Shown here piece after piece: positions 1 to 64,000 of a DNA stretch of 64,000 bases (position 1 is the first letter of the stretch; each line of letters opens with the position of its first letter). The translations under genes and the position numbers were made by a program. The notes below the pieces were generated by a model. It searched no databases, had not been told where the DNA came from, and saw only the letters and a list, made by a program, of their open reading frames with translations. The DNA is taken from IMG/VR virus record IMGVR_UViG_3300022654_000689. One strand, 5' to 3'. The DNA is from a virus (taxonomy: Duplodnaviria > Caudoviricetes).

Positions 1-192
1 TGGTAATTCCATACTTATTAAATTATTATAGTATTCTATTCCTGTTCGTTCTATCATATAATCATAGATATCGTTTGTTTCTCTATCAAATAATACAACT
101 CTGTTTTTATCATTATTATCTTTAAATGTTACTTTTACATATCTAGATTCTAAACCTTCTATAAACATTACATCGTTTACTAAATATATCAT
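1..192 (-). CDS. Small paralogue-family protein, truncated by window edge (MIYLVNDVMFIEGLESRYVKVTF...VLFDRETNDIYDY)
   Basis: Not in ORF track. ATG at 192 with AGGAGG RBS, open to the edge; shares RY and V.(F/Y)D motifs with the neighbouring ORFs. Confidence 0.7.
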   Translation of the reverse strand, partial: MIYLVNDVMFIEGLESRYVKVTFKDNNDKNRVVLFDRETNDIYDYMIERTGIEYYNNLISMELP

Positions 193-258
193 ATAAATAC
201 CTCCTAATTTGATCTAATAATTTTTATTACCATAGAAATAATATATAATTGAAATTTA

Positions 259-609
259 TTATAATACGCCTTCTACTATTCGTTTAGTAATTTCTTTATC
301 AAATTCTTCATGTTTATCTTTATTAAATTTAATAAAATTTAAAAATCTGCAAAGTACAGGATGGAATTGTCTACTAATGTTTTTATAAACATAAACTTTT
401 AGTTCTTTACCTGTCGTATCTCTGTATGTGAATGTATCATTGTATCCACTAAGCGGAGCTAGTGAATAAAGATAAAACTGTTTATCAACAGTATCGTATA
501 CAATCCATAATTGGTCTTCTTCGTAATTAATATCTATCATTATAAAATAATATCTACCTTCTATATCACTGGCTACTGTATCAACAAATCTAATAGAATA
601 TTGATCCAT
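259..609 (-). CDS. Small hypothetical protein, paralogue array member
   Basis: 116 aa, GGAGG RBS, GRYYFI / WIVYD motifs, C-terminus IVEGVL. Confidence 0.8.
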   Translation of the reverse strand: MDQYSIRFVDTVASDIEGRYYFIMIDINYEEDQLWIVYDTVDKQFYLYSLAPLSGYNDTFTYRDTTGKELKVYVYKNISRQFHPVLCRFLNFIKFNKDKHEEFDKEITKRIVEGVL

Positions 610-621
610 AATTTTATCCTC

Positions 622-999
622 CTATATCATAGATTCTATTACTTCTTTTTTACAAGATTCTATTAATGTATTATCATTGACGATATATTCTTCTAAATAC
701 ATAAACTTATCATCAACTAATTTTCCATATTCTGGTGTTTTGTAAATATATACATTAGCCATTACAGTAGTACAATCATCTAAATATAATGAATAACGAT
801 CGTTGTAAGACAATCCTTTAACATTATCAGTAATATATTCATAGCCGTAAATTTTTTCGTCAATACTATCGAATATCACCCACCACGCATCTTCAGTATC
901 AAATTCATCTTCTCTTATTCCTCTAAGTAGAATATTGTAATATCTTTCCGTTGATTCTGACAAATCAAGATCAATGACTTCTATAAATTTATAATACAT
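622..999 (-). CDS. Small hypothetical protein, paralogue array member
   Basis: 125 aa, RBS, ERYYNI / WVIFD motifs, C-terminus VIESMI. Confidence 0.8.
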   Translation of the reverse strand: MYYKFIEVIDLDLSESTERYYNILLRGIREDEFDTEDAWWVIFDSIDEKIYGYEYITDNVKGLSYNDRYSLYLDDCTTVMANVYIYKTPEYGKLVDDKFMYLEEYIVNDNTLIESCKKEVIESMI

Positions 1000-1017
1000 A
1001 GAAACCTCCTAATTTAA

Positions 1018-1416
1018 CTATAATAAATTATCAACTATCATTCTTTCTATATCTTTTGTAACTTCATCTAATTTTTCATAATTAAATACATATTCCATTA
1101 TAACTGGAGACATATATCCATTCATTTCATCTAACGAATATAATACACCATTTATACCAGCAATAATTTTACTTGAATTATAATTTTCTTTATTAATTAA
1201 ACTGTAATTATAAAATTTTTTATCATCATTGTCCCATATTAATCTTATTACATATATATTAAAAATAATATCGTTTAAATCTGAAGACACTTCTAATTCA
1301 ACTAAATAATATCTTTCGTTATCATTAATTGGGCTGACCAATTTAACTGAAAGTTCATTCCATATATCCGTTTGAATTTTAAATGTTGTAAATGGAGTTA
1401 TATACTTCTTATTCAT
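1018..1416 (-). CDS. Small hypothetical protein, paralogue array member
   Basis: 132 aa, ERYYLV / LIWD motifs, C-terminus IVDNLL. Confidence 0.8.
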   Translation of the reverse strand: MNKKYITPFTTFKIQTDIWNELSVKLVSPINDNERYYLVELEVSSDLNDIIFNIYVIRLIWDNDDKKFYNYSLINKENYNSSKIIAGINGVLYSLDEMNGYMSPVIMEYVFNYEKLDEVTKDIERMIVDNLL

Positions 1417-1420
1417 AATA

Positions 1421-1777
1421 TCACTCCCTATTAATTAACTCATTAAATTTTTCATCTACAGTTCGTTTATGCATTTCATAGAATTTTTTAAAATCTGTAG
1501 TGTACCTACTTCCATTGTTTACATTAATTAGAGTTATAAAATATTCATCATTGTTAGATAAATATTCAATATCATTATTAGAACGTAATCCGAAAAATGA
1601 CATATTAGGTTTTCTTAAAAAATCGAATATTGCTTTTTGCTCTTTATCATAAACTATATTAAATTCTGTATTGAACGTTTCTTTACCAATTCTTTCCTTA
1701 GCTATAATACTAACTAAATAATATCTTTCGTTTTTATCACTTAGTTCTCTATTAACATTTTTTAATTCAAATTCCAT
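1421..1777 (-). CDS. Small hypothetical protein, paralogue array member
   Basis: 118 aa, ERYYLV / IVYD motifs. Confidence 0.8.
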   Translation of the reverse strand: MEFELKNVNRELSDKNERYYLVSIIAKERIGKETFNTEFNIVYDKEQKAIFDFLRKPNMSFFGLRSNNDIEYLSNNDEYFITLINVNNGSRYTTDFKKFYEMHKRTVDEKFNELINRE

Positions 1778-1791
1778 ATTAATCTTCTCCT

Positions 1792-2178
1792 TTATAATAA
1801 ATTATCTATATAAGATTTTTCAATAAGCTTTTCAGTATACTCTATATTATCCGTAAGTTCTTTCATAACAGCATCAGTATCTATAATTACACCAATACAG
1901 CCTCTAACAACTTCCTTATCAACTTTAGTTGCATAATATGTTTTGTTATCGTTAGCTTCATATATAGCTACCACTTCACTTCCAGATATCTTTCTTTTCA
2001 TTAATACTACATGCTCAAATTTTTTTAATATAGTATCATATAAATATACAGGCCCGTATAATGTATCACGTATAGCAATTCGTATAAATATATATCTATC
2101 GTCTTTGCTGCATCTTTCAGTTTTAACTTCAATTTTTTCCATAATATCAAATATTGATTTCATAATATACTCCTCCAA
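1792..2178 (-). CDS. Small hypothetical protein, paralogue array member (true start probably ATG at 2163)
   Basis: DRYIFI / YLYD motifs, C-terminus YIDNLL; GGAGG lies just upstream of the ATG at 2163. Confidence 0.75.
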   Translation of the reverse strand: MEEYIMKSIFDIMEKIEVKTERCSKDDRYIFIRIAIRDTLYGPVYLYDTILKKFEHVVLMKRKISGSEVVAIYEANDNKTYYATKVDKEVVRGCIGVIIDTDAVMKELTDNIEYTEKLIEKSYIDNLL

Positions 2179-2186
2179 ATTTAATT

Positions 2187-2537
2187 TTATATCATACTAT
2201 CAACTACAATAGATTTTACTTTTTTAAAAAACTCTGTATTGTTTTTCATTTCGTTGTCTAGAAATTTTCCATGTTCAGAAAAAGTTATATCATCCATTAT
2301 CAATATAGGGGTTGGTTCCTTACTATAAAAACCTCTTATGAAAAAATCTGTATCTACGTCTATATCATCAGGATCCATTGTATAATTAACTAAACATTCG
2401 TTTAAAGTATCATATAAAAACCAATCAGTAATATACTCATCACCAACCATAATATCGAATTCTAAACTTACAAATCTACCACAAATAGTATTAAGATAAT
2501 CAACATTTTTTACCCCAATAATTTTAATATCACTCAA
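2187..2537 (-). CDS. Small hypothetical protein, paralogue array member
   Basis: 116 aa, GRFVSL / WFLYD motifs, C-terminus VVDSMI. Confidence 0.8.
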   Translation of the reverse strand: MSDIKIIGVKNVDYLNTICGRFVSLEFDIMVGDEYITDWFLYDTLNECLVNYTMDPDDIDVDTDFFIRGFYSKEPTPILIMDDITFSEHGKFLDNEMKNNTEFFKKVKSIVVDSMI

Positions 2538-2549
2538 TGATAAACCCCC

Positions 2550-2882
2550 TTATAATTGGATTTCTACTAAATGTCTTTCAAGTTCTTTAATAAGTGTTTC
2601 TTCCCCTACGGAATTCATATAATTAAAGAAAATTCTATCATTTTTATATTCACTAGGTGAAGCTTTATATACCGAATGTCCTTCTAAATCTATAAATAAT
2701 TTTTTAGACTCATCATCAGAATGGTATTCATGTGGAATAAGTTCCTTACTTAAACTATCATATAAAACAGTCCAATCACTATCAATTGTGAAATTATCAC
2801 ACATATAATATTGTATTAAGTAATATCTATCATCAGGATCAATTAAATGTATCTTCACAAATTCAACTTTTAATATTAACAT
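2550..2882 (-). CDS. Small hypothetical protein, paralogue array member
   Basis: 110 aa, DRYYLI / TVLYD motifs, C-terminus LVEIQL. Confidence 0.8.
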   Translation of the reverse strand: MLILKVEFVKIHLIDPDDRYYLIQYYMCDNFTIDSDWTVLYDSLSKELIPHEYHSDDESKKLFIDLEGHSVYKASPSEYKNDRIFFNYMNSVGEETLIKELERHLVEIQL

Positions 2883-2900
2883 AAATACCTCCTAGAAATA

Positions 2901-2926
2901 AAGGTAAGACTATACGGTCTTACCTT
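2901..2926 (-). terminator. Intrinsic terminator-like hairpin after RNAP beta' gene
   Basis: AAGGTAAGAC-6nt-GTCTTACCTT inverted repeat followed by a T-rich tract on the minus strand. Confidence 0.6.
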
Positions 2927-3476
2927 AATGATTTAGTATATGAATTCCTATAATTTGGTCTTTATCTAATGAAAGTTTCTTGTTAAATTTACCATCATTG
3001 TTACTTATGATTAAGTTTACAGGAGATAATATCTCAAATGTTTTCTTCATATCTTCATCAAATATAGGTACTACATTCAGAACGTCGCCATCAAAGTCAC
3101 CTGCTAATGACACAAGTAAATTATTACTTATACTTAATGTTAAATCACTATAGTCTTTCTTAATCTCTCCTATTCTTAAGAAGAATATTGACCCGATCGC
3201 TAAGGTTGGATTGCGGTTTAAAAGTATTCTTAAACCAGTTTTAGTCTTATTCTTTAATAACATTAAATACTTATACATCTCTTCATCGAATTTTAATGAT
3301 TTTTGTCTCCATATCTTTTCAGCTTCTATATAGTTTATATTCTTACTAGCACTTATCATACTTACTAATTGATACTTATAAAGCTCACAAGCGCCCACAT
3401 ATGGTATATCAACTTCATCTATTGGTGCGTTTATCTTTGGTGTTATAACGAATCTAGCTGAGAAGTTTATCTTGGA
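2925..3476 (-). CDS. rpoC: Phage multisubunit RNA polymerase beta' N-terminal subunit, exon 2 (catalytic DFDGD)
   Basis: SKINFSARFVITP (equivalent to KRVDxSxRSVI), LLNRNPTL, AGDFDGD motifs; joins exon 1 in frame after intron removal (about 415 aa spliced). Confidence 0.9.
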   Translation of the reverse strand, partial: SKINFSARFVITPKINAPIDEVDIPYVGACELYKYQLVSMISASKNINYIEAEKIWRQKSLKFDEEMYKYLMLLKNKTKTGLRILLNRNPTLAIGSIFFLRIGEIKKDYSDLTLSISNNLLVSLAGDFDGDVLNVVPIFDEDMKKTFEILSPVNLIISNNDGKFNKKLSLDKDQIIGIHILNH

Positions 3477-3564
3477 CATATATGTTAACTGTATATTTCT
3501 ATACAGATCAGACTATATCTTCACCATCTCTGGTGCTCCATGTTTCCACTCAATTAAGTGTACT

Positions 3565-4557
3565 CTACTCCCTTATTAACGGTTTCGATAGTCGTTGAAC
3601 TTCTATAAATTCTTCAATTAAATTTAATAACTCTTTTTTCTGTTTATAAGAAATACGTAATAATGGTATATTATGGTCTTTACAATAATTATTCTTAATT
3701 GAATCTCTTTGTTGACATTCTTTTAATTTTTCTTCCGGATTTCTATTAAGAATTTTATCATGATATTCACCATCATATTCAATTATACAATTTAAATCTG
3801 TAATATAAAAATCGAAACGAAGAGGGTAACCTGTTTTAGGATTTATTAAGCCATCAAAAGTTTTTTCAATTTCGAAATTTATGTTTTCAGATTCTAAATA
3901 CATTTGTATAAATTTTGTGGAATTTGATTGAATGTTTGAGGCACAGTATGGACATCTTCTGCCATCTAAAAATTTACCAGGACTAACTTTATATCTATTG
4001 CCACATTTTTTATGAGTTACAGAAATCTTACCATCACGCCCCTTATTAAACTTTTCTTCAAAATTATATTCATCATAATCAATACATTCTTTTTTAATTA
4101 GATTCATATAATAACTATGAGGTTTTCGTTTTTTAGAACCTATTCGTTCACCTCGGTGTTTAGGGCATCTTTGTCCTGATAGAAAATTATTAACTGTCAT
4201 TTCAAAAATATGTCCACACGTTATATGTTTAAATTTAACTTTGTCAGCAGTTGTTTTATAGTGTAACCAGTCATGTATTAAATATTCTGATTTACCTTCA
4301 ACATCAATACGTTTAATTATATCATTTTTACTTAATTTTTGATTACTAACATGTTCATTTTTTGAACATTCAGGGCATCCTGTAGCTTTTTTAGCAGTTA
4401 CATGGCATGCAGTAGTTTTCCACTTACAACCACATTTTAAACATTCAAATTCCATACGATTTTTAGCCAATGTATAAATATCATGAGTTATTATTGTTCC
4501 TTTTGATACGCGTTTTAAATCTTCTATAAACTCATTATGAGTTTTTCTTTTAGTCAT
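3565..4557 (-). CDS. Intron-encoded homing endonuclease: repeated Zn-ribbon DNA-binding modules plus C-terminal Vsr/DUF559-like PD-(D/E)XK nuclease
   Basis: CxxC and HxxCG...RCP repeats; LRFDFYI..IIEYDGEYH; 3' end reads through the intron R element (EVQRL). Confidence 0.88.
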   Translation of the reverse strand: MTKRKTHNEFIEDLKRVSKGTIITHDIYTLAKNRMEFECLKCGCKWKTTACHVTAKKATGCPECSKNEHVSNQKLSKNDIIKRIDVEGKSEYLIHDWLHYKTTADKVKFKHITCGHIFEMTVNNFLSGQRCPKHRGERIGSKKRKPHSYYMNLIKKECIDYDEYNFEEKFNKGRDGKISVTHKKCGNRYKVSPGKFLDGRRCPYCASNIQSNSTKFIQMYLESENINFEIEKTFDGLINPKTGYPLRFDFYITDLNCIIEYDGEYHDKILNRNPEEKLKECQQRDSIKNNYCKDHNIPLLRISYKQKKELLNLIEEFIEVQRLSKPLIRE

Positions 4558-4594
4558 AACAAAACCTCCACAAAAATTGATATAGTTTTGTTAT
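4556..4594 (-). promoter_or_regulatory. Late promoter (AACA-N6-TA, 4592-4581) plus start-sequestering hairpin for the homing endonuclease
   Basis: 10-bp inverted repeat 4556-4565/4585-4594 covers the end of GGAGG, the spacer and the AT of ATG; predicted +1 at 4581 lies downstream of the 5' arm. Confidence 0.75.
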
Positions 4595-4679
4595 AATTTT
4601 TGAAGAATTTATAGTAGCTGCTGATTGTCTCAATGAGAGGTTCCAGCAATTAATGGAGTTTTAATTGAGCTACCAATTA

Positions 4680-5375
4680 ACCCAAATTATTCTTTCTTAA
4701 CCATCCACGTTTACCCATAAGATAATCTTTTATTATTGTCATAAATATCTTATTAGCAAACATTTGTATATTGTATAATAACGGCATTATTATATATTCA
4801 GCTGTGATGCCATTTATCTCTTTAAGATATCTAAGTATCATATTGTATTCATTATTAATTTCATCAAACGTTATTGTATTCGAAATTAGAGTACAAGGTC
4901 TTTGTTTGGCATTTAATACAGGAAACTTGTTTATCCATACGTACTTCATATTAGCCATTATAAATTTATATTCATCTGGATACTTTTTCTGATTTCCCCA
5001 CTCATTGACTATTCTTACAAAATTATCTTTAAATTCTCTTAATCCTATATTATCATCTTTTTCGTCTTCTTCATTTTCTTCTTCAATTTCTCCTTCTCTA
5101 CTTATAAGTTTATCATATGATATTATCTTATTAAGTTTTTTAGTTCCTAATATTCGCTCTAAATGTTTAAACATAACTGGATTAATTATATAGTGTTCTT
5201 CTAAATCAATCCATCCTAATTCTTCATTTTCATCATCAGCCATATCTCCAAATATCTTTTCACTGAATACTCCATCTTCTGTAAACGTTTTATCTTTATT
5301 AAGTGGACTAAAATTAGTTATCTTATTCTCTTCTTTAAAGTCATTATTAAAATCTGCTAATTTTATCTTTTTCAT
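4680..5375 (-). CDS. rpoC: Phage RNA polymerase beta' N-terminal subunit, exon 1
   Basis: DGVFSEKIFG, LGWIDL, FPVLNAKQRP, GKRGWLRKNNLG are beta' N-terminal conserved motifs. Confidence 0.9.
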
Positions 5376-5412
5376 TACAACTCACTCCTTTAATTTTAAT
5401 TTAATGCTAATA

Positions 5413-5421
5413 TATAATATA
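5413..5421 (-). promoter_or_regulatory. Putative early phage promoter motif TATATTATA
   Basis: Same core recurs at 237-245(-), 20284, 21723, 60022 and 63278(+), upstream of non-structural genes. Confidence 0.5.
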
Positions 5422-5458
5422 TATTTTATTTATCTAATATTTTTATTAATTTGAGGTT

Positions 5459-5470
5459 AACAATACAATA
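5459..5470 (+). promoter_or_regulatory. Late promoter AACA-N6-TA
   Basis: AACA ATACAA TA upstream of the structural cluster. Confidence 0.65.
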
Positions 5471-5536
5471 TTATAATAATTAGGTTTTTTATTTCTAAAA
5501 AATTTAAAAATAGAAATAAAATAAGGAGGTAAAAAT

Positions 5537-5992
5537 ATGGAATATGGTTATATACTAATTTTAGCAATTTTATCAGGGGTGGGAGCATACAAATATGTAA
5601 AAACCAAACAACTTAAAGAAATTAAAATTTCAAAAATGGTTCCGCAACAAAGAGATATGGACATAGACTTTAAATATATGAAATTTTTAATTAAAGAAGA
5701 ATGTGATAATGTAGAAAAATTAGTACTTGACCCAAAACACCGAAATAAAGGTGAGTTTTCATTAATTGAAGACAATATTCATAAAGAAGCTGTAATACTA
5801 GCCAGTAAATCTGTATTGAATAAGTTATCCGAAGAACAATCAAAGATTATAGCTTTTTATTGTGGTGTAGATTCTTTAGAAAAATTTATATGTGATATAA
5901 TTATAAGAGATCTAAGAGACCGAGTTAATAAATTTAATAATAAAACACTTAGTAAATATAATATGAGTGACCTGTACAATGATGAAAAATAA
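5537..5992 (+). CDS. Hypothetical protein with N-terminal membrane anchor
   Basis: 151 aa, AAGGAGG RBS, hydrophobic residues 3-19. Confidence 0.75.
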   Translation: MEYGYILILAILSGVGAYKYVKTKQLKEIKISKMVPQQRDMDIDFKYMKFLIKEECDNVEKLVLDPKHRNKGEFSLIEDNIHKEAVILASKSVLNKLSEEQSKIIAFYCGVDSLEKFICDIIIRDLRDRVNKFNNKTLSKYNMSDLYNDEK

Positions 5993-6013
5993 AGAAAGGG
6001 GATGAATTAAGTA

Positions 6014-9000
6014 ATGTCAAAAACAAATAATGCGATTGAGGCGGCAGTGACGCCATTTAATAATTTTCATAAAAAGAGCATTATTAAAGATATCCCACCA
6101 TTGTATCTTTATAAATCTAAATATGATAATGTAATTTATATATCATATTTAGATAATGGAAATTGCACTATAGAAATAAGAGATAAAGATATGCATAAAA
6201 TTAAAAATATGCAAAGTAGACAACTAAATGAAAATATTATTTTTATTGATGAAACTGAAGATTTTTTATTTTGCATAACTGAAAACCTTAAAGTTTATAA
6301 ATATGAAAAAGATAAAACTTATGGTCTAGGTATGCGTGAAGAGATTGACTATGGTTTAAATCTTTTAAAAATGAATGACATTTATAATAATTTTTTCACA
6401 TCTAATGATACATATTTAATTTTAATAATTAATAATAATGCTTTTATAATTAATAAAATTACAAATAAATATTTTTTATATGAAAATATTTTCAATATAA
6501 ATGATTACACATATCTTATGGTTGGACCTGATAAAGACGAATATGTAATAACTAAAAAAAGTGAAAAAATTTTAATAAAACCTTTACATTTAAATTTAGA
6601 TGGCATAATGGAACCGTTATTCATCGCTACAACAGATAATGAACTCATTATTTGTTGTAAACACACAAATTCATATATTGACGAAAAAACTTTTATAAGA
6701 AAATTAAATTATAAATATTATGCAATCGTTTACAAATACAATGATAATCAGGAAACATTAGAACCGTATCCATATGAAATTCCTGAAGGATATGTTCCTA
6801 CATGTGTAGAAGGTTTTGATAAACATGCTGCATTTGGATTAAGAAATGAAAATATTAGTATTGAAGCGGATCAAAATAAACATTTATTATTAATTGTAGA
6901 TATTCCAAATTTATTAAATAATTCAGCTAATACAGAAAAAGAAAATTTAAAATTAGATATAACAAGACATAAACAATATAGTACTAAATTTAAAAATTCA
7001 AATTTTGTAAGTGTAACAAGAGATAATACGTATATATATGCTGGAAGTGAGAATGGTGATATTACAATATTTAATATAAACGATTTTTATGATACAAGTA
7101 GCCAATATAGAATAATAACTAAGAGGAATGAAGATTTTGTTATAACTCAATATGAAGATTATTTATCTTACATTCCAGGAAACACTACAGAATTAACATA
7201 TTTAGGTAATTCTAGTTTTTATATAAATAACGCATGTAATGGAAGACTAAATTTTATATATGTTGACGGTTATTATTTATATGCAGCTAGTAAAAATAAT
7301 CACGATATAACAGTATATATACGAGATGTAAAGCCTAGTATAGTTAAAGATTCTGATAAAATATATACTTACGTAAAAGATTCGTCATATATGATAAACT
7401 ATAGTGCAACTATTGATCATGATGATAAACTGATTCAATCACGTTATAGATTTAGTTTAATTATTAATGGAAAAACTACAATTATTAAAGATTGGTCTAC
7501 ATACTACTATTCTCGTTATAAAATAAAAGAAAAATTAGAAGTTAATCTTAAGAATTTAGATTATTATAATTGTAAACTTTTAATAGAAGTAGAAGATATT
7601 AACGGAGTTAAAGTAGATTCAGAATATGAATTAGATATGTTATTAGATAAAGAATGTAGATTATTTAGTAATAAAATTATTATACCATATAAAACGATAC
7701 CCGACAAAGATTTAACTCTTAAATATAGTTTTTATATCTTGAATAATGACACTCTTGAACTAATTGAACATGATGAGTTTAATATATTGTCTACTCATAA
7801 TACTGAATGGAATGTAACTATAGCAGAAGACAAATGCAAAAAGTTAGATGCTGATGGGAATCTTATAGATATTATAATTCCTCACATTAATACAACTCCG
7901 GTAAATATTCATAATTTTGACTATATAGAAATATATAAACCAGAAATAACTGATAATATTAAGAAAAAAATACTATATTTAACATATACATTTGAAGCTA
8001 AAGATGAAAATTGGTCTAAACGATATCCTGAAAATGATGAATATTATATTTATGACTTAAGCGAATTTTATAAACCTAAAGCTATTGCTAAAGCTGATGG
8101 AGGAATATCGAATATTGACAAATTTAATATTTTAGATTTGTCATACGGTCCAGGTATAGAAACAGTACAATCATTATTATTCAAAGGTGAATCTGGAAAT
8201 AAGTACGAAATGACAATAACTAATGAAGGTAATATAGCTCTTAACAAAGTAATTACTTCATCAGAAAATATAGTTGATAATATCAAATTATGTTTTAGAG
8301 TTAATGATAACTCTAAATATGATTTTGGAATAAAGTCACCTGATGGAAAAATATGGGATTTTGATATTATATCTAATAGTAATGGTAGACACAAACATAA
8401 ATATTTAGTGCCTTATTATGTAGATAATGAGAATACTTTAAGAAATTTATATGGTATGAAATATAAACTTAGAAATGATAGTTCTTCAGAAGAAAAAATA
8501 ATAACAGAAAACGTGGCAAAATATTTGGTAGGTAAAACTATTTATTTATACTCATCTAGTTCATATACATTTACTAATGGTTTAGAACGAGAAAATTTAT
8601 TTTTATATAAAAAAGATTATGACTATGATAACATTGAAAATATTGTTAAAGCATTGTCAAATCCTATAAAATCTAGCATAATACGTGATAACGAGTTAGA
8701 AAAATATAAACTTACAGATAAATATGATAAATATGGAGAACCTACTAATAATAAAAATAAAATAGGTTATACAATGCATCCTAATGGTTTAGCTGAAGAA
8801 ACATTTAAAGACCATAGTCATTATTTTAATGTATATATAGATGGTCTAAAACTGCCATATAAATATATAGAGTCTGATACTGATAAACGTGGTGAATATT
8901 CTGTAAAATTCGAATATGATAACACTAAAGAAACATCATTTATAATAGATTCTGATAAAAATAAATTAATAAATTATGACGATACCAGTTATAATAATTT

Positions 9001-11692
9001 AGTTCATAAAGGTAATGACAAATATAAAGAAGGAACTGTAGAAATTGAATTAATGCACTCAGACAATATAGATAGTGAAAATTTTATACACCGAATTAAA
9101 ATTCAAACTGAAAAAGATATAGAAAATTTATATACAGGCGAATACCAAGTTTATATACCTAAAATTCAAAAATCTATAGATTTAAAAGAATTTAAATTAT
9201 TCGTAGAATACCCACTAGTAAATTCAACATATAGAATAGATAACTGTAATTACGTAATTAAAAGAGATTCTTTAAATCCTTCTAAATTATATATTAAATT
9301 AAAAAATTATATACTTAATAATATTGGATGCAATTTAGTTATAACTACAGTAGATGTCGACAAACAATTGTCGTATTATCTTGAAAATAACGGTGAAAAT
9401 AGTAAACCATATTATTATCTACCATTAATGAAATATGATGAAAATGGTAATTTGATGTATTATTATTGTGACGATATAAAAGCTTTTGATGTTGTAGTGA
9501 ATGGTTATACATTAATGCCTAATATCGATTATATGCTAGTTAATTATTATTTACATTCACACATGCCTTCATTTATTTTATTTAATGAAATACTTAAACC
9601 GGATACAAATGTAGAAATTATTTTTAATAATGAAGAAGTTTCTAATATAATTTCAATACCAGATAATGATACACCAAAAATTACAGTAGAAGATGGTTAC
9701 AATATGTTTATTGATGGTTGCTTTAGTATTTTTGTTGAAGGTAAAAAATTAAGAAGAGATCAATATATAATACTGGATCGACAAAATATTTATTTATTAG
9801 TAAGTAGTTATAAACGCGTATATATTAAATTTCAATATAAAGGTTATGAAAATTTATCATCTCTTGTTGAAATACTTTATGCAGCAAAAGATAAAACGAA
9901 AAATTCAAGTGAATTATATTATCAAATAACATATAACGATTATTTATCAAATATAGGAATTGAAGATGTTAAAAAAGAAGGAAAATTGTATTTAATTGAA
10001 GCTCATTCAGATAGATGTTTCAAAGATCAAAATGATGCTATATTTGATTGTAATATTGTTGACGATAAAATGTTTGATGTACATATAGATTGTGGAATAA
10101 ATTACGATCTTTCATATATAAATAATGATATAATAATAGATAGTAATGAATGTTATAATCGAAATGATTTTACTATGACCTCAATATTTACTAATGATAT
10201 TATGATAGAGCCTGAACGCAGAAATACGCCTCCTGAATTTACAGAACAACCTTCAGTAAAAGATATTAATGACGATGAGATTATGGTAGTATTTAGTATC
10301 AAAGATGCAGAATCTATTTTCTTTGATTATAAAATGTCTATAAATGAAGAAGAATTTAAGCCTATTGATAAGTATAATGTTGCAGGTAATAAAGTATTTG
10401 TATATATAAGCGGATTGAGTACTACGAGAGATCATACGGTTCAATTTTTAGTATCTGATGGTGAACTAAAAACTGAATCTGATATGATAGAAATAAACTT
10501 TAATATGAATTCCGCTATAAAATATCCAATATTTAACCAACAACCTAAACTAATAAGCTCACCTAATAAATTGGATGCTGAATTTTTTATAGATGCATTT
10601 GAACCGAATGGATATCCAATGTATTTATACATTTATATAAATGGTAGAGAATATAATTTAGGAACTTTTAGTACGGCCGTGAATGGTAATAAAATTAAAT
10701 GTGATAAATTTAAAAGTTATGGCGATTATACTGTAAATTTTAAATTGGTAAACATGTTTAATACTAAAATTTTTAAAAATTCTAGAGAACTTCATATAAA
10801 ATTAGTTAAAAATGAAAATCCTATATTAGGAAATTTTGTTATTGATAATATTAATCATAATGAAAAATATATAATTACACATGTACCTATAGCTGACGTT
10901 GATAGCGATATTAGAAATATGAAAGTTAACGTATTTTTAGATAATAATAAAGTATACAATAATTATGAGTATCTTATAGTTAAAGATATAGCATATGTTT
11001 TTGTAGATAACATAGCTCCTGGCAAACACAAAATTTATTTAGAAATAATTGACGATTATGAAAATATTGTAAAAACAGAAACTTGTAGTTTCGAATTATT
11101 TGATCTTTTCGAACCAATAGAAGATATTGGATATAATAAAGGTATTCATAATCTTGAATTGGATAAATTTGGAAATATAATATTTGAATACAGCGTTAAA
11201 GACCAAAATAATATGAGTTTAAAACATGAAATATCGTACAATAATTTTAAATTTATTGAAATAGACCCTATACGATATGATGATAATTATATATTTATGG
11301 GAAATATTGGTACTAAACTAAAAGAAATTAAAAATTTAAAAGTTAAAGTAACCAACGATGTTGGAAGTTATATTATTCTTGAATACCATGATACTATATT
11401 GCTACCGCTTAATGAACACATTAAATTTAACGGTAAACCTTATATAACTTCATTAAGTGCCAATAGAATTGAAATAGAATATTCTCCAATAAATTATGAT
11501 AATGATTTATTATACTTATATTATAGTTTAGATGATAAACCTTGGATAAGGGCTTATCCTAGATTGAAAAATAATGTAGGCGTTTATAGCTTTATCTTAG
11601 ATAACTTATCAAATGGTAAACATAGAATACGATTGAAAATAACAGATAAAATAACAACTGACATTAGCGATTATCTTGACTTTGAATTATAA
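6014..11692 (+). CDS. Large virion structural protein (baseplate/tail-associated; propeller-like N-terminus, Ig-like C-terminal repeats)
   Basis: 1892 aa; VYIDGxKL / VVVNGYTL / IFVEGKKL motifs seen in jumbo phage virion proteins; GxHxI Ig-like repeats; late operon. Confidence 0.65.
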   Translation: MSKTNNAIEAAVTPFNNFHKKSIIKDIPPLYLYKSKYDNVIYISYLDNGNCTIEIRDKDMHKIKNMQSRQLNENIIFIDETEDFLFCITENLKVYKYEKDKTYGLGMREEIDYGLNLLKMNDIYNNFFTSNDTYLILIINNNAFIINKITNKYFLYENIFNINDYTYLMVGPDKDEYVITKKSEKILIKPLHLNLDGIMEPLFIATTDNELIICCKHTNSYIDEKTFIRKLNYKYYAIVYKYNDNQETLEPYPYEIPEGYVPTCVEGFDKHAAFGLRNENISIEADQNKHLLLIVDIPNLLNNSANTEKENLKLDITRHKQYSTKFKNSNFVSVTRDNTYIYAGSENGDITIFNINDFYDTSSQYRIITKRNEDFVITQYEDYLSYIPGNTTELTYLGNSSFYINNACNGRLNFIYVDGYYLYAASKNNHDITVYIRDVKPSIVKDSDKIYTYVKDSSYMINYSATIDHDDKLIQSRYRFSLIINGKTTIIKDWSTYYYSRYKIKEKLEVNLKNLDYYNCKLLIEVEDINGVKVDSEYELDMLLDKECRLFSNKIIIPYKTIPDKDLTLKYSFYILNNDTLELIEHDEFNILSTHNTEWNVTIAEDKCKKLDADGNLIDIIIPHINTTPVNIHNFDYIEIYKPEITDNIKKKILYLTYTFEAKDENWSKRYPENDEYYIYDLSEFYKPKAIAKADGGISNIDKFNILDLSYGPGIETVQSLLFKGESGNKYEMTITNEGNIALNKVITSSENIVDNIKLCFRVNDNSKYDFGIKSPDGKIWDFDIISNSNGRHKHKYLVPYYVDNENTLRNLYGMKYKLRNDSSSEEKIITENVAKYLVGKTIYLYSSSSYTFTNGLERENLFLYKKDYDYDNIENIVKALSNPIKSSIIRDNELEKYKLTDKYDKYGEPTNNKNKIGYTMHPNGLAEETFKDHSHYFNVYIDGLKLPYKYIESDTDKRGEYSVKFEYDNTKETSFIIDSDKNKLINYDDTSYNNLVHKGNDKYKEGTVEIELMHSDNIDSENFIHRIKIQTEKDIENLYTGEYQVYIPKIQKSIDLKEFKLFVEYPLVNSTYRIDNCNYVIKRDSLNPSKLYIKLKNYILNNIGCNLVITTVDVDKQLSYYLENNGENSKPYYYLPLMKYDENGNLMYYYCDDIKAFDVVVNGYTLMPNIDYMLVNYYLHSHMPSFILFNEILKPDTNVEIIFNNEEVSNIISIPDNDTPKITVEDGYNMFIDGCFSIFVEGKKLRRDQYIILDRQNIYLLVSSYKRVYIKFQYKGYENLSSLVEILYAAKDKTKNSSELYYQITYNDYLSNIGIEDVKKEGKLYLIEAHSDRCFKDQNDAIFDCNIVDDKMFDVHIDCGINYDLSYINNDIIIDSNECYNRNDFTMTSIFTNDIMIEPERRNTPPEFTEQPSVKDINDDEIMVVFSIKDAESIFFDYKMSINEEEFKPIDKYNVAGNKVFVYISGLSTTRDHTVQFLVSDGELKTESDMIEINFNMNSAIKYPIFNQQPKLISSPNKLDAEFFIDAFEPNGYPMYLYIYINGREYNLGTFSTAVNGNKIKCDKFKSYGDYTVNFKLVNMFNTKIFKNSRELHIKLVKNENPILGNFVIDNINHNEKYIITHVPIADVDSDIRNMKVNVFLDNNKVYNNYEYLIVKDIAYVFVDNIAPGKHKIYLEIIDDYENIVKTETCSFELFDLFEPIEDIGYNKGIHNLELDKFGNIIFEYSVKDQNNMSLKHEISYNNFKFIEIDPIRYDDNYIFMGNIGTKLKEIKNLKVKVTNDVGSYIILEYHDTILLPLNEHIKFNGKPYITSLSANRIEIEYSPINYDNDLLYLYYSLDDKPWIRAYPRLKNNVGVYSFILDNLSNGKHRIRLKITDKITTDISDYLDFEL

Positions 11693-11694
11693 AT

Positions 11695-11731
11695 ATAGTA
11701 TGTTTGGGTTTTCATCCCAAACATACTATTA
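11695..11731 (+). terminator. Hairpin whose 3' arm contains a late promoter (AACA TACTAT TA, 11720-11731)
   Basis: ATAGTATGTTTGGG-7nt-CCCAAACATACTAT inverted repeat. Confidence 0.6.
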
Positions 11732-11767
11732 TAATATAATAAGATATTAAATAAAGGGGGGTTTTTA

Positions 11768-13282
11768 ATGGCGGATAGTATTTTTGATTTACCTGAAAAC
11801 CGAGACGGTAAACTTGAAAATTTAGGAATTCCTTCAAATAAAACTAGAAATAATCAAACTACGGCTGCTGATTTTGATGTATATTATGATTTATCTAAAT
11901 CCATGTATACTAAAAATGCAGTTAATAAAACTTTCGCTTATAGATCACAAAGAGATAGTTTTGAATTTCAAAATATGTTTAGCGGTCTAGTTCAATCTAT
12001 GTTATCTAAAGAAATGATGTTAAGTTTAGCTAATAACAATAAAATAGAAGAAGTAATAGAAAAAGCTCACGATCAAAATACAGATTTATTAATATGCGGT
12101 AAATTAGGTATTGAACCACCTATGATAGTTACAGCATGTGATAATATGTCTACAGCTGAAGGAGTTTTAGTAAGATTTTGTACTCCAAAAGGCGATAATT
12201 TTATTACATTTAACAGAGAATATGTTGGCGGCATTATGCGAAGTGTTGCTAAAGGCCTATATATTGATGGTGAATATATTATTAACTTTGATGGAAGATT
12301 GCGAAAATCGCCACTAATAGATGATATTTTGAATAATATGGTAAGAAAAAAAGAAATATTTGATATTAATGATAATATTTTAAATAAACATATAAAATAT
12401 ATTATGTATAAACCTGGAACTCGTTTAGATAATCATATTAAAAATATTATAACTGAAGATGATAAATTTATTCATGTAACAGAAGAAGAAAAAAAAATTT
12501 GGAATAGTAAATATTATAAACCAGCAAACGGCATTCCTAAAGAAGATTTAGAAAAAAATCTTAGTAATGAAATCGATGTTGCATATAAACATGCTTTAAC
12601 TTCTTCATTACATGTAAGTGTTCAAGATAGACGCTCATGGGACAATAAATTTGATTTGCCACCAACAGGAATTGATCAATACCATTTATCATTAAAATTA
12701 CAAGATAAAATAAATAATATGGTAATATGGAATCAACTAATAGATATTGAAGAAGGAAAAATAAAAAAAGATCTTTTACCAGATATGGATCTTGATATAG
12801 ATTTTGATAAATATCTAGAACGAGAAATATATGAAAAATTTTTAGAAGAAGAATGGAAACCACATTCAAACCCAGCTAATATAAGACATGTTTTAGATGG
12901 AGAAAGAGATGTATGGAATGGTAAATACCATAAACCTGATGATGGCATACCTGAAACTGATTTACAAAAAGAATTAGCTGATAAAATAAATAAAGCTGTT
13001 CAATCAGATTATCTTTTTAATTATTATTATAATGGTGATATTAAAATAAAAGATAAATTTTTACCTGTTGAGCTAGGTTCAATTATATCACATATCCGTA
13101 ATGAAAAAATACATTTAACTGAAATAGAAAAGGAACACGTACAACGTATAGGAGATCCATCAACTTTAAATACTACTAGCAAAACTGTAGTTAGTGCTAT
13201 AAATGAATTACTTATTACTATTAATAATTTACGTAATGAAGTAAATAAATTAAGAGCAGAATCACATCTTAAAATTAAATAA
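11768..13282 (+). CDS. Tail fibre-related structural protein
   Basis: HVxxxE(K/R)xxW(N/D)xK repeats, KPxxGIPxxDL repeats shared with 56441..59899, C-terminal IGDPSTLNTTSKTVVSAINEL module. Confidence 0.7.
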   Translation: MADSIFDLPENRDGKLENLGIPSNKTRNNQTTAADFDVYYDLSKSMYTKNAVNKTFAYRSQRDSFEFQNMFSGLVQSMLSKEMMLSLANNNKIEEVIEKAHDQNTDLLICGKLGIEPPMIVTACDNMSTAEGVLVRFCTPKGDNFITFNREYVGGIMRSVAKGLYIDGEYIINFDGRLRKSPLIDDILNNMVRKKEIFDINDNILNKHIKYIMYKPGTRLDNHIKNIITEDDKFIHVTEEEKKIWNSKYYKPANGIPKEDLEKNLSNEIDVAYKHALTSSLHVSVQDRRSWDNKFDLPPTGIDQYHLSLKLQDKINNMVIWNQLIDIEEGKIKKDLLPDMDLDIDFDKYLEREIYEKFLEEEWKPHSNPANIRHVLDGERDVWNGKYHKPDDGIPETDLQKELADKINKAVQSDYLFNYYYNGDIKIKDKFLPVELGSIISHIRNEKIHLTEIEKEHVQRIGDPSTLNTTSKTVVSAINELLITINNLRNEVNKLRAESHLKIK

Positions 13283-13306
13283 TATTTTTTTATAAAAAAA
13301 AATATT

Positions 13307-13318
13307 AACATATACATA
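13307..13318 (+). promoter_or_regulatory. Late promoter AACA-N6-TA
   Basis: AACA TATACA TA, about 40 nt upstream of 13358. Confidence 0.65.
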
Positions 13319-13357
13319 TTGAAATAAAAACTTATTAATTATTAGGAGGAACGTATT

Positions 13358-13834
13358 ATGGAAAATTCAATAGAAATATCAAGAGTAGGAGAATGTTTAT
13401 TAAACGAAGTTGCTGAAATGGAATCATATCAAAATGAATTAAAAAATAGAATGGATGAAGCTAATAAAAAAGTTCAAGATATACATAGAGCTATGGATGA
13501 AAATAGAGGTCAAGCTGAAGCAATAAAAATAAAAGCAGATCAACTAACTGAATTAGCTAATGAATTTGAAGAGGAAGATGTAAAATCTAAAATACTTGAA
13601 AAAAGAGATGCACAACTTGAAGGTCTAAATCCATTAAATGATGAATTAAAAAATTATGAAGCTAAAATATTAGAAATAGAAAATGATTTTGAATCACTAA
13701 ATAATTTATATCATACTGCAGAATATGGTAAAAATATATTACTTGCTTTTGGAGTTAAATATGGTTTTTTAATAAAAAAAGGTGAAGCTTCTGAAAACGA
13801 AGCTGATACACCTAATAATGTAGTTGAAGAATAG
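13358..13834 (+). CDS. Acidic coiled-coil protein (possible chaperone)
   Basis: 158 aa, heptad pattern, AGGAGG RBS. Confidence 0.7.
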   Translation: MENSIEISRVGECLLNEVAEMESYQNELKNRMDEANKKVQDIHRAMDENRGQAEAIKIKADQLTELANEFEEEDVKSKILEKRDAQLEGLNPLNDELKNYEAKILEIENDFESLNNLYHTAEYGKNILLAFGVKYGFLIKKGEASENEADTPNNVVEE

Positions 13835-13845
13835 TAGGTGAAAGT

Positions 13846-14253
13846 GTGGCACAAGTAACTAATTTTAATAGTAATAATACCGAAAATGGTTGGATTTATA
13901 AGTATTTTAGTGAAAAAATTAATAAAATAGAAACTGATATTGTGGAACTTATGAACACTGTTGAACAAGCTTACAGTGATATGAAAATAAGTTTAAATGA
14001 ATATCAAACATTAATTAAAAATATAAATAGTAAATGTAGTGTTGAACTTTATAATACACATGTAAGTAATAATTCATTGCATGTAAGTTCTACTGAAAAA
14101 GCTATATGGAATTCTAAGTTAGATCTAGATGAAATAAAAGAAATTTCAGTCAATATAAATGCTGAAACTGGAACTCCATATGAAATTAACATTATACCGA
14201 AAGGCGATGGTAGAGACACATATATCATCCCAATTAAATATAATGTACAATAA
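13846..14253 (+). CDS. Small fibre-related protein
   Basis: HVSSTEKAIWNSK motif shared with 11768..13282. Confidence 0.65.
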   Translation: MAQVTNFNSNNTENGWIYKYFSEKINKIETDIVELMNTVEQAYSDMKISLNEYQTLIKNINSKCSVELYNTHVSNNSLHVSSTEKAIWNSKLDLDEIKEISVNINAETGTPYEINIIPKGDGRDTYIIPIKYNVQ

Positions 14254-14256
14254 AAT

Positions 14257-14289
14257 AAGGAAGTAGAATCTGTATGATTCTACTTCCTT
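14257..14289 (+). terminator. Intrinsic terminator-like hairpin
   Basis: AAGGAAGTAGAATC-5nt-GATTCTACTTCCTT. Confidence 0.65.
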
Positions 14290-14305
14290 TCAATTTTCGT
14301 CGGAG

Positions 14306-16522
14306 GTGAAAAATTTGAATTATAATAAAATAGAAGTAACTCCAAATGACATAAATGACTATAAAACTGTAAAAATAAATTGTAATGCTGAATTTAAACC
14401 ATTAAGTAATTTTTATAACATAAAAAAAGTAATAGATAAAAATCCATTTGATATTAAGGATGAAGACAAATGGTATTATTATTTACCATCAGTTAATGAA
14501 ATTTCCTATCCAAATCATCCTCTAGAATATTTAGATAAATTTAATATATACGACGAATCAACTATTACTATAGAAGATGGCGAAAAAGTACTAATAAGAA
14601 ATATTGGACGAAGAAAACCCCCAACTCCAATAATTAAAATTTTTTGGCATGATGATCATTTGGATATTAACATTGTTAATTATAATGAAAAATATATAAC
14701 TCGTGTAATTATAGATGGAACTCTTCAAAAAAATAATAATGAAAGTAATTTATATTCTATATATAATGAAGGAACTCATATTGTTTATATTGAATATGTT
14801 GATGAAGAAACATTGGAAATGAGTTATATTACAAAAAGAATAGAATATGAGAAAAAATATAAAGTCCCAGCCCCAAATATAATGCATGAAGACAGCAAAG
14901 CTACAATATTTTATCATCCAGAATCTCAAAATAGAGAAAATTATTACAAAATTGGCAATAATGAATTTAGAGCAAAATCTTTAAAAGAAGAAATAGTGTT
15001 AAATAATAATGAAACAGTAACAGCTTACACAATTAATACGGATTTAAATGACAAACTACTATATGAAGCGTCTAATAGTTTTCCAGAAAAAATATCAGAA
15101 AAATGTACGCTTCCTAACACTGATAGTAATTGGAAAGACACATATAATGATTATAAAAAATATAATAAATTATGGAATATAGAGTACATGTCGTTACCAG
15201 AAATTAGAGAGCTAAATAAAGGTCATGAATATTTTGAAAATTATGTTAAAGTATTTAAGAATATAAGTCTAGACGATATTTCAATTAAACCTGAAATAAT
15301 CGGTCTTAATTCAAAAGATAATGTTTTTTCGTGTTTTCCTCATGTAAAGCGATATCCGGGATGTAATTATTATTCGTATCTTAATAGAGATATTTATGAA
15401 CTAGGACAACCTATTGACAATATTTATAGTCCTATACGAAAAAATATAGATCTAATAGTGGGATGTGAGTATCAGCTGCAAAATGATGGAGAAATTAGAA
15501 GATCAGAAACTAGAATCAGTGATGCAATGATAGATACAACATTTCCTGCGTATCCTAAATTGACAGAAGATATTGAAAGTATAATGGTTGAACCTTTTGA
15601 GATAGATATTATTAGAGAAAAAGATGTTAATGGAGAATATATAAATTATAAAGCTAAATTAAATAATGAAGAGTGGAACTTAGATAAAAAAGTTAAAGAT
15701 CGCTATATATTAGAAGATGGAGAATATATGTTAGATATGTTTGCATTTAAAAAGTCTAACGGAACATTTAGACATAGAAGCTCATACTTCACAATTAATA
15801 CGTTTCAACATGTACCACTTCAGCCGCTTAAAACTAAAATTGTACCTCTTAAAATAACAAATAGCCCAACTACAGGCACTGAAGGTGAATTAGTTTTAGA
15901 TTCAAATTCAGGACATTATGGAGTAGTTCGTAAAATAGATGGAGATAATAAAATTTGTTCTCCAACATGTATTTTATCTTCAGAATTGTTAAAATTAGAA
16001 GAAATGAGTAATGACATAAGCAAAATGTATTTAAATTCTAAAAATAGATTAAATACACTATTAGAGCGATACAATATTAATAGTGAAAATATGATAAATG
16101 TATTTAGCGGGGAAAATTGGGATAATATCAAAGAAAGTATTATAGACGATGAAATTACTGAAATATATACAGAGATCGGTATTTTGAAAAAAAGTTATAA
16201 TGGAATAACGTGTATAGACCAGATTGGAAAAAATAAAACTCTTTTAGGTTCGTTTATTATACCTAGAATAAAAAACTTATCTATTAAAGTGGATGAGTGT
16301 AAAAATATTCTTGAAGACGATAAAAAATCTGCATTTAGAATAGTTAGAAATTTAATACTACTAACGTTTAGTGAATTACGAGAAATTATACGTGAAAATT
16401 ATGAGTTCGGAGAAAATTTAAAAAATTATTTAGATCTATCATTTGAAGAATATAAACAAAAAGAAATTGATAAATTTAATGCTATAAAAACTGAAATAGA
16501 AAAAGGTGATTATGATGAGTGA
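14306..16522 (+). CDS. Virion structural protein, Ig/Fn3-like repeats plus coiled coil (probable start TTG at 14315)
   Basis: 738 aa; PxI-initiated beta repeats; EGELVLDSNSGH motif shared with the next gene. Confidence 0.6.
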   Translation: MKNLNYNKIEVTPNDINDYKTVKINCNAEFKPLSNFYNIKKVIDKNPFDIKDEDKWYYYLPSVNEISYPNHPLEYLDKFNIYDESTITIEDGEKVLIRNIGRRKPPTPIIKIFWHDDHLDINIVNYNEKYITRVIIDGTLQKNNNESNLYSIYNEGTHIVYIEYVDEETLEMSYITKRIEYEKKYKVPAPNIMHEDSKATIFYHPESQNRENYYKIGNNEFRAKSLKEEIVLNNNETVTAYTINTDLNDKLLYEASNSFPEKISEKCTLPNTDSNWKDTYNDYKKYNKLWNIEYMSLPEIRELNKGHEYFENYVKVFKNISLDDISIKPEIIGLNSKDNVFSCFPHVKRYPGCNYYSYLNRDIYELGQPIDNIYSPIRKNIDLIVGCEYQLQNDGEIRRSETRISDAMIDTTFPAYPKLTEDIESIMVEPFEIDIIREKDVNGEYINYKAKLNNEEWNLDKKVKDRYILEDGEYMLDMFAFKKSNGTFRHRSSYFTINTFQHVPLQPLKTKIVPLKITNSPTTGTEGELVLDSNSGHYGVVRKIDGDNKICSPTCILSSELLKLEEMSNDISKMYLNSKNRLNTLLERYNINSENMINVFSGENWDNIKESIIDDEITEIYTEIGILKKSYNGITCIDQIGKNKTLLGSFIIPRIKNLSIKVDECKNILEDDKKSAFRIVRNLILLTFSELREIIRENYEFGENLKNYLDLSFEEYKQKEIDKFNAIKTEIEKGDYDE

Positions 16523-17177
16523 TTCACATAAAGTAAGAGTTAAACATTTAACTGAAGAGAATACTCGTGAAGCCATAGAAGGTGAAATGATTATATCTCA
16601 AGTGTCTGGACACATTTCAGTAAAAGATCTATATTTTGTAAATAGTTCAACAAAAGATATAGCTGCTAGAAATAGCGCATTAAATAATTTTTATGATTAT
16701 GTAGCAACAGATATTAATCAATTAAACAAAGAAGTTATAAATTTTAATAAATCGGTTAATCGTCTTAATAATTGCGATATAAAAAGAGAAACTGATTTGA
16801 ACTTAGCAGATACAAAAGAAAAAGTAGAATCAATATATCATGATGCGTCTAATTTAGAAAAAAAGATAATAGACTATATAGAAATATATACTGAAATTGA
16901 AAAAACTGTTAAACAAATAGAATTAACATGCAGACGTTTTCAAAACATGTATCAGTATATATTACAACAAAGACATATTTTTCACGAAAATAATGATACT
17001 ATGGAATATGACTATAATATGAATATAGATGTTTATAAGAAAAATATAATAGAATTTAGAATAGAGATGTTAAAAAAATACATAGCTCTTGCAGAGGAAT
17101 ATCCAAAAGCATTAATTGAATTTGAAGGCACGGATGTATTAAAATTAAAAGATTATTTATCGGATCTAAATTTATAG
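16506..17177 (+). CDS. Virion-associated coiled-coil protein
   Basis: EGEMIISQVSGH motif paralogous to the C-terminal part of 14306..16522. Confidence 0.6.
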   Translation: MIMMSDSHKVRVKHLTEENTREAIEGEMIISQVSGHISVKDLYFVNSSTKDIAARNSALNNFYDYVATDINQLNKEVINFNKSVNRLNNCDIKRETDLNLADTKEKVESIYHDASNLEKKIIDYIEIYTEIEKTVKQIELTCRRFQNMYQYILQQRHIFHENNDTMEYDYNMNIDVYKKNIIEFRIEMLKKYIALAEEYPKALIEFEGTDVLKLKDYLSDLNL

Positions 17178-17207
17178 AATTTAAAGGAAAGGAGATGTAA
17201 TAAAACT

Positions 17208-18008
17208 ATGGGGCGATTTAAATATATTCCGCAAGAATATAATCTTAAAGATGAAAATAGTAAAGAAAAAGCTATAAAAGATTCAGATTTATGGGAAATT
17301 AATATTAAAAGAAATGGTAAAATTGTTGATAATACTTTAATGGTTTATAATGATTATAAAATTCCTTTAGATGTTACTGAAAATTTAGCTAATGATATTA
17401 AAGATATAAATGAAAAAATATATGGATTATATCAAACAATGGAACAAACAAATGATTTATTAGAATCTACATCAGACTTATATGAAATATTTGAAAATAA
17501 AGTGTTCGGAAAAGCTCTTTACGATTATGAAACTTGCAAGTTTAATAATCCTGTTATAGAACCTATGCCAAAACCTAATGGTGATAGTAAATTTAATTTA
17601 AATGAAATTAAATATCTAGACATGATAAAATCATGGCACGAATATAATAAGCATTATATATCAAAACAGTATGAATTTATAAATGATCTTTCATTTAAAA
17701 GACTTACTGAATTTACACATAAATCTGATATAGAAATTGCACAAGAAATTTCTAATAAAACAGAAAATACAAATTACGAAATTAAAGATGACGAATCGGA
17801 CGTTGAATATGAACTAAATATTATTATGGAAAATTATTCGAATGATATTAGAAAAATAGTAGCAGATGTTGATTACTGGAATGAACGCAGACGTAATTTA
17901 AAAAAAATTAAGGATAACATAATTGAAAAAGAAAATAAAATGAAAAAAGATTATATGATGAATATCACGTTATCTCATAGAGAAAATGGTGGTGATAAAA
18001 AACAATGA
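17208..18008 (+). CDS. Hypothetical coiled-coil structural protein
   Basis: 266 aa, AAGGAG RBS, overlaps the next gene (ATGA). Confidence 0.6.
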   Translation: MGRFKYIPQEYNLKDENSKEKAIKDSDLWEINIKRNGKIVDNTLMVYNDYKIPLDVTENLANDIKDINEKIYGLYQTMEQTNDLLESTSDLYEIFENKVFGKALYDYETCKFNNPVIEPMPKPNGDSKFNLNEIKYLDMIKSWHEYNKHYISKQYEFINDLSFKRLTEFTHKSDIEIAQEISNKTENTNYEIKDDESDVEYELNIIMENYSNDIRKIVADVDYWNERRRNLKKIKDNIIEKENKMKKDYMMNITLSHRENGGDKKQ

Positions 18009-19246
18009 TAATAAACCATATCGAGCTAAGTGGAAATAAAGAATTTATTGAAAAAGGACTTAAACCCGTAATGATTGTTGTACGCGATACAAACGGAAAA
18101 TCCATATTTGATTTAAATAATGAAAAAATATTAAATGGAAAACTAATGTTAGAAAGCCATTATTTTATTAAAAAAGACGGAACTATTTTAAAAGTAAGAG
18201 ACGAAGACATGTTTACCGAATTAGATCGTCCATTATTTAATAAATATGTGTTACTTATAGACATAGAAGGTGATTTCAACACAGAAACAATGGATCATAC
18301 TAGAGGAAATTCATTAGTAAAATTAGTACATACTATTAGAGAAAAATACAGTCATCTTAATAAAATAGTACCATACCATGATATATATCCTCAAAGTAAA
18401 ACACCCGGAAGCAACTTTCCAATATCATATATTAATGAATTAATTAATGATAATGATAAACATTATGTAAAAGTTAATAAAAATTCACCATCAAGTAATC
18501 CATTTTTAATTAATAAAACTGAAACCATATATAAAACTCGTAAATTATTTTTAAATTCACCATATTTATCAGGTAGTGATGTTTCTACATTAAAATATAA
18601 ATTAGCAGAATTAGGATTTGATGTAGACGTGGATACTGATGCTTATGACGAATCTTTAGTTACAGTTATAAATATACTTAGGAAAAAATTAGGTTTGCCC
18701 CAAAATGGTATAGCGACTATAGATTTAATGGAAGAGATAGATGCAATGGTGAATGCTATGAATTTAAAAGATGATACAGCAGCTTCAGTTCAGTTTACAA
18801 GAATGTTAATGCTTACAACACCATATACCAAGGGAATTGACGTAAGACAAGTTCAAATGATATTAAAAGCTAATAATTTTTATAATGGTGAAATAAGTGA
18901 TACCTATGACGTTTATACATCAGAAGCAGTAAAACTTTTTCAAGATGCAAACAATATGGATGTAAATGGTATAGTTACATTAGATGTTTGGAAAAAACTT
19001 TCCAAATTGGCTATTGTTAAATTTACAAGATTAATATATCTTACAACACCCAATATGACAGGAGATGATATATTAGCAATACAAAATAGATTACTGTCAT
19101 TGGGATACAGCAGTACAGAACTTAGTGGTATTTATGATATGCACACAGAAAGTATTATTAAAGATTTTCAAAAAAATAATAGCATTAAAACTGATGGAAA
19201 AATAACAAAAACTGTTTTCAATATATTATTTAAAATAAAAGAATAA
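18005..19246 (+). CDS. N-acetylmuramoyl-L-alanine amidase-fold protein with three peptidoglycan-binding domains
   Basis: HYFIKKDGTI, IDIEGDF, HDI..KTPG amidase_2-like motifs; three GxD(V/I)xx(L/V/I)(Q/K)xxL...G(I/K) PG_binding_1 repeats. Confidence 0.85.
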   Translation: MIINHIELSGNKEFIEKGLKPVMIVVRDTNGKSIFDLNNEKILNGKLMLESHYFIKKDGTILKVRDEDMFTELDRPLFNKYVLLIDIEGDFNTETMDHTRGNSLVKLVHTIREKYSHLNKIVPYHDIYPQSKTPGSNFPISYINELINDNDKHYVKVNKNSPSSNPFLINKTETIYKTRKLFLNSPYLSGSDVSTLKYKLAELGFDVDVDTDAYDESLVTVINILRKKLGLPQNGIATIDLMEEIDAMVNAMNLKDDTAASVQFTRMLMLTTPYTKGIDVRQVQMILKANNFYNGEISDTYDVYTSEAVKLFQDANNMDVNGIVTLDVWKKLSKLAIVKFTRLIYLTTPNMTGDDILAIQNRLLSLGYSSTELSGIYDMHTESIIKDFQKNNSIKTDGKITKTVFNILFKIKE

Positions 19247-19270
19247 CTATAAAGTTATTCTTTTATTTTA
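19231..19270. terminator. Bidirectional terminator between convergent genes
   Basis: TAAAATAAAAGAATAACT-ATAA-AGTTATTCTTTTATTTTA. Confidence 0.7.
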
Positions 19271-19275
19271 AATAA

Positions 19276-20232
19276 TTAATTACACATTTTTGCAAATGCA
19301 CTATAGGCTCCTACTATTTCTCTTTCACATATAGAATTAAATATAGGATCTGTAACAAGTCCTCCTAAAGCTACTGTACTAAATAACATTCCTAAGAATG
19401 ATGGTAAATAGTCTATAGCTAATGCAAATCCTGTTCCGTACATTCTAACCCAGTTTTCAGTAAAACTACGCATATTTAGACTAAATAAACCTGGAACTCC
19501 TTTAAACGCTGCAAACAATGTATTTATATTTTCATATTTGGTCTTATCGCTACCTAATTCAGCTTCTAATCTTTCTATTTCAGTTTTACTAGTTCCTCCA
19601 ACACATGACATATATGCTATTTCATGTAATGCTTTTTGGTCTAGTTGACATCCTGACATACTTAATAGATAAAATTTAGCAAACATGAATCTTATAAGAT
19701 CTGATTTCATAGCATCATTATCAACCGCATATAATTTTATTAATATTTTAGTAGCTAATTTACTATAAGCTATACTTCCTTGTTTTCTTAAATTATCGTT
19801 ATTGGCAACTACTTCCCATTTTTCGTTAAACATTTCAAGCACTGCTGCATTTTGCATTAAGCAGAATAAAGTTCTAGCATTTACTACTAATTCTTCATCC
19901 CTGTTACCTCTGCAAGGTATACTTGATAAATCTACTACAAAGTATGGTTTAGGGAAACCTGGTTTACGTATACCAACTACATTTAAATATTTAGGTAAAT
20001 TTACAACACCAGGGTTATATACAAATTTTATACGTCCTTGTTGCATTAAATCTGCAACTTTTGAACTAGTAGGGTATTTTAATTTTCTATTTATTTGATC
20101 TATCGCATCTCTTAGAACAGATAATTCAACTGCGTCTCTTCTTAGATCAATTTTAGATATCATTTCTCCCATTTTAGGAGTTTTTATCATCATACTAAAA
20201 ACAAATGAGTCATTTAATGTTCTTCTCGCCAT
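19276..20232 (-). CDS. Hypothetical late protein (probable virion component)
   Basis: 318 aa, GGAGG RBS, late promoter AACA AAACCA TA at 20270-20259. Confidence 0.7.
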   Translation of the reverse strand: MARRTLNDSFVFSMMIKTPKMGEMISKIDLRRDAVELSVLRDAIDQINRKLKYPTSSKVADLMQQGRIKFVYNPGVVNLPKYLNVVGIRKPGFPKPYFVVDLSSIPCRGNRDEELVVNARTLFCLMQNAAVLEMFNEKWEVVANNDNLRKQGSIAYSKLATKILIKLYAVDNDAMKSDLIRFMFAKFYLLSMSGCQLDQKALHEIAYMSCVGGTSKTEIERLEAELGSDKTKYENINTLFAAFKGVPGLFSLNMRSFTENWVRMYGTGFALAIDYLPSFLGMLFSTVALGGLVTDPIFNSICEREIVGAYSAFAKMCN

Positions 20233-20295
20233 CGTATTACCTCCGTTTTCTTAATTCATATGGTTTTGTTTTGATTATATTTACATATTATAAAA

Positions 20296-21381
20296 ATGAG
20301 AAACAAAATGTATAATGGAGGTATGAATATGTATAATTATAAAATTAGCGTGACTGCCGATTGGCATTGGGGTTGTAAAGATGATAATAAATTATTTTAT
20401 GAAGAGTTTCCGTTATATATGCAACATTTAAGAGAAGATAAACCTGATGCTATAATAATATGTGGAGATTGGTATCATAGAATACTTAAACTTACAGAAT
20501 CTCCAAGCAAGTACTCGTTCAATGCAATGTATCAATTAAATGAGTATTCAATAAATCATAAAGTTCCATTAATTATATTAAAAGGAACCAAAACACATGA
20601 TAATAATCAGCTTAACAATCTAGCACGTATTAATAATCCATATTTTAAAATTATTAATACTGTAACAGAAGATATTCTTTTACCAGGGCTTAAAGTTTTG
20701 TATGTTCCAGAAGAATATATTGAAGATGGATATTATGATAAGTACTTTAATGTAGAAGAACATTATTATGACATAATATTTGGGCACGGAATGTTTGATT
20801 TTGCAGGATTTAATAAAGACTCTAAAGAAAGACAACTTAAAAATGCACCAACATTCAAATCTAATCTATTTGATAGAATATCTAGAGTTACATTATTTGG
20901 ACACGTTCATAATAGACAACAGAAAGGTAATGTGTATTATATAGGAAGCTATAGCGCTAATAGCTTTGATGAGATAGGAGATAGAGGTTGGATATTATTA
21001 AACATTACTGATGACGAACATGAAGTAGAATATAAGAATAATGAAAAAGCTCCTAAGTATATAACCGTTAATATTGATAAGATTGAAGGAGAAACTGATA
21101 TAGAAAAAATGTCAGTTATAAATCAGATAAGAGAGGATTATGACTATATAAGAATAATAAGTAATTCTAAAGACGCAGAAGGACTTAAAGCTTTAACAGC
21201 TTCAACTAATATTAAAGTTCAAGTAAAACAACAAACGGAAACCAAACAAGTACCAGAAGAATATAGATTTGTATTGGACGATACAATAGATTTAGATGAA
21301 AAGATAAAACGTTATGCTAAGTTGCAATACGGTATAGATTTAGATAAAGAATTCATACAAACTAACATTAAGGAGGAATAA
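20296..21381 (+). CDS. sbcD: SbcD/Mre11-family metallophosphoesterase nuclease (probable start ATG 20329)
   Basis: DWHWG, GDWYH, GTKTHD, GHG, GHVH, YIGS motifs. Confidence 0.88.
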   Translation: MRNKMYNGGMNMYNYKISVTADWHWGCKDDNKLFYEEFPLYMQHLREDKPDAIIICGDWYHRILKLTESPSKYSFNAMYQLNEYSINHKVPLIILKGTKTHDNNQLNNLARINNPYFKIINTVTEDILLPGLKVLYVPEEYIEDGYYDKYFNVEEHYYDIIFGHGMFDFAGFNKDSKERQLKNAPTFKSNLFDRISRVTLFGHVHNRQQKGNVYYIGSYSANSFDEIGDRGWILLNITDDEHEVEYKNNEKAPKYITVNIDKIEGETDIEKMSVINQIREDYDYIRIISNSKDAEGLKALTASTNIKVQVKQQTETKQVPEEYRFVLDDTIDLDEKIKRYAKLQYGIDLDKEFIQTNIKEE

Positions 21382-21383
21382 AC

Positions 21384-21719
21384 TTGCCTACCGTCAAGGA
21401 GATAAAAGGAGTAAAAAGAATACATTTTAATAATAATCTCACTATAGAATTTGACATAATAGCTTTAGAAAAAGGGGAAGAAGTAGAATCAGTATTATAT
21501 GTTTTATATTATGGATTATTCCATGTGGACAGAATGGAAATTCTTATACAAAATCTACTCCGACGAATTGATAATGATTGGTTGGATGACATGATGTTAT
21601 TTGTCGGAAGTAGACCTAATAGAACATACGGAATAGGTACTGAATATCCATTATTTAATAGTATTATAAAATCCATCAAAGATAATAGAGATAGATTTAT
21701 AATTGAAGCTAGTTTATAA
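21384..21719 (+). CDS. Small hypothetical protein
   Basis: 111 aa, TTG start after AAGGAGG; C-terminus IIEASL resembles that of the paralogue array. Confidence 0.65.
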   Translation: MPTVKEIKGVKRIHFNNNLTIEFDIIALEKGEEVESVLYVLYYGLFHVDRMEILIQNLLRRIDNDWLDDMMLFVGSRPNRTYGIGTEYPLFNSIIKSIKDNRDRFIIEASL

Positions 21720-21722
21720 TTG

Positions 21723-21761
21723 CATATTATATTTTTGTAGTAAAAATTTAACATATAGTTA
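21723..21761 (+). promoter_or_regulatory. Tandem early-type (CATATTATA) and late-type (AACA TATAGT TA) motifs upstream of the helicase
   Basis: Motifs at 21723-21731 and 21750-21761. Confidence 0.55.
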
Positions 21762-21783
21762 ACTATGAGGAGAGTGATATTAA

Positions 21784-23454
21784 ATGGCATTGAAAAAGAG
21801 AGGAGAAAACAAGTATAAGTTTGATTTAAATTCTAATCATTTAGATCTGATGCTTGCATATTGCTATAGTGGCAATGAGAATATCACAATGAGAGGAATA
21901 ATGAATTTAAAGAATTTCGTAGATATGGTTGATGAAAAACAATATGAAAATGACTATGGAATGAATTTAAGAATAATTATGCTTAAATTTACGTTAGATG
22001 CAGTAGTATCTAATGGAATAAGAGAGTATGAATTAATAAGAGGCCATGTAGAGAATAATTTAACAGATCAAAACATGAAATCTGACATGGATATTATACT
22101 TGAAAGTATAGAGGAATTTGGTGAGTTATCTAATAGTGACATACAATTTATAAATGATTATGTATCAGATAGACTAACTAATTTATATCTTTATAAGTAT
22201 GAGGCTCCATTAAATGAATGCTTAGAAAGACTTAAAACAGGTAATACTAGTATTAAAGAACTTAATGAAAGATTTGATACGTTAATAACTGAATTGTATA
22301 CCAATATTAAACACGCAAGAAGTACTAAGAGCAATATGGGAAGTAGCGATTTCTCATTTAGAAACGAAAGATCATTCACTGAAGTTACAAACAGAACTAT
22401 CAAACAATTAAACAAACCTTCTAACTTTATTAAAACTGGTATTAAAGAATTGAATAACATGTTAGGTGGAGGATGGGAAAGTGGTAGATGCTACGTGCTC
22501 CTTGGTCTTCCTAAACGTTTTAAAAGTGGTTCACTTCTTAATGCAGCTATATGGGGTGCTAAGTATAATAAAGACGTTGTAACCAAAGATCCAACTAAAA
22601 AACCTGCAGTTGTTTATATAAGTATGGAAAACAGTTCTGAAGAAACATTAGAACGTATATTTCACTATGCAAGTGGAGAAAGCATTAAGAAGTATACAAC
22701 GAGACAGGCACAAGATCTAATACTAGAAGAACTTACTATTGAAGGCAGTGAAACAGATTTAGTTATATGGTATAGACCTAATAGGAGTATAAGTACAATG
22801 GATCTTGATGCATTATTAGATGATTTAGCTATAGAAGGATTAGAGTGTATAATGCTAGTACAAGACTATATAGCTCGTATTAAACCTTCTGAATATACTG
22901 GTGATACTCGTATAGATTATGGGACAGTTGTTAACGATTTCACTGTCTGCGCTAAAAGTAGGAATATACCTGTATTAACGGCAGGACAGTTGAATAGGGA
23001 AGCTTTAAGAAAATTAGAAAATGGAATAGACAATAATAATTCCGACTTAGCTAAGAAGATAGGTTCTGCAGAAGTTGGTGAATCACAATTAATTATAAAC
23101 AACTGTGATATGGCAATAGTAGTTAATAAAGAAGCAAGTGCTACACTTAATAAAAATTTCTTAACATTTAAATGTGTTGCTTGTAGATATAAAGATGTAG
23201 AGAAACCATATTTTGCACATCCATTTGTAGATGGTAATGGTATGAGATTAGAAGAAGATTTAAGAATGACTAAGTCTATGTCAACAGCAACAATAAGTGA
23301 AAAACTTAATAAGTTTGATCCTAATATAAACCAAAGTGTAAATCCACGTTTTGGTGGAAAATCACAAAGTGTAAATGCGCAAATGAGTAAACGTAATTTA
23401 GGACAAGATGTAGATGCATTAAATCCAAATGATGATGACTTTGCGAATATATAA
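21784..23454 (+). CDS. dnaB: DnaB-like replicative helicase (SF4)
   Basis: IKTGIKELNNMLGGG, variant Walker A GLPKRFKS, YISMEN, VQDYI, TAGQLNR, ES..I..CD. Confidence 0.9.
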   Translation: MALKKRGENKYKFDLNSNHLDLMLAYCYSGNENITMRGIMNLKNFVDMVDEKQYENDYGMNLRIIMLKFTLDAVVSNGIREYELIRGHVENNLTDQNMKSDMDIILESIEEFGELSNSDIQFINDYVSDRLTNLYLYKYEAPLNECLERLKTGNTSIKELNERFDTLITELYTNIKHARSTKSNMGSSDFSFRNERSFTEVTNRTIKQLNKPSNFIKTGIKELNNMLGGGWESGRCYVLLGLPKRFKSGSLLNAAIWGAKYNKDVVTKDPTKKPAVVYISMENSSEETLERIFHYASGESIKKYTTRQAQDLILEELTIEGSETDLVIWYRPNRSISTMDLDALLDDLAIEGLECIMLVQDYIARIKPSEYTGDTRIDYGTVVNDFTVCAKSRNIPVLTAGQLNREALRKLENGIDNNNSDLAKKIGSAEVGESQLIINNCDMAIVVNKEASATLNKNFLTFKCVACRYKDVEKPYFAHPFVDGNGMRLEEDLRMTKSMSTATISEKLNKFDPNINQSVNPRFGGKSQSVNAQMSKRNLGQDVDALNPNDDDFANI

Positions 23455-23483
23455 GAGAATAGTTTAATAAAACTATTCTCTTA
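23452..23483 (+). terminator. Hairpin terminator
   Basis: TAAGAGAATAGTTT...AAACTATTCTCTTA. Confidence 0.6.
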
Positions 23484-23511
23484 ATTAAATTTAAATTAGA
23501 GGAGGCAATTT

Positions 23512-23898
23512 ATGAGAATTAAACTTGGAGTTTGTAAGTGTGCAACTGCTAAAGTGCGTGAACATAATACACCAATTATAATAAACATTAGTGACAATAT
23601 CATAATTAAAGATGACAAAGAATATAGAGGAGATGTAACTTTAATATGTTCTACTATAGATACTCATGTTATAAAAAATCCCGTTAGTTCAGGTTCAGTA
23701 TTTACTAATTTTGCAGCATTTAGAATTATATTTGGAGAGGAAACACACACGTTATCAAATGTGATATTAACAGATAACACAGCTTATGGAAGTAAAGAAC
23801 AATTAAAAACATTAGAAGAGGATAAACTTATAATTGAAGATATAGTACGATTTCTAGAAACCTATAAAGAAAGAATTAATATAGATATTTTAATTTAA
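23512..23898 (+). CDS. Small hypothetical protein, paralogue of 23916..24254
   Basis: MRIKLG..., FAAFRI, C-terminus KERINIDILI. Confidence 0.75.
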   Translation: MRIKLGVCKCATAKVREHNTPIIINISDNIIIKDDKEYRGDVTLICSTIDTHVIKNPVSSGSVFTNFAAFRIIFGEETHTLSNVILTDNTAYGSKEQLKTLEEDKLIIEDIVRFLETYKERINIDILI

Positions 23899-23915
23899 AT
23901 TAGAGGAGGTAATTT

Positions 23916-24254
23916 ATGAAAATTAAATTTGGAACATATGCCTATGCTGAAAAAGCTAAAGGAGATAATTTTAAATTATATATAGACCATTGTGATGTAT
24001 GGATTAAAGATGAGGAGATACATGATGAACAAGTATCTATATTATGTATGCCATCGTGTTTTGTAGACGATGATTCTTCTTTTGCGGAATTCAGAATATA
24101 TGTCATGCATTACTGTATTCCTTTATTAGTTTTTCATACAGGTGGTATTGTAAGTAATAGAAAGCTATGGAATGAAACTAGAGAATTAACAAAACAAATT
24201 ACAGAATTTATAGAAAAACATAAAGAAAAAATTGATATAGATGTACAAATTTAA
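23916..24254 (+). CDS. Small hypothetical protein, paralogue of 23512..23898
   Basis: MKIKFG..., FAEFRI, C-terminus KEKIDIDVQI; duplicated leader ATTTAAATTAGAGGAGGYAATTTATG. Confidence 0.75.
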   Translation: MKIKFGTYAYAEKAKGDNFKLYIDHCDVWIKDEEIHDEQVSILCMPSCFVDDDSSFAEFRIYVMHYCIPLLVFHTGGIVSNRKLWNETRELTKQITEFIEKHKEKIDIDVQI

Positions 24255-24275
24255 TTAAATCAGGAGGCGTAACTA

Positions 24276-25521
24276 ATGGCGATAACTTTAACACCTAAAC
24301 AAGAGAAAGCTAAAAAAATGATATATGATTGGTATAATGGTAATTACACAAGCAGATATCCTGACTCTAATGTATTTGTATTAGCTGGAATAGCTGGATC
24401 CGGTAAATCAACAATGTTATTTGAAGCTATAAATGAATTAGGTTTAACAATAGGAAAAGATGTATTATTTTGTACATTTACTGGAATGGCTGCATCGGTG
24501 TTAAGTAGAAAGAAGTGTCCGGCAGCAACTATTCATAGAACAATTTATAATATTGCAAAAATTAAAGATAATAAAACTAAAAAGTATAAGTATGTATATA
24601 GATTAAAAACTAAAGATGAATTAGACGGAGTAAAGTTAATAGTAAATGATGAAGCTTCTATGACTCCTCCTAATATTCTTGAACAACTAAGGAGTTTTGG
24701 GATAAAATTATTAACAGTAGGTGATCCCTGAACAGCTACCTCCGATAACGGGTTCTAATGACTTATTCGACTATATGGACGTATTTTTAGATGAACCTCA
24801 TAGACAAGCTTTAGACAATCCAATATTCTGGTTAGCTAATGAGATTCGTTTAGGAAATTATGTGGATTACGGGAGGTATGGAGGAAATGTACAAATTGTT
24901 CCGAAACTTTCTGTCTCCGAGGATAATCTTGTTAAGCTTATTAAAACTGCCGATCAAGTTATGGTTGCTAAAAACAAGACGGCTAAGTATATTAATGATT
25001 TATATAGGGCTAGGGTGTTGGATATATATCCCGAAGATAATAGACCTCTACCAACAGTGGGAGAGAAATTAATGTGTGTAAAGAACAACTGGGGAAATTC
25101 TGTTAAATTAGAAAATGGTGCTGAGATATTTTTAGTAAATGGAATAATTGGATACATGGATGGATTAGTAGAATCTCATAAAAAAGCTAATGTTAGTAAT
25201 ATAGTATTTAGACCTGAATTTTCAGATAACCCTTATGACCCGATTATGATGGATAATATTCCATTTATAGACCCTAAAGTAGATCCTAAAGGAGATAATA
25301 TATTAGATATCCATCCTGAGTTACAATTACATCGTCATGATGAAGCTTATAGTAATTTAGATTATTTCATGTTTGCATATGCATGTACTGTGCATAAGTT
25401 ACAAGGTAGCAGTATGAAAAAAGGTTTGTTAATAGAAGAAATCCTTAATAAAAAATGGCATAAAAATTTATTATATACTGCAGTGACTAGAGCAGAAGAA
25501 AAATTAATAATATTAAGATAA
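24276..25521 (+). CDS. RecD/Dda-like SF1B helicase split by a +1 frameshift at CCC-TGA (24726-24731); fused product about 414 aa
   Basis: Frame 1: GIAGSGKS, TIHR, DEASM, VGDP. Frame +1: EQLPPI, HRQ, FAYACTVHKLQGS, LYTAVTRA. The conserved GDPxQLPP motif spans the shift. Confidence 0.85.
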
Positions 25522-25533
25522 TGGAGGATTTAC

Positions 25534-27003
25534 ATGAGAAAAAGCGGAATATTATTACCAATAACAAGTTTACCATCTAAGTATGGAATAGGAAGATTAT
25601 CTAAAGAAGCCTTTCAATTTATAGACCAACTTAAAAATGCCAAACAAAAAATTTGGCAGATATTACCACTAGTTCCAATTGGTGGCGGTGATTCTCCCTA
25701 TCAATCATATTCGACATTTGCAGGAAATCCGTTATTAATAGATCTAGATCAATTAATTACAGAAGGGTTATTAGAACAATACGAGGTTGATAGTATTAAT
25801 TGGGGAGATAGCATAGATTTTGTAGATTATGATAAAGTTCGTAATGGAATGAATATAGTATTATATAAAGCATTTAAACGATTTAAGCCTATACTAAATC
25901 CAGATTATTTCACATTCTGTAAGAAAAATGAGTATTGGCTAGAAGATTTCTCATTATATATGTCAATTAAAGATGAAAATGATGGAAAAATGTGGTGTGA
26001 TTGGGAAGATTATAGATTAAAAATGAGATATCCTGATGCAGTTAATGCAGCAAAACTTAGATTAGGAAACAGAATGGATTATTATAAGTTCCAACAATAC
26101 AAATTTTATCAACAATGGTTGCTTATTAAAACATATGCAAATTTATCAGATATAGAGATATTTGGAGACCTACCTATATATGTATCACTAGACAGTTCAG
26201 ATGTATGGTGTCATCAACAATTATTTAAATTATGGGAAGGAAAACCTACTGAAGTAGCAGGATGTCCACCTGATGATTTTGCAGAGGATGGACAACTTTG
26301 GAATAACCCATTATATTATTGGCCAAATCATAAAATGACAAATTATAGTTGGTGGGTTGATAGAATAAAACATTGCTTTGAGTTGTATGATATTGTAAGA
26401 TTAGACCATTTTAGAGGATTTGATGAATGCTATTCAATACCATATGGTGAAACAACCGCTAGATATGGATACTGGAAGAAAGGACCAGGAATGGAACTAT
26501 TTAATGAGGTAAAAAGAAAATTAGGTAATGTTAAACTAATTGCTGAAGATTTAGGATTAATGACTGACGGAGTTAGACAATTACTAAAAGATAGCGGTTT
26601 CCCTGGAATGAAAGTGCTTCAATTCGCTTTTGGTTATGGAGATAAGAACGAACAGATACCAGCTAATTACGAAACTACAAACTGTGTAGCGTATACAGGA
26701 ACTCATGATAACAATACTTTAAAAGGTTGGTGGGAAACCGCATCAAATGATGAAAAAGAATTATGTAAGAGTTATTTCGAACATCACAATGATATATATT
26801 GGGAAATGATAAAACTTGTAATGACTAGTAAAGCTGATACTTGTATAATTCCAATGCAAGATTATTTAGGTTTAGACGAACATGCTAGAATGAACACACC
26901 AGGAACGGTAGGTATTAACTGGAAGTGGCGAATGAAACCTGAAGCGTTCCGCAAAGACTTAATAAAACGTATAAGACTACTAACAGAATTTAGTAATAGA
27001 TAA
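25534..27003 (+). CDS. malQ: 4-alpha-glucanotransferase (amylomaltase, GH77)
   Basis: SGILLPITSLP, WQILPL, SPYQS.S.FAGN, GDLPIYV, RLDHFRGF, IAEDLG, YTGTHDN, RMNTPG..NWKWR; catalytic D/E/D intact. Confidence 0.96.
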   Translation: MRKSGILLPITSLPSKYGIGRLSKEAFQFIDQLKNAKQKIWQILPLVPIGGGDSPYQSYSTFAGNPLLIDLDQLITEGLLEQYEVDSINWGDSIDFVDYDKVRNGMNIVLYKAFKRFKPILNPDYFTFCKKNEYWLEDFSLYMSIKDENDGKMWCDWEDYRLKMRYPDAVNAAKLRLGNRMDYYKFQQYKFYQQWLLIKTYANLSDIEIFGDLPIYVSLDSSDVWCHQQLFKLWEGKPTEVAGCPPDDFAEDGQLWNNPLYYWPNHKMTNYSWWVDRIKHCFELYDIVRLDHFRGFDECYSIPYGETTARYGYWKKGPGMELFNEVKRKLGNVKLIAEDLGLMTDGVRQLLKDSGFPGMKVLQFAFGYGDKNEQIPANYETTNCVAYTGTHDNNTLKGWWETASNDEKELCKSYFEHHNDIYWEMIKLVMTSKADTCIIPMQDYLGLDEHARMNTPGTVGINWKWRMKPEAFRKDLIKRIRLLTEFSNR

Positions 27004-27008
27004 GAATG

Positions 27009-27039
27009 AAAGAGAGGAATTATGTTCCTCTCTTTTTTT
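27009..27039 (+). terminator. Intrinsic terminator after malQ
   Basis: AAAGAGAGGAA-TTATG-TTCCTCTCTTT followed by a T-run. Confidence 0.75.
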
Positions 27040-27054
27040 GTGAAAAATTTGAAT

Positions 27055-27066
27055 AACAACTTTATA
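27055..27066 (+). promoter_or_regulatory. Late promoter AACA-N6-TA
   Basis: AACA ACTTTA TA. Confidence 0.65.
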
Positions 27067-27089
27067 TTACGCAACTTAGGGGGATTTAT

Positions 27090-27263
27090 ATGAAAAATGA
27101 AGAAAGCCTATTTAATGAAGATTTTAATTTAAAAGAATCATTAAAATTAGATTTTGAATATACTGATGATGAATTATTCGTTGAACCTTATCAAAAATAT
27201 TTAGATAAATTAAAGGCTCAAGGTAAACTACAAGGACATAATAAATCTACTAAGAAAAAATAG
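27090..27263 (+). CDS. 57-aa late protein (MKNEESLFNEDFNLKE...)
   Basis: Below ORF-track cutoff; AGGGGG RBS, directly after a late promoter. Confidence 0.6.
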   Translation: MKNEESLFNEDFNLKESLKLDFEYTDDELFVEPYQKYLDKLKAQGKLQGHNKSTKKK

Positions 27264-27274
27264 GAGGGAACTTA

Positions 27275-27658
27275 ATGAAATTAGAAGCTGTTAAAAGTTT
27301 TATGGAAGACCCTAATAAATGGCAAAATTTTGAATATATGATTACATCTGCGAACGGAAAATTCCCAGCTAACAGTATAATGGGATTTAAGCGTAAACGT
27401 AAGTTTATAGATCCAAATAAAGAAACTATATTTAACAATCCAAGAAACGGAATATATGAAAATAACTGGTATTTTACATACGATGAAAATGACGAACCTA
27501 GTTTAGGAACTTTAGAATTTGACGAAGGATTAGAAATATTAAGATTTCAAGAAAAATCAACAAGCCGTATAATAGAATATGATATAAGTCAAATATTATT
27601 AATAGCATACAGAGAAGTAGATTCACCAAACTATCCAGGTTTAGCAGCTAATATATAA
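27275..27658 (+). CDS. Hypothetical late protein
   Basis: 127 aa, AGGAGG RBS. Confidence 0.7.
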   Translation: MKLEAVKSFMEDPNKWQNFEYMITSANGKFPANSIMGFKRKRKFIDPNKETIFNNPRNGIYENNWYFTYDENDEPSLGTLEFDEGLEILRFQEKSTSRIIEYDISQILLIAYREVDSPNYPGLAANI

Positions 27659-27670
27659 AGGAGGATAACT

Positions 27671-28429
27671 ATGAAATATTTAGATAAAGACTATAAAAAG
27701 AAATTTATAGATAATGATCAATTATATAAAGAAGATGTATATATACCTGATAACTCACAAGTTGGATTCTGTGAAAATTTTAGTAGAGATTGCATGATAA
27801 CTATACCAGAAAAAGAGCAACCAATGGTTATGCTGGAAGATGTTTCGGATTTTTCACAAGGAAGAGTATTGTCTGAAAATTCATTATTTACAGGATCATA
27901 CAAATTTGCTAAGGATGTATTATTAGAACAAAGAAAAGGACAATTTGACCAAATGTGTGATGATTTAGCATTTGCTGTTAGAGAAAATTGTTTAGATGCA
28001 TTTATGGAGGATTATGAATTAATAAGAGGGTATATAGATGACTGTTATGCTTTAAAATTAATGGAAGCTGAAGAACCTTCTGTTAATGCTTGTATAAAAT
28101 ATTACGAGCATTTAATAAATGCAGTTAATAATAATGAATTACTTAATGAATGGAAAGCTGATAAATTTATAATAGAAGAATGTATAAAAAATAGTGCAAA
28201 ATTAGATGCTGTTAAAGATAAATTCTGCCCACCAAGTACTAAAGGTTGTCAAAAACATATAGAGGCTACTGGAGTTCCTGGATGTGTTGGAAGTCAAAAG
28301 GCAGATGGATTGAAAAAAGATGTTGATAGATCTGGAGTTGTTAAAACTCCATTGTTAGAACCAGATACTCAATTAGTAACTATAGAAGACAGAAGTCTTG
28401 AAGAAAATATATGGGATATAGATATGTAA
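27671..28429 (+). CDS. Acidic hypothetical late protein (possible internal head protein)
   Basis: 252 aa, many hydrophobic-X-E motifs. Confidence 0.6.
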   Translation: MKYLDKDYKKKFIDNDQLYKEDVYIPDNSQVGFCENFSRDCMITIPEKEQPMVMLEDVSDFSQGRVLSENSLFTGSYKFAKDVLLEQRKGQFDQMCDDLAFAVRENCLDAFMEDYELIRGYIDDCYALKLMEAEEPSVNACIKYYEHLINAVNNNELLNEWKADKFIIEECIKNSAKLDAVKDKFCPPSTKGCQKHIEATGVPGCVGSQKADGLKKDVDRSGVVKTPLLEPDTQLVTIEDRSLEENIWDIDM

Positions 28430-28462
28430 AAAAAGAATGACTATTATAGTCATTCTTTTTTT
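28428..28462. terminator. Bidirectional terminator
   Basis: AAAAAAGAATGACTAT-T-ATAGTCATTCTTTTTT between convergent genes. Confidence 0.75.
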
Positions 28463-30548
28463 ATAATGATGAATTTATTCGTTTAATTTTTCTATTACCT
28501 AAACTTATTGTTTTAATTGATGTTGAATTGCCAAATATTTTTACATTAGAATTCTTAGTTACTTTCCAATATTTACTTTCAGCTGTATTTAAGTTTATTA
28601 AAGATATATCTTCGAAACCTAGTATTTTCATTCTACCCCAATCATCATTAGTTTTTGTAGGAAGTAATCCTATTATTGTATTAATAATTGTATCACTGTT
28701 TTTTCCACTTATTTTAAAAGTTTTTAAAGAGTTGCAATTAGTAAACATGGGATTTAATACACATGAATCATTTAATATTACATTATCCATATTTATTTTT
28801 GTTAAAGAAGAACAATCTGAAAACATTGTATCTAACGTTGTTGCAAGAGACGCATCTAAATTAGGCATAATTATTCGTTTTAAAGAAGAACACGCTTCAA
28901 ACATACGTCTATTACTTCCAGACGATAATTTCTTGATATTCTCTAAACCTATAATTTCTTCTAATGATGAACACATATGGAACATTGCAAGTACGTTAAT
29001 TTCGCCATTGAATTTTGGAATACTTAAATAATTTAATGAAGTGCATGTTGTAAACATACTATTCGCACTAACATTATAATTTATAATCCATTTACTTAAA
29101 TCTAACTTAGTCAACGACGTACAATTTGCAAATGGAGCAACAACAGCTCTTGTTGTATTATTCAATCCAAAAGAACTTGTATCCCAGTCTTCAATCCCAA
29201 TTATTTCAGTTAATGCTGAACACATATAGAACATTAGGTCTATCAGAGTTACGTTAGACATATTCCAATCAGTTGAATCTATTTTAGTCAACGCTGAACA
29301 ACCTTGGAAACAACTTGTCAATGCGGTTACATTATTAAATTCCATATATCCACATTCAATCAATCCAGTATAACCGTAAAAACTAATACTAGATGGTGCA
29401 TCAGTACTATATATTGATCTGGTAACTAAGTTTTCAGCAGTATGTGTTGAAACAGGTTCTTCGTATTCAGTACTCATTATTGGATATTGATCAGGTTCAT
29501 CATTTTCATCAAGATTTATTAATAAAGTAGGATTAGTTGATAATACATTTTGAGTGTTTAAATATTCATCTACTATTTCATAGTTAACAAATTCTTCATT
29601 AAACATAGGCAGTAAATTATCTTGTATAGACTTATCAAAAGTATATTGAGCTATTAATAAAGGCATACCGTCGTAGTTCCAATATTTATTATATAAAGAT
29701 CTTATATTAATTCCCTTAGTACTATCCATTTCAGATACAAATAGTCTACCTGGATTATCCGAAGTTTTTGTAGGTAATACTTCAATTATTTTATTTAAAA
29801 ATTTTACATTTGTTTTTTTAGGTATTTGAACTTCTTTTAAAGCAGGACAGTTGCTAAACATAAGAGTTGTACTACCATTTTCATTATCACTAAATAATAG
29901 TACTGTTTCTAAAGCAGCGCAATTAGTAAATATTTGAGCTAATGTAGTTGCATTAGTAATTTTCCAATTACTAATATCTAATGATTTTAAAGCTCTACAA
30001 TCTTGGAATGTACCAGCAACTAGTTCTGCATTATTTGTATTCCAATTATTAACATCTAATTCTTTTAAAACATAGCATCCTCTAAACATAGCTCCGAAAT
30101 TAGTTACTTTACTAACATCCCAATTACCAACATCTATTGAAGTTAATAAACGACAGCCTGAAAAAAGACCTCCCATATTAGTAACATTACTAACATCTAA
30201 ATTTTCCAAACCAACTATAGTTTCTAATTTACTACAAGAATTGAACATACCTTCTATGGTTTCCATTTTACTAAAATTTGATTTACTAAAATCAACAAAT
30301 TTTAAATTTGAACATTTATAAAATGCTCCATACATATTTGTAGTTTCCCTGGTGTCCATTTCTAAAATTTCTAATAAACTGCTTTTTCCTTGAAAACTTA
30401 TGTGCGTAGGTAAATCATCGCTATATATAGTTCTAGTAGTAATAGTTCCATCTACTATATCTTCATATGTATAATTAGTAAATTCAGTATTAAAAGTTGG
30501 TAATACACTGGATGTACCACTAAATTTATACTTAACTATTAAATTCAT
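28461..30548 (-). CDS. BspA/DUF285-like 26-residue LRR protein with two LRR blocks (putative receptor-binding protein)
   Basis: MFxxCxxLxxLDxxNW repeats, each block preceded by a KYKF...PxFNxEF...TRTIYS-type cap. Confidence 0.85.
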   Translation of the reverse strand: MNLIVKYKFSGTSSVLPTFNTEFTNYTYEDIVDGTITTRTIYSDDLPTHISFQGKSSLLEILEMDTRETTNMYGAFYKCSNLKFVDFSKSNFSKMETIEGMFNSCSKLETIVGLENLDVSNVTNMGGLFSGCRLLTSIDVGNWDVSKVTNFGAMFRGCYVLKELDVNNWNTNNAELVAGTFQDCRALKSLDISNWKITNATTLAQIFTNCAALETVLLFSDNENGSTTLMFSNCPALKEVQIPKKTNVKFLNKIIEVLPTKTSDNPGRLFVSEMDSTKGINIRSLYNKYWNYDGMPLLIAQYTFDKSIQDNLLPMFNEEFVNYEIVDEYLNTQNVLSTNPTLLINLDENDEPDQYPIMSTEYEEPVSTHTAENLVTRSIYSTDAPSSISFYGYTGLIECGYMEFNNVTALTSCFQGCSALTKIDSTDWNMSNVTLIDLMFYMCSALTEIIGIEDWDTSSFGLNNTTRAVVAPFANCTSLTKLDLSKWIINYNVSANSMFTTCTSLNYLSIPKFNGEINVLAMFHMCSSLEEIIGLENIKKLSSGSNRRMFEACSSLKRIIMPNLDASLATTLDTMFSDCSSLTKINMDNVILNDSCVLNPMFTNCNSLKTFKISGKNSDTIINTIIGLLPTKTNDDWGRMKILGFEDISLINLNTAESKYWKVTKNSNVKIFGNSTSIKTISLGNRKIKRINSSL

Positions 30549-30574
30549 TTGTACTCTCCTTTCTTAAAATTTTA

Positions 30575-30602
30575 TAAAGGGCTCTCAATTGAGAGCCCTT
30601 TA
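30575..30602 (-). terminator. Perfect palindromic hairpin
   Basis: TAAAGGGCTCTCAATTGAGAGCCCTTTA. Confidence 0.6.
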
Positions 30603-30611
30603 TATATTATT

Positions 30612-30956
30612 TTATAAGCTATCATCGTTAAGTTCTAATGTTTGTATTAACATTGCAGATAAATTTCCTACTTCATTTTCTAAATTAGTAACTCTATCTT
30701 CTAGAGCTGGTTCTGGTTCTTGTAATTCTAATACTTCATAACTTATGAATATATAATCACCATATACATTATAACCTTTAATGTGTAAATATTGAGTTTC
30801 TTCGTTATATACAGGTCTTATATCTTTTACTTCTTTAAACCCATATTTTATCATAAGACCTACATTTTTATTAAAATTTGCTATGTATTGCCCATTTTCC
30901 GTTACATAGTTTTTAGGTGCATAATTTATTACACCATTATTTAATTTAGCATACAT
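30612..30956 (-). CDS. Tail-fibre accessory/chaperone-like small protein
   Basis: 114 aa; MYAKL..G.I.YAP..., C-terminal LEDRVTNLE coiled coil typical of Firmicute phage fibre-adjacent genes. Confidence 0.6.
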   Translation of the reverse strand: MYAKLNNGVINYAPKNYVTENGQYIANFNKNVGLMIKYGFKEVKDIRPVYNEETQYLHIKGYNVYGDYIFISYEVLELQEPEPALEDRVTNLENEVGNLSAMLIQTLELNDDSL

Positions 30957-30958
30957 TA

Positions 30959-32827
30959 TTATTCACCTTCCCCTTCTATTTTTTCAGCCATAGAAGCTTC
31001 TATTGTTATATTACTAGGCTGTATTTTGTATTCATCTGTTATTACTTGTATATATGAAATAGTTGTGTCAAAATTTATTTTTTCTGTTATATCCGTTTCT
31101 ATTATAATAGGTGTTTCTAAAATTAATGATTCATTTAAAGTTTCGTTATATCCTTCTGGAATTGCTACCCACTGTTCTATACAATATTTACCTTTTCCTT
31201 CGTCCCAATAAAATTTATCTTTATATTCGCCTATACTTCTTAAAGGTTGTGGTAAATAAACAATAATTTTCTGTTCTTTATAGTCTCTAAATTCTAAATA
31301 ATTAGTATTTTCGTATTCATAAAATTTAGTATCTTGAACATATATAGCTCTTTTTAATCCTGTAATATCTGGTAATTCATCTTTAATTTTGTTACAAGAA
31401 TTTTTATCTGAATACAGCATGCCTATATATTTTAAAGCATTACAACCTTCAAACATTGAAGTTGAGTTAGTTACATTAATAGTATTAAAATTACTTAAAT
31501 CTAATGAAGTTAATTTATTACAATTATAGAACATACTATTCATAGTAGTTACTTTACTAGTATTAAAATTACTTACATCTAATGAAGTTAATGATTTACA
31601 ACCATAGAACATATTTCTCATAACAGTTACATTACTAGTATCCCAATTACTTAAATCTAATGAAGTTAAGCTGTTACAATGAACGAACATAAAACTCATA
31701 TTAGTCACATTACTAGTATTCCAATTACTTACATCTAATGTAGTTAAATTATTACAATAATAGAACATAGAATCCATATTATTTACAATACTAGTATTAA
31801 AATTACTTACATCTAATGTAGTTAAATTATTACAATAACAGAACATACTTCTCATATTAGTCACATTACTAGTATCCCAATTACTTAAATCTAATGAAGT
31901 TAAGCTGTTACAATGATCAAACATATAACCCATATTAGTTACATTACTAGTATCAAAATTACTTACATCTAATTGAGTTAAATTATTACAATAATAGAAC
32001 ATCCCATACATATTAGTTACATTACTAGTATCAAAATTACTTACATCTAATTGAGTTAATTTATTACAATTTTCGAACATACTTAGCATATTAGTTACAT
32101 TACTAGTATTAAAATTACTTACGTCTAATGAAGTTAAATTATTACAATTATTGAACATACTAGTCATAGTAGTTACTTTACTAGTATTTAAATACATAAC
32201 TTCTAACAAACTATTAGAAAAATTATTTGCAGAACCACTTTCATTACCGAATCTCATTAATGTAGGTAATTCAGTACTATATATAGTTCTAGTAACCATC
32301 GAATTTAGAGCTCGTAATTCTGTTATATTCTCTCGTATATTTCCCCCCCAAATTCTAAAGTATTTTGCATTATCAGGCACATCGATTTCATTTACAAGAC
32401 TTCTATCCATTTGTGATATAAAAATTTTATTTTCGTCATACCAGTCAATTAACAACTGTCCACTATTAGGTGTTACTCTAATAATAGTATTTGGAATAAC
32501 TTCTATATAATTGCCATTTCGATATATAGTGCTATCGGAAAATTCTGTATTTTCACCTGTATTGCCGTCTATACCACCGAGTTCCCAATTGAAATCACTT
32601 ATAATTATTTCATATACTGCATTTTCATCTTCATAAGTATAATCCGTAAACTCAGCATTAAACTCAGGTATTAAATCATATAAAGTATTATTGAATTTAT
32701 ATTCTGCTATTTTGTATTTGTCGCTTACCGTAATTTCTACTTCAACATCATTAGGTGATATATTTACATTATCTTCATGTTCAAATGTAAATGATATATA
32801 AGCTATATCATTATTCGTTGCCATCAT
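30959..32827 (-). CDS. BspA/DUF285-like LRR protein with inserted beta-sandwich (CBM-like) domain
   Basis: About 10 near-perfect 26-aa repeats; WELGGID...WYDENK...PDNAKYFRI domain inserted within the cap. Confidence 0.85.
   Translation of the reverse strand: MMATNNDIAYISFTFEHEDNVNISPNDVEVEITVSDKYKIAEYKFNNTLYDLIPEFNAEFTDYTYEDENAVYEIIISDFNWELGGIDGNTGENTEFSDSTIYRNGNYIEVIPNTIIRVTPNSGQLLIDWYDENKIFISQMDRSLVNEIDVPDNAKYFRIWGGNIRENITELRALNSMVTRTIYSTELPTLMRFGNESGSANNFSNSLLEVMYLNTSKVTTMTSMFNNCNNLTSLDVSNFNTSNVTNMLSMFENCNKLTQLDVSNFDTSNVTNMYGMFYYCNNLTQLDVSNFDTSNVTNMGYMFDHCNSLTSLDLSNWDTSNVTNMRSMFCYCNNLTTLDVSNFNTSIVNNMDSMFYYCNNLTTLDVSNWNTSNVTNMSFMFVHCNSLTSLDLSNWDTSNVTVMRNMFYGCKSLTSLDVSNFNTSKVTTMNSMFYNCNKLTSLDLSNFNTINVTNSTSMFEGCNALKYIGMLYSDKNSCNKIKDELPDITGLKRAIYVQDTKFYEYENTNYLEFRDYKEQKIIVYLPQPLRSIGEYKDKFYWDEGKGKYCIEQWVAIPEGYNETLNESLILETPIIIETDITEKINFDTTISYIQVITDEYKIQPSNITIEASMAEKIEGEGE
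31430..32195 (-). repeat. 78-bp tandem repeat array (26-aa LRR units)
   Basis: Framework TTAGATGTAAGTAAT...ACTAGTAATGTAACT repeated with variable codons around ATGTTC; boundaries approximate. Confidence 0.85.
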
Positions 32828-35306
32828 TCATCACCTCATCTATTAATTTTTGTATATCTATTCCAAACATACGTTTTTTCTCTTCAGATATATCAATTAT
32901 TTTTACTAATTCTTTATTAGCGTTGTATAAATAGCATTTCAATACATAAACGTTTTCTGTTAATACATTTACAGTGATTTGTTTTTTACCTGATATATCA
33001 ATATATTTAGTTTTTACAACATTTGGAACTTCATCTTCAAAAGCACCAGTACTATCATTTATATCACCTTGTATTAATTCGTTATTATCAGGTTCTTCTG
33101 GCTCTATTGATACTCCAACAATATTCCAGAATTTAGATTGTGCTGTTGTTACATCTACTTGACTAGAATCATCTACTCCTTCAATATTTAAGGTACCTGG
33201 ATCCTCACTAGTTCTAGTAGGAAGATCAGAGATCACTTTATTTACTGATGTATAGTTTGTATTTTTCATTTCAATATTTTTTAAACTACTTGTACCCAAT
33301 GAGAATGATGCACTTACAGTTGCATTACTAAGATCACAACTATTCATTGTTATAGTTTCTAAACTATAACAATCCTGGAATAGATAAGATATGTTTATCG
33401 ATGAATTAATAAATCCATCTAAATTTACAGATGTTAAATTGCTACATCTTCTAAACGCAGACATCATCATGTTTATATTATGATTAGTTAATAAACTAAA
33501 ATCTATAGTTTCTAATTTAGGACAATCAGAGAATAAACAATACATACGTGTTAGTGAACTATTACTAATATCCCATTCATCAATACCATTTACATATTTT
33601 AAATTAGTACAGCCAAGAAATGAACTATCTAAACTAGTAACTGCTGAAGTCACATTTAAATATTCAATGCCTAGTAAATTCGTTTTGTTTTTAAAGCTAA
33701 AAGTACTGAAATCTTCTTCTGAAATTATTTCTACAGTATATATACCGTTATTTTCCGTTTCTGTTAATTCATATGCATATCCACTATTAAATGTTGGGAC
33801 TACTCCTGCGGCATTTGCTGTATATCTAGCTACTAAATTGTTAATTTCAGTTTCTTCAACAACATTCCAGAATTTAGATTGTGCTGTTGTTATATCTACT
33901 TGACTAAAATCATCTACCCCTTCAATATTTAAAGTACCTGGAGAATCGCTTGTTCTAGTTGGTATTTTTTCTATAATTTTATTAACTGAATTATAATCTG
34001 AATTATTCATTATTATAGAAGTTAAATTCGTACAATTTAAGAACATACCAGAGGTATCAGTTACTTTATTCATATTAAACGTGCCTAAATTTATTGTAGC
34101 AAGATTTTTACAACCATAGAACATATAACTCATAGTAGTTACGTTACTAGTATTCCAATTAGATAAGTCTAATTCTGTTATACCAGTCATCCAATAAAAC
34201 ATTTCTCTCATGTTAGTTATGTTATCAACATTCCAATTTTTTATGTCTAGTGTAGTTAGGCTAGTACAATTACTGAACGTATTTTGCATACTAACTATGT
34301 TTGTAGTATTCCAGTTATTTATATTATTTATATTAGTTAAATTTAAACAGTCATTGAACATATATCTTAAAGATGTTAAATTACTTATATCGATATACTC
34401 AACATAAGTTAATTTGTAAGAATTAGTTCCCATGTCCATTGAAGTTGGTAAACTGTTACTATATATGGTTCTAGTTGTTATGTTTCCTTCTACTATATCC
34501 TCATATGTATAAGTAAAACCAGTATTGAACGCAGGTATTACATCTAAAGTATTGTCGAATTTATATTTTACTACCTTAATATCATAAACAACTGTTTCTT
34601 CATATTGGGCAGTAACGGTTAAATCCCTTGTTACATTACTAAAATCAGTGTCCCAACCTATGAATGTATATCCTTCTCTAGTAGGATTAGATGGTGCTGT
34701 CGCACTTTTGCCAATTTCAACAGTTTGAATTCCTAACACTGTTCCATTCCAGTCTTTAAATGTTACTGTAAAATATTGTGTCTCCGCATATTGAGCTGTT
34801 ACAGTTAAATTACTTGTTACATTACTAAAATCAATATCCCAACCTGTAAATACATACCCATCTCTAGTAGGGTTATCAGGTGCTGTTGCACTAGAACCTT
34901 CTTCTACTGTTTGAGTTTTTAATACTGTTCCGTCCCAATCTTTAAATGTTACTGTGTAAGTTGCTGGTTCTGTATAAGTCACAATATATGTCATATCAGT
35001 AAATTTTACATTAATAGTAGTATTTTTAGACGGCGCAGTTCTTGTTACTGTAACATCTGCAGAGCTAGTTATTGTAGTTCCTAAAGAAACACTAAAAGAA
35101 CCTGATGTAGTGGCTATAGACTCGTCATTTATTGTTACTCCAGTAATGCTTCCACCAGGAGTAATTGTACCAGTTAGCATACATGACGTAATTGTTGCGC
35201 CACTAGGTATAGATGGTGCTGTCCATTCAATAGTACCTGAACCTGATGTAAATTTATTTCTAAGCTGAATCGATAAATCGCTCGGTGTACTTGTTACTGT
35301 TGCCAT
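32811..35306 (-). CDS. LRR protein with two InlB B-repeat-like (Listeria-Bacteroides repeat) domains and two LRR blocks
   Basis: (Y/F)TVTFKDW(D/N)GTVL...PTR(D/E)GYxFxGWD x2; MFxxC LRR repeats. Confidence 0.85.
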   Translation of the reverse strand: MATVTSTPSDLSIQLRNKFTSGSGTIEWTAPSIPSGATITSCMLTGTITPGGSITGVTINDESIATTSGSFSVSLGTTITSSADVTVTRTAPSKNTTINVKFTDMTYIVTYTEPATYTVTFKDWDGTVLKTQTVEEGSSATAPDNPTRDGYVFTGWDIDFSNVTSNLTVTAQYAETQYFTVTFKDWNGTVLGIQTVEIGKSATAPSNPTREGYTFIGWDTDFSNVTRDLTVTAQYEETVVYDIKVVKYKFDNTLDVIPAFNTGFTYTYEDIVEGNITTRTIYSNSLPTSMDMGTNSYKLTYVEYIDISNLTSLRYMFNDCLNLTNINNINNWNTTNIVSMQNTFSNCTSLTTLDIKNWNVDNITNMREMFYWMTGITELDLSNWNTSNVTTMSYMFYGCKNLATINLGTFNMNKVTDTSGMFLNCTNLTSIIMNNSDYNSVNKIIEKIPTRTSDSPGTLNIEGVDDFSQVDITTAQSKFWNVVEETEINNLVARYTANAAGVVPTFNSGYAYELTETENNGIYTVEIISEEDFSTFSFKNKTNLLGIEYLNVTSAVTSLDSSFLGCTNLKYVNGIDEWDISNSSLTRMYCLFSDCPKLETIDFSLLTNHNINMMMSAFRRCSNLTSVNLDGFINSSINISYLFQDCYSLETITMNSCDLSNATVSASFSLGTSSLKNIEMKNTNYTSVNKVISDLPTRTSEDPGTLNIEGVDDSSQVDVTTAQSKFWNIVGVSIEPEEPDNNELIQGDINDSTGAFEDEVPNVVKTKYIDISGKKQITVNVLTENVYVLKCYLYNANKELVKIIDISEEKKRMFGIDIQKLIDEVMNDGNE

Positions 35307-35308
35307 AA

Positions 35309-38269
35309 TTATTCACTCTCCCTTCCAAATTTAACTGGGCAACTTGATACATTAAATTTAATTCTATATTTATCATATATCAATTGTCCAACTGATTGTA
35401 TATCTGATAAATTTGATTTATTTTGAACTGTATTTCCGTACACTTCAGTTATATAAGAATCATGTATATAACATAAATTTTCACTTTCAACAACCATAGG
35501 ATAATTTGTATAAGTTTGATAATAATGATTATATTTTCCAAGATGTCCTATGTCGTCTCCATCTGAATCCTTTTGAATCACCCTTATATAGTTGAATACG
35601 AAATTTAAATTAGCAGCCGTTCCATCGTTACCAACTAATAATGTTGAATATTTTTTAAGTTTTATTATAGTTTTCAATATAGATGAAGAGTTTATAATAA
35701 AATCATCATTAAACGTAATACCATTATTGTTTAACTTTATTTTTATTTCTTTAGCTTCTGACATAGTTACATTACTTAAAAATAATGTTTCATCATTAAC
35801 AGAGTTCCAAATAGCAAAATTTAATTCAGTTTTTTCAGGATAGAAATTAATTTTGATTTGATCTGTTCTAGTTTCATCCATAATTGTTATAAGATTTAAA
35901 GGTCCACTACCTACATTATTTTCCCAACTCATTTTAGCTTCTAAATAGTCACCTCTAGCTAAATTAATAGACGCTGATATGAATAATTCTTCATTTAAAT
36001 GTCTTTCGGATATTAAATTATTTACAGTAATATCGCTTTTAAAGTAATCTTTATAAGGAAATCTAGCAGTCATATTAACTGGTTTTACTTCTTTTTCATT
36101 AGTATATATTTTCATATACGGATTATGTGTATTAAATGCTATTTTTTCAGTTATATCAGTTTCTATAATTTCTGGTGTTGATAAAACTAAAGATTCATTT
36201 ATTTCACCAATATAATCTTCTGGTATATCAATCCATTTTTCTATACAATATTTTTGCTTAGAATTGTCCCAATATAATTTATCTTTAATATTATTTATAG
36301 ACTTTAATTGTTGAGGTATTCTAACTTTTTGTGTTTCAAATGTGTAATTTCTGAATAAAGTATATTCATTAGAAGCACAATCTTCAGCAGATGTGTCCAA
36401 TACCCATATAGTTCTTTGTAAACCTTCTGCATTTGGAAATGCTAGTTGCAACATTTCACATGTTTTTTTATTTGAATAAAGTAAACCTATGTGTTTTAAA
36501 TTTTCACAGTTATAAAACATATTACTCATATCGGTTACATTACTAGTATCAAAATTACTTACGTCTAATGTAGTTAATGATTGACAATTATGGAACATAT
36601 AACTCATATCGGTTACATTACTAGTATCAAAATTACTTACGTCTAATGTAGTTAATGATTGACAATCTTTGAACATACTTTCCATATCAGTTACGTTACT
36701 AGTATTCCAATTACTTACATCTAATGAAGTTAAATTATTACAACCATAGAACATACTTTCCATATCAGTTACTTTACCAGTATTCCAATTACTTACATCT
36801 AATGAAGTTAAATTAGTACAATCAGAGAACATAGCATACATATTGGTTACATTACTAGTATTCCAATTACTTACATCTAATGTTGTTAAATTATTACAAC
36901 CATAGAACATATATTCCATATCAGTTACGTTACTAGTATCCCAATTACTTACATCTAATATAGTTAAATTATTACAACCGCTCATCATTCCATACATATT
37001 AGTGCATTTGTCAGTTATAATAAATGGTGTTATATAATTAATATTACAACATCCATGGAACATTAATTCACATGTTGTTATATTAGTTGCATCTAAATAT
37101 ATTAATTCAATTATTGCCCTGAATTTTGCTTTAGATGCTTCACCTCCACTACCACTACTATCAGGATTACCAAATCTAACCATTGTAGGTAAACTATTAC
37201 TATATATAGTTCTAGTAGTTACTTCTCCGTCCACTATATCTTCATAAGCATAACCTGTAAACTCAGCATTAAATTCTGGTATTAAATCATATAAAGTATT
37301 ATTGAATTTATATTTGACTATAATTTCTTCATACTGAGCTGTTACTAGTAAGTCACTAGTTACATTAGTAAAATCAACATCCCATCCTATGAATATATAA
37401 CCGTTTCTAGTAGGATTAGAAGGAGCAGTTGCAGATTGTCCCTCTTCAACTTGTTCAGTTTTTAACACCGTTCCGTCCCAATCTTTAAATGTTACTATGT
37501 AATGAATTATTTCTTCATACTGAGCTGTTACTAGTAAGTCACTAGTTACATTAGTAAAATCAACATCCCATCCTATGAATATATAACCGTCTCTAGTAGG
37601 ATTATCAGGTGCTGATGCTGGTTGTCCTTCTTCTACAGTTTGAGTTTTTAATACTGTTTCGTCCCAATCTTTAAATGTTACTGTATAATAAATTATTTCT
37701 TCATACTGAGCAGTAACAGTTAAATTGTTAGTTACATTAGTAAAATCAACATCCCATCCTATGAATGTATAACCGTCTCTAGTAGGATTAGAAGGAGCAG
37801 TTGCAGATTGTCCCTCTTCAACTTGTTCAGTTTTTAACACCGTTCCATCCCAATCTTTAAATGTTACTGTATAAGTTGTTGGTTCGGATGAACTATCATC
37901 TATATATAAGTATGCCCCTTCGATAAAACCCTCTATAACATAGTTACTAGTAGAACGTATATAAATCGTTGGGTGAGCAGTGTCGACAATAGTAACGGTA
38001 ATTTCTTTATTATAACTAGTAACAACATCAGGGTTTGAATCTATTTCCATATAAATACCTGAAGGTATAGATGCTACTCCTAATTTTATAGTTTTTCCTG
38101 CAATCATGTCTAGTGTACCAAAACTACTATGTATAGAATAGTCAGCTGTTTCAAAGCATACTTCTACACTATAGTCTTGTTTATCAACAAAATATACCTC
38201 ATTCTCTTCTTCAAAAATCCAATAGCCACTATTAAATTTAGGAAATAAGTTTTCACCAGTTGTTGCCAT
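35309..38269 (-). CDS. LRR protein with three InlB B-repeat-like domains
   Basis: Three YxVTFKDWD repeats, about 8 LRR units, C-terminal GNTVQN..SVG module. Confidence 0.85.
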   Translation of the reverse strand: MATTGENLFPKFNSGYWIFEEENEVYFVDKQDYSVEVCFETADYSIHSSFGTLDMIAGKTIKLGVASIPSGIYMEIDSNPDVVTSYNKEITVTIVDTAHPTIYIRSTSNYVIEGFIEGAYLYIDDSSSEPTTYTVTFKDWDGTVLKTEQVEEGQSATAPSNPTRDGYTFIGWDVDFTNVTNNLTVTAQYEEIIYYTVTFKDWDETVLKTQTVEEGQPASAPDNPTRDGYIFIGWDVDFTNVTSDLLVTAQYEEIIHYIVTFKDWDGTVLKTEQVEEGQSATAPSNPTRNGYIFIGWDVDFTNVTSDLLVTAQYEEIIVKYKFNNTLYDLIPEFNAEFTGYAYEDIVDGEVTTRTIYSNSLPTMVRFGNPDSSGSGGEASKAKFRAIIELIYLDATNITTCELMFHGCCNINYITPFIITDKCTNMYGMMSGCNNLTILDVSNWDTSNVTDMEYMFYGCNNLTTLDVSNWNTSNVTNMYAMFSDCTNLTSLDVSNWNTGKVTDMESMFYGCNNLTSLDVSNWNTSNVTDMESMFKDCQSLTTLDVSNFDTSNVTDMSYMFHNCQSLTTLDVSNFDTSNVTDMSNMFYNCENLKHIGLLYSNKKTCEMLQLAFPNAEGLQRTIWVLDTSAEDCASNEYTLFRNYTFETQKVRIPQQLKSINNIKDKLYWDNSKQKYCIEKWIDIPEDYIGEINESLVLSTPEIIETDITEKIAFNTHNPYMKIYTNEKEVKPVNMTARFPYKDYFKSDITVNNLISERHLNEELFISASINLARGDYLEAKMSWENNVGSGPLNLITIMDETRTDQIKINFYPEKTELNFAIWNSVNDETLFLSNVTMSEAKEIKIKLNNNGITFNDDFIINSSSILKTIIKLKKYSTLLVGNDGTAANLNFVFNYIRVIQKDSDGDDIGHLGKYNHYYQTYTNYPMVVESENLCYIHDSYITEVYGNTVQNKSNLSDIQSVGQLIYDKYRIKFNVSSCPVKFGRESE
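37320..37875 (-). repeat. Three ~186-bp tandem repeats (B-repeat domains)
   Basis: Long identical DNA stretches between copies; boundaries approximate. Confidence 0.85.
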
Positions 38270-38554
38270 CTATATTCTACCCCCCTTCCCAAATTCATAT
38301 GGACATGCTGACTGTATTATTTCTATTTCATATACTTCATCTAAAGCTTTCTCCCCTACAGAAGATATATCTAATAAATCATTTTCATTTTGTACAGTAT
38401 TTCCTTCTATTTCTTCTATATAGGTTTTTTCTTCTTCATCTAATAATTCTGAAACTATTTCTATCGGATAATTAGTTTTAGTAATAGTAAATTTATTTAT
38501 TACTGGTAATTTTTCTCCTTTTTCATTAAATAATAATTTTTTACTCATTCGCAA
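38270..38554 (-). CDS. Stand-alone copy of the C-terminal module of 35309..38269
   Basis: TNYP...GNTVQN..L.DI.SVG...Y.I....S.CP..FG in both. Confidence 0.75.
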   Translation of the reverse strand: MRMSKKLLFNEKGEKLPVINKFTITKTNYPIEIVSELLDEEEKTYIEEIEGNTVQNENDLLDISSVGEKALDEVYEIEIIQSACPYEFGKGGRI

Positions 38555-38560
38555 TCCCTC

Positions 38561-40324
38561 CTAATTACCATACTCAATGTAACCTATAAGCCATTCCCCT
38601 ATATAAGTAAAAATAAACTCATAAGTTCTATTAGCATTTATTTCGGGTTGTTTTTGATACTTACCAGGTGGGAATATTAAAGTTAAATCAGCCAATGTTG
38701 AAAAATATAAGTGTATTTCAGTAAAATCTGTTACTGTTGGTAAAACTATTTCAGTTCCATCTGTTATTTCAACTTTTTGATATTTATCAGTAGTCAAATT
38801 AATTACTGAATCATTTACATTAATTATATTTAATGTAGGATTAACTATATTATCTACATATAATTTAGTTGTTAAATCATTATCATTAGTAGGCGTTCCA
38901 TCTACACTTACATTGCCTTGGAACCATGCATTACCATCCCAATCTAATGTATGAGCATTTTTACGATTAGCTTCGCTAGTCCCATTACCAACTATATGAG
39001 CATATGTATTTGCTGCATCTTCAATGTTATATTTACCTTGCACATGTTGATAACTGCTACTTGCTTTTGTATAATATCCTTCTGCGTGTGATGCGTATTG
39101 ACCATTCGCTTCTGTTTTATAGCCTTCTGCATGACCATAATACGTACCTCTTGCAGTTTTAGTATTTGCTCCTTCAGTATGACCTCTTTCCCCATTGGCT
39201 TCTGTTTCATAGCCTTCTGCATGAGATGCTCCACCTATTGCAATTGATCTAATACCTTCGGAATGAGATCCATTACCTAATGCGCTAGTACGGTTTCCTT
39301 CAGCATGAGCTGCATGTCCTAAAGCTTTTGTACCAACACCTTCGGCATGTGCCCCTGTTTCTACAGCCATAGTTTCTGTTCCTTCTGAATGAGAAAAATC
39401 TCCAGTTGCTTTATTATTTTCGTAATCATTAAATATTTCTGAACCTTCTCCGGCTGTTCTTTCAATATTATCGACTTGCTCAGGATAACCATCTGAACCT
39501 GTTTGGGCTATAGACACTACACAAGTCTCGCCTTCAAATTTTTTACCAGTTATATAATCAACAAATTGAGAAGGTAATTCTTTTAATTCTCCTTCCAATA
39601 AAAATGTCATATTGTAATTTTTGACATAGAATTCATAACCATCAACTTGTACTTTAAAAAACCAGATTCCTGGTGTCAGAGTATATTCTTCATCATAATT
39701 AAATAATGTTACAGTAGATTCACTATAAACAAAGATTATATAGTCGTTAAAATTGATATAGGAATCATTCTTATCTACATTTGGATTTTGTATTTGTCTA
39801 GTGGATTCACCTCCGTCAGTATCAAACCCGGTTACTTCAAGGCTAAATAATTCACCATTTACAACTGGCGCTGTGTCAGATACTTTAACAAAATATTCTG
39901 CTGGACTAAGTTCTACAACAGTTTTATCTGTCAAATTTCCATCAAAAACAACTGGAGAAGTTATAGTCTCAAAAACTCTATTATCATAACAAGGTAAATC
40001 TTCTAAATCTACTTTATTATTCCAATACTCCTTTTCCTCTTCAGTTACTTGTATAAATTCTTCATTAGTATCATTTATTTCTAAATACAATGTATTTTCA
40101 TCACGATTTTCTATTTTTTCTAATTCTTCTGTAGTTCCTACCCATAACGAATAACCATTAAGAGTTACTGCATTCACATCGACAAATTTATTGTCTACAT
40201 AATTTATTGTAGCAAAATTTTCTATTATACTGTCTAATGATTCACCATTATTATATACACAATCAATTCTAGTGACAGGAACTATGTTATTCCCATTTTC
40301 TTTAAGTATTTTTTTAATTGCCAT
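38561..40324 (-). CDS. Tail fibre protein with HAEG (YadA/Hep-Hag-like beta-roll) repeats
   Basis: About nine H(A/S/T)EGxxTxAxG repeats; N-terminal KKILK...PVTRIDCV module; late promoter 40369-40358. Confidence 0.8.
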   Translation of the reverse strand: MAIKKILKENGNNIVPVTRIDCVYNNGESLDSIIENFATINYVDNKFVDVNAVTLNGYSLWVGTTEELEKIENRDENTLYLEINDTNEEFIQVTEEEKEYWNNKVDLEDLPCYDNRVFETITSPVVFDGNLTDKTVVELSPAEYFVKVSDTAPVVNGELFSLEVTGFDTDGGESTRQIQNPNVDKNDSYINFNDYIIFVYSESTVTLFNYDEEYTLTPGIWFFKVQVDGYEFYVKNYNMTFLLEGELKELPSQFVDYITGKKFEGETCVVSIAQTGSDGYPEQVDNIERTAGEGSEIFNDYENNKATGDFSHSEGTETMAVETGAHAEGVGTKALGHAAHAEGNRTSALGNGSHSEGIRSIAIGGASHAEGYETEANGERGHTEGANTKTARGTYYGHAEGYKTEANGQYASHAEGYYTKASSSYQHVQGKYNIEDAANTYAHIVGNGTSEANRKNAHTLDWDGNAWFQGNVSVDGTPTNDNDLTTKLYVDNIVNPTLNIINVNDSVINLTTDKYQKVEITDGTEIVLPTVTDFTEIHLYFSTLADLTLIFPPGKYQKQPEINANRTYEFIFTYIGEWLIGYIEYGN

Positions 40325-40391
40325 TGTTTTACCCCTTTCTTATCATAATATACAATATAATTAACTGTTTTCTTAAAAAAATAGAGGATGA

Positions 40392-41240
40392 CTAATCATA
40401 GTCATCCTCTTTTAAAATTTTTCCCATAATATATGCAAATACAGGAGTTTTATAAAGTTTTAAATCTTTATTCATTTTATAAAATTGGTCTATAATATTT
40501 TCGTCTCTATTAATTTTAAGTACTCCGTTTAAATCTTTAGAATACCCTACTATATATTGAAGCAAAAATAACCAATTTCGTATTTCTATAAAATTAATTG
40601 TACCTGGGTGTTGTCTAAATTCTATTGTATTAACATGTCTTCTGTAAGATCTTGCATTAACAACTTTGTGTCTAGTTTTCATAAAGAAACCTATCTGTTC
40701 TTTACTTTTAGCATATCTAACTTTTTCAAGTTGTTCTAATTCAATTTCTTTACAGAATTTACAATTTCTAGCATATCTCTCTTCAGAAAATAAATTATCG
40801 ATTACATATTGATTGTTATAATAAAATACTAGTATATTTTTTATATCAGTATAGTCTAAAAATTCGCTGTCTATATGTACATGCAATCCACAAGTTGAAT
40901 CTACTTTAGCTCCGACTTTATTTAGAACCATACAAACCTTGCGTAATTCTTCTAATCCATCTTCGCCAGTTAAGGGTGGTGATACTACTTCTATTCCTTT
41001 TATTACTGTGTTTCCGTATAAATCTAATATAGGTTCTGTTCCTTCGTTAGTTACAGATCCATCATAAGTAATTTTCCATATTCCTTCTAAATCTATATGG
41101 TTATATGTTTGTATTTCTGCGTTTATTCCTAATTTTGTTAATTCATCTTTAATAATTTGTCTAGTACAACCGAAGCATTCTATTTCTATTCCAAATTTGA
41201 ATCTTAGATCTCGAATATCACCCTTATACACATAAATCAC
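40392..41240 (-). CDS. Putative amidoligase (COOH-NH2 ligase type 2); probable start GTG at 41231
   Basis: FGIEIE, WKITYDGSV, EVVSPPL, CGLHVHI, TIEFRQHPGT. Confidence 0.88.
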   Translation of the reverse strand: MIYVYKGDIRDLRFKFGIEIECFGCTRQIIKDELTKLGINAEIQTYNHIDLEGIWKITYDGSVTNEGTEPILDLYGNTVIKGIEVVSPPLTGEDGLEELRKVCMVLNKVGAKVDSTCGLHVHIDSEFLDYTDIKNILVFYYNNQYVIDNLFSEERYARNCKFCKEIELEQLEKVRYAKSKEQIGFFMKTRHKVVNARSYRRHVNTIEFRQHPGTINFIEIRNWLFLLQYIVGYSKDLNGVLKINRDENIIDQFYKMNKDLKLYKTPVFAYIMGKILKEDDYD

Positions 41241-41912
41241 CTACTTATCTTCAATTGTAGACATGATTATCGCTAATGCTAGTTTACCGGCATCGCCATG
41301 TTCATAGCCTGCTTCTTCAAGCATTTTAATTACATGGACTGCTGAATTAGCTTTATCTTCGTTTTTTAAAAAGAAGTCGGATTTTTCTAAAAAACGTTGG
41401 TGCTTTTTTCCAATATCACATTTTCTTTCTTTGTCACATTTACATTCATGAGGTACTTCTACTTCAACTATTTTTTCTACTACTTTTTCTACAACAATTG
41501 GTACTTCTTTTGTTATTTCAATAAATTTTTCTACTGGTACTTCTTTCTCAACAACCTTTTCAACTATTTTTTCTACTTCAACTGGTTCTTTAATTATCAC
41601 TGGTTTTTTATTTAATGCTTTTTTAAGTTCTTTACTAAGTTCTTTTATTTGTTTTTTAAGTTCTTTAATTTGGTCTTTAAGCTCAATTATTTGATCTACA
41701 TGATCACATTCTTCTACTATTTCTTCAAATTCTTCTTCTTGATTTTCTTCATATAAATGTTCTAGAAGATTAGTTAATTCATTTATTGACATTTTATTCA
41801 AATTATCTATCATTAATGGGAATATTACTTCACCCATTTCTTTCTCGATTAACAATATTAAATATTGTTTTTCTTTAAGAAGATCTTCTTTTTTTATTTT
41901 TTTATCAATCAT
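41241..41912 (-). CDS. Coiled-coil protein with EK(I/V)VE(V/K)xVP low-complexity repeats
   Basis: PVEVEKIVEKVVEKEVPVEK...; late promoter 41950-41939. Confidence 0.7.
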   Translation of the reverse strand: MIDKKIKKEDLLKEKQYLILLIEKEMGEVIFPLMIDNLNKMSINELTNLLEHLYEENQEEEFEEIVEECDHVDQIIELKDQIKELKKQIKELSKELKKALNKKPVIIKEPVEVEKIVEKVVEKEVPVEKFIEITKEVPIVVEKVVEKIVEVEVPHECKCDKERKCDIGKKHQRFLEKSDFFLKNEDKANSAVHVIKMLEEAGYEHGDAGKLALAIIMSTIEDK

Positions 41913-41972
41913 TATTTCTCACCCCGTAATATTTATATTAATATTCTGTTATTAAAAAATATAAAATAGAAA

Positions 41973-42010
41973 TAATTACAACTATAACATTATAGTTATA
42001 GTTGTAATTA
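41973..42010. terminator. Long hairpin downstream of fibre gene
   Basis: TAATTACAACTATAAC-ATTATA-GTTATAGTTGTAATTA. Confidence 0.55.
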
Positions 42011-42070
42011 TAATTTTATAAAAATCAAGACCTACAATAAACGGATATAAATCTCTGGTTCTAAATTTAC

Positions 42071-43342
42071 TTAAAATGAGCATCTTAACGCTGCTGTATA
42101 TAATGCGAAACCATAATAATAACTAGGACTACTATTATCAGCAAATACTCTTATAACATCTCCTTTTTTAACTGTTAACTCTTTTTGTATCAGATATGCC
42201 TGCATGTCATCATTGTCATAAGTAAGTGCATCCCATATTCCAGTATTTGGTATTGTCATAGTCGGTGTATTAGATGTAGTACAGTCATCAGTTGAATATA
42301 AACTATCGTTTATATAACAATATAATTTAGTACCACTACGACCAGTACATAACAATACTGTTTCAAATCTTACTGTACCTGAAACTGGCATTTCAAAACC
42401 TTCAATAAGATTAGCTCCTTCTGCAGCCCATTCACTACCACCATAATAAGCTGCATTAGCATCATAATATATACATACATTAGTATTTTCTGGTATAGGT
42501 GTATTTAATTCACAGCTATTAGCATTCTTTCTATCAAACTCTTCATCTGTTTTAACTATTAAATCAGCCATAGTATCCTCTTCTAAAACCTCTACACCTT
42601 CATCTTCAAGTACAGAAGCAAGAGAGTCTCTAAGAGTAGTATCTTCTTCTCCTACTCCATATGCAACCCAATTACATTTTGTATTAGTACCATAATAACT
42701 AGGTATATCAGCAGATAACGCAAATTCACCTTCTCTAACATAAGTATTAGTTCCATCTAATACGACCGATACTGCCAATTCACTTTTAGATGTTGTAGCA
42801 TAATAATATTCTGACGTAGTTGTAGATTTTAAAGAATTGTACATAAAACGTATAGCACCGCTATTCCATACAAAGATCAAATCAGGTGTAAACGAAAAAC
42901 CTGAAACACTACATATTAAAGGTTTTGATGTATCTGCAGATATTGCGTTTACTGTACCACTAGCCATCTGTATGCCTTTACCTTCATTATCTGCCAATGT
43001 AGCTAACTTATCTATTAAAGCTTTAAACTTATCTCCACTTTCTATAGCAACACCATTAATCATCATATTAGTTTTAAATGTATTTAGAAGACTATTTATA
43101 TCTCCACTCATATCATTAAAAGTATCCTCTGCACTTAGAGGCTCTCCAATAGCGTCAGCTATAAGTTCTTTACCATCATTAACACCTTGATTTAGTTCGT
43201 TAACCGCATTAACTACATTATCTTTATTAGTAGTTTGCAAATTATTAAGTTCACCTATATTACTGCTAGCCACATTATACTTACCATCAACATAATTTTT
43301 AACACGTTCTAATGAATTTCTTAATATTTCCGATATATTCAT
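42071..43342 (-). CDS. Tail fibre/receptor-binding protein, paralogue A
   Basis: N-terminal ~123 aa and an internal 47-aa block near-identical to 43643..45319; late promoter 43386-43375. Confidence 0.8.
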   Translation of the reverse strand: MNISEILRNSLERVKNYVDGKYNVASSNIGELNNLQTTNKDNVVNAVNELNQGVNDGKELIADAIGEPLSAEDTFNDMSGDINSLLNTFKTNMMINGVAIESGDKFKALIDKLATLADNEGKGIQMASGTVNAISADTSKPLICSVSGFSFTPDLIFVWNSGAIRFMYNSLKSTTTSEYYYATTSKSELAVSVVLDGTNTYVREGEFALSADIPSYYGTNTKCNWVAYGVGEEDTTLRDSLASVLEDEGVEVLEEDTMADLIVKTDEEFDRKNANSCELNTPIPENTNVCIYYDANAAYYGGSEWAAEGANLIEGFEMPVSGTVRFETVLLCTGRSGTKLYCYINDSLYSTDDCTTSNTPTMTIPNTGIWDALTYDNDDMQAYLIQKELTVKKGDVIRVFADNSSPSYYYGFALYTAALRCSF

Positions 43343-43420
43343 TTATATTTCCTCCTTTTATAATATTATCTTAATATTAATTTGTTAATATGCTATTATA
43401 TCTTTAATATAGTTATTTTT

Positions 43421-43600
43421 CTAACTAGATTTTACTTTAACGAGTTGAACTATCATTCTATTACCTGCTTCAGCTACTTCTCATACTCCAGGATTACTAG
43501 ATTTAACACAAAGTCACATTACCTCATCATTTGCATTTTCATCGATATTAACAATTAAATCGACTTTAACAAAATATACTTCTAATATTGTTAAAAGAAA
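43421..43600 (-). pseudogene. Decayed tail-fibre fragment (DLIVN...M*LCVKSSNPGV*EV)
   Basis: Reads as the W-x-C-x3-G-x-P-G-x-W fibre motif if the TGA codons at 43516 and 43483 were TGG. Confidence 0.4.
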
Positions 43601-43601
43601 A

Positions 43602-43630
43602 ATAGAATATAGTCAAAGACTATATTCTAT
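43602..43630 (-). terminator. Intrinsic terminator after paralogue B
   Basis: ATAGAATATAGTC-AAA-GACTATATTCTAT plus T-run on the minus strand. Confidence 0.65.
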
Positions 43631-43642
43631 AATTAAAAATAA

Positions 43643-45319
43643 TTAGTATAGTTCTATATCAGAGATATATACAGTTCCTGAATGTTGATCCTCTGAATGA
43701 ATAGCAAATCCTAAATAATATGAACCACTCCAATTTGATATATCTATTTCAAATTCTAACGGTTCCATTACACTACGAGCTTCTGTTATTAAAACCTCAC
43801 ATTTATCTACAGCACCTAAACCAGTTAATACTGAATTTATATTAACTGAGTTATGAGTAGAACTACGTGTTCCACTAAATGCTACTATTTTAGTTGGAAG
43901 CTCTCCATAATCATCTGAAGTGAAGAAACTATGTCGAGCTTTAATTCTTATTTTATTAAAATCTGAGAAATTGATCAATGTTTTAAGAGTTGAACCACTT
44001 CTGTTATGACCATCATAATCTCCAACACTACCAGAAAGACCAGAGCCTTTTAATTGTAAACCATCCGTAGTACTGTATAAAACAAATGGGCTTGATGTGT
44101 TAAATATAAAGTTTCCTCCAGTTACATATGCTTTATCTTCCATTATAGATACTGATTTTTGAGTTAATTGTTCCCATTGTGAGTTTCTATAAATATACGA
44201 TGACAATCTTGTAGTATGCCCTTGTAATACTTTATATATATAGTAATTATGTTTAATGTTATTCGTATTAACAGTTACTAAATTACCAAGATGCCCATCA
44301 TGAGTAGTAGAATCTCCTACATATAATGTAATACCATCATCATTGTTATATACATCATCATAATTTGAAGTTATGTAAAATAAATTAACTGGATTATCTG
44401 TTATTACACATATTTGATTTTCTTTACCAGTAGCAGGTAATTCAGTGGCACTTATTATATCTAATCCTTTATTAGCATTTTTTCTATCAAACTCTTCGTC
44501 AGTTTTAACTATTAAATCAGCCATAGTATCTTCTTCTAAAACCTCTACATCTTCATCTTCAAGTACAGAAGCAAGAGAGTCTCTAAGAGTATTATCTTCT
44601 TCTCCTACTCCTATTGCATACCAAGTAAATTCTGTAGCTTCAATTGGTACATCATGTACAGCTAACCTAAATCCATTATCAGATAGTGCATTAGTAAAAT
44701 TAAATCTGTTCCCTTCTTCATAAGAAGTGTTAGTTATTCCTTTAATAAAATAAGTACAAATAACATTATTATCGTAAAAATCTGTTGTTATTCCTATTGC
44801 ATTATAATCATTACCGTCAGTTAATTTAGCGTTTGCAATTACTAAATTTGGTTTAAATGATAAATCTGTTACTACTAAACCGTATGCGTATATACTTCGA
44901 TGCTCAATATCAACTAACTCACCGGTAAATGTACCTGAAGCTAACTGCATTCCTCTGCCTTCATTATCTGCTAATGTAGCTATCTTATCTATAAGTTGTT
45001 TAAACTTATCTCCACTTTCTACTGTTACTCCATTATTCATCATATTAGTCTTAAATGTAGTTAATAATCCATTTATATCTCCACTCATATCATTAAAAGT
45101 ATCCTCTGCGCTTAGAGGTTCTCCAATAGCGTCAGCTATAAGTTCTTTACCATCATTAACACCTTGATTTAGTTCGTTAACCGCATTAACTACATTATCT
45201 TTATTAATAGTTTGCAAATTATTAAGTTCACCTATATTATTACTAGCAGTATTATATTTACCATCAACATAATTTTTAACACATTCTAATGAATTTCTTA
45301 ATATTTCCGATATATTCAT
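43643..45319 (-). CDS. Tail fibre/receptor-binding protein, paralogue B
   Basis: Shares constant blocks with 42071..43342; different variable domains. Confidence 0.8.
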   Translation of the reverse strand: MNISEILRNSLECVKNYVDGKYNTASNNIGELNNLQTINKDNVVNAVNELNQGVNDGKELIADAIGEPLSAEDTFNDMSGDINGLLTTFKTNMMNNGVTVESGDKFKQLIDKIATLADNEGRGMQLASGTFTGELVDIEHRSIYAYGLVVTDLSFKPNLVIANAKLTDGNDYNAIGITTDFYDNNVICTYFIKGITNTSYEEGNRFNFTNALSDNGFRLAVHDVPIEATEFTWYAIGVGEEDNTLRDSLASVLEDEDVEVLEEDTMADLIVKTDEEFDRKNANKGLDIISATELPATGKENQICVITDNPVNLFYITSNYDDVYNNDDGITLYVGDSTTHDGHLGNLVTVNTNNIKHNYYIYKVLQGHTTRLSSYIYRNSQWEQLTQKSVSIMEDKAYVTGGNFIFNTSSPFVLYSTTDGLQLKGSGLSGSVGDYDGHNRSGSTLKTLINFSDFNKIRIKARHSFFTSDDYGELPTKIVAFSGTRSSTHNSVNINSVLTGLGAVDKCEVLITEARSVMEPLEFEIDISNWSGSYYLGFAIHSEDQHSGTVYISDIELY

Positions 45320-45360
45320 TTATATCTCCTCCTTATTCATTTTTTTTTAAATTCACCAAC

Positions 45361-45510
45361 CTATCCTTCGAATATTGAATTCATTAGTTCATCTAATTCC
45401 TCTTCAGTTATTAATTCAGCTTCAGCCATATTACATTTATTATCAACATATTCTTTAAGAACGCCTAATACGTTTTTTAATTCTTGCATTGATATTGTTT
45501 TTTCTTGCAT
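45361..45510 (-). CDS. 49-aa adaptor mini-protein, copy 2 (MQEKTISMQELKNVLGVLKEYVD...ITEEELDELMNSIFEG)
   Basis: Not in ORF track; AAGGAG RBS; near-identical duplicate at 45779..45928. Confidence 0.75.
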   Translation of the reverse strand: MQEKTISMQELKNVLGVLKEYVDNKCNMAEAELITEEELDELMNSIFEG

Positions 45511-45533
45511 TTTAATCGTCTCCTTAATTTATT

Positions 45534-45716
45534 TTATAATTTTGAATGTATTTCATTGATAGCATTTACTAAATTACTTTTGTCATTTGTATTTAATAAT
45601 TCTAAATTACCTATACGATTAGATATACTATCAGCATTACCTTCTAAATTAAATTTATTATCAGTATATAATTTAATTCTTTCTAATGTTTTTTCTAGTA
45701 TTTGTGTTATTGTCAT
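45534..45716 (-). CDS. 60-aa mini-protein equivalent to the N-terminus of fibre paralogues A/B
   Basis: ILEKTLERIKLYTD + IGNLELLNTNDKSNLVNAINE. Confidence 0.7.
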   Translation of the reverse strand: MTITQILEKTLERIKLYTDNKFNLEGNADSISNRIGNLELLNTNDKSNLVNAINEIHSKL

Positions 45717-45778
45717 TTATATTCACATCCTTTTATTTAGATTTTAGATATATTTACTTCAGCTCCAAATAATTTCGA

Positions 45779-45928
45779 TTATCCTTCAAATATTGAATTC
45801 ATTAGTTCATTTAATTCGTCTTCAGTTATTAGTTCAGCTTCAGCCATATTACATTTATTATCAACATATTCTTTAAGAACACCTAATACGTTTTTTAATT
45901 CTTGCATTGATATTGTTTTTTCTTGCAT
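45779..45928 (-). CDS. 49-aa adaptor mini-protein, copy 1
   Basis: Not in ORF track; GAGGAG RBS; differs from copy 2 by two residues plus synonymous changes. Confidence 0.75.
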   Translation of the reverse strand: MQEKTISMQELKNVLGVLKEYVDNKCNMAEAELITEDELNELMNSIFEG

Positions 45929-45957
45929 TTTAATCGTCTCCTCTTAATTTATTTTAT

Positions 45958-46176
45958 TTAAGATCCAAATACTGATAAAAAGATATTATTTAATTCCTCT
46001 TCAGTCATTGGCTCTATAGGCATTTTAGACTCAATTTTTGTATTAACTTCATTTATTTCTTGTTCCAATACTGTATCTAATGTACTGTTATTATAACCAT
46101 CTACATATACGCAATCTGCTCTAGTTATAGGCCATATTTGATTTCCATTTTCTTTAAGAATTTTTTTGTTGGCCAT
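45958..46176 (-). CDS. 72-aa adaptor mini-protein (KKILK module + TEEEL module)
   Basis: MANKKILKENGNQIWPITRADCV ... MTEEELNNIF. Confidence 0.75.
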   Translation of the reverse strand: MANKKILKENGNQIWPITRADCVYVDGYNNSTLDTVLEQEINEVNTKIESKMPIEPMTEEELNNIFLSVFGS

Positions 46177-46197
46177 TTATAACCCCTCCCTTTCATA

Positions 46198-47067
46198 CTA
46201 TATTCCAACTGCTGTAAATATTGCATTTAACTCATCTTCAGTTATATCATCTATTTTAGTATCAAGTTCATTATTTAAATTATTTATTTCTGTTTGTAAT
46301 TCATTAATACATGCAACCATATTATCTTTTGCATCAGTTAATAATTCATCACCATTTCCAATTGAAGTTAATAAAGTGTTTATAGATGTATCAAAATAAC
46401 TTAAATAAGCTGTTAGTTGGGTACCATCATCATCAATTACAGTATTGAAACGTACCATCGGGCTTATTATTCTTTCGCCTTTAATTAATGTATGAGAATC
46501 ATAAACTTCGCCTTCTTGAAATAAGGTACTCTGAATAAAATTAGCTGCTGCAACACTTGTATCTAATTTATTACCATTTAAAACTTCTAACGCTCCCGTT
46601 ATTTCAGCAACTTCCCCATTTATAACTTCATTGATATCTTCTATTTTACCATCGATTTCAGTTTCAGTATAATATCTGTTATCGTGATTATGAGTAGTTA
46701 CATCACCAGTTAACTTAGCTTCTATTTCAGCTTTAGTTATATCACTATTTTTTTGAGCATCAACAGGAGCATGCGCGGCTTGTGAGTGATCATAAGCTAT
46801 TTTCCCTCTATCGCCTCTATAAGCTGTAGTAGAAGTTTCTCCTAATATAGGTGCGAAAGTTGAAGGCTTATTAGTCACATCATTCCAGTTAGGAACCCAA
46901 GTATTAGACCTAGCCCCTACTTCATCAGCAGTATGGGTATGTGATATATCTGATTTTCCAGCCAATGCACTAACTAAAGTATTAGAAGTACCAGGCATAT
47001 ATACAGCATCAGCTCTGGTAATAGGAATTATATTTTCAGTGCCTAATTTAAGTATTTTTTTAGCCAT
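46198..47067 (-). CDS. Short fibre protein
   Basis: KKILK N-module, HTH and HNHDNRYYTETE fibre motifs, GDRGKIAYDHS, C-terminal ITEDELNAIF; late promoter 47133-47122. Confidence 0.8.
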   Translation of the reverse strand: MAKKILKLGTENIIPITRADAVYMPGTSNTLVSALAGKSDISHTHTADEVGARSNTWVPNWNDVTNKPSTFAPILGETSTTAYRGDRGKIAYDHSQAAHAPVDAQKNSDITKAEIEAKLTGDVTTHNHDNRYYTETEIDGKIEDINEVINGEVAEITGALEVLNGNKLDTSVAAANFIQSTLFQEGEVYDSHTLIKGERIISPMVRFNTVIDDDGTQLTAYLSYFDTSINTLLTSIGNGDELLTDAKDNMVACINELQTEINNLNNELDTKIDDITEDELNAIFTAVGI

Positions 47068-47218
47068 ACTTGTCTATTTCTCCTTTCTATCATATCATAA
47101 TACCTCTTAAAATAAATAACATATAAATTTGTTTTTATAATGTTGGAAAGGTATTACTTTCTTAATCATATAATTATTTTATTAAAACTTTAAATGGTTA
47201 AAGGTAAATAATAAAATA

Positions 47219-47244
47219 GAAGAATAGGTGTACACCTATTCTTC
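47219..47244 (-). terminator. Palindromic hairpin
   Basis: GAAGAATAGGTGTACACCTATTCTTC. Confidence 0.6.
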
Positions 47245-47256
47245 ATTAAATAAATC

Positions 47257-49680
47257 TTATAAATCAGCAAGATTTCCTGTAAAGTCTTCAGCAGTTATAT
47301 GAGTAGCAGCTGCAGTTTCTAAAGCAGATATTCTATTAGCAGCGTCTACGTTTTCTAAAACTTTAACACGTCCCATTAATCCTTTACTATCGTCTCCAAC
47401 TACTACTTCTAAAGCGTCTATTTCTCCTTGAGCAGCATCTGCAGCATCTTGAGCAGCTTTTATAGCAGCATCTTTTCCGTCAGCTTGTTCTTTAGCATAA
47501 GCTTTAGCTTGAGCTAATATACCAGTTGTTTCGTTATTTATAGCAGCTATAGCTTCAGCATTTGCATCAGCATCGTCTTGAGCAGCGTCTGCAGCATCTT
47601 TAGCAGCTTGTATAGCAGCATCTTTTTCGTCAGCATAATCTTTAGCTTGTTTTAATATACCTGTTTCAGCATTGTTTATAGCATCTATAGCAGCTTGTAA
47701 TTGATCATGAGTATGAGCTGCAACGAAACTTTCAACAGCTGAAACTCTTCCAGCTAATGCGTCATCAGCATCTTTTCTAAGTTTAGCTTCATCAGCAACA
47801 GCTTTAGCAACAGATCCTGCTACTTCAGCTCCACCATTTAATACGCCTATAGCAGTTTCATTAGCTCCAACTCTAGCAACTAAAGCTTGAGCAGCAGCTC
47901 CATCATCAGTTATATATTTTTGGATTTCTTTTAATGTATCAACAGCAGCTTCTCCAGTGTCAGCAGCAGCCATGAAAGCATCTATATCCTCTTGAGCAGC
48001 TTTAGCAGCAGCTAATGCACCTGCAGCGTCAGCTTTAGCAGCAGCTTCAGCTTCGTCTATAGCAGCTTGTACAGTAGCTTTCTTTAATCCAACGAATTTA
48101 GCTTCGTTAGCTTCAACTCTGTCTTCTAAGTTTCCAGCAGCAGTATTAACATCAGCAACTAATTCATCAGCATATGCTTTAGCATCAGCTAATGCTTTTT
48201 TAACTGATCCGTCTCCATTTCCTTCTATAACAGCTAATCTGTCATTTTGAGCTTTGTCTTTAGCAGGTTGAGCAGCAACAAATGCTTCGTTAGCAGCTAT
48301 TCTAGTTTCGAATCCGCTTTCTACACCTTTAGCTCTAGTTTCTTCAGCTTTAACAGCTTTAGCAACAGATCCTTCTACGTCAGCTCCACCATTTAATACG
48401 TTTATAGCAGCTAGGTTGTCAGCTATTCCTTGTTCCATAACACTATGGTCATGATTTTGTTTGAAGTCTTCAACAGCTTCTAATCTGTCTACTAATCCAC
48501 CTTCGTCATCTAATCTTTTTTCTACAGCGTCTACTTCACCTTGAGCTTTATCTGCAGCTTGTTGAGCAGCATTAGCTAATCCTGCTATTCTTTCGTCTTC
48601 AGCTTCTAAATCTTCAACAGCTTTGTTAACAGCAGCTTCTATAGCAGCGTCAACACCTTGTTCCCCAACTTTTCCTTCTAACGCAGTGATTCTTCCATCT
48701 AAACCATTTTCTGCACCTGTAGCTCTAGTAACTTCAGCAGCTATTTTATTAGCTAAAGAACCTTCTTTATCAGCATTTTTTTCGTCAGCTAAAGCTTGTT
48801 CTACAGCGTCTACTTCACCTTGAACACCATCTATTCTTCCACCTAAAGCAGTATCAGCAGCAGCAAATTCTCCTCTTATAGCAGCTTCTACACCTTCTGC
48901 TCTTTCTTTTTCAACTTTAACATCAGCATCTATTTCAGCTTGTAATTCAGTTTTTAAAGCAGTATCTGCAGCAGCAAATGCAGCTTCTGCATCGTCTATT
49001 TCTTTTTGTAAAGCAGCTTTTAAAGCATCATCTTTGGCTTTAGCATCTGCAGCAGCTTGAACTAATAAACCATTTTCAGCATTATTTATAGCATCTATAG
49101 CATTTTGTAATTTTAAATCTTCAGCAGCAAATTCGCTTCTTAATTCACCATGATCAGCTTCTAATTCATTAACTCTTTTAATTAATCCACCTTCAGCATT
49201 TCCTACTACACCTTCTAAAGTGTCTACTTCACCTTGAGCTTTATCTGCAGCTTGTTGAGCAGCATCTGCAGCATCTGCAGCAGCTTTTATAGCGTTAGCA
49301 ACAGCTCCGCCTTCTTTATTAGCATTTTCTAATGCTAATATTTTAGCATCTTGAGCAGAGTCTATAGCAGGTTGAGCTTTAACAAATGCTTCGTTAGCAG
49401 CAACTCTTCCTTCTAAGTTTTCATCTTTAGCTTTTAAATCAGCAACATCTTTAACTAATCCCTTAGAAGCATCTCCAACTGTACCTTCTAAAGCATCTAA
49501 TCTACCATCAGTAGCAGTCATATAATTTTTTAAAGCTGAACCTTCTCCACCGCCTATGTCAGCTTTCATAGCTTCAAGGACTTCATTTAATAATTTTCCT
49601 TCTTCACAAACAACACAGTCCATTTTCGTAATAGGTAATATTTGTTCTTCACCTATTTTAAGTATTTTTTTGCTCGCCAT
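47257..49680 (-). CDS. Ala-rich trimeric coiled-coil fibre protein (start revised to ATG 49680)
   Basis: Long heptad repeats, DTLKEI motif, KKILK N-module; AAGGAG RBS before 49680; late promoter 49730-49719. Confidence 0.8.
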   Translation of the reverse strand: MASKKILKIGEEQILPITKMDCVVCEEGKLLNEVLEAMKADIGGGEGSALKNYMTATDGRLDALEGTVGDASKGLVKDVADLKAKDENLEGRVAANEAFVKAQPAIDSAQDAKILALENANKEGGAVANAIKAAADAADAAQQAADKAQGEVDTLEGVVGNAEGGLIKRVNELEADHGELRSEFAAEDLKLQNAIDAINNAENGLLVQAAADAKAKDDALKAALQKEIDDAEAAFAAADTALKTELQAEIDADVKVEKERAEGVEAAIRGEFAAADTALGGRIDGVQGEVDAVEQALADEKNADKEGSLANKIAAEVTRATGAENGLDGRITALEGKVGEQGVDAAIEAAVNKAVEDLEAEDERIAGLANAAQQAADKAQGEVDAVEKRLDDEGGLVDRLEAVEDFKQNHDHSVMEQGIADNLAAINVLNGGADVEGSVAKAVKAEETRAKGVESGFETRIAANEAFVAAQPAKDKAQNDRLAVIEGNGDGSVKKALADAKAYADELVADVNTAAGNLEDRVEANEAKFVGLKKATVQAAIDEAEAAAKADAAGALAAAKAAQEDIDAFMAAADTGEAAVDTLKEIQKYITDDGAAAQALVARVGANETAIGVLNGGAEVAGSVAKAVADEAKLRKDADDALAGRVSAVESFVAAHTHDQLQAAIDAINNAETGILKQAKDYADEKDAAIQAAKDAADAAQDDADANAEAIAAINNETTGILAQAKAYAKEQADGKDAAIKAAQDAADAAQGEIDALEVVVGDDSKGLMGRVKVLENVDAANRISALETAAATHITAEDFTGNLADL

Positions 49681-49735
49681 TACAATATCTCTCCTTTTCA
49701 TATAAGTTTTATTTTCAATATTAATTTGTTATCGA

Positions 49736-49758
49736 AAGCGGGAATAATATTCCCGCTT
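49736..49758 (-). terminator. Hairpin between fibre genes
   Basis: AAGCGGGAATA-A-TATTCCCGCTT. Confidence 0.6.
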
Positions 49759-49770
49759 CATTAATCTGTT

Positions 49771-52700
49771 TTATATATCTAAATCAGGGTATACTGTTGT
49801 ATCTTTAGTTGGTACAGCAGTTATATAATAAAGAGTTAATGTAGGATATGCAGGATCTTTAGCAGGTACATCTGCTTTAGTAGCTAATAAGTTTTCTAAT
49901 TCTTGAAGTTCATCCTTAGTAGCTAATCCTGTCATGTCTAATGATCCACCAGGTAATTGAGCTTCTGTTATTTTGTTATTAACGTAGTTCTCAGTAGCTA
50001 ATCCTTCTAAATCAGTTTTATCAGCTTTAGTAGCTAATGTATTAGTCATAGTTGTAGCAAAGTTAGGATCATTACCTAAAGCTTGAGCTAACTCATTTAA
50101 AGCATTTAATGTATCAGGAGCTTGCCCTACTAAATCTCCTATTTTAGTATCTACATATTCAGTAGTAGCTTTATTATCCCAAAGTGTAACTCTATCAGCA
50201 TTGATGTTATCTAATACTTCTTTATTAGCATGAGTATGAAGATCAGTTTTATCAGCTTTTAATTCTAATGCAGCGTCAACATCAGATTGATTAGCTTTTT
50301 TACTAACTTCTTCTTTAGTTTCATATACTGTTAAGTCAGGCTTTTCAGTTAATTCATTATAAGAACCGCTAAATTCTGATTTACTATCCCAAGCAGCTAC
50401 TTTAGCAGCATCTATTCCATCTAACACTTGTTTATTAGCATGCTCATGAGTATCAGCTTCAAGTGTTTCAAGTCTTTCTTTTACATCAGTATCATCGTAA
50501 TTATCAACATTAGCTAATCTTGCTATTTCAGTATCAGCAACTAATGATTTTCCTTCTACTTTATCTACTTTAAGATCTAAATCAGCTTTATCAGCTTTAA
50601 CATCTAACGCAGTATTCATTTCGTCAACCATAACTATTTCTTCAGGCACGTCTGATAAATCGTTAAATGAACCACTGAATAGTACTGGTAAATCCTCTAA
50701 GTCATTATATGAACCACTGAATTCTGATTTTTCATCCCAAGCAGCAACTTTAGCAGCGTCGATATTATCAAGAACTTGTTTATTAGCATGTTCATGAGTA
50801 TCCGCTTCAAGAGCAACAAGTCTATTTTTCACATCAGTATCATCATAGTTTTGTAACTCAGCTAATCTTGCTATTTCAGTGTCAGCTACTAATGATTTTC
50901 CTTCTAATTTATCTACTTTCTTATCTAAATCAGCTTTAGCAGCATAATCTTCATCATGATTATGATCTCCAGCTGCTTTATTATCCCAAGCAGTTATTTT
51001 TTCAGCAGTTAAAGCATCTAATAAATCTTTATTAGCATGTTCATGAAGATCAGTTTTGTCAGCTTTTAATTGTAAAGCATTATCAACATCAGTTGTATTA
51101 GCTTTGTCTTTTATAGCTGTTGATAATTCTTCGTCAGTAACAAATATTTCTAAGTTAGCTCCATCACTTTCTAATTGAGCTTTTTGTATTGCTTCATCTA
51201 TATATCCTTTAGTACCATAATTATCTAATTCAGTAGATAACATTCCAGTAGTAACATGATCAGTTGGTTTACCTTCTAGGTCTTCATATTTTCCACTGAA
51301 GTTAGATTTCGCATTCCAAGAATCTATTAAATCTTGATTTATTTGGTCTAACGCATCTTTATTTTCATGTTCATGAAGATCAGTTTTATCAGCTTTAAGA
51401 GATAATGCTTGGTCTACGTCTTCTTTTTTAGCTAATGGCTCTAAATCAGTAGATTTAGCTAATCCTTCTATAGATGGTATTTCAGGAGTATCAGTTAAAT
51501 CAGTATATGAACCACTGAATTCTGATTTACTATCCCATGCAGCAACTTTAGCAGCGTCGATATTATCTAGTACAGCTTTATTAGCATGACTATGTAAATC
51601 TCCAGAATTAGCTTTTCCGTCGATTAATTCTCTTAATTCAGAATCGTCATAGTTTTGTAATTCAGCTAATCTTGCAATTTCAGTATCAGCTATTAATGAT
51701 TTACCTTCAACTTTATCTACTTTTCCATCTAAATCAGCTTTAGCGGCATAATCTTCGTCATGATTATGATCAGCTTCAGCTTTATTATCCCAAGCAGCTA
51801 TTTTTTCAGCATTTATTCCATCTAAAGCTTCTTTATTTTCATGGTTATGTAATTCAGATTTATCAGCTTTTAATGCTAATGTCGCATCAACATCTGCCTG
51901 ATTAGCTAGAGGTCTTATAGCATCAGCTAATTCAGAATCAGTAACAAATCCTGAAAGGTCTACTTCTTCTCCTTCTAATTTAGCTTTTGCTATTTCTTCT
52001 GTAACATATTCTTTAGAAGCATAGCTTTCTAATTCAGTAGATAACATTCCAGTAGTAACATGATCAGTTGGTTTACCTTCTAAATCTTCATATTTTCCAC
52101 TGAAATTAGATTTAGCATTCCATGCATCTATTTGATCTTGATTAATTTGAGCTAACGCGTCTGCATTTTCATGGTTATGTAATTCAGATTTATCAGCTTT
52201 TAATGCTAATGCTTGATTTACATCTTCTGATTTAGCTAATGGTTCTAAGTCAGTAGATTTAGCTAATCCTTCTATACTAGGTATTTCAGGTTTATCAGTT
52301 AAATCATTATAAGAACCACTGAATTCTGATTTTTCATCCCAAGCAGCAATTTTAGCATCATCGATTTTGTCAAGAACTGCTTTATTATTATGAGTATGTA
52401 AATCAGTTTTATCAGCTTTTAATCCTAAAGCATTATCAACATCAGTTTGATTAGCTTTTGCATTTACTTCTTCTTTAGTAGCAAATCCAACTAAATCATT
52501 TTGTTCTACTTTAGCATTTAAAGCTTCTCGTATTTCAGAATCATCATAGTTATCAACTTTGGATAATCTTTCAATTTCTTCGTCATCTACTAAAGATTTA
52601 CCTTCAATTTTATCTACTTTTCCATCTAAATCAGTTTTATCAGCTTTTAATCCTATTTGATTAGAAACAGTAGTAGCAAAACTTGCATCGTCTTTTAATG

Positions 52701-53757
52701 CAGCTGCTAACTCATTTAACGTATTTAAAGTTTCAGGTGCAGAATCTACTAAATTAGCAACTTCGTCTTTAACGAAAGCTTCAGTAGCTAATCCTTCTAT
52801 ACTAGGTATTTCAGGAGTATCAGTTAAATCTTTATATGACCCAGTGAAATTTGATTTTTCATCCCAAGAAGCAATTTTAGCATCATCGATTTGATCAAGA
52901 ACTGCTTTATTACTATGAGTATGTAAATCAGTTTTATCAGCTTTTGCGTCTAACATAGAAACGTCAGCTTTAGCATCAAGCATTGATATATCGGCTTTAG
53001 CGTCTAATGCAGTTTTATCAGCTTTAAGATCTACTGCATCTTGAGTAGCTAATCCTTCTATAGATGGTATTTCAGGTAAGTTTTCTAAGCTGTTATAGTC
53101 ACCATCGAAATCTGATTTTGCATCCCATAATGCCATTCTAGCAGCATCTATTTTGTCAAGATCATCTTTATTAGCGTGTTGATGTAGTTCAGTTCTATCA
53201 GCTTTATAACTTAATTCATCTTTAGTTGCATATCCAGATAAATCTACTTCTTGATCTCCACCATTTAATTCAGCTTCAGCTATTGCATTTCTAACGAAAG
53301 TTTCAGTAGCTAAACCATCAACTGAAGGTATTTCATCTTTAGTAGCATAGTTAGCTAATTCAGCACCTAACATTCCAGTAGTTACATGATCAACTGGCTT
53401 ACCTTGTAAGTCTTCATAATTTCCACTGAAGTTAGATTTTGCATTCCAAGATTCTATATGATCTTGAGTAATTTGGTCTAATACATCTTTATTATCGTGT
53501 TCGTGTGAATCTCCAGCAGCGGTTTCTCCCCCACCTACACCAAACTCTTTCCATTCAGTTCCATTGTATTGGTATGTCTTATCTTCACTGATTACGTATA
53601 CAATTAACCCTGGATAAGCACGGTTACCTGTAACATGAGCGTCACGTTCTTCTATAGTATTAGCTACTAAACGTGCGTCTAATGGTGCTTTAGCACCTAG
53701 ATCAAATCCAGATGCTAAAGGAATTCCCCTACCAAAGAAAGTGTTATTATCTGCCAT
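49771..53757 (-). CDS. Long repetitive tail fibre protein
   Basis: Many HxHxNKxxLDxI...W repeats, KVDKVEGKSL, APxTLNxLxELAxAL..D..FATT phage fibre repeats; N-terminal GF....PLDAR module. Confidence 0.85.
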   Translation of the reverse strand: MADNNTFFGRGIPLASGFDLGAKAPLDARLVANTIEERDAHVTGNRAYPGLIVYVISEDKTYQYNGTEWKEFGVGGGETAAGDSHEHDNKDVLDQITQDHIESWNAKSNFSGNYEDLQGKPVDHVTTGMLGAELANYATKDEIPSVDGLATETFVRNAIAEAELNGGDQEVDLSGYATKDELSYKADRTELHQHANKDDLDKIDAARMALWDAKSDFDGDYNSLENLPEIPSIEGLATQDAVDLKADKTALDAKADISMLDAKADVSMLDAKADKTDLHTHSNKAVLDQIDDAKIASWDEKSNFTGSYKDLTDTPEIPSIEGLATEAFVKDEVANLVDSAPETLNTLNELAAALKDDASFATTVSNQIGLKADKTDLDGKVDKIEGKSLVDDEEIERLSKVDNYDDSEIREALNAKVEQNDLVGFATKEEVNAKANQTDVDNALGLKADKTDLHTHNNKAVLDKIDDAKIAAWDEKSEFSGSYNDLTDKPEIPSIEGLAKSTDLEPLAKSEDVNQALALKADKSELHNHENADALAQINQDQIDAWNAKSNFSGKYEDLEGKPTDHVTTGMLSTELESYASKEYVTEEIAKAKLEGEEVDLSGFVTDSELADAIRPLANQADVDATLALKADKSELHNHENKEALDGINAEKIAAWDNKAEADHNHDEDYAAKADLDGKVDKVEGKSLIADTEIARLAELQNYDDSELRELIDGKANSGDLHSHANKAVLDNIDAAKVAAWDSKSEFSGSYTDLTDTPEIPSIEGLAKSTDLEPLAKKEDVDQALSLKADKTDLHEHENKDALDQINQDLIDSWNAKSNFSGKYEDLEGKPTDHVTTGMLSTELDNYGTKGYIDEAIQKAQLESDGANLEIFVTDEELSTAIKDKANTTDVDNALQLKADKTDLHEHANKDLLDALTAEKITAWDNKAAGDHNHDEDYAAKADLDKKVDKLEGKSLVADTEIARLAELQNYDDTDVKNRLVALEADTHEHANKQVLDNIDAAKVAAWDEKSEFSGSYNDLEDLPVLFSGSFNDLSDVPEEIVMVDEMNTALDVKADKADLDLKVDKVEGKSLVADTEIARLANVDNYDDTDVKERLETLEADTHEHANKQVLDGIDAAKVAAWDSKSEFSGSYNELTEKPDLTVYETKEEVSKKANQSDVDAALELKADKTDLHTHANKEVLDNINADRVTLWDNKATTEYVDTKIGDLVGQAPDTLNALNELAQALGNDPNFATTMTNTLATKADKTDLEGLATENYVNNKITEAQLPGGSLDMTGLATKDELQELENLLATKADVPAKDPAYPTLTLYYITAVPTKDTTVYPDLDI

Positions 53758-53776
53758 TTAATTCCATCTCCCTTTC

Positions 53777-54895
53777 TTAGTATTTAAATGTCATATTGAA
53801 GTTAGTATTTGTATTAGCTCCATTAGCATATACATAATATGCTTGAGCTGTTCCATCTAAACCTACTACAGAAACTTCAGTTCTAGTGAAAGTTCCTATT
53901 TGTTCGAATCCATTAGGGTCTAATATTGATTTTAGAACACCATAAGATTTAGGATAAGCTATAACCATACGTTGATTGTCTGATGTAAATGAATATGTTT
54001 TATTACCTTTTGCAACAACTTGTTTAGTTAGTCCTTTAACTACGTCAGCTGTTATTTCAACACCATCTGCAACTACTCCATAATAATATGGATAATAGAA
54101 ATTAAGAGCTACAGTATTAGCTGTAACTGATTTTCCACTTGCATCAGTTGCTACAACTTTAAAGTAACTAGTTGACGCAGTTTTAATAACTTGTTGAGCT
54201 GGATCGAATTCGTGTACAAAACTACCACCACCTGCAACGTCTTCAGTTACTTCTTCAACAACCGCATTATTTACATAAAATTTAACACTAGTTATATTTT
54301 CTGATTTTTTAATAACATTTGCAGTTATTCTGCTAACTTCAATAGTTTGACCAAATTCATATACTCCACCAGTTGGAGTGTATCCTAATGATGCAGATAC
54401 AGTTGGCTGAACGTAAGGATATAATAATTTAGTTAAAACTTGTTGTATTGACATACCATTTAAATCAGTTCCGGCTGGTATTCCGCCTAACGCAGATACA
54501 GTTTTCATATCAGCTTTGAATACATCATTTTCAGCAACTTCTTCTAGTTCTTCTTTAGTTGCTAATCCAGATATATCAACACTTCCTCCGCCTACTCCAG
54601 CTTCAGCTATCGCGTCTTCAACAAACTCTTTAGTTACATATGGCAATTCTTGATACGTATCAACTAAAGCATTTTTTATAGTAGATAAACCAGATTTACC
54701 ATCTTTCAATGTTAATACTTCAAATCTTTTGCCAGTATCTTTAACATATACAATCATACCAATATATGGTTTTGGTATTGACATAATATCTGCTTCTGTT
54801 TCTACTCTACATCTAACGTCTAAAGGTGTATCAGTAGTAGATGGTTTAAAACCGCCTTTAGATGCTGATGCATTAAGATTAAAATCTGTAGCCAT
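53777..54895 (-). CDS. Fibre connector protein (PLDxR N-module, Ig-like domain, YYG...AYP..YG.L..I.D.NGF C-module)
   Basis: N-terminal ~70 aa near-identical to 54919..56412. Confidence 0.75.
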   Translation of the reverse strand: MATDFNLNASASKGGFKPSTTDTPLDVRCRVETEADIMSIPKPYIGMIVYVKDTGKRFEVLTLKDGKSGLSTIKNALVDTYQELPYVTKEFVEDAIAEAGVGGGSVDISGLATKEELEEVAENDVFKADMKTVSALGGIPAGTDLNGMSIQQVLTKLLYPYVQPTVSASLGYTPTGGVYEFGQTIEVSRITANVIKKSENITSVKFYVNNAVVEEVTEDVAGGGSFVHEFDPAQQVIKTASTSYFKVVATDASGKSVTANTVALNFYYPYYYGVVADGVEITADVVKGLTKQVVAKGNKTYSFTSDNQRMVIAYPKSYGVLKSILDPNGFEQIGTFTRTEVSVVGLDGTAQAYYVYANGANTNTNFNMTFKY

Positions 54896-54918
54896 TAATT
54901 ATCAACTCCTTTTTTAAA

Positions 54919-56412
54919 TTAATTTTCATCGATGTGGATTGTATAATTTGCTCCACCATTAGTATCATACATTCCTGATAGTCTATATTTGATACCGTCT
55001 ATTTCATTTACTAATTCAACATTGTCTAATGATAACCCAGACACTGTATCAAATTCTGTGAAACTACATTTTTTACCATTACCTTCATCCATTGAAGCTA
55101 CTAAAGTACTATCTACAGGTAATATTACACATATAAATCCATTAGCTGGTACTTCTAACTCAACAGAACCTACAGCTTCAGGTTCAGCTTCTATTAATGA
55201 TCCATTATCTATACCAAATTTCATTATATCATAAGTCATATTTCCATTTATATGATTAGTTTCAGAGAATCCAGCAACTCCAGTTTCATCGTATGGTATA
55301 TATCCATACCACATTTTTGAATTAGCAGGGCCAGCCATAACAGGATAACACTTAGGTAAATTGAATATTACTGTTATATTAGGGAATTCTCCTACCATTT
55401 CAACTGAAGGTTCAAATCCATTTTCAATCATATTTACTTGGAATTGATAATTAGCACCATTAATAACTCCATCTTGAGTTATTTGAATATTAGAACCTGC
55501 TTTAACACCACCTAATTCTTCATTAGTAGCAACTGGAAGTTCATAATTGTCAACGTTAGCTAATCTTTCTATTTCAGCATCATCTACAAGAGATTTTCCT
55601 TCTACTTTATCTACTTTAGCACCTAGTCCTTCATTAACAAAGTTTTCAGTAGCTAGTCCTTCTATAGATGGTATTTCAGGTTTATTAGTTAAATCATTGT
55701 AATCTTTACTAAATAATTCTGATTTATCAGCTTTATTAGCTAATATTCCTCTTATTTCAGCGTCATCATAATTGTCAACGTTAGCTAATCTTGCTATTTC
55801 AGCATCATCAACAAGAGATTTACCTTCCACTTTATCTACTTTGTTAGTTAACCCTTCATTAACAAAGTTTTCGCTAGCTAAACCTTCTATACTAGGTATT
55901 TCAGGTTTATTAACTAAGTCATTATAATCTTTATTGAATAATTCAGATTTATCAGCTTTATTAGCTAATATTCCTCTTATTTCAGCGTCATCATAGTTAT
56001 CAACATCTGCTAATCTTGCTATTTCAGCATCATCAATTAATGATTTACCTTCTGCCTTATCTACTTTGTTAGCTAACCCTTCATTAACAAAGTTTTCAGT
56101 AGCTAATCCTTCTATATTAGGTATTTCAGGCTTATCAGCTAAGTCATTATAAGAAACTATTAATTCTCTATATTCATTAACTGCAGCGTTTTTAACAACA
56201 GATAATCCAGCTTTAATATCTTTTAATGATAATACTTCAAATCTTTTACCAGTATCTTTAACATATATTACCATACCAATATATGGTTTTGGTATTGACA
56301 TAATGTCTGCTTCTGTTTCTACTCTACATCTAATATCCAAAGGTGTATCAGTAGAGGACGGTTTAAAACCGCCCTTAGAAGCAGATGAGTTAAGATTAAA
56401 ATCTGTAGCCAT
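54919..56412 (-). CDS. Fibre segment protein
   Basis: N-terminus shared with 53777..54895, repeats shared with 49771, C-terminal ~180 aa shared with 56441..59899. Confidence 0.8.
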   Translation of the reverse strand: MATDFNLNSSASKGGFKPSSTDTPLDIRCRVETEADIMSIPKPYIGMVIYVKDTGKRFEVLSLKDIKAGLSVVKNAAVNEYRELIVSYNDLADKPEIPNIEGLATENFVNEGLANKVDKAEGKSLIDDAEIARLADVDNYDDAEIRGILANKADKSELFNKDYNDLVNKPEIPSIEGLASENFVNEGLTNKVDKVEGKSLVDDAEIARLANVDNYDDAEIRGILANKADKSELFSKDYNDLTNKPEIPSIEGLATENFVNEGLGAKVDKVEGKSLVDDAEIERLANVDNYELPVATNEELGGVKAGSNIQITQDGVINGANYQFQVNMIENGFEPSVEMVGEFPNITVIFNLPKCYPVMAGPANSKMWYGYIPYDETGVAGFSETNHINGNMTYDIMKFGIDNGSLIEAEPEAVGSVELEVPANGFICVILPVDSTLVASMDEGNGKKCSFTEFDTVSGLSLDNVELVNEIDGIKYRLSGMYDTNGGANYTIHIDEN

Positions 56413-56440
56413 TATAACATCCCCTTCTTATTATATTAAA

Positions 56441-59400
56441 TTATTTTTCTTGAACATAAATTGTATATCTTGCTCCACCATTAGTATCATACATTCCTGA
56501 AAGTTTATATGTAACACCATTTATTTTGTTAACTAGTGTACGATCATCTAATGATAATCCAGAAACTGTATCAAAGTCACTAAATGTTCCAGCATTTCCT
56601 ATACCATCATCTATAAGTCCTATTAAATTACTATCTAATGGTAGTATTGTACATAAGAAACCATTTGCTCCTACTAAAAATTCTGTAGCTCCTAAAACTC
56701 CTGGTTCAGCTTCAATTAAAGTTCCATTGTCTATACCGAATTTCATTATATCATAAGTCATATTTTCATTTATATGATCTACTTCAGAGAATCCTGCTAC
56801 TCCACTTTCGTCATATGGTATCCATCCATACCACATTTTTGGAGTCCCTGGTTCTTCCTCTTCTCCTTCTCCACCGCCTTCAACAACGCTTCCAGCAGGT
56901 ATGTTAAATACAACAGTAATATTTGGATAATCTCCTTGCATAGAAACAGATGCAGCTTCTCCAGCAGCTATCATATTAATTTTGAATTGATAGTTTGCAT
57001 TGAATACTCCAGCTAGTCTTTCTATTTCAGCATCATCTACAAGAGATTTATTTTCAACTTTATCTACTTTACCAGATATATCAACTTGAGGATGTTCTAT
57101 TGCAGCTATTTGTTGATTAACGAATTCTTCACTAGCTAATCCTTCAACAGATGGTATTTCAGACTTATCAGCTTTATCAGCTATCATTTCTCTTAATTCA
57201 GAATCATCATAAGCTAAATCTTCGTCAACTGGTCTTTCTACTTTTTCTAACATAGAAATATCACCATTGTTGACAACACAGTCCATTATAGAACCTTTAA
57301 CGTCTTCAGCAATCATTTCAACTCCATTGTCAGTACCAAATTTGAAATTATTAACTGTTCCTCCGTTTAATTCTACAAATCCGTCTTCTATTATACCATT
57401 AACAGTAGCGTCTTCAGTTTCTCCACCGAAGTATAGATTTTGAACAATACCGTCATTTAATACAAATCTAGCTTTGAATACAACACCTCTGTTTGTTGAT
57501 TGAGCTACTTTAACAGAACCTCCGTTTAGAACTATTTCAGCATTTCTTGTCATACCATTAGAACCACCAGCTGTTACCCAACCGATTTCACAATTGTTAA
57601 ATTCTGCATAAACATCATCTGCAACACCATTTCCTTGTGATCCACCGAAGAATGTAGAAGATATTTTACAATTAGTCATTTTAATATTTATATCGTCTAC
57701 TACGTTCATTCTAGTTGCTTTACCGTTAACAGATGCACCACACCAACCAGCACCCATAACAGAAACAAATTCGCAGTTTTCAGCTTCCATGTTAACATGG
57801 CCTACCATACCTTCGAAATAGCATCCACCAACTAAACCTTTGATTTTAACATCTCTAACAATCATATTAGTTTGAGGTATGGAACGTCTAGCTCCAATAT
57901 TTCTATCTCCAAAACCACCAACTAAATAAACTTTAGCAGCTTCTTCTTTTTCAACTACTATAGCTTCAAATCCTTCCGCCCATCTATAAACGAATGCTAC
58001 TGCATCTTCAGGTTTTTCAGCATCATACTTATGTCCTATATTAGGTTCAACTGTCATTGGTTGACCACAAGCAAATAAGAATTTACTAGTTGGATACGCT
58101 GCAACATCAGTTAGATAAGGTTTTTCTTCATCTATTAATACTCTCAATTCAGAATCATCATAGTTATCAACATTTGCTAGTCTAGCTATTTCTTCATCAG
58201 CTACTAGTGATTTCCCTTCAACTTTATCTACTTTAGCATCTAAATCTTCTTTAGTAGCAAAACCTGACAAATCAATTCCTTCACCGTTTTCGCCGCCACC
58301 TAATTGAGCTTCAGCTATTTTTTGATTAACAAAATCTTCACTAGCTAGTCCATCTATAGATGGTATTTCAGGTTTGTTAACTAAGTCATTATAATCTTTA
58401 CTGAATAGTTCGTCTTTTCCAGCTTTACCATCTATCATTTCTCTTAATTCAGTATCATCGTAATTATCTACATTAGCTAGTCTAGCTATTTCAGCGTCGT
58501 CAACTAAAGATTTACCTTCTACTTTATCTACTTTATTATCAATTAATCCTCTTAATTCAGCATCATCGTAATTTTTAAATTGATCTAAATCATCTTTAGT
58601 AGCTAAATTACTTAAATCAGGAACTTTATATAGTTCAGGACGAATTAAATTATCATCACCAAATATATGAATTCCTTGGACTGCATTATTTATTTTATCT
58701 CTTACAGCTTGATGAAGATCTTCTTCAGGAATTCCATCATCAGGTTTGTTATATTTTGCATTCCATATGTCTCTTTCACCTGAAAGAACATGAGCATCGT
58801 TGTCGTCTCTATGAATTCCCCATTCGTTATTTATGAAATCTTCATAATCTTCTTTTGATACATAATCACCTGATATACTTCCTTCTCTTTCAGGTAATAA
58901 TTCATCTCTCACCTTACCAGATAAAGGATCAACTATATCGCTAAATGGGAATATTTTAGCCATTTCATCTTTTATGTCATTTCCTAAATGAGAAAATTTT
59001 AAACCGTCAGCAGGCATATCAAATTTATTATCCCATTCAATTATTTTAGCATCATTTATTGTATCTAATAGTGCTTTATTTTCATGAACATGGAAATCAG
59101 TCTTATCAGCCTTTTCAGATATAAGATCTCTTAATAAAGAATCGTCATAGTTATCAACATTTGCTAGTCTAGCTATTTCAGCGTCGTCAACTAAAGATTT
59201 ACCTTCTACTTTATCTACTTTATTAGCTAATTCGTCTTTAGTAGCTAATCCTGATAGATCTATTTCTTGGTCTCCACCACCTAATTCAGCTTCAGCTATA
59301 GCATTTCTAACAAAATTTTCAGTAGCTAAACCTTCTATAGAAGGTATTTCTGATTTATCTGCTTTAAGAGCAAGTTTAGCATCTATAACCGCTAATTCTT

Positions 59401-59899
59401 CAGGATCGACTCCCCCAATTTTCTTTAACTCTTCTTGTACATATTTTTTACTAGCAAATTCCTCAACATTAACAATAACATCTAAGAAATTACCATTAAG
59501 AGTTATTATCTGTTTCATATCTTTTAATACTACTTCAAATCCGTCAGCTGAGATATTAAATACAAACATTACTTGGTCATTTATTCCAAAACAAACAACT
59601 TCAATTCTGTCATTATTATTTTCGGCAAGTCCTCTACCAATGTTTAATATTCTAGCTAAATTTGGATTAATATCAGTATATCCGAATATTTTTCCATCTT
59701 TTAATTGAAAATCTTCTTTGAAATCAACAGTTATATAATTATAAATTGCATTTTTTACGCCATCATTATCTAATAGTTTAAATGAATCTTCATAAACTAC
59801 ATAGCTGTCTCTAATTATTTCTAAATAGTTTTCCATATTAATTTTACCTAATAACGCATTAATTTCGTCACCAGTATAATGAATGTTATAGTAATTCAA
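56441..59899 (-). CDS. Long fibre protein with beta-helix-like insertion
   Basis: HYTGDEINALL N-terminus, KVDKVEGKSL repeats, GG-rich beta-helix-like segment, KMWYG C-module; TTG start, late promoter 59946-59935. Confidence 0.8.
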   Translation of the reverse strand: MNYYNIHYTGDEINALLGKINMENYLEIIRDSYVVYEDSFKLLDNDGVKNAIYNYITVDFKEDFQLKDGKIFGYTDINPNLARILNIGRGLAENNNDRIEVVCFGINDQVMFVFNISADGFEVVLKDMKQIITLNGNFLDVIVNVEEFASKKYVQEELKKIGGVDPEELAVIDAKLALKADKSEIPSIEGLATENFVRNAIAEAELGGGDQEIDLSGLATKDELANKVDKVEGKSLVDDAEIARLANVDNYDDSLLRDLISEKADKTDFHVHENKALLDTINDAKIIEWDNKFDMPADGLKFSHLGNDIKDEMAKIFPFSDIVDPLSGKVRDELLPEREGSISGDYVSKEDYEDFINNEWGIHRDDNDAHVLSGERDIWNAKYNKPDDGIPEEDLHQAVRDKINNAVQGIHIFGDDNLIRPELYKVPDLSNLATKDDLDQFKNYDDAELRGLIDNKVDKVEGKSLVDDAEIARLANVDNYDDTELREMIDGKAGKDELFSKDYNDLVNKPEIPSIDGLASEDFVNQKIAEAQLGGGENGEGIDLSGFATKEDLDAKVDKVEGKSLVADEEIARLANVDNYDDSELRVLIDEEKPYLTDVAAYPTSKFLFACGQPMTVEPNIGHKYDAEKPEDAVAFVYRWAEGFEAIVVEKEEAAKVYLVGGFGDRNIGARRSIPQTNMIVRDVKIKGLVGGCYFEGMVGHVNMEAENCEFVSVMGAGWCGASVNGKATRMNVVDDINIKMTNCKISSTFFGGSQGNGVADDVYAEFNNCEIGWVTAGGSNGMTRNAEIVLNGGSVKVAQSTNRGVVFKARFVLNDGIVQNLYFGGETEDATVNGIIEDGFVELNGGTVNNFKFGTDNGVEMIAEDVKGSIMDCVVNNGDISMLEKVERPVDEDLAYDDSELREMIADKADKSEIPSVEGLASEEFVNQQIAAIEHPQVDISGKVDKVENKSLVDDAEIERLAGVFNANYQFKINMIAAGEAASVSMQGDYPNITVVFNIPAGSVVEGGGEGEEEEPGTPKMWYGWIPYDESGVAGFSEVDHINENMTYDIMKFGIDNGTLIEAEPGVLGATEFLVGANGFLCTILPLDSNLIGLIDDGIGNAGTFSDFDTVSGLSLDDRTLVNKINGVTYKLSGMYDTNGGARYTIYVQEK

Positions 59900-60021
59900 A
59901 TTCTTCTCCTCCTTTATTTATTTGATATGACGCATAAATATTTGTTCACTGATGATTGATTTGAACGCCGATTTATATTGTCATAAATTTTTTAAATACA
60001 AATTAACAATACTTTTATATG

Positions 60022-60030
60022 CATATTATA
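60022..60030 (+). promoter_or_regulatory. Putative early promoter motif CATATTATA
   Basis: About 45 nt upstream of gyrB; recurrent motif. Confidence 0.5.
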
Positions 60031-60072
60031 ATAATGGTAATAGATTATATTTAAATTTAGGAGGTAGATATA

Positions 60073-62355
60073 ATGGCTAAGAAAGAACAATTAAATTCAC
60101 AAGTGTATAATGACGATTCGATTAATGTATTACAAGGATTAGAAGGTATAAGACAACGCTTTCACATGTATGTGGGTTCACAGCCGATATTCCATTGTCT
60201 AAAAGAAGTATTAGATAACAGTATAGATGAGGTTATGAATGGGTATGCAGATTTAATTACAGTTAATATAGATACTAAAAAGAATAAAGCAATTATACAA
60301 GATAATGGTAGAGGATTACCGAATGGACATAATAAAAAAATTAATAAGAATAATATTGAGATATTACACTGTATGCTCCATTCTGGTGCTAAATTCGATG
60401 GTAATAAAGAATTTAAAACTTCAGGTGGACAAAATGGTGTTGGTTTAAAAGCTTTATGTGCATTAACTAAGTACCTTAAAGTTACATCTGAAAGAGATGA
60501 TAATACTAGACGATATATGGAATTCAGTAAAGGTAAAGCAACATCAGAAGCAATAGACGAAAAGATTACAGGCAAAACTGGTACTAGAACCGAATTTATA
60601 CCAGATAAAGATTTACTTGGAGAGTTAGCTATATTTAATGTAGATCAAATTAAAGAAACTTGCAAATTAAGATGTTATCTTAATAAAGGGCTAAAGATAC
60701 AATTAGTCATAGATAATGCTCAACCGATTGAATATTACGCTGAAGAAGGTTTAGTTGACTATATAAATGATTTAATAGATAAACCATTATATAACGCTGA
60801 ATCTGTATATATGTCAGGAGAATTTGATGGAAATCAATATGAATTAGCATTTAATTTTGAAAACTCTACAGAAGAGAATATACAAGGTTTCTGTAATAGT
60901 ATAATACTAAGTAGAGGTACTCATGAAACTGGTTTCAGAAGAGCTATGACTACATTCTTTAGTAATTATATTAAAGAAAAAGGATTGTTAAGTAAAAAAG
61001 ATGAAAAGTTAGATATCAAAGGTGAAGATATTCGTAAAGGCGTTAGATGTATAATCAATATGAAAATTGATTCTCCAAGTTACCAGGGTCAAACAAAGGA
61101 TGAACTAACTAATAAAGAAGTTGTAGGTCATATCATATCATTATTAAATGCAAATTTATCAACATGGGCAGCTGAAAACGAAGGATTAATGAAAAAATTA
61201 TGTACTCGTATAATCCAATTTGCTAGAGCTACCGAAAACATCAAAAAGCAACAAGATAAGATAATAAAAGGTTCTACTACTTCGTTAATGACACTATCTG
61301 ATAAATTTATAGATTGTGTAACTGAAGATCCTGATAAAGCTGAGTTATTTATCGTTGAGGGGAAATCGGCTTCAGGCAGTGTCAAGAGAGGTAGAGACGC
61401 TGATTTCCAAGCAATATACGCATTAAAAGGTAAAATTCTTAATACAGTAGGGTCTTCAAGTAAAACTATAATGGCAAATCAAGAGATATCCGAATTGATA
61501 CAAATCCTATTTGGAGTTAGTAATTTTAAGGATATTAATATAGATAAAATTAAATTTAAGAAAGTAATTATTCTTAGTGATGCTGATGATGATGGAAATC
61601 ACATAGCTTCATTAGTAACATCTTTCTTTTTAGAACATTTACCTGAAGTTATAGAAAGAGGTTATTTATATATAGGAGTTGCACCTTTGTATAGAATAAC
61701 TTTAAGCAAAGATAAATTTAAGTATTTTAAAAATGATAGAGAATATAATACATTTAAAGTTAAGTATTTAGAAGAAAAATTTATAATAGGTAAATGTAAT
61801 ATTGATATGAATCATATTGTAAGTAACACTGATCAATTTTTAGAATTAGCTAATATAATAAGAGTCAAGTATAATATCAATAATGATATAATAAGCATAT
61901 TTATGCGTCAATCTTTAGAAGAAGCTTTAACAGAATGTGTAGACTTGGGATTAGAAGTTAATGGAAATTATATACAAGGATTATACGAAGATATTTGGAT
62001 AGATTTAACAGCGGATGAAGAATTTAAAAAAGATATACAAACACTTAGAAGCATTATGAATGAAGAAACAACGATAATATTTGGAGATATTGTTGAACAA
62101 GAAGAGTATGAATGTGACATACTTGATCTGGTGTTACATCTAGAAGACTCATTTAAATTTACTCGCTATCGCTATAAAGGTCTTGGGGAGTGCAACCCAG
62201 ACGAACTAGCTGCAACAACGCTAGAACCTAATAAAAGAGATCTACTTCAAGTAACTATGGAAGAATTAGAGTCTGCTAGAGAAGTTAGTAAATTATTCTT
62301 CGGAAACAATGCAGATAATCGTAAAGTGTTTATACAAGATAATATATGTAACTAA
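60073..62355 (+). CDS. gyrB: Type II topoisomerase (DNA gyrase) subunit B
   Basis: EVLDNSIDE, DNGRG, GGQNGVG, VEGKSA, LKGKILN, DADDDG, RYKGLGE. Confidence 0.95.
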   Translation: MAKKEQLNSQVYNDDSINVLQGLEGIRQRFHMYVGSQPIFHCLKEVLDNSIDEVMNGYADLITVNIDTKKNKAIIQDNGRGLPNGHNKKINKNNIEILHCMLHSGAKFDGNKEFKTSGGQNGVGLKALCALTKYLKVTSERDDNTRRYMEFSKGKATSEAIDEKITGKTGTRTEFIPDKDLLGELAIFNVDQIKETCKLRCYLNKGLKIQLVIDNAQPIEYYAEEGLVDYINDLIDKPLYNAESVYMSGEFDGNQYELAFNFENSTEENIQGFCNSIILSRGTHETGFRRAMTTFFSNYIKEKGLLSKKDEKLDIKGEDIRKGVRCIINMKIDSPSYQGQTKDELTNKEVVGHIISLLNANLSTWAAENEGLMKKLCTRIIQFARATENIKKQQDKIIKGSTTSLMTLSDKFIDCVTEDPDKAELFIVEGKSASGSVKRGRDADFQAIYALKGKILNTVGSSSKTIMANQEISELIQILFGVSNFKDINIDKIKFKKVIILSDADDDGNHIASLVTSFFLEHLPEVIERGYLYIGVAPLYRITLSKDKFKYFKNDREYNTFKVKYLEEKFIIGKCNIDMNHIVSNTDQFLELANIIRVKYNINNDIISIFMRQSLEEALTECVDLGLEVNGNYIQGLYEDIWIDLTADEEFKKDIQTLRSIMNEETTIIFGDIVEQEEYECDILDLVLHLEDSFKFTRYRYKGLGECNPDELAATTLEPNKRDLLQVTMEELESAREVSKLFFGNNADNRKVFIQDNICN

Positions 62356-62367
62356 GGGGACAATTTA

Positions 62368-62664
62368 ATGAGTAATATAAATGTAAAGGATGTAATTAAT
62401 GGTAGCAAAGGTAAAACAGAAAAACAGGGGGAACAGCTTGCAAAGGCTGTTCTTCTTGAAATGGAAAAGAATGAAAAAGTTGTAATAGATATGTCTAAAT
62501 TAATACTTATTAGAATTAAATTTTTTAAAACATTTGTAACAAAATTAAAGGAAAGATACCCTGACATTGATATTATTTTAGATAAATTAGAAATTGAGTA
62601 TAGCATTGACAATGATAAAGACATTATGCAAATGGTTTTTGAAAATGTATATGGAGGTATGTAA
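62368..62664 (+). CDS. STAS-like (DUF4325-like) small protein
   Basis: INVKDVI...EKQGEQL...EKVVIDMSKL....FF pattern. Confidence 0.6.
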   Translation: MSNINVKDVINGSKGKTEKQGEQLAKAVLLEMEKNEKVVIDMSKLILIRIKFFKTFVTKLKERYPDIDIILDKLEIEYSIDNDKDIMQMVFENVYGGM

Positions 62665-62665
62665 T

Positions 62666-63274
62666 ATGAATGAATTAAAGATAGTTTTAAAAGATAAATT
62701 CGCATTTATACCTAAAAAAGTTAAAGATCATAAAGATAATTTAAAATGGATATGGATGAGAAAGTATACTGAAATTCTTGTAGACGGTGAAAAAGTATGG
62801 AAAAATGTTAATGGGTGCATGATATATAAACCTGATATAGTTTCTCATGGTTACTATCTTCCAGTAATAGGGCATAGCGAAAGAGTTAAAAAAACTATTT
62901 TAGAAAACGTTAAAGATAGAATGAAAGGTGCAGAAGCGCCAGCACCTAAACCAAAGCCTCAGCATTCATCATATGAAATTGTATTAACAAGCGAAGAGTA
63001 CTATAATAAATTAGTTGAATTAGACGATATACGAGACGATACAGTTTATAAAATCCATAGACAAAATGGTCCAATACAAATTATCTATGTTCCAACAGAA
63101 AGAGCTATATATAATATATTTGGTGCTGATCCTGGAGACTTAATACTAGAAGAAATTGGAATTAAACTATACAAAGTTTATAAAGTTGATATGGTTAAAG
63201 GTAAAGACAAACAGATAATGCATATAACTTACCAATATATGTCTGATGGTAGTAGAGATTCAATACTATTTTAA
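62666..63274 (+). CDS. Hypothetical protein (start revised to ATG 62666)
   Basis: GGAGG RBS before MNELKIVL. Confidence 0.65.
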   Translation: MNELKIVLKDKFAFIPKKVKDHKDNLKWIWMRKYTEILVDGEKVWKNVNGCMIYKPDIVSHGYYLPVIGHSERVKKTILENVKDRMKGAEAPAPKPKPQHSSYEIVLTSEEYYNKLVELDDIRDDTVYKIHRQNGPIQIIYVPTERAIYNIFGADPGDLILEEIGIKLYKVYKVDMVKGKDKQIMHITYQYMSDGSRDSILF

Positions 63275-63322
63275 ACACATATTATAAAACTGCAGTATCA
63301 AATTAAATTAGGAGGTAATAAA

Positions 63323-64000
63323 ATGGCAGCTACTATTAAGTATGATATGAACCACTTATTAACAGATAAAGAAGAATATGCAGAAGTAAGAGATTCGATA
63401 TTTGATTCAATACAAATTAATGTAGAAAACAGAAGAAAACCAGTAATAGTCATAGTTGATGGTGAAGAATATGAAATGACAAGAGGTAATTTATTAACTC
63501 TATTAATATGCTATAGAGTATTCTTAGAAACTAAATGTACATTTAGCGAAGATTTCTTATTCGATCCATCAGACGGAGTAGATGAAATTAACAAGTTTAT
63601 GGACCACGTACTAGAATGGACATTATATCATTTGGAAGAAGAAGATTTCCAAATGGTTAAAGAAGTAATAACTCTAATCATATCAGATTTAGCAAATGTG
63701 TCAGGAGTTATAAACACAATCTATGGTAATACAATATCCATTAAATCATTAATAGATTTAGGGAAAAGAAATCCTGAATTTCATGATTTAATGAGAATGA
63801 AGTTACCAGAAGGTAATTTACAATTTAACGAAATTGAAGGTTATATTAAACATTCTTTAGATAGAACTACAGAGATATTATCGGAAGAAGAAAATGTACT
63901 ACAAACATTTATAGCAAGTGGATCTGGTATTAACTTAAAACAATTAGGGCAAGTTGTTAACATGATAGGTAATAAACCAGATTTGGACGGTACAATAATA
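63323..64000 (+). CDS. rpoC: Phage RNA polymerase beta' C-terminal subunit, truncated by window edge
   Basis: Not in ORF track; AGGAGG RBS, open for 226 codons; FIASGSGINLKQLGQVVNMIGNKPDLDGTII aligns by eye to beta' SGARG..QIRQ...MRG....DG.II; CATATTATA at 63278. Confidence 0.78.
   Translation, partial: MAATIKYDMNHLLTDKEEYAEVRDSIFDSIQINVENRRKPVIVIVDGEEYEMTRGNLLTLLICYRVFLETKCTFSEDFLFDPSDGVDEINKFMDHVLEWTLYHLEEEDFQMVKEVITLIISDLANVSGVINTIYGNTISIKSLIDLGKRNPEFHDLMRMKLPEGNLQFNEIEGYIKHSLDRTTEILSEEENVLQTFIASGSGINLKQLGQVVNMIGNKPDLDGTII

Follow-up and report, generated by a model that had tools for sequence, protein, structure and literature searches.

Genes of the window

The stretch of DNA analysed here (64 kb, hereafter the window) encodes both halves of the beta' subunit of a phage non-virion RNA polymerase (nvRNAP). 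An earlier note on this DNA had reported them, and correctly so: the orthologue of gp270 of Bacillus phage AR9 is found as two open reading frames, 4677-5375(-) and 2925-3479(-), and the orthologue of gp154 starts at 63323-64000(+).

2925..5375, minus strand: nvRNAP beta'N gene, AR9 gp270 orthologue; exon 1 at 4680-5375, exon 2 at about 2925-3476
63323..64000, plus strand: start of the nvRNAP beta'C gene, AR9 gp154 orthologue, cut by the window end; phrog_3015; 48% identity to AR9 127973-128506

Homologues of gp226, gp105 (beta-N) and gp089 were not found within the 64 kb, which belong to a genome possibly reaching 330 kb: the largest contig with the proteins of the window phage measures 330,661 bp, compared with 251 kb in AR9. 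The source is animal faeces, and 89-97% of sampled words are present in at least 11 faecal shotgun runs. Phage records did not contain any nucleotide-level match to the window.

Once spliced, the predicted beta'N protein has 415 amino acids, aligns end to end with gp270 and retains the catalytic GDFDGD motif. Its nearest relative is AR9 (50% identity, path length 1.17), followed by BpSp (45%, path length 1.47). In a beta'N tree the window phage falls inside a six-member ingroup, apart from the thymine-DNA outgroup; the branch order within the ingroup is not resolved by the tree.

The beta'N exons are separated by a 1.2-kb insertion that carries an HNH endonuclease ORF (3565-4557). The only basis for predicting splicing is that the exons align colinearly with gp270. 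This colinearity fits an intron, as do the bases that precede the two junctions (U at the 5' junction, G at the 3' junction). A search of 2800-5500 with Rfam covariance models gave no Intron_gpI match at gathering score or at E <= 1; a 1-kb ORF within the element may hide a group I ribozyme core. The beta'N gene of AR9 is also interrupted, at a different place.

AACA-N6-TA sites upstream of genes

Thirteen AACA-N6-TA sites had been listed in the earlier note, and a sequence check confirmed all of them (13/13) in position and strand. With one additional motif, the predicted late promoters and the genes behind them are as follows:

4581..4592, minus strand: AACAAAACTATA; +1 at 4581, 24 nt before the HNH endonuclease ORF 3565-4557, within the insertion splitting the beta'N gene
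5459..5470, plus strand: AACAATACAATA; +1 at 5470, 67 nt before 5537-5992 (membrane protein)
6014-11692: g279-like virion protein, 1892 aa, the gene after 5537-5992
11720..11731, plus strand: AACATACTATTA; 37 nt before 11768-13282 (g278-like virion/tail protein); PWM score 11.2
13307..13318, plus strand: AACATATACATA; 40 nt before 13358-13834, followed by a g277-like gene at 13846-14253
20259..20270, minus strand: AACAAAACCATA; 27 nt before 19276-20232 (g281-like virion protein)
21750..21761, plus strand: AACATATAGTTA; 23 nt before the DnaB-like helicase gene 21784-23454, AR9 orthologue g007
27055..27066, plus strand: AACAACTTTATA; 24 nt before small ORFs 27090-28429; terminator-like hairpin upstream
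40358..40369, minus strand: AACAGTTAATTA; 34 nt before 38561-40324; terminator hairpin 40410-40383 upstream; PWM score 12.6
41939..41950, minus strand: AACAGAATATTA; 27 nt before 41241-41912; 17-bp hairpin 42011-41972 upstream
43375..43386, minus strand: AACAAATTAATA; 33 nt before the tail-fibre-like gene 42071-43342; PWM score 12.4
47122..47133, minus strand: AACAAATTTATA; 55 nt before the fibre-like gene 46198-47067; terminator hairpin 47244-47219 upstream
49719..49730, minus strand: AACAAATTAATA; before 47257-49701; PWM score 12.6
49759-49770, minus strand: AACAGATTAATG; extra motif, absent from the earlier note; PWM score 11.5
59935..59946, minus strand: AACAAATATTTA; 36 nt before 56441-59899 (1152 aa), head of a long minus-strand operon; PWM score 11.7

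All 13 sites are intergenic and oriented toward the next gene, and in every case the start codon follows 18-67 nt after the predicted +1, which is the A of TA. The two motifs at 49719..49730(-) and 49759-49770(-) are arranged in tandem, separated by a hairpin. The +1 is A at all 13 listed sites and would be G at one extra site; the two A's opposite the critical template uracils are invariant across all sites. The description of the sites as lying mostly before structural genes turned out to be broadly correct: virion or tail homology was found for 7-8 of the 13 genes, the rest being the HNH endonuclease, a DnaB-type helicase and genes of unknown function.

The motif is enriched upstream of genes only

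Upstream regions, defined like the spacers by gene calls and totalling 2.9 kb, were compared with 2000 dinucleotide-preserving shuffles. This enrichment test, proposed in the earlier note, found 13 upstream sites against 2.28 ± 1.47 expected. One might nonetheless suppose that the sites arose by chance or from the base composition of AT-rich spacers. Over its full length the window falls below its shuffles (66 motifs observed, 96 ± 9 expected), and AT-only tetramers show similar raw counts in the spacers. The first of these observations means that the signal is purely positional, because the whole window is not enriched. As for the upstream regions, none of the 2000 shuffles reached 13 sites (the maximum was 8), and the count depends strictly on spacing and dinucleotide: spacings other than N6 gave 0-6 sites, and with AACA-N6 fixed TA occurred 13 times while any other dinucleotide was found at most twice. 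When all 4-mer/gap/2-mer patterns were scanned in an unbiased manner, AACA-N6-TA was the sole high-count pattern not matching Shine-Dalgarno (z = 8.2). Co-directional spacers hold 10 of the sites, and all 10 are in the sense orientation.

A position weight matrix (PWM) trained on 92 late start sites mapped in AR9 placed 9 of its 20 top window matches in sense upstream spacers, which comprise about 2% of window positions. The upstream enrichment test, applied alike to each phage, yielded z values of 15 for AR9, 6.6 for the window, 3.6 for BpSp, 4.2-4.7 for Listeria phage LPJP1 and 3.4-5.6 for phiR1-37. In a region of phiKZ, a thymine-DNA control run through the same pipeline, AACA-N6-TA was not enriched (z 0.7-1.3). 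These observations, together with retention of the motif in a relative (see below), make a chance origin of the sites hardly credible.

Inside genes the motif is depleted. Measured against codon-order shuffles, the antisense strand of genes contains 24 AACA-N6-T[AG] sites, compared with 39.9 ± 6.4 (none of 400 shuffles as low), and the sense strand contains 57, compared with 70.4 ± 7.8. N5 and N7 spacings and altered tetramers did not show depletion inside genes.

The sites as probable late promoters of the AR9 type

In AR9/PBS1, late promoters are read by a five-subunit nvRNAP made of gp270, gp154, gp105, gp089 and the specificity subunit gp226. The same motif marks mapped primary 5' ends in AR9 and is required for in vitro initiation by the purified AR9 nvRNAP, and P007, upstream of g007, is the model late promoter (sources for AR9 transcription biochemistry: PMC5312081, PMC5449584, PMC9209446). 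Motif-bearing genes of the window include orthologues of AR9 g007 (helicase) and g277, g278 and g281 (virion), for which late start sites have been mapped behind AACA-N6-TA/G (PMC5312081 Table S3). Leader lengths at orthologous genes are similar in the window and in AR9, where the mapped g281 start has a 26-nt leader (PMC5312081 Table S3). The likeness extends to homing endonucleases: the AR9 intron endonucleases g079, g146 and g147 have their own late motif upstream, with mapped late starts and leaders of 24-25 nt (PMC5312081 Table S3), as the HNH ORF has its predicted start 24 nt away. The HNH ORF can be likened to I-TevI of T4, an intron-borne homing endonuclease under a late promoter.

Other features shared with AR9 are the identical consensus AACA-N6-T-A/G, an AT-rich spacer of the same make-up with neither G nor C at -2, an equal upstream motif density (about 4 per kb), the orthologous beta' halves and the same early motif before polymerase genes. 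On the side of differences, the window phage is uncultured and was obtained from animal faeces, its beta'N is only 50% identical, and its promoters are predicted from sequence whereas those of AR9 are known from mapped starts. The resemblance to phiKZ is looser: a split multisubunit phage RNAP also acts there on late genes, with a very short motif at or near the start site, but the motif is TATG, the DNA contains thymine, the factor is gp68, and phiKZ-type beta'N lies much further away, on a long outgroup branch.

A relative with 80-85% nucleotide identity (L011) retains the motif at both sites that it covers while the flanks diverge. The site at 20259..20270(-) differs by a single base, located in the spacer, and the site at 21750..21761(+) is unchanged despite a diverged upstream flank.

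A second alternative is that the motif is functional without being a promoter, for instance as an RNA-level element of the 5' leader (a processing site) or as a site bound by a late regulator acting with a different polymerase. The start sites of this phage are predictions from sequence only, and ribosome-binding sites are no more than 70 nt from the motif, a position at which a leader element would also be found. The identical motif at orthologous AR9 genes does, however, coincide with primary 5' ends and is needed for initiation. Terminator-like hairpins are located immediately upstream of five sites, so that the transcript must start anew there. Furthermore, antisense depletion within genes fits the avoidance of spurious initiation and not an mRNA element, and sigma-70-type promoters are not enriched. 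Hence, we consider a non-promoter function very improbable. None of the RNA runs searched contained DNA of this phage.

Altogether, the 13 sites and the extra motif at 49759-49770(-) are highly likely to serve as AR9-type late promoters, read by a phage-encoded nvRNAP. Because the AR9 late signal stands before structural genes, the late genes are very probably run by the phage's own RNA polymerase. The promoter half of the interpretation offered in the earlier note is well supported by kinship to AR9, the two beta' orthologues, upstream enrichment on a par with AR9 in the same test, four AR9 gene pairs, the intron endonucleases and the relative L011; the other half, concerning uracil, is dealt with below. 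The window phage is an uncultured AR9 relative, almost certainly with a known promoter type.

Early-type motifs and a proposed two-polymerase programme

The AR9 early motif (consensus from PMC5312081) stands before polymerase and replication genes in the window:

5407..5426, minus strand: early-type promoter AAATATATATTAT-N6-G, 32 nt upstream of beta'N; agrees perfectly with the AR9 early consensus
21724..21737, plus strand: early-type motif ATATTAT-N6-G before DnaB, just upstream of the late motif 21750..21761
ends 60036, plus strand: early-type motif before gyrB
ends 63292, plus strand: early-type motif before beta'C
ends 231, minus strand: early-type motif before a small-ORF array
ends 20298, plus strand: early-type motif at SbcD

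Early promoters are likewise annotated for AR9 g270 and for the AR9 orthologues g024 and g154, and the early-type motif is kept in L011. Since the DnaB-like helicase gene has both an early-type and a late motif upstream, continuous expression would follow.

We infer from the sequence the start sites, the polymerase that would use them and the recognition of deoxyuridine (dU) on the template strand. The most likely scheme is that the multisubunit nvRNAP of the phage would read AACA at -11 to -8 and initiate at the A of TA, six bases beyond AACA. The window codes for both beta' halves of that enzyme; other parts of the genome presumably code for the beta halves and for a specificity subunit resembling gp226. 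The early motif ATATTAT-N6-G would presumably be read by an injected virion polymerase. With early and late motifs assigned to two polymerases, the early-to-late programme of AR9 would operate in the window phage as well.

For the window itself, the outcome is mainly good annotation, as it provides the transcription units and gene timing of a phage for which cultivation is not yet possible. To our knowledge, the motif has been demonstrated so far in AR9 alone, and the AR9 late promoter is the sole known promoter of a multisubunit RNAP that is read on the template strand with a need for uracil. With a simple positional test, the motif could be recovered from regions of BpSp, LPJP1 and phiR1-37 as well as from a gut relative that is distant and uncultured. 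According to a review, bioinformatics cannot predict the late promoters of polymerase-encoding jumbo phages (PMC7598289), and MEME missed the motif in Staphylococcus relatives (bioRxiv 10.1101/2020.12.14.422802).

Possible uracil DNA and the gp226 family

The experimentally characterised relatives (AR9/PBS1, BpSp, phiR1-37 and Staphylococcus S6-like phages) have dU-DNA, either shown or presumed. On kinship alone, we lean toward a genome that has dU in place of dT.

A different reading is that the same kind of polymerase serves a thymine genome, with a gp226-like factor that would dispense with uracil at -11/-10. Val206 of AR9 gp226 is the uracil-selecting residue, and an engineered V206G change lets the AR9 nvRNAP accept T (PMC9209446). 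The window offers no indication of base content, and its 64 kb lack any dU-pathway gene: no homologue of Ugi, dCMP deaminase or deoxyribonucleotidase (AR9 g104, g221 and g151) was found there. The recovery of the phage from faecal shotgun runs (library types not on record) also fits thymine, as published dU phages gave difficulty when standard PCR-amplified libraries were sequenced (bioRxiv 10.1101/2020.12.14.422802). Among gp226-family representatives, about half lack Val at position 206. The shorter beta' lid of the window phage does not argue for thymine because it is common to the dU phages BpSp and phiR1-37. Against the thymine reading stand the dU-DNA, shown or presumed, of all experimentally characterised relatives, the proximity of beta'N to AR9 and BpSp, and the invariant A's opposite the critical template uracils. 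We therefore regard a thymine genome as unlikely; if real, it would represent a natural case of uracil-independent recognition of a template-strand promoter.

Searches of public data revealed at least 518 clusters of the gp226 family at 50% identity. None of the 24 clusters examined is located on the 330,661-bp contig bearing the window's proteins. A weak gp226 candidate, P0201, is 36% identical to gp226 and keeps Val206; the longest contig with P0201 measures 21,725 bp, which is also the length of a contig bearing a close variant of the window's virion protein. Given the size of the family, this transcription system, perhaps along with uracil DNA, may be far commoner than one would judge from the few phages in culture. 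Only 81 of 155 cluster representatives have Val as residue 206, so uracil dependence cannot be assumed for every family member. The variation at this residue hints that the uracil requirement may have been lost in parts of this large, uncultured family.

The late motif is enriched upstream of genes

An earlier note on this DNA had listed thirteen AACA-N6-TA sites, named by their first base on the coding strand (5459, 11720, 13307, 21750 and 27055 on the plus strand; 4592, 20270, 40369, 41950, 43386, 47133, 49730 and 59946 on the minus strand), and had read them as late promoters of the Bacillus phage AR9 type. All thirteen were found at these coordinates. Greedy ORF calling leaves about 2.5 kb between genes, and the intergenic matches (n = 13) are all directed at the next gene (13/13). 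When 33 upstream regions (2.9 kb) were compared with 2000 dinucleotide-preserving shuffles, we found 13 sense matches versus 2.28 ± 1.47, and the highest count in any shuffle was 8. The window as a whole contains 66 matches versus 96 ± 9 in shuffles, which is no global enrichment. Hence, the signal is positional, not window-wide.

Both sequence and spacing of the motif were examined. Spacings other than six (AACA-Nx-TA) gave 0–6 matches in upstream regions. With AACA-N6 held fixed, TA came next 13 times and each other dinucleotide twice at most, while alteration of A1, A2 or A4 of the tetramer left 0–2 regions. Among all 4-mer/gap/2-mer patterns scanned, AACA-6-TA had a z of 8.2 and was the sole widespread enriched pattern besides the ribosome-binding site or its complement. 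Sigma-70-like sites were not enriched. The predicted +1 of the late sites lies 18–67 nt 5′ of the start codon, and one extra site was detected:

49759-49770, minus strand: AACAGATTAATG, extra late site, paired in tandem with 49730

In AR9, the late consensus is AACA-(6N)-TA/G, with the last base as start site, and is present at 94 of 118 non-early start sites (PMC5312081). Initiation by the purified non-virion RNA polymerase (nvRNAP) is lost upon substitutions at −11 to −8, and what is required, and suffices, is uracil at template positions −11 and −10 (PMC5449584). For reference, 92 published AR9 consensus start sites were pulled from the AR9 genome by coordinate; the presence of AACA at −11 to −8 in 91 of them validates the coordinates. 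Spacer composition is alike in the window and in AR9 late sites (AT-rich, without G or C at −2), and the density of late sites in the window, around 4 per kb of upstream DNA, is that of AR9. Nine of the 20 best window matches to an AR9-derived weight matrix fall in sense upstream spacers, which make up about 2% of all positions.

The polymerase and the genes behind the motif have AR9 orthologues

The note had also stated that the beta′ halves of the nvRNAP are encoded here, and orthologues of both were identified:

4677-5375 and 2925-3479, minus strand: orthologue of AR9 gp270 (beta′N), two ORFs jointly
63323-64000, plus strand: start of the gene for the orthologue of AR9 gp154 (beta′C), by protein match

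The spliced beta′N product can be aligned with gp270 over its full length and retains the catalytic GDFDGD; its identity is 50% to AR9, 45% to BpSp, 39% to LPJP1, and 35% to both MarsHill and phiR1-37. Four late sites precede orthologues of AR9 genes whose late start sites have all been mapped behind the same motif (4/4), and P007, the promoter of AR9 g007, is the model promoter for in vitro work (PMC5449584).

Leader lengths of orthologous late genes (late site; AR9 orthologue; predicted leader in the window; leader in AR9)
21750; g007; 23 nt; 32 nt
20270; g281; 27 nt; 26 nt
11720; g278; 37 nt; 74 nt
13307; g277; 40 nt; 34 nt

Site 4592 lies 24 nt 5′ of an HNH endonuclease ORF, within the insertion that splits the beta′N gene. 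A comparable arrangement is found in AR9: late starts have been mapped for the intron endonucleases g079, g146 and g147, and their leaders measure 24–25 nt.

The motif is conserved at two predicted promoters and avoided within genes

A related JGI contig (L011, 80–85% nucleotide identity) spans two late sites. At 20270 the motif is retained with a single change within the spacer. The site at 21750 is unchanged in L011, although its 5′ flank has diverged there and contains 11 additional bases. Early motifs are also retained. A 111-aa ORF (21384-21719) is missing in L011: around 100 unrelated bases stand in its place (window 21345-21749 versus L011 2145-2244), and the flanking promoters on both sides are retained.

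Terminator-like hairpins are found immediately 5′ of sites 27055, 40369, 41950, 47133 and 49730, so that transcription must begin anew at these five sites. Within genes, the background was obtained by permuting codon order (400 shuffles). The antisense strand contains 24 copies of AACA-N6-T[AG] versus 39.9 ± 6.4 expected, and no shuffle of the 400 was as low; the sense strand contains 57 versus 70.4 ± 7.8. Neither the N5 and N7 spacings nor altered tetramers depart from expectation. It appears that spurious late promoters are selected against. Altogether, homology, statistics and conservation lend good support to the interpretation of the motif as an AR9-type late promoter, as the note had proposed.

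Early-type motifs

A perfect copy of the AR9 early consensus, AAATATATATTAT-(6N)-G, was found 32 nt 5′ of the beta′N gene. Its core, ATATTAT-N6-G, is present in the sense upstream spacers of the beta′C, gyrB and DnaB genes and of the left-end array of small ORFs, as well as at the SbcD start codon. Early promoters are annotated for the AR9 orthologues g270, g154 and g024, and the combination of early and late motifs at DnaB is the arrangement described as ‘continuously expressed’ in AR9 (PMC5312081). This distant, uncultured gut phage would share the AR9 two-polymerase program.

At SbcD (motif 20285-20298, plus strand), the predicted +1 G coincides with the third base of the called ATG, which in L011 is replaced by TTG; the early motif is retained there. 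The true start codon probably lies further downstream.

Enrichment in other phages

The same upstream-enrichment pipeline was run on other phage genomes or 50-kb regions.

Upstream enrichment of the late motif (phage; z)
AR9; about 15 (78 observed versus 16.7 expected)
window; 6.6
BpSp; 3.4–3.6
LPJP1; 4.2–4.7
phiR1-37; 3.4–5.6
MarsHill; 1.5–2.1 (region mostly early)
phiKZ, thymine DNA; 0.7–1.3

In Yersinia phage phiR1-37 (170001-220000), upstream regions contain 10 copies of AACA-N6-T[AG] versus 2.2 ± 1.4 expected. According to the literature, attempts to identify a late-promoter consensus in this phage had failed.

An independent interruption of the beta′N gene

The break in the beta′N gene (2925-5375, minus strand) falls between ...RKNNLG and SKINFSAR, where a 1.2-kb insertion carries the HNH endonuclease ORF. 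An Rfam search found no group I intron at the insertion. The AR9 gp270 gene is unbroken at this point; its own interruption falls within the catalytic DYDGD motif, a stretch that is unbroken in the window gene. As the interruption points differ, the two beta′N genes must have been invaded independently.

Possible uracil DNA

The note had further suggested that deoxyuridine (dU) may replace thymine in this genome. In AR9, the late promoter is recognized by gp226, the promoter-specificity subunit, together with gp105, and Val206 of gp226 shuts out the methyl group of thymine (PMC9209446). No ORF matching AR9 gp226, gp105, gp089, Ugi (g104), dCMP deaminase (g221) or deoxyribonucleotidase g151 was found within the 64-kb window, nor did tblastn with gp226-family proteins give a match there.

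The gp226 family was explored beyond the window. Word-indexed searches returned 18 proteins with AR9 gp226 as query and 21 with a 47-sequence profile; a full HMMER scan of public data with the gp226 profile yielded at least 518 clusters (50% identity, E ≤ 0.001), 246 of them with E ≤ 1e-30. The helix motif T-x-Y-S-D-x-V-I-W is well conserved. Residue 206 is Val in 81 of 155 representatives. Nearly half have T, I, K, P, G, A or S instead, and some members may therefore read thymine DNA. None of 24 family clusters checked (0/24) lies on the 330,661-bp contig that carries window proteins. One protein, P0201 (36% identical to gp226, Val206 retained), is a weak lead for the gp226 of this phage: its longest contig measures 21,725 bp, as does a contig with a ≥90% variant of the window virion protein. 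A related-loci search with a gp226 alignment (A3) returned AR9 itself and two fragments without comparable genes.

In AR9, the beta′ lid contacts −8; the window phage has a lid shorter by four residues. We dropped this trait as an argument against uracil reading: BpSp and phiR1-37, both reported dU phages, have the same form, so a short lid says nothing on uracil. In a beta′N tree, path lengths place AR9 and BpSp as nearest relatives, and all six ingroup members are distant from the thymine-DNA outgroup. Bracketing of the phage among dU phages was abandoned because the inner branches were not resolved, and nearest-neighbor distances alone were used. Published phages with dU proved hard to sequence by standard PCR-amplified methods (bioRxiv 10.1101/2020.12.14.422802); the window phage assembles from many shotgun runs, with library types unrecorded. 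From kinship we infer, with modest confidence, that dU is somewhat more probable than thymine in this genome.

Phage type and gene content

The window is AT-rich (G+C 24–35%), with dense genes on both strands. PHROG and Pfam scans detected tail, fiber and virion proteins, an endolysin, SbcD, a DnaB-type helicase, a type II topoisomerase subunit and pieces of a multisubunit RNA polymerase. Megablast against phage records gave no nucleotide-level match. The best protein matches of the polymerase piece are in the AR9 group (Goe21, AR9, PBS1, Internexus and BpSp), followed by LPJP1 (Listeria), Staphylococcus jumbo phages and phiR1-37. Rfam found no intron, riboswitch or other family in the window, and ARAGORN found no tRNA.

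Window DNA is carried by at least 11 animal fecal metagenome runs (2018), and no RNA run is listed as carrying it. Window proteins are recorded on 27–30 contigs, the longest of 330,661 bp. Protein-seeded scans of viral_contigs, one starting from the virion protein and one from beta′N exon 2, gave no relative, and an exact 41-mer had no match in viral_contigs, metagenome_contigs or genome_contigs. Over 40000-59999, reads of two runs (X10, X11) have identical sequence at around 5–10x word depth, and a third (X16) contains a diverged relative.

Other loci deserve mention:

24276-25521, plus strand: orthologue of AR9 g016 (RecD/TraA-type helicase)
25534-27003, plus strand: full-length 4-alpha-glucanotransferase (Pfam Glyco_hydro_77, E = 1.7e-169)
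28461-38269, minus strand: four consecutive large proteins with DUF285/BspA-type leucine-rich repeats and Listeria-Bacteroides repeats

The g016 gene is a single ORF in AR9 and two ORFs here (24276-24731 and 24721-25521), which overlap by 11 nt and match neighboring parts of g016; a frameshift, a sequencing error or recoding could account for the split. The glucanotransferase is an unusual auxiliary gene amid a replication and structural region. The four repeat proteins are probably host-binding appendages, and their repeats hint at a Firmicutes host.

Follow-up and report, generated by a model that had tools for sequence, protein, structure and literature searches.

The 64,000-nucleotide stretch analysed here (the window) includes the tail-fibre and adhesin region of a large, uncultured, low-GC phage with contigs of up to 330 kb. 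How are the products of its long row of fibre genes joined to each other, if they are joined at all? The first-pass annotation had suggested that the gene termini are drawn from a small set of modules, with C-terminal modules as sockets and N-terminal modules as plugs, such that about 18 gene products chain up in gene order into a very long, branched or combinatorial fibre. Modules (a) to (d) are found at all the genes it had named, each strictly at a protein terminus. The number of genes is lower, i.e., the open reading frames (ORFs) of the window hold the four module families in 13 co-oriented genes (42071-59899 plus 38561), and the genes of 28461-38269 are without these modules. The respective features are, in descending order of coordinates:

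56441..59899, minus strand: g56441, 1152 aa, a repeat-rich fibre protein with its own N-module NYYNIHYTGDEINALLGKI and a PHROG tail protein match
56444-56863, minus strand: YG-beta domain of g56441 (HMM domain at residues 1013-1151, E = 8.5e-41)
54919..56412, minus strand: g54919, 497 aa, with module (a) at 56188-56412, fibre repeats and YG-beta at 54922-55341; candidate middle link of a chain
53777..54895, minus strand: g53777, 372 aa, with module (a) at 54671-54895 and a C-terminal beta domain ending YYVYANG..NMTFKY
49771..53757, minus strand: g49771, 1328 aa, with module a' at ~53548-53757, then ~1200 aa of short fibre repeats
47257..49680, minus strand: g47257, 807 aa from M8, with module (b), an Ala-rich coiled coil and a (c)-like end ITAEDFTGNLADL
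46198..47067, minus strand: g46198, 289 aa, with module (b), a conserved AHAP..AQKNSDITKAEIEAKLTG..H.H block, a coil and tail (c)
45958..46176, minus strand: g45958, 72 aa, with module (b), a short coil, tail (c) and its own ribosome-binding site
45779..45928, minus strand: g45779, 49 aa, module (d) plus tail (c)
45534..45716, minus strand: g45534, 60 aa, module (d) plus the coil NLVNAINEI, without tail (c); PHROG tail fibre match, E = 2e-6
45361..45510, minus strand: g45361, 49 aa, duplicate of g45779
43643..45319, minus strand: g43643, 558 aa, module (d) plus a globular tip
42071..43342, minus strand: g42071, 423 aa, a second tip with a module (d) start
40392..41912, minus strand: g40392 and g41241, an insertion in the fibre row, without modules
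38561..40324, minus strand: g38561, 587 aa, with module (b), HAEG/YadA-like repeats and an internal TTKLYVDN
28461..38554, minus strand: g35309, g32811, g30959 and g28461 plus the small g38270 and g30612, a distal DUF285/BspA-LRR and Flg_new block

The motifs were checked by regular-expression scans over all 246 ORFs of at least 30 aa in the window. Outside the listed positions, the only matches are a TDEEL in the interior of g49771 and another in a 57-aa ORF. Module (a) starts both g54919 and g53777, whose N-termini are 61% identical over 133 aa, and g49771 begins with a diverged version (GF..PLDAR, denoted a'). At the opposite end, g56441 and g54919 have a C-terminal region of 339 aa in common (49% identity); YG-beta is a C-terminal domain of ~130 aa. 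Module (b), KKILK..P(I/V)T(R/K)xDxV, is located at residues 3-11 of four proteins (g47257, g46198, g45958, g38561) and module (d), L..(V/I/L)K.Y(V/T)D, at residues 7-11 of five (g45779, g45534, g45361, g43643, g42071). Module (c), ITE(D/E)EL..(I/L), stops 5-6 residues short of the C-terminus of g46198, g45958, g45779 and g45361, and the end of g47257 is a looser version of it. For module (a), no Pfam family (including Mtd_N, PF18454) is matched at E <= 0.01, the only lead being an Atlas feature value of 0.86 that is below the reliable range. The same Pfam cut-off gives no match of the 49-aa proteins to Phage_XkdX (PF09693), the resemblance being at motif level only. An HMM of (b) seeded from the window finds no significant relative outside the source phage (its likeness to 'GWDSILPITTAENV' starts has only E ~1.4), and the respective HMM of (c) drifted to unrelated ITEEEY motifs.

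Within the row, g49771 matches 33 PHROG tail and tail-fibre families and is followed by a hairpin (49702-49770). Translation of g47257 probably begins at M8 (49680), in agreement with the public 807-aa gene call. A tightly packed run begins with g46198 and extends to g43643; terminator-like hairpins at g47257 (47219-47244) and g43643 (43602-43630) flank it as one unit. The two tip genes g43643 and g42071 encode first 95 residues that are 93% identical, and g42071 has its own 300-nt upstream region as well as a hairpin (41972-42011). In the insertion, g40392 is an Amidoligase_2 (PF12224, E = 1.2e-37, 130.6 bits vs. a cut-off of 22; phrog_2443, E = 1.5e-47), and g41241 encodes 223 aa of unknown function. 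The distal block (28461-38554) carries none of the modules (a)-(d). Its Pfam matches, all above gathering score, are PF03382 in four genes (E = 4e-31 to 2e-65), PF09479 (4e-28, 3e-19) and PF13306 in two genes. That the LRR and HAEG genes provide tips of the chain, as had been suggested, found no support. No intron or RNA gene was detected in the gaps of the window (Rfam, ARAGORN). Among cultured phages, only distant, partial matches were found (blastn and tblastn vs. INPHARED). Scans of IMG/VR with g45958, g54919, g43643, P0147 and A4 were uninformative, with loci L001, L002 and L094 being spurious.

The C-terminal YG-beta domain and the (a) start of the following gene form the best documented junction. 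An HMM seeded only with the window's two YG-beta copies identified 20 copies in other phage contigs, all of them either at the extreme C-terminus or stand-alone proteins of 121-153 aa. For 17 of 18 dereplicated YG-beta genes the next gene has an (a) start, compared to 10/1162 other genes (Fisher p = 3.6e-30), where the loci were fetched through module (a), so that the result describes the position of YG-beta relative to (a) and is no unbiased census. In the three remaining cases an (a) match is found directly 3' (a miscalled neighbour in L100, contig-end truncation in L095 and L105). Whether socket-ending genes precede plug-starting genes had been posed as the HMM check of the docking idea; for YG-beta and (a), this adjacency is non-random. 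Clustering at 45% identity separates the copies into 11 groups, and their median identity is 27%; at the DNA level, homology has long vanished, yet the adjacency to (a) is kept. Chains of three genes are found as well, namely 204 aa with YG-beta, 368 aa with (a) and YG-beta, and 669 aa with (a) in L013, and 121 aa, 509 aa and 272 aa in the same arrangement in L096. Moreover, a g53777-type end (YYVY..KFSY) followed by a g49771-type start (MADN.FG.GIPL..PLD.RLV) recurs in L099 and L102. The first 80 aa of module (a) have 178 homologous proteins with 65-85% identity and very different C-ends, many of which are connectors of ~250 aa that start with (a), end with (c) and have no tip domain. Modelled by itself, module (a) is not predicted to fold (pLDDT 54), in contrast to YG-beta with its confidently predicted fold (pLDDT 88.7). 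We regard the sequence support for a YG-beta to (a) pairing as strong, although 10 of 27 (a)-start genes come after a gene without YG-beta.

Support for a pairing of (c) with the next gene is weaker. Genes ending in a (c)-type tail stand before genes with a helical (d)-type or a (b)-like start in the window and in L003-5, L007, L009, L010, L011, L013, L015, L098, L099, L101 and L108, i.e., in at least five lineages. A motif test built post hoc relates (c) ends to (d) starts (10/13 vs. 13/86, p = 1.4e-5). The fixed motifs did not replicate on fresh loci (1/4, p = 0.40), and their only matches among 78 IMG/VR loci were to relatives of one lineage. In L011, two matched pairs are present (an IIAGLD end before a KL..LAKKL start, an AFTGAGL end before a K.Y.D start), and a 323-aa protein of L007 has a (c)-like and then a (d)-like motif within one chain. 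Since (c) also comes before (b), at two places of the window as well as in L098, L099 and L102, there is no strict code in (c). Two of four (d)-start genes that were looked up (L012, L014) have no (c)-ending gene upstream. A complex prediction of three copies of g43643 residues 1-95 (alignment A1) with three copies of the 49-aa g45361 scored 0.84, where one unrelated control reached 0.77, and is hence neutral with regard to binding. The proposed (c) to (d) joint is recurrent as an adjacency in other phages, while (c) is not specific to (d) and the motif test is unreplicated.

Two C-end to N-start pairings recur across distant phages far above chance, and this part of the socket-and-plug proposal is supported by comparative genomics. 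That the pieces dock physically, are trimeric, assemble in this order and are part of the virion is our inference. With about an even chance, each fibre consists of separately encoded segments, probably trimers, that are put together end to end, the joints being specified by matched terminal modules. Here, the YG-beta domain would receive module (a) of the next-encoded protein (g56441 to g54919 to g53777), and the YYVY..KFSY domain of g53777 would receive the a' start of g49771. In the run g46198-g43643, (c) would act as a short, capped, amphipathic C-terminal helix that gives stalk pieces their outgoing end. The incoming end would be either the N-terminal helix (d), found in the mini-proteins and in two alternative tips (g43643, g42071), or a (b) N-terminus. 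Given one outgoing end that is followed by several incoming genes, the tips probably replace each other on a stalk that they share. Further links may arise when junction-spanning DNA is duplicated, since the gene so formed has an incoming module at its start and an outgoing one at its end; both g54919, which runs from (a) to YG-beta, and the 49-aa gene with (d) and (c) look like such products. As a counterpoint, copies of a protein with both module types (g54919, the 49-aa protein) could join to each other into a polymer.

The main alternative, which we consider unlikely though the most serious one, explains the same picture by paralogy and recombination only. That is, (a), (b) and (d) would anchor parallel, independent fibres on the baseplate or on one adaptor, YG-beta domains would be distal knobs and (c) a trimerisation element or helix cap, with adjacency reduced to inherited synteny and tandem duplication. 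The DNA of the locus provides material for this: the junction of YG-beta end, spacer and (a) start is duplicated as a single unit (70-98% identity), such that one junction duplication suffices for g54919, and the DNA of modules (d) and (c) is repeated five and four times, respectively. The proteins fit as well, given that a standard receptor-binding protein combines an N-terminal anchor with a C-terminal receptor binder (PMC10253068). The predicted YG-beta fold has no clear solved match (best Foldseek E = 0.08, best VIA Z 4.5). Similar folds are found at the C-ends of many phage fibres (E = 4e-3 to 2e-2, TM 0.45-0.55); they are common C-terminal fibre knobs, so that YG-beta could be a receptor-binding tip. 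The expected upstream partner is absent for some (a)-start and (d)-start genes. Furthermore, the conservation of (a) is much above the median of YG-beta, which would be unusual if the two co-evolve as a pair; it would agree with (a) having a different conserved binding partner. On the other hand, the adjacency spans 11 YG-beta clusters below 45% identity, in which the domain is either stand-alone or the C-end of proteins of 204-1152 aa. A stand-alone YG-beta has neither anchor nor shaft and is hard to see as a receptor-binding tip, and the '(a) ... (c)' connectors and the 72-aa '(b) ... (c)' protein are without any tip domain.

For the four mini-ORFs of the run (72, 49, 60 and 49 aa), a second alternative is that they are no fibre parts at all, i.e., non-functional debris of unequal recombination between the repeated terminal modules. 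They hold little beyond these modules, and module DNA is repeated at the locus. In 1.84 billion representative proteins there is no homologue of the 49-aa g45779 protein, and the 72-aa protein lacks homologues of a comparable length. Still, we consider this reading improbable. Every mini-ORF has an intact frame, its own well-spaced ribosome-binding site of GGAG type and spacers of 22-62 nt, and the mini-ORFs are called as genes on public contigs. The exact g45958 protein is present on at least 30 contigs (sizes up to 330 kb), and those of them that were read have the same gene order at the locus. The 163-nt duplicate shared by g45779 and g45361 (97% DNA identity) comprises exactly ribosome-binding site and ORF; the copies are therefore not independent, and their five coding differences, three synonymous and two conservative, speak against debris in small numbers only. 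A comparable gene of 84 aa with a (d) start and a (c)-like end is found in the same kind of position in L098.

Small genes beside fibre genes often encode chaperones, e.g., gp38 and gp57A of T4, and Tfa proteins. That the small proteins, and possibly also the stand-alone YG-beta proteins of relatives, are such assembly chaperones, bound transiently to terminal helices and outside the virion, is the least probable reading, as the superficial likeness of the 49-aa protein to a 49-aa protein of L113 with ITEEEY faces the lack of any Pfam or PHROG chaperone family match, the usual placement of chaperone genes downstream of the fibre whose C-terminal part they bind, and the fact that the motifs shared here are the same ones carried by the fibre segments themselves.

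The reading of end-to-end segments has precedents, and the first-pass claim of an undescribed docking system was too strong, given the colinear T4 fibre and established systems of docking peptides and branching domains (PMC13352976, PMC10253068), which together are, by analogy, the closest counterparts. In the T4 long tail fibre, the separately encoded segments gp34, gp35, gp36 and gp37 are joined end to end, with gene order following proximal to distal position (PMC5537660, PMC3004832). The proposed fibre would share these colinear segments, and the conserved end/start adjacency would fit. While T4 has unique joints, a few joint types are apparently reused here by many genes and phages, with several alternative genes per outgoing end. 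Sequence searches of Pfam, PHROGs and PDB show no homology to gp34-gp37, and nothing significant was found in PDB overall.

In the Klebsiella phages KP32, K11 and KP34, a conserved docking peptide of RBP2 binds the branching domain of RBP1, while CBA120 and RaK2 use T4 gp10-like XD domains, and parts are exchangeable between phages (PMC13352976, PMC10253068, PMC11414711). In docking-peptide systems, one receptor-binding protein attaches through a conserved element at its N-terminus to a dedicated domain of another, and a conserved N-terminal peptide is likewise found here, e.g., (a) with varied protein bodies. In contrast, the receiving domain of branching systems is placed towards the N-terminus of the primary protein and gives lateral branches, whereas the candidate receivers are located here at the extreme C-terminus, which implies linear extension; Pfam and PHROGs yield no match to a T4 gp10-like (XD) domain. 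The jumbo phages phiKp24 and RaK2/phiK64-1 have hyperbranched fibres (PMC9700779, PMC10253068) and resemble the source phage in size, in their long row of fibre genes and in their many putative tips. They differ in having depolymerase tailspikes and Gram-negative hosts, while the window has repeat, coiled-coil and HxH fibres along with DUF285/BspA-LRR and Flg_new proteins and no Pfam match to a depolymerase family. FibU/FibL of the staphylococcal phage 80alpha were considered as an analogue and rejected, since the fibres in question have no end-to-end joints (PMC7048315).

More generally, and only tentatively, many uncultured large phages may share a small 'grammar' of orthogonal docking pairs (YG-beta to (a), YYVY-KFSY to a', (c) helix to (d) or (b), possibly others). 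Segments would self-assemble into long fibres in gene order, every duplicated junction would at once supply a further compatible link, and the alternative tips would be in competition for a single stalk. The YG-beta to (a) pairing is directly testable via two small recombinant fragments. If the pairs are real joints, gene order and a pair of short signatures at the termini would let one predict how the multi-protein fibres of uncultured phages are built, and the modules would offer exchangeable, ready-made connectors for the engineering of receptor-binding proteins. Junction duplication would then explain how fibres are lengthened or tips added without disrupting assembly, and such a docking grammar would be a general mechanism for the evolution of fibre length and host range.

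The window, at 24-37% G+C, encodes topoisomerase II, a DnaB-like helicase, an SbcD-like nuclease and an endolysin outside its fibre block. At least 30 public contigs, up to 330 kb in length, encode an exact copy of the 72-aa product of 45958-46176; on those that were read, the locus has its genes in the same order. The source is thus a large, recurrent, uncultured phage; no close cultured relative was found. The block (28461-59899) is filled by 21 co-oriented minus-strand genes. None of the fibre genes was recognised in a Pfam search, and PHROGs assigns several to tail or tail fibre. A 504-aa tail-like protein (11768-13282, plus strand) has 127 aa at 45% identity in common with the middle of g56441 (window genes are named by their lower coordinate) and matches the same PHROG tail family, i.e., fibre-related genes also exist outside the block.

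Using all-against-all BLASTP and motif scans over every ORF, we recovered the four terminal module classes of the first-pass annotation, which had proposed C-terminal modules as sockets, N-terminal modules as plugs and subunits chained in gene order. All four are strictly confined to protein termini and are shared by 13 genes, not by the about 18 claimed. The modules (BLASTP / motif scan) and further genes of the row are as follows:

g54919 (54919-56412) and g53777, minus strand: (a) start, 61% identity over 133 aa
g49771, minus strand: (a) start, diverged
g47257 (from M8), g46198, g45958 and g38561, minus strand: (b) start
g46198, g45958, g45779 and g45361, minus strand: (c) end
g45779, g45534, g45361, g43643 and g42071, minus strand: (d) start
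40392-41912, minus strand: Amidoligase_2 gene (PF12224, E = 1e-37) and 223-aa Cys-containing unknown, mid fibre row
28461-38269, minus strand: distal genes, DUF285/BspA-LRR and Flg_new proteins, without modules (a)-(d)

Each of the four mini-genes (g45958, g45779, g45534, g45361) has its own ribosome-binding site. That the Amidoligase_2 and 223-aa proteins modify acidic fibre ends is pure speculation.

Further candidate modules were observed. The last 71 residues of the 94-aa g38270 (38270-38554, minus strand) are 45% identical to the C-terminal end (35309-35530, minus strand) of g35309, an LRR protein of 986 aa; by sequence, this is another reused C-terminal module beyond the four listed. The N-terminus of g56441 (59840-59899, minus strand), NYYNIHYTGDEINALLGKI, resembles the start (2554-2620) of a collagen-repeat protein on L015, NFYTINYSGREFNELLRKI, possibly as a fifth start module in repeated use (L-numbers denote loci on other phage contigs). 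Within g46198 (46663-46860, minus strand), a block of ~45 aa, YRGD.G..AY.HSQ..HAP..AQKNSDITKAEIEAKLTG.ITSH.H, recurs at 60-90% identity in >1500 fibre proteins that are otherwise unrelated, and 18 of its columns are invariant across 27 diverse sequences; judged from these alignments it is an unusually frozen module.

The YG-beta C-terminal end is confidently modelled as a compact fold of ~8 strands and 3 helices (pLDDT 88.7, pTM 0.86). It has no clear solved relative. Weak similarity links it to the C-terminal domains in many fibre proteins of phages and to a stand-alone 139-aa protein of phage PaBG, and it matches an Atlas cluster of collagen-containing proteins at TM 0.71. The first 80 residues of (a) have 178 homologues (65-85% identity), which end in YG-beta knobs, YYVY..KFSY domains or other globular ends; very often they are ~250 aa long, with a (c)-type tail as end and without a tip. 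Module (a) alone has no predicted fold (pLDDT 54), which fits a segment that gains its fold within an oligomer or against a partner but proves nothing.

We built a YG-beta HMM solely from the 140 C-terminal residues of g54919 and g56441 and ran it over the gene calls of 100-odd loci that had been retrieved for other purposes. In all 20 matched genes the domain either extends to the final residue or is a stand-alone protein of 121-153 aa. The proposed order of socket end, then plug start is borne out here as gene adjacency: the next gene's N-terminus matches the HMM of the window's module (a) in 17/18 dereplicated YG-beta genes vs. 10/1162 other genes (Fisher p = 3.6e-30), where most loci had been fetched via (a), so that the test gives the YG-beta position relative to (a) and not an unbiased census. 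The three remaining YG-beta genes each have a tblastn match to (a) directly after the gene, with a miscalled neighbour in L100 and contig-end truncation in L095 and L105. The YG-beta copies form 11 clusters at 45% identity (median pairwise identity 27%). Window-shaped chains are found in L013 (204 aa YG, 368 aa a..YG, 669 aa a..) and L096 (121 aa YG, 509 aa a..YG, 272 aa a..), and the pair type of g53777 and g49771 (YYVY..KFSY end, MADN.FG.GIPL..PLD.RLV start) in L099 and L102.

The (c) tail is a capped amphipathic helix, h-T-x-x-[DE]-[ILV]-x-x-[ILMA]-[FILV], 5-6 residues before the stop. A set of 120 homologues of the g46198 central block, picked without regard to termini, includes ~10 with a (c)-type end and many with a (d)-like helix start. 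The proposed pairing of a (c) socket with a (d) plug holds as a recurring adjacency: all four (c)-ending proteins looked up (L007, L009, L010, L011) are followed by a helical start, as are, judged by eye, those of the fresh loci L098, L099, L101, L102 and L108, which include an 84-aa mini-gene with (d) start and (c)-like end. In L007, four (c)-ending genes in succession precede three tips whose starts are related. L009 has one (c) end, a (d)-start tip and two further (d)-start tips downstream, and L011 two differently matched end/start pairs. The pairing is not a specific code, since (c) precedes both (b) and (d), with (b)-like starts also following (c) ends in the fresh loci. Statistical support is weak: motifs written after the data were seen gave 10/13 vs. 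13/86 (p = 1.4e-5) and, unchanged on fresh loci, 1/4 (p = 0.40). Matches in 78 IMG/VR loci were limited to one known lineage, and, in the reverse look-up, only 2/4 (d)-start genes had a (c)-ending gene upstream.

Other loci hold further ends and starts. The start of g32811 (35165-35306, minus strand), MATVTSTPSDL..WT.P..PSGA.I.S..LTG, recurs at L009:7185, L013:8237 and L108:3629, there directly after tip genes with a Phage_tail_C motif end (..AEYDAL..K...T.Y.I..). A pair absent from the window, ..(A/K)M(T/V)FAF(L/M)K(V/G)K.. end and MA(L/M)T(D/E)E(Q/E)(L/I)L.Q.N(V/I)L..KT start, occurs in at least 2 lineages (L003:6900-7100, L013:3700-3900, L015:3600-3750); in L003 the C-end is related to the FAF type and the next gene has the same start. 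In the related gut jumbo phages L003 (9677-10864), L004 and L005, a foldon-like beta-hairpin motif, PVT.Y.DD.GD.W..*, terminates each of the final two fibre genes.

At the DNA level, YG-beta end, spacer and (a) start are duplicated as a single unit (70-98% identity), with identity dropping ~230 nt into the next gene. Tandem duplication across a gene junction would yield a middle gene with incoming start and outgoing end, and the architecture of g54919 is exactly that expected. The 49-aa (d)-(c) gene could have arisen by the same logic; here, the duplicated unit is precisely ribosome-binding site plus ORF, and the two copies differ by 3 synonymous and 2 conservative changes. Terminator-like hairpins lie 3' of g49771, g47257, g43643 and g42071, such that g46198 to g43643 looks like a single unit, ordered (b)..(c), (b)..(c), (d)..(c), (d), (d)..(c), (d)..tip. 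The two tip genes are separated by 300 nt of non-coding DNA (43343-43642), with a terminator-like hairpin at 43602-43630 and, ahead of the g42071 ribosome-binding site, an AT-rich stretch; this gap probably supplies the second tip with its own promoter.

End-to-start adjacency that persists at 25-35% protein identity is most economically explained by functional coupling of a product's C-end to the N-start of its successor, and the tip-less connectors and stand-alone YG-beta proteins point in the same direction. The chief alternative is inherited synteny, in which N-modules would anchor fibres in parallel and C-modules would serve as knobs or caps; in its favour, conservation is far higher in (a) than in YG-beta, and fibres commonly end in YG-beta-like knobs. 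The first-pass annotation knew of no such docking system, but docking peptides and branching domains (PMC13352976, PMC10253068, PMC11414711) as well as the colinear T4 fibre (PMC5537660) are established, and the general idea is therefore not new. A limited literature search found no description of C-terminal receiving modules paired with the next gene's N-terminal modules and reused across many phages. Under functional coupling, the window's fibres would be assembled end to end in gene order, like the T4 long tail fibre, and, unlike it, with reusable joints.
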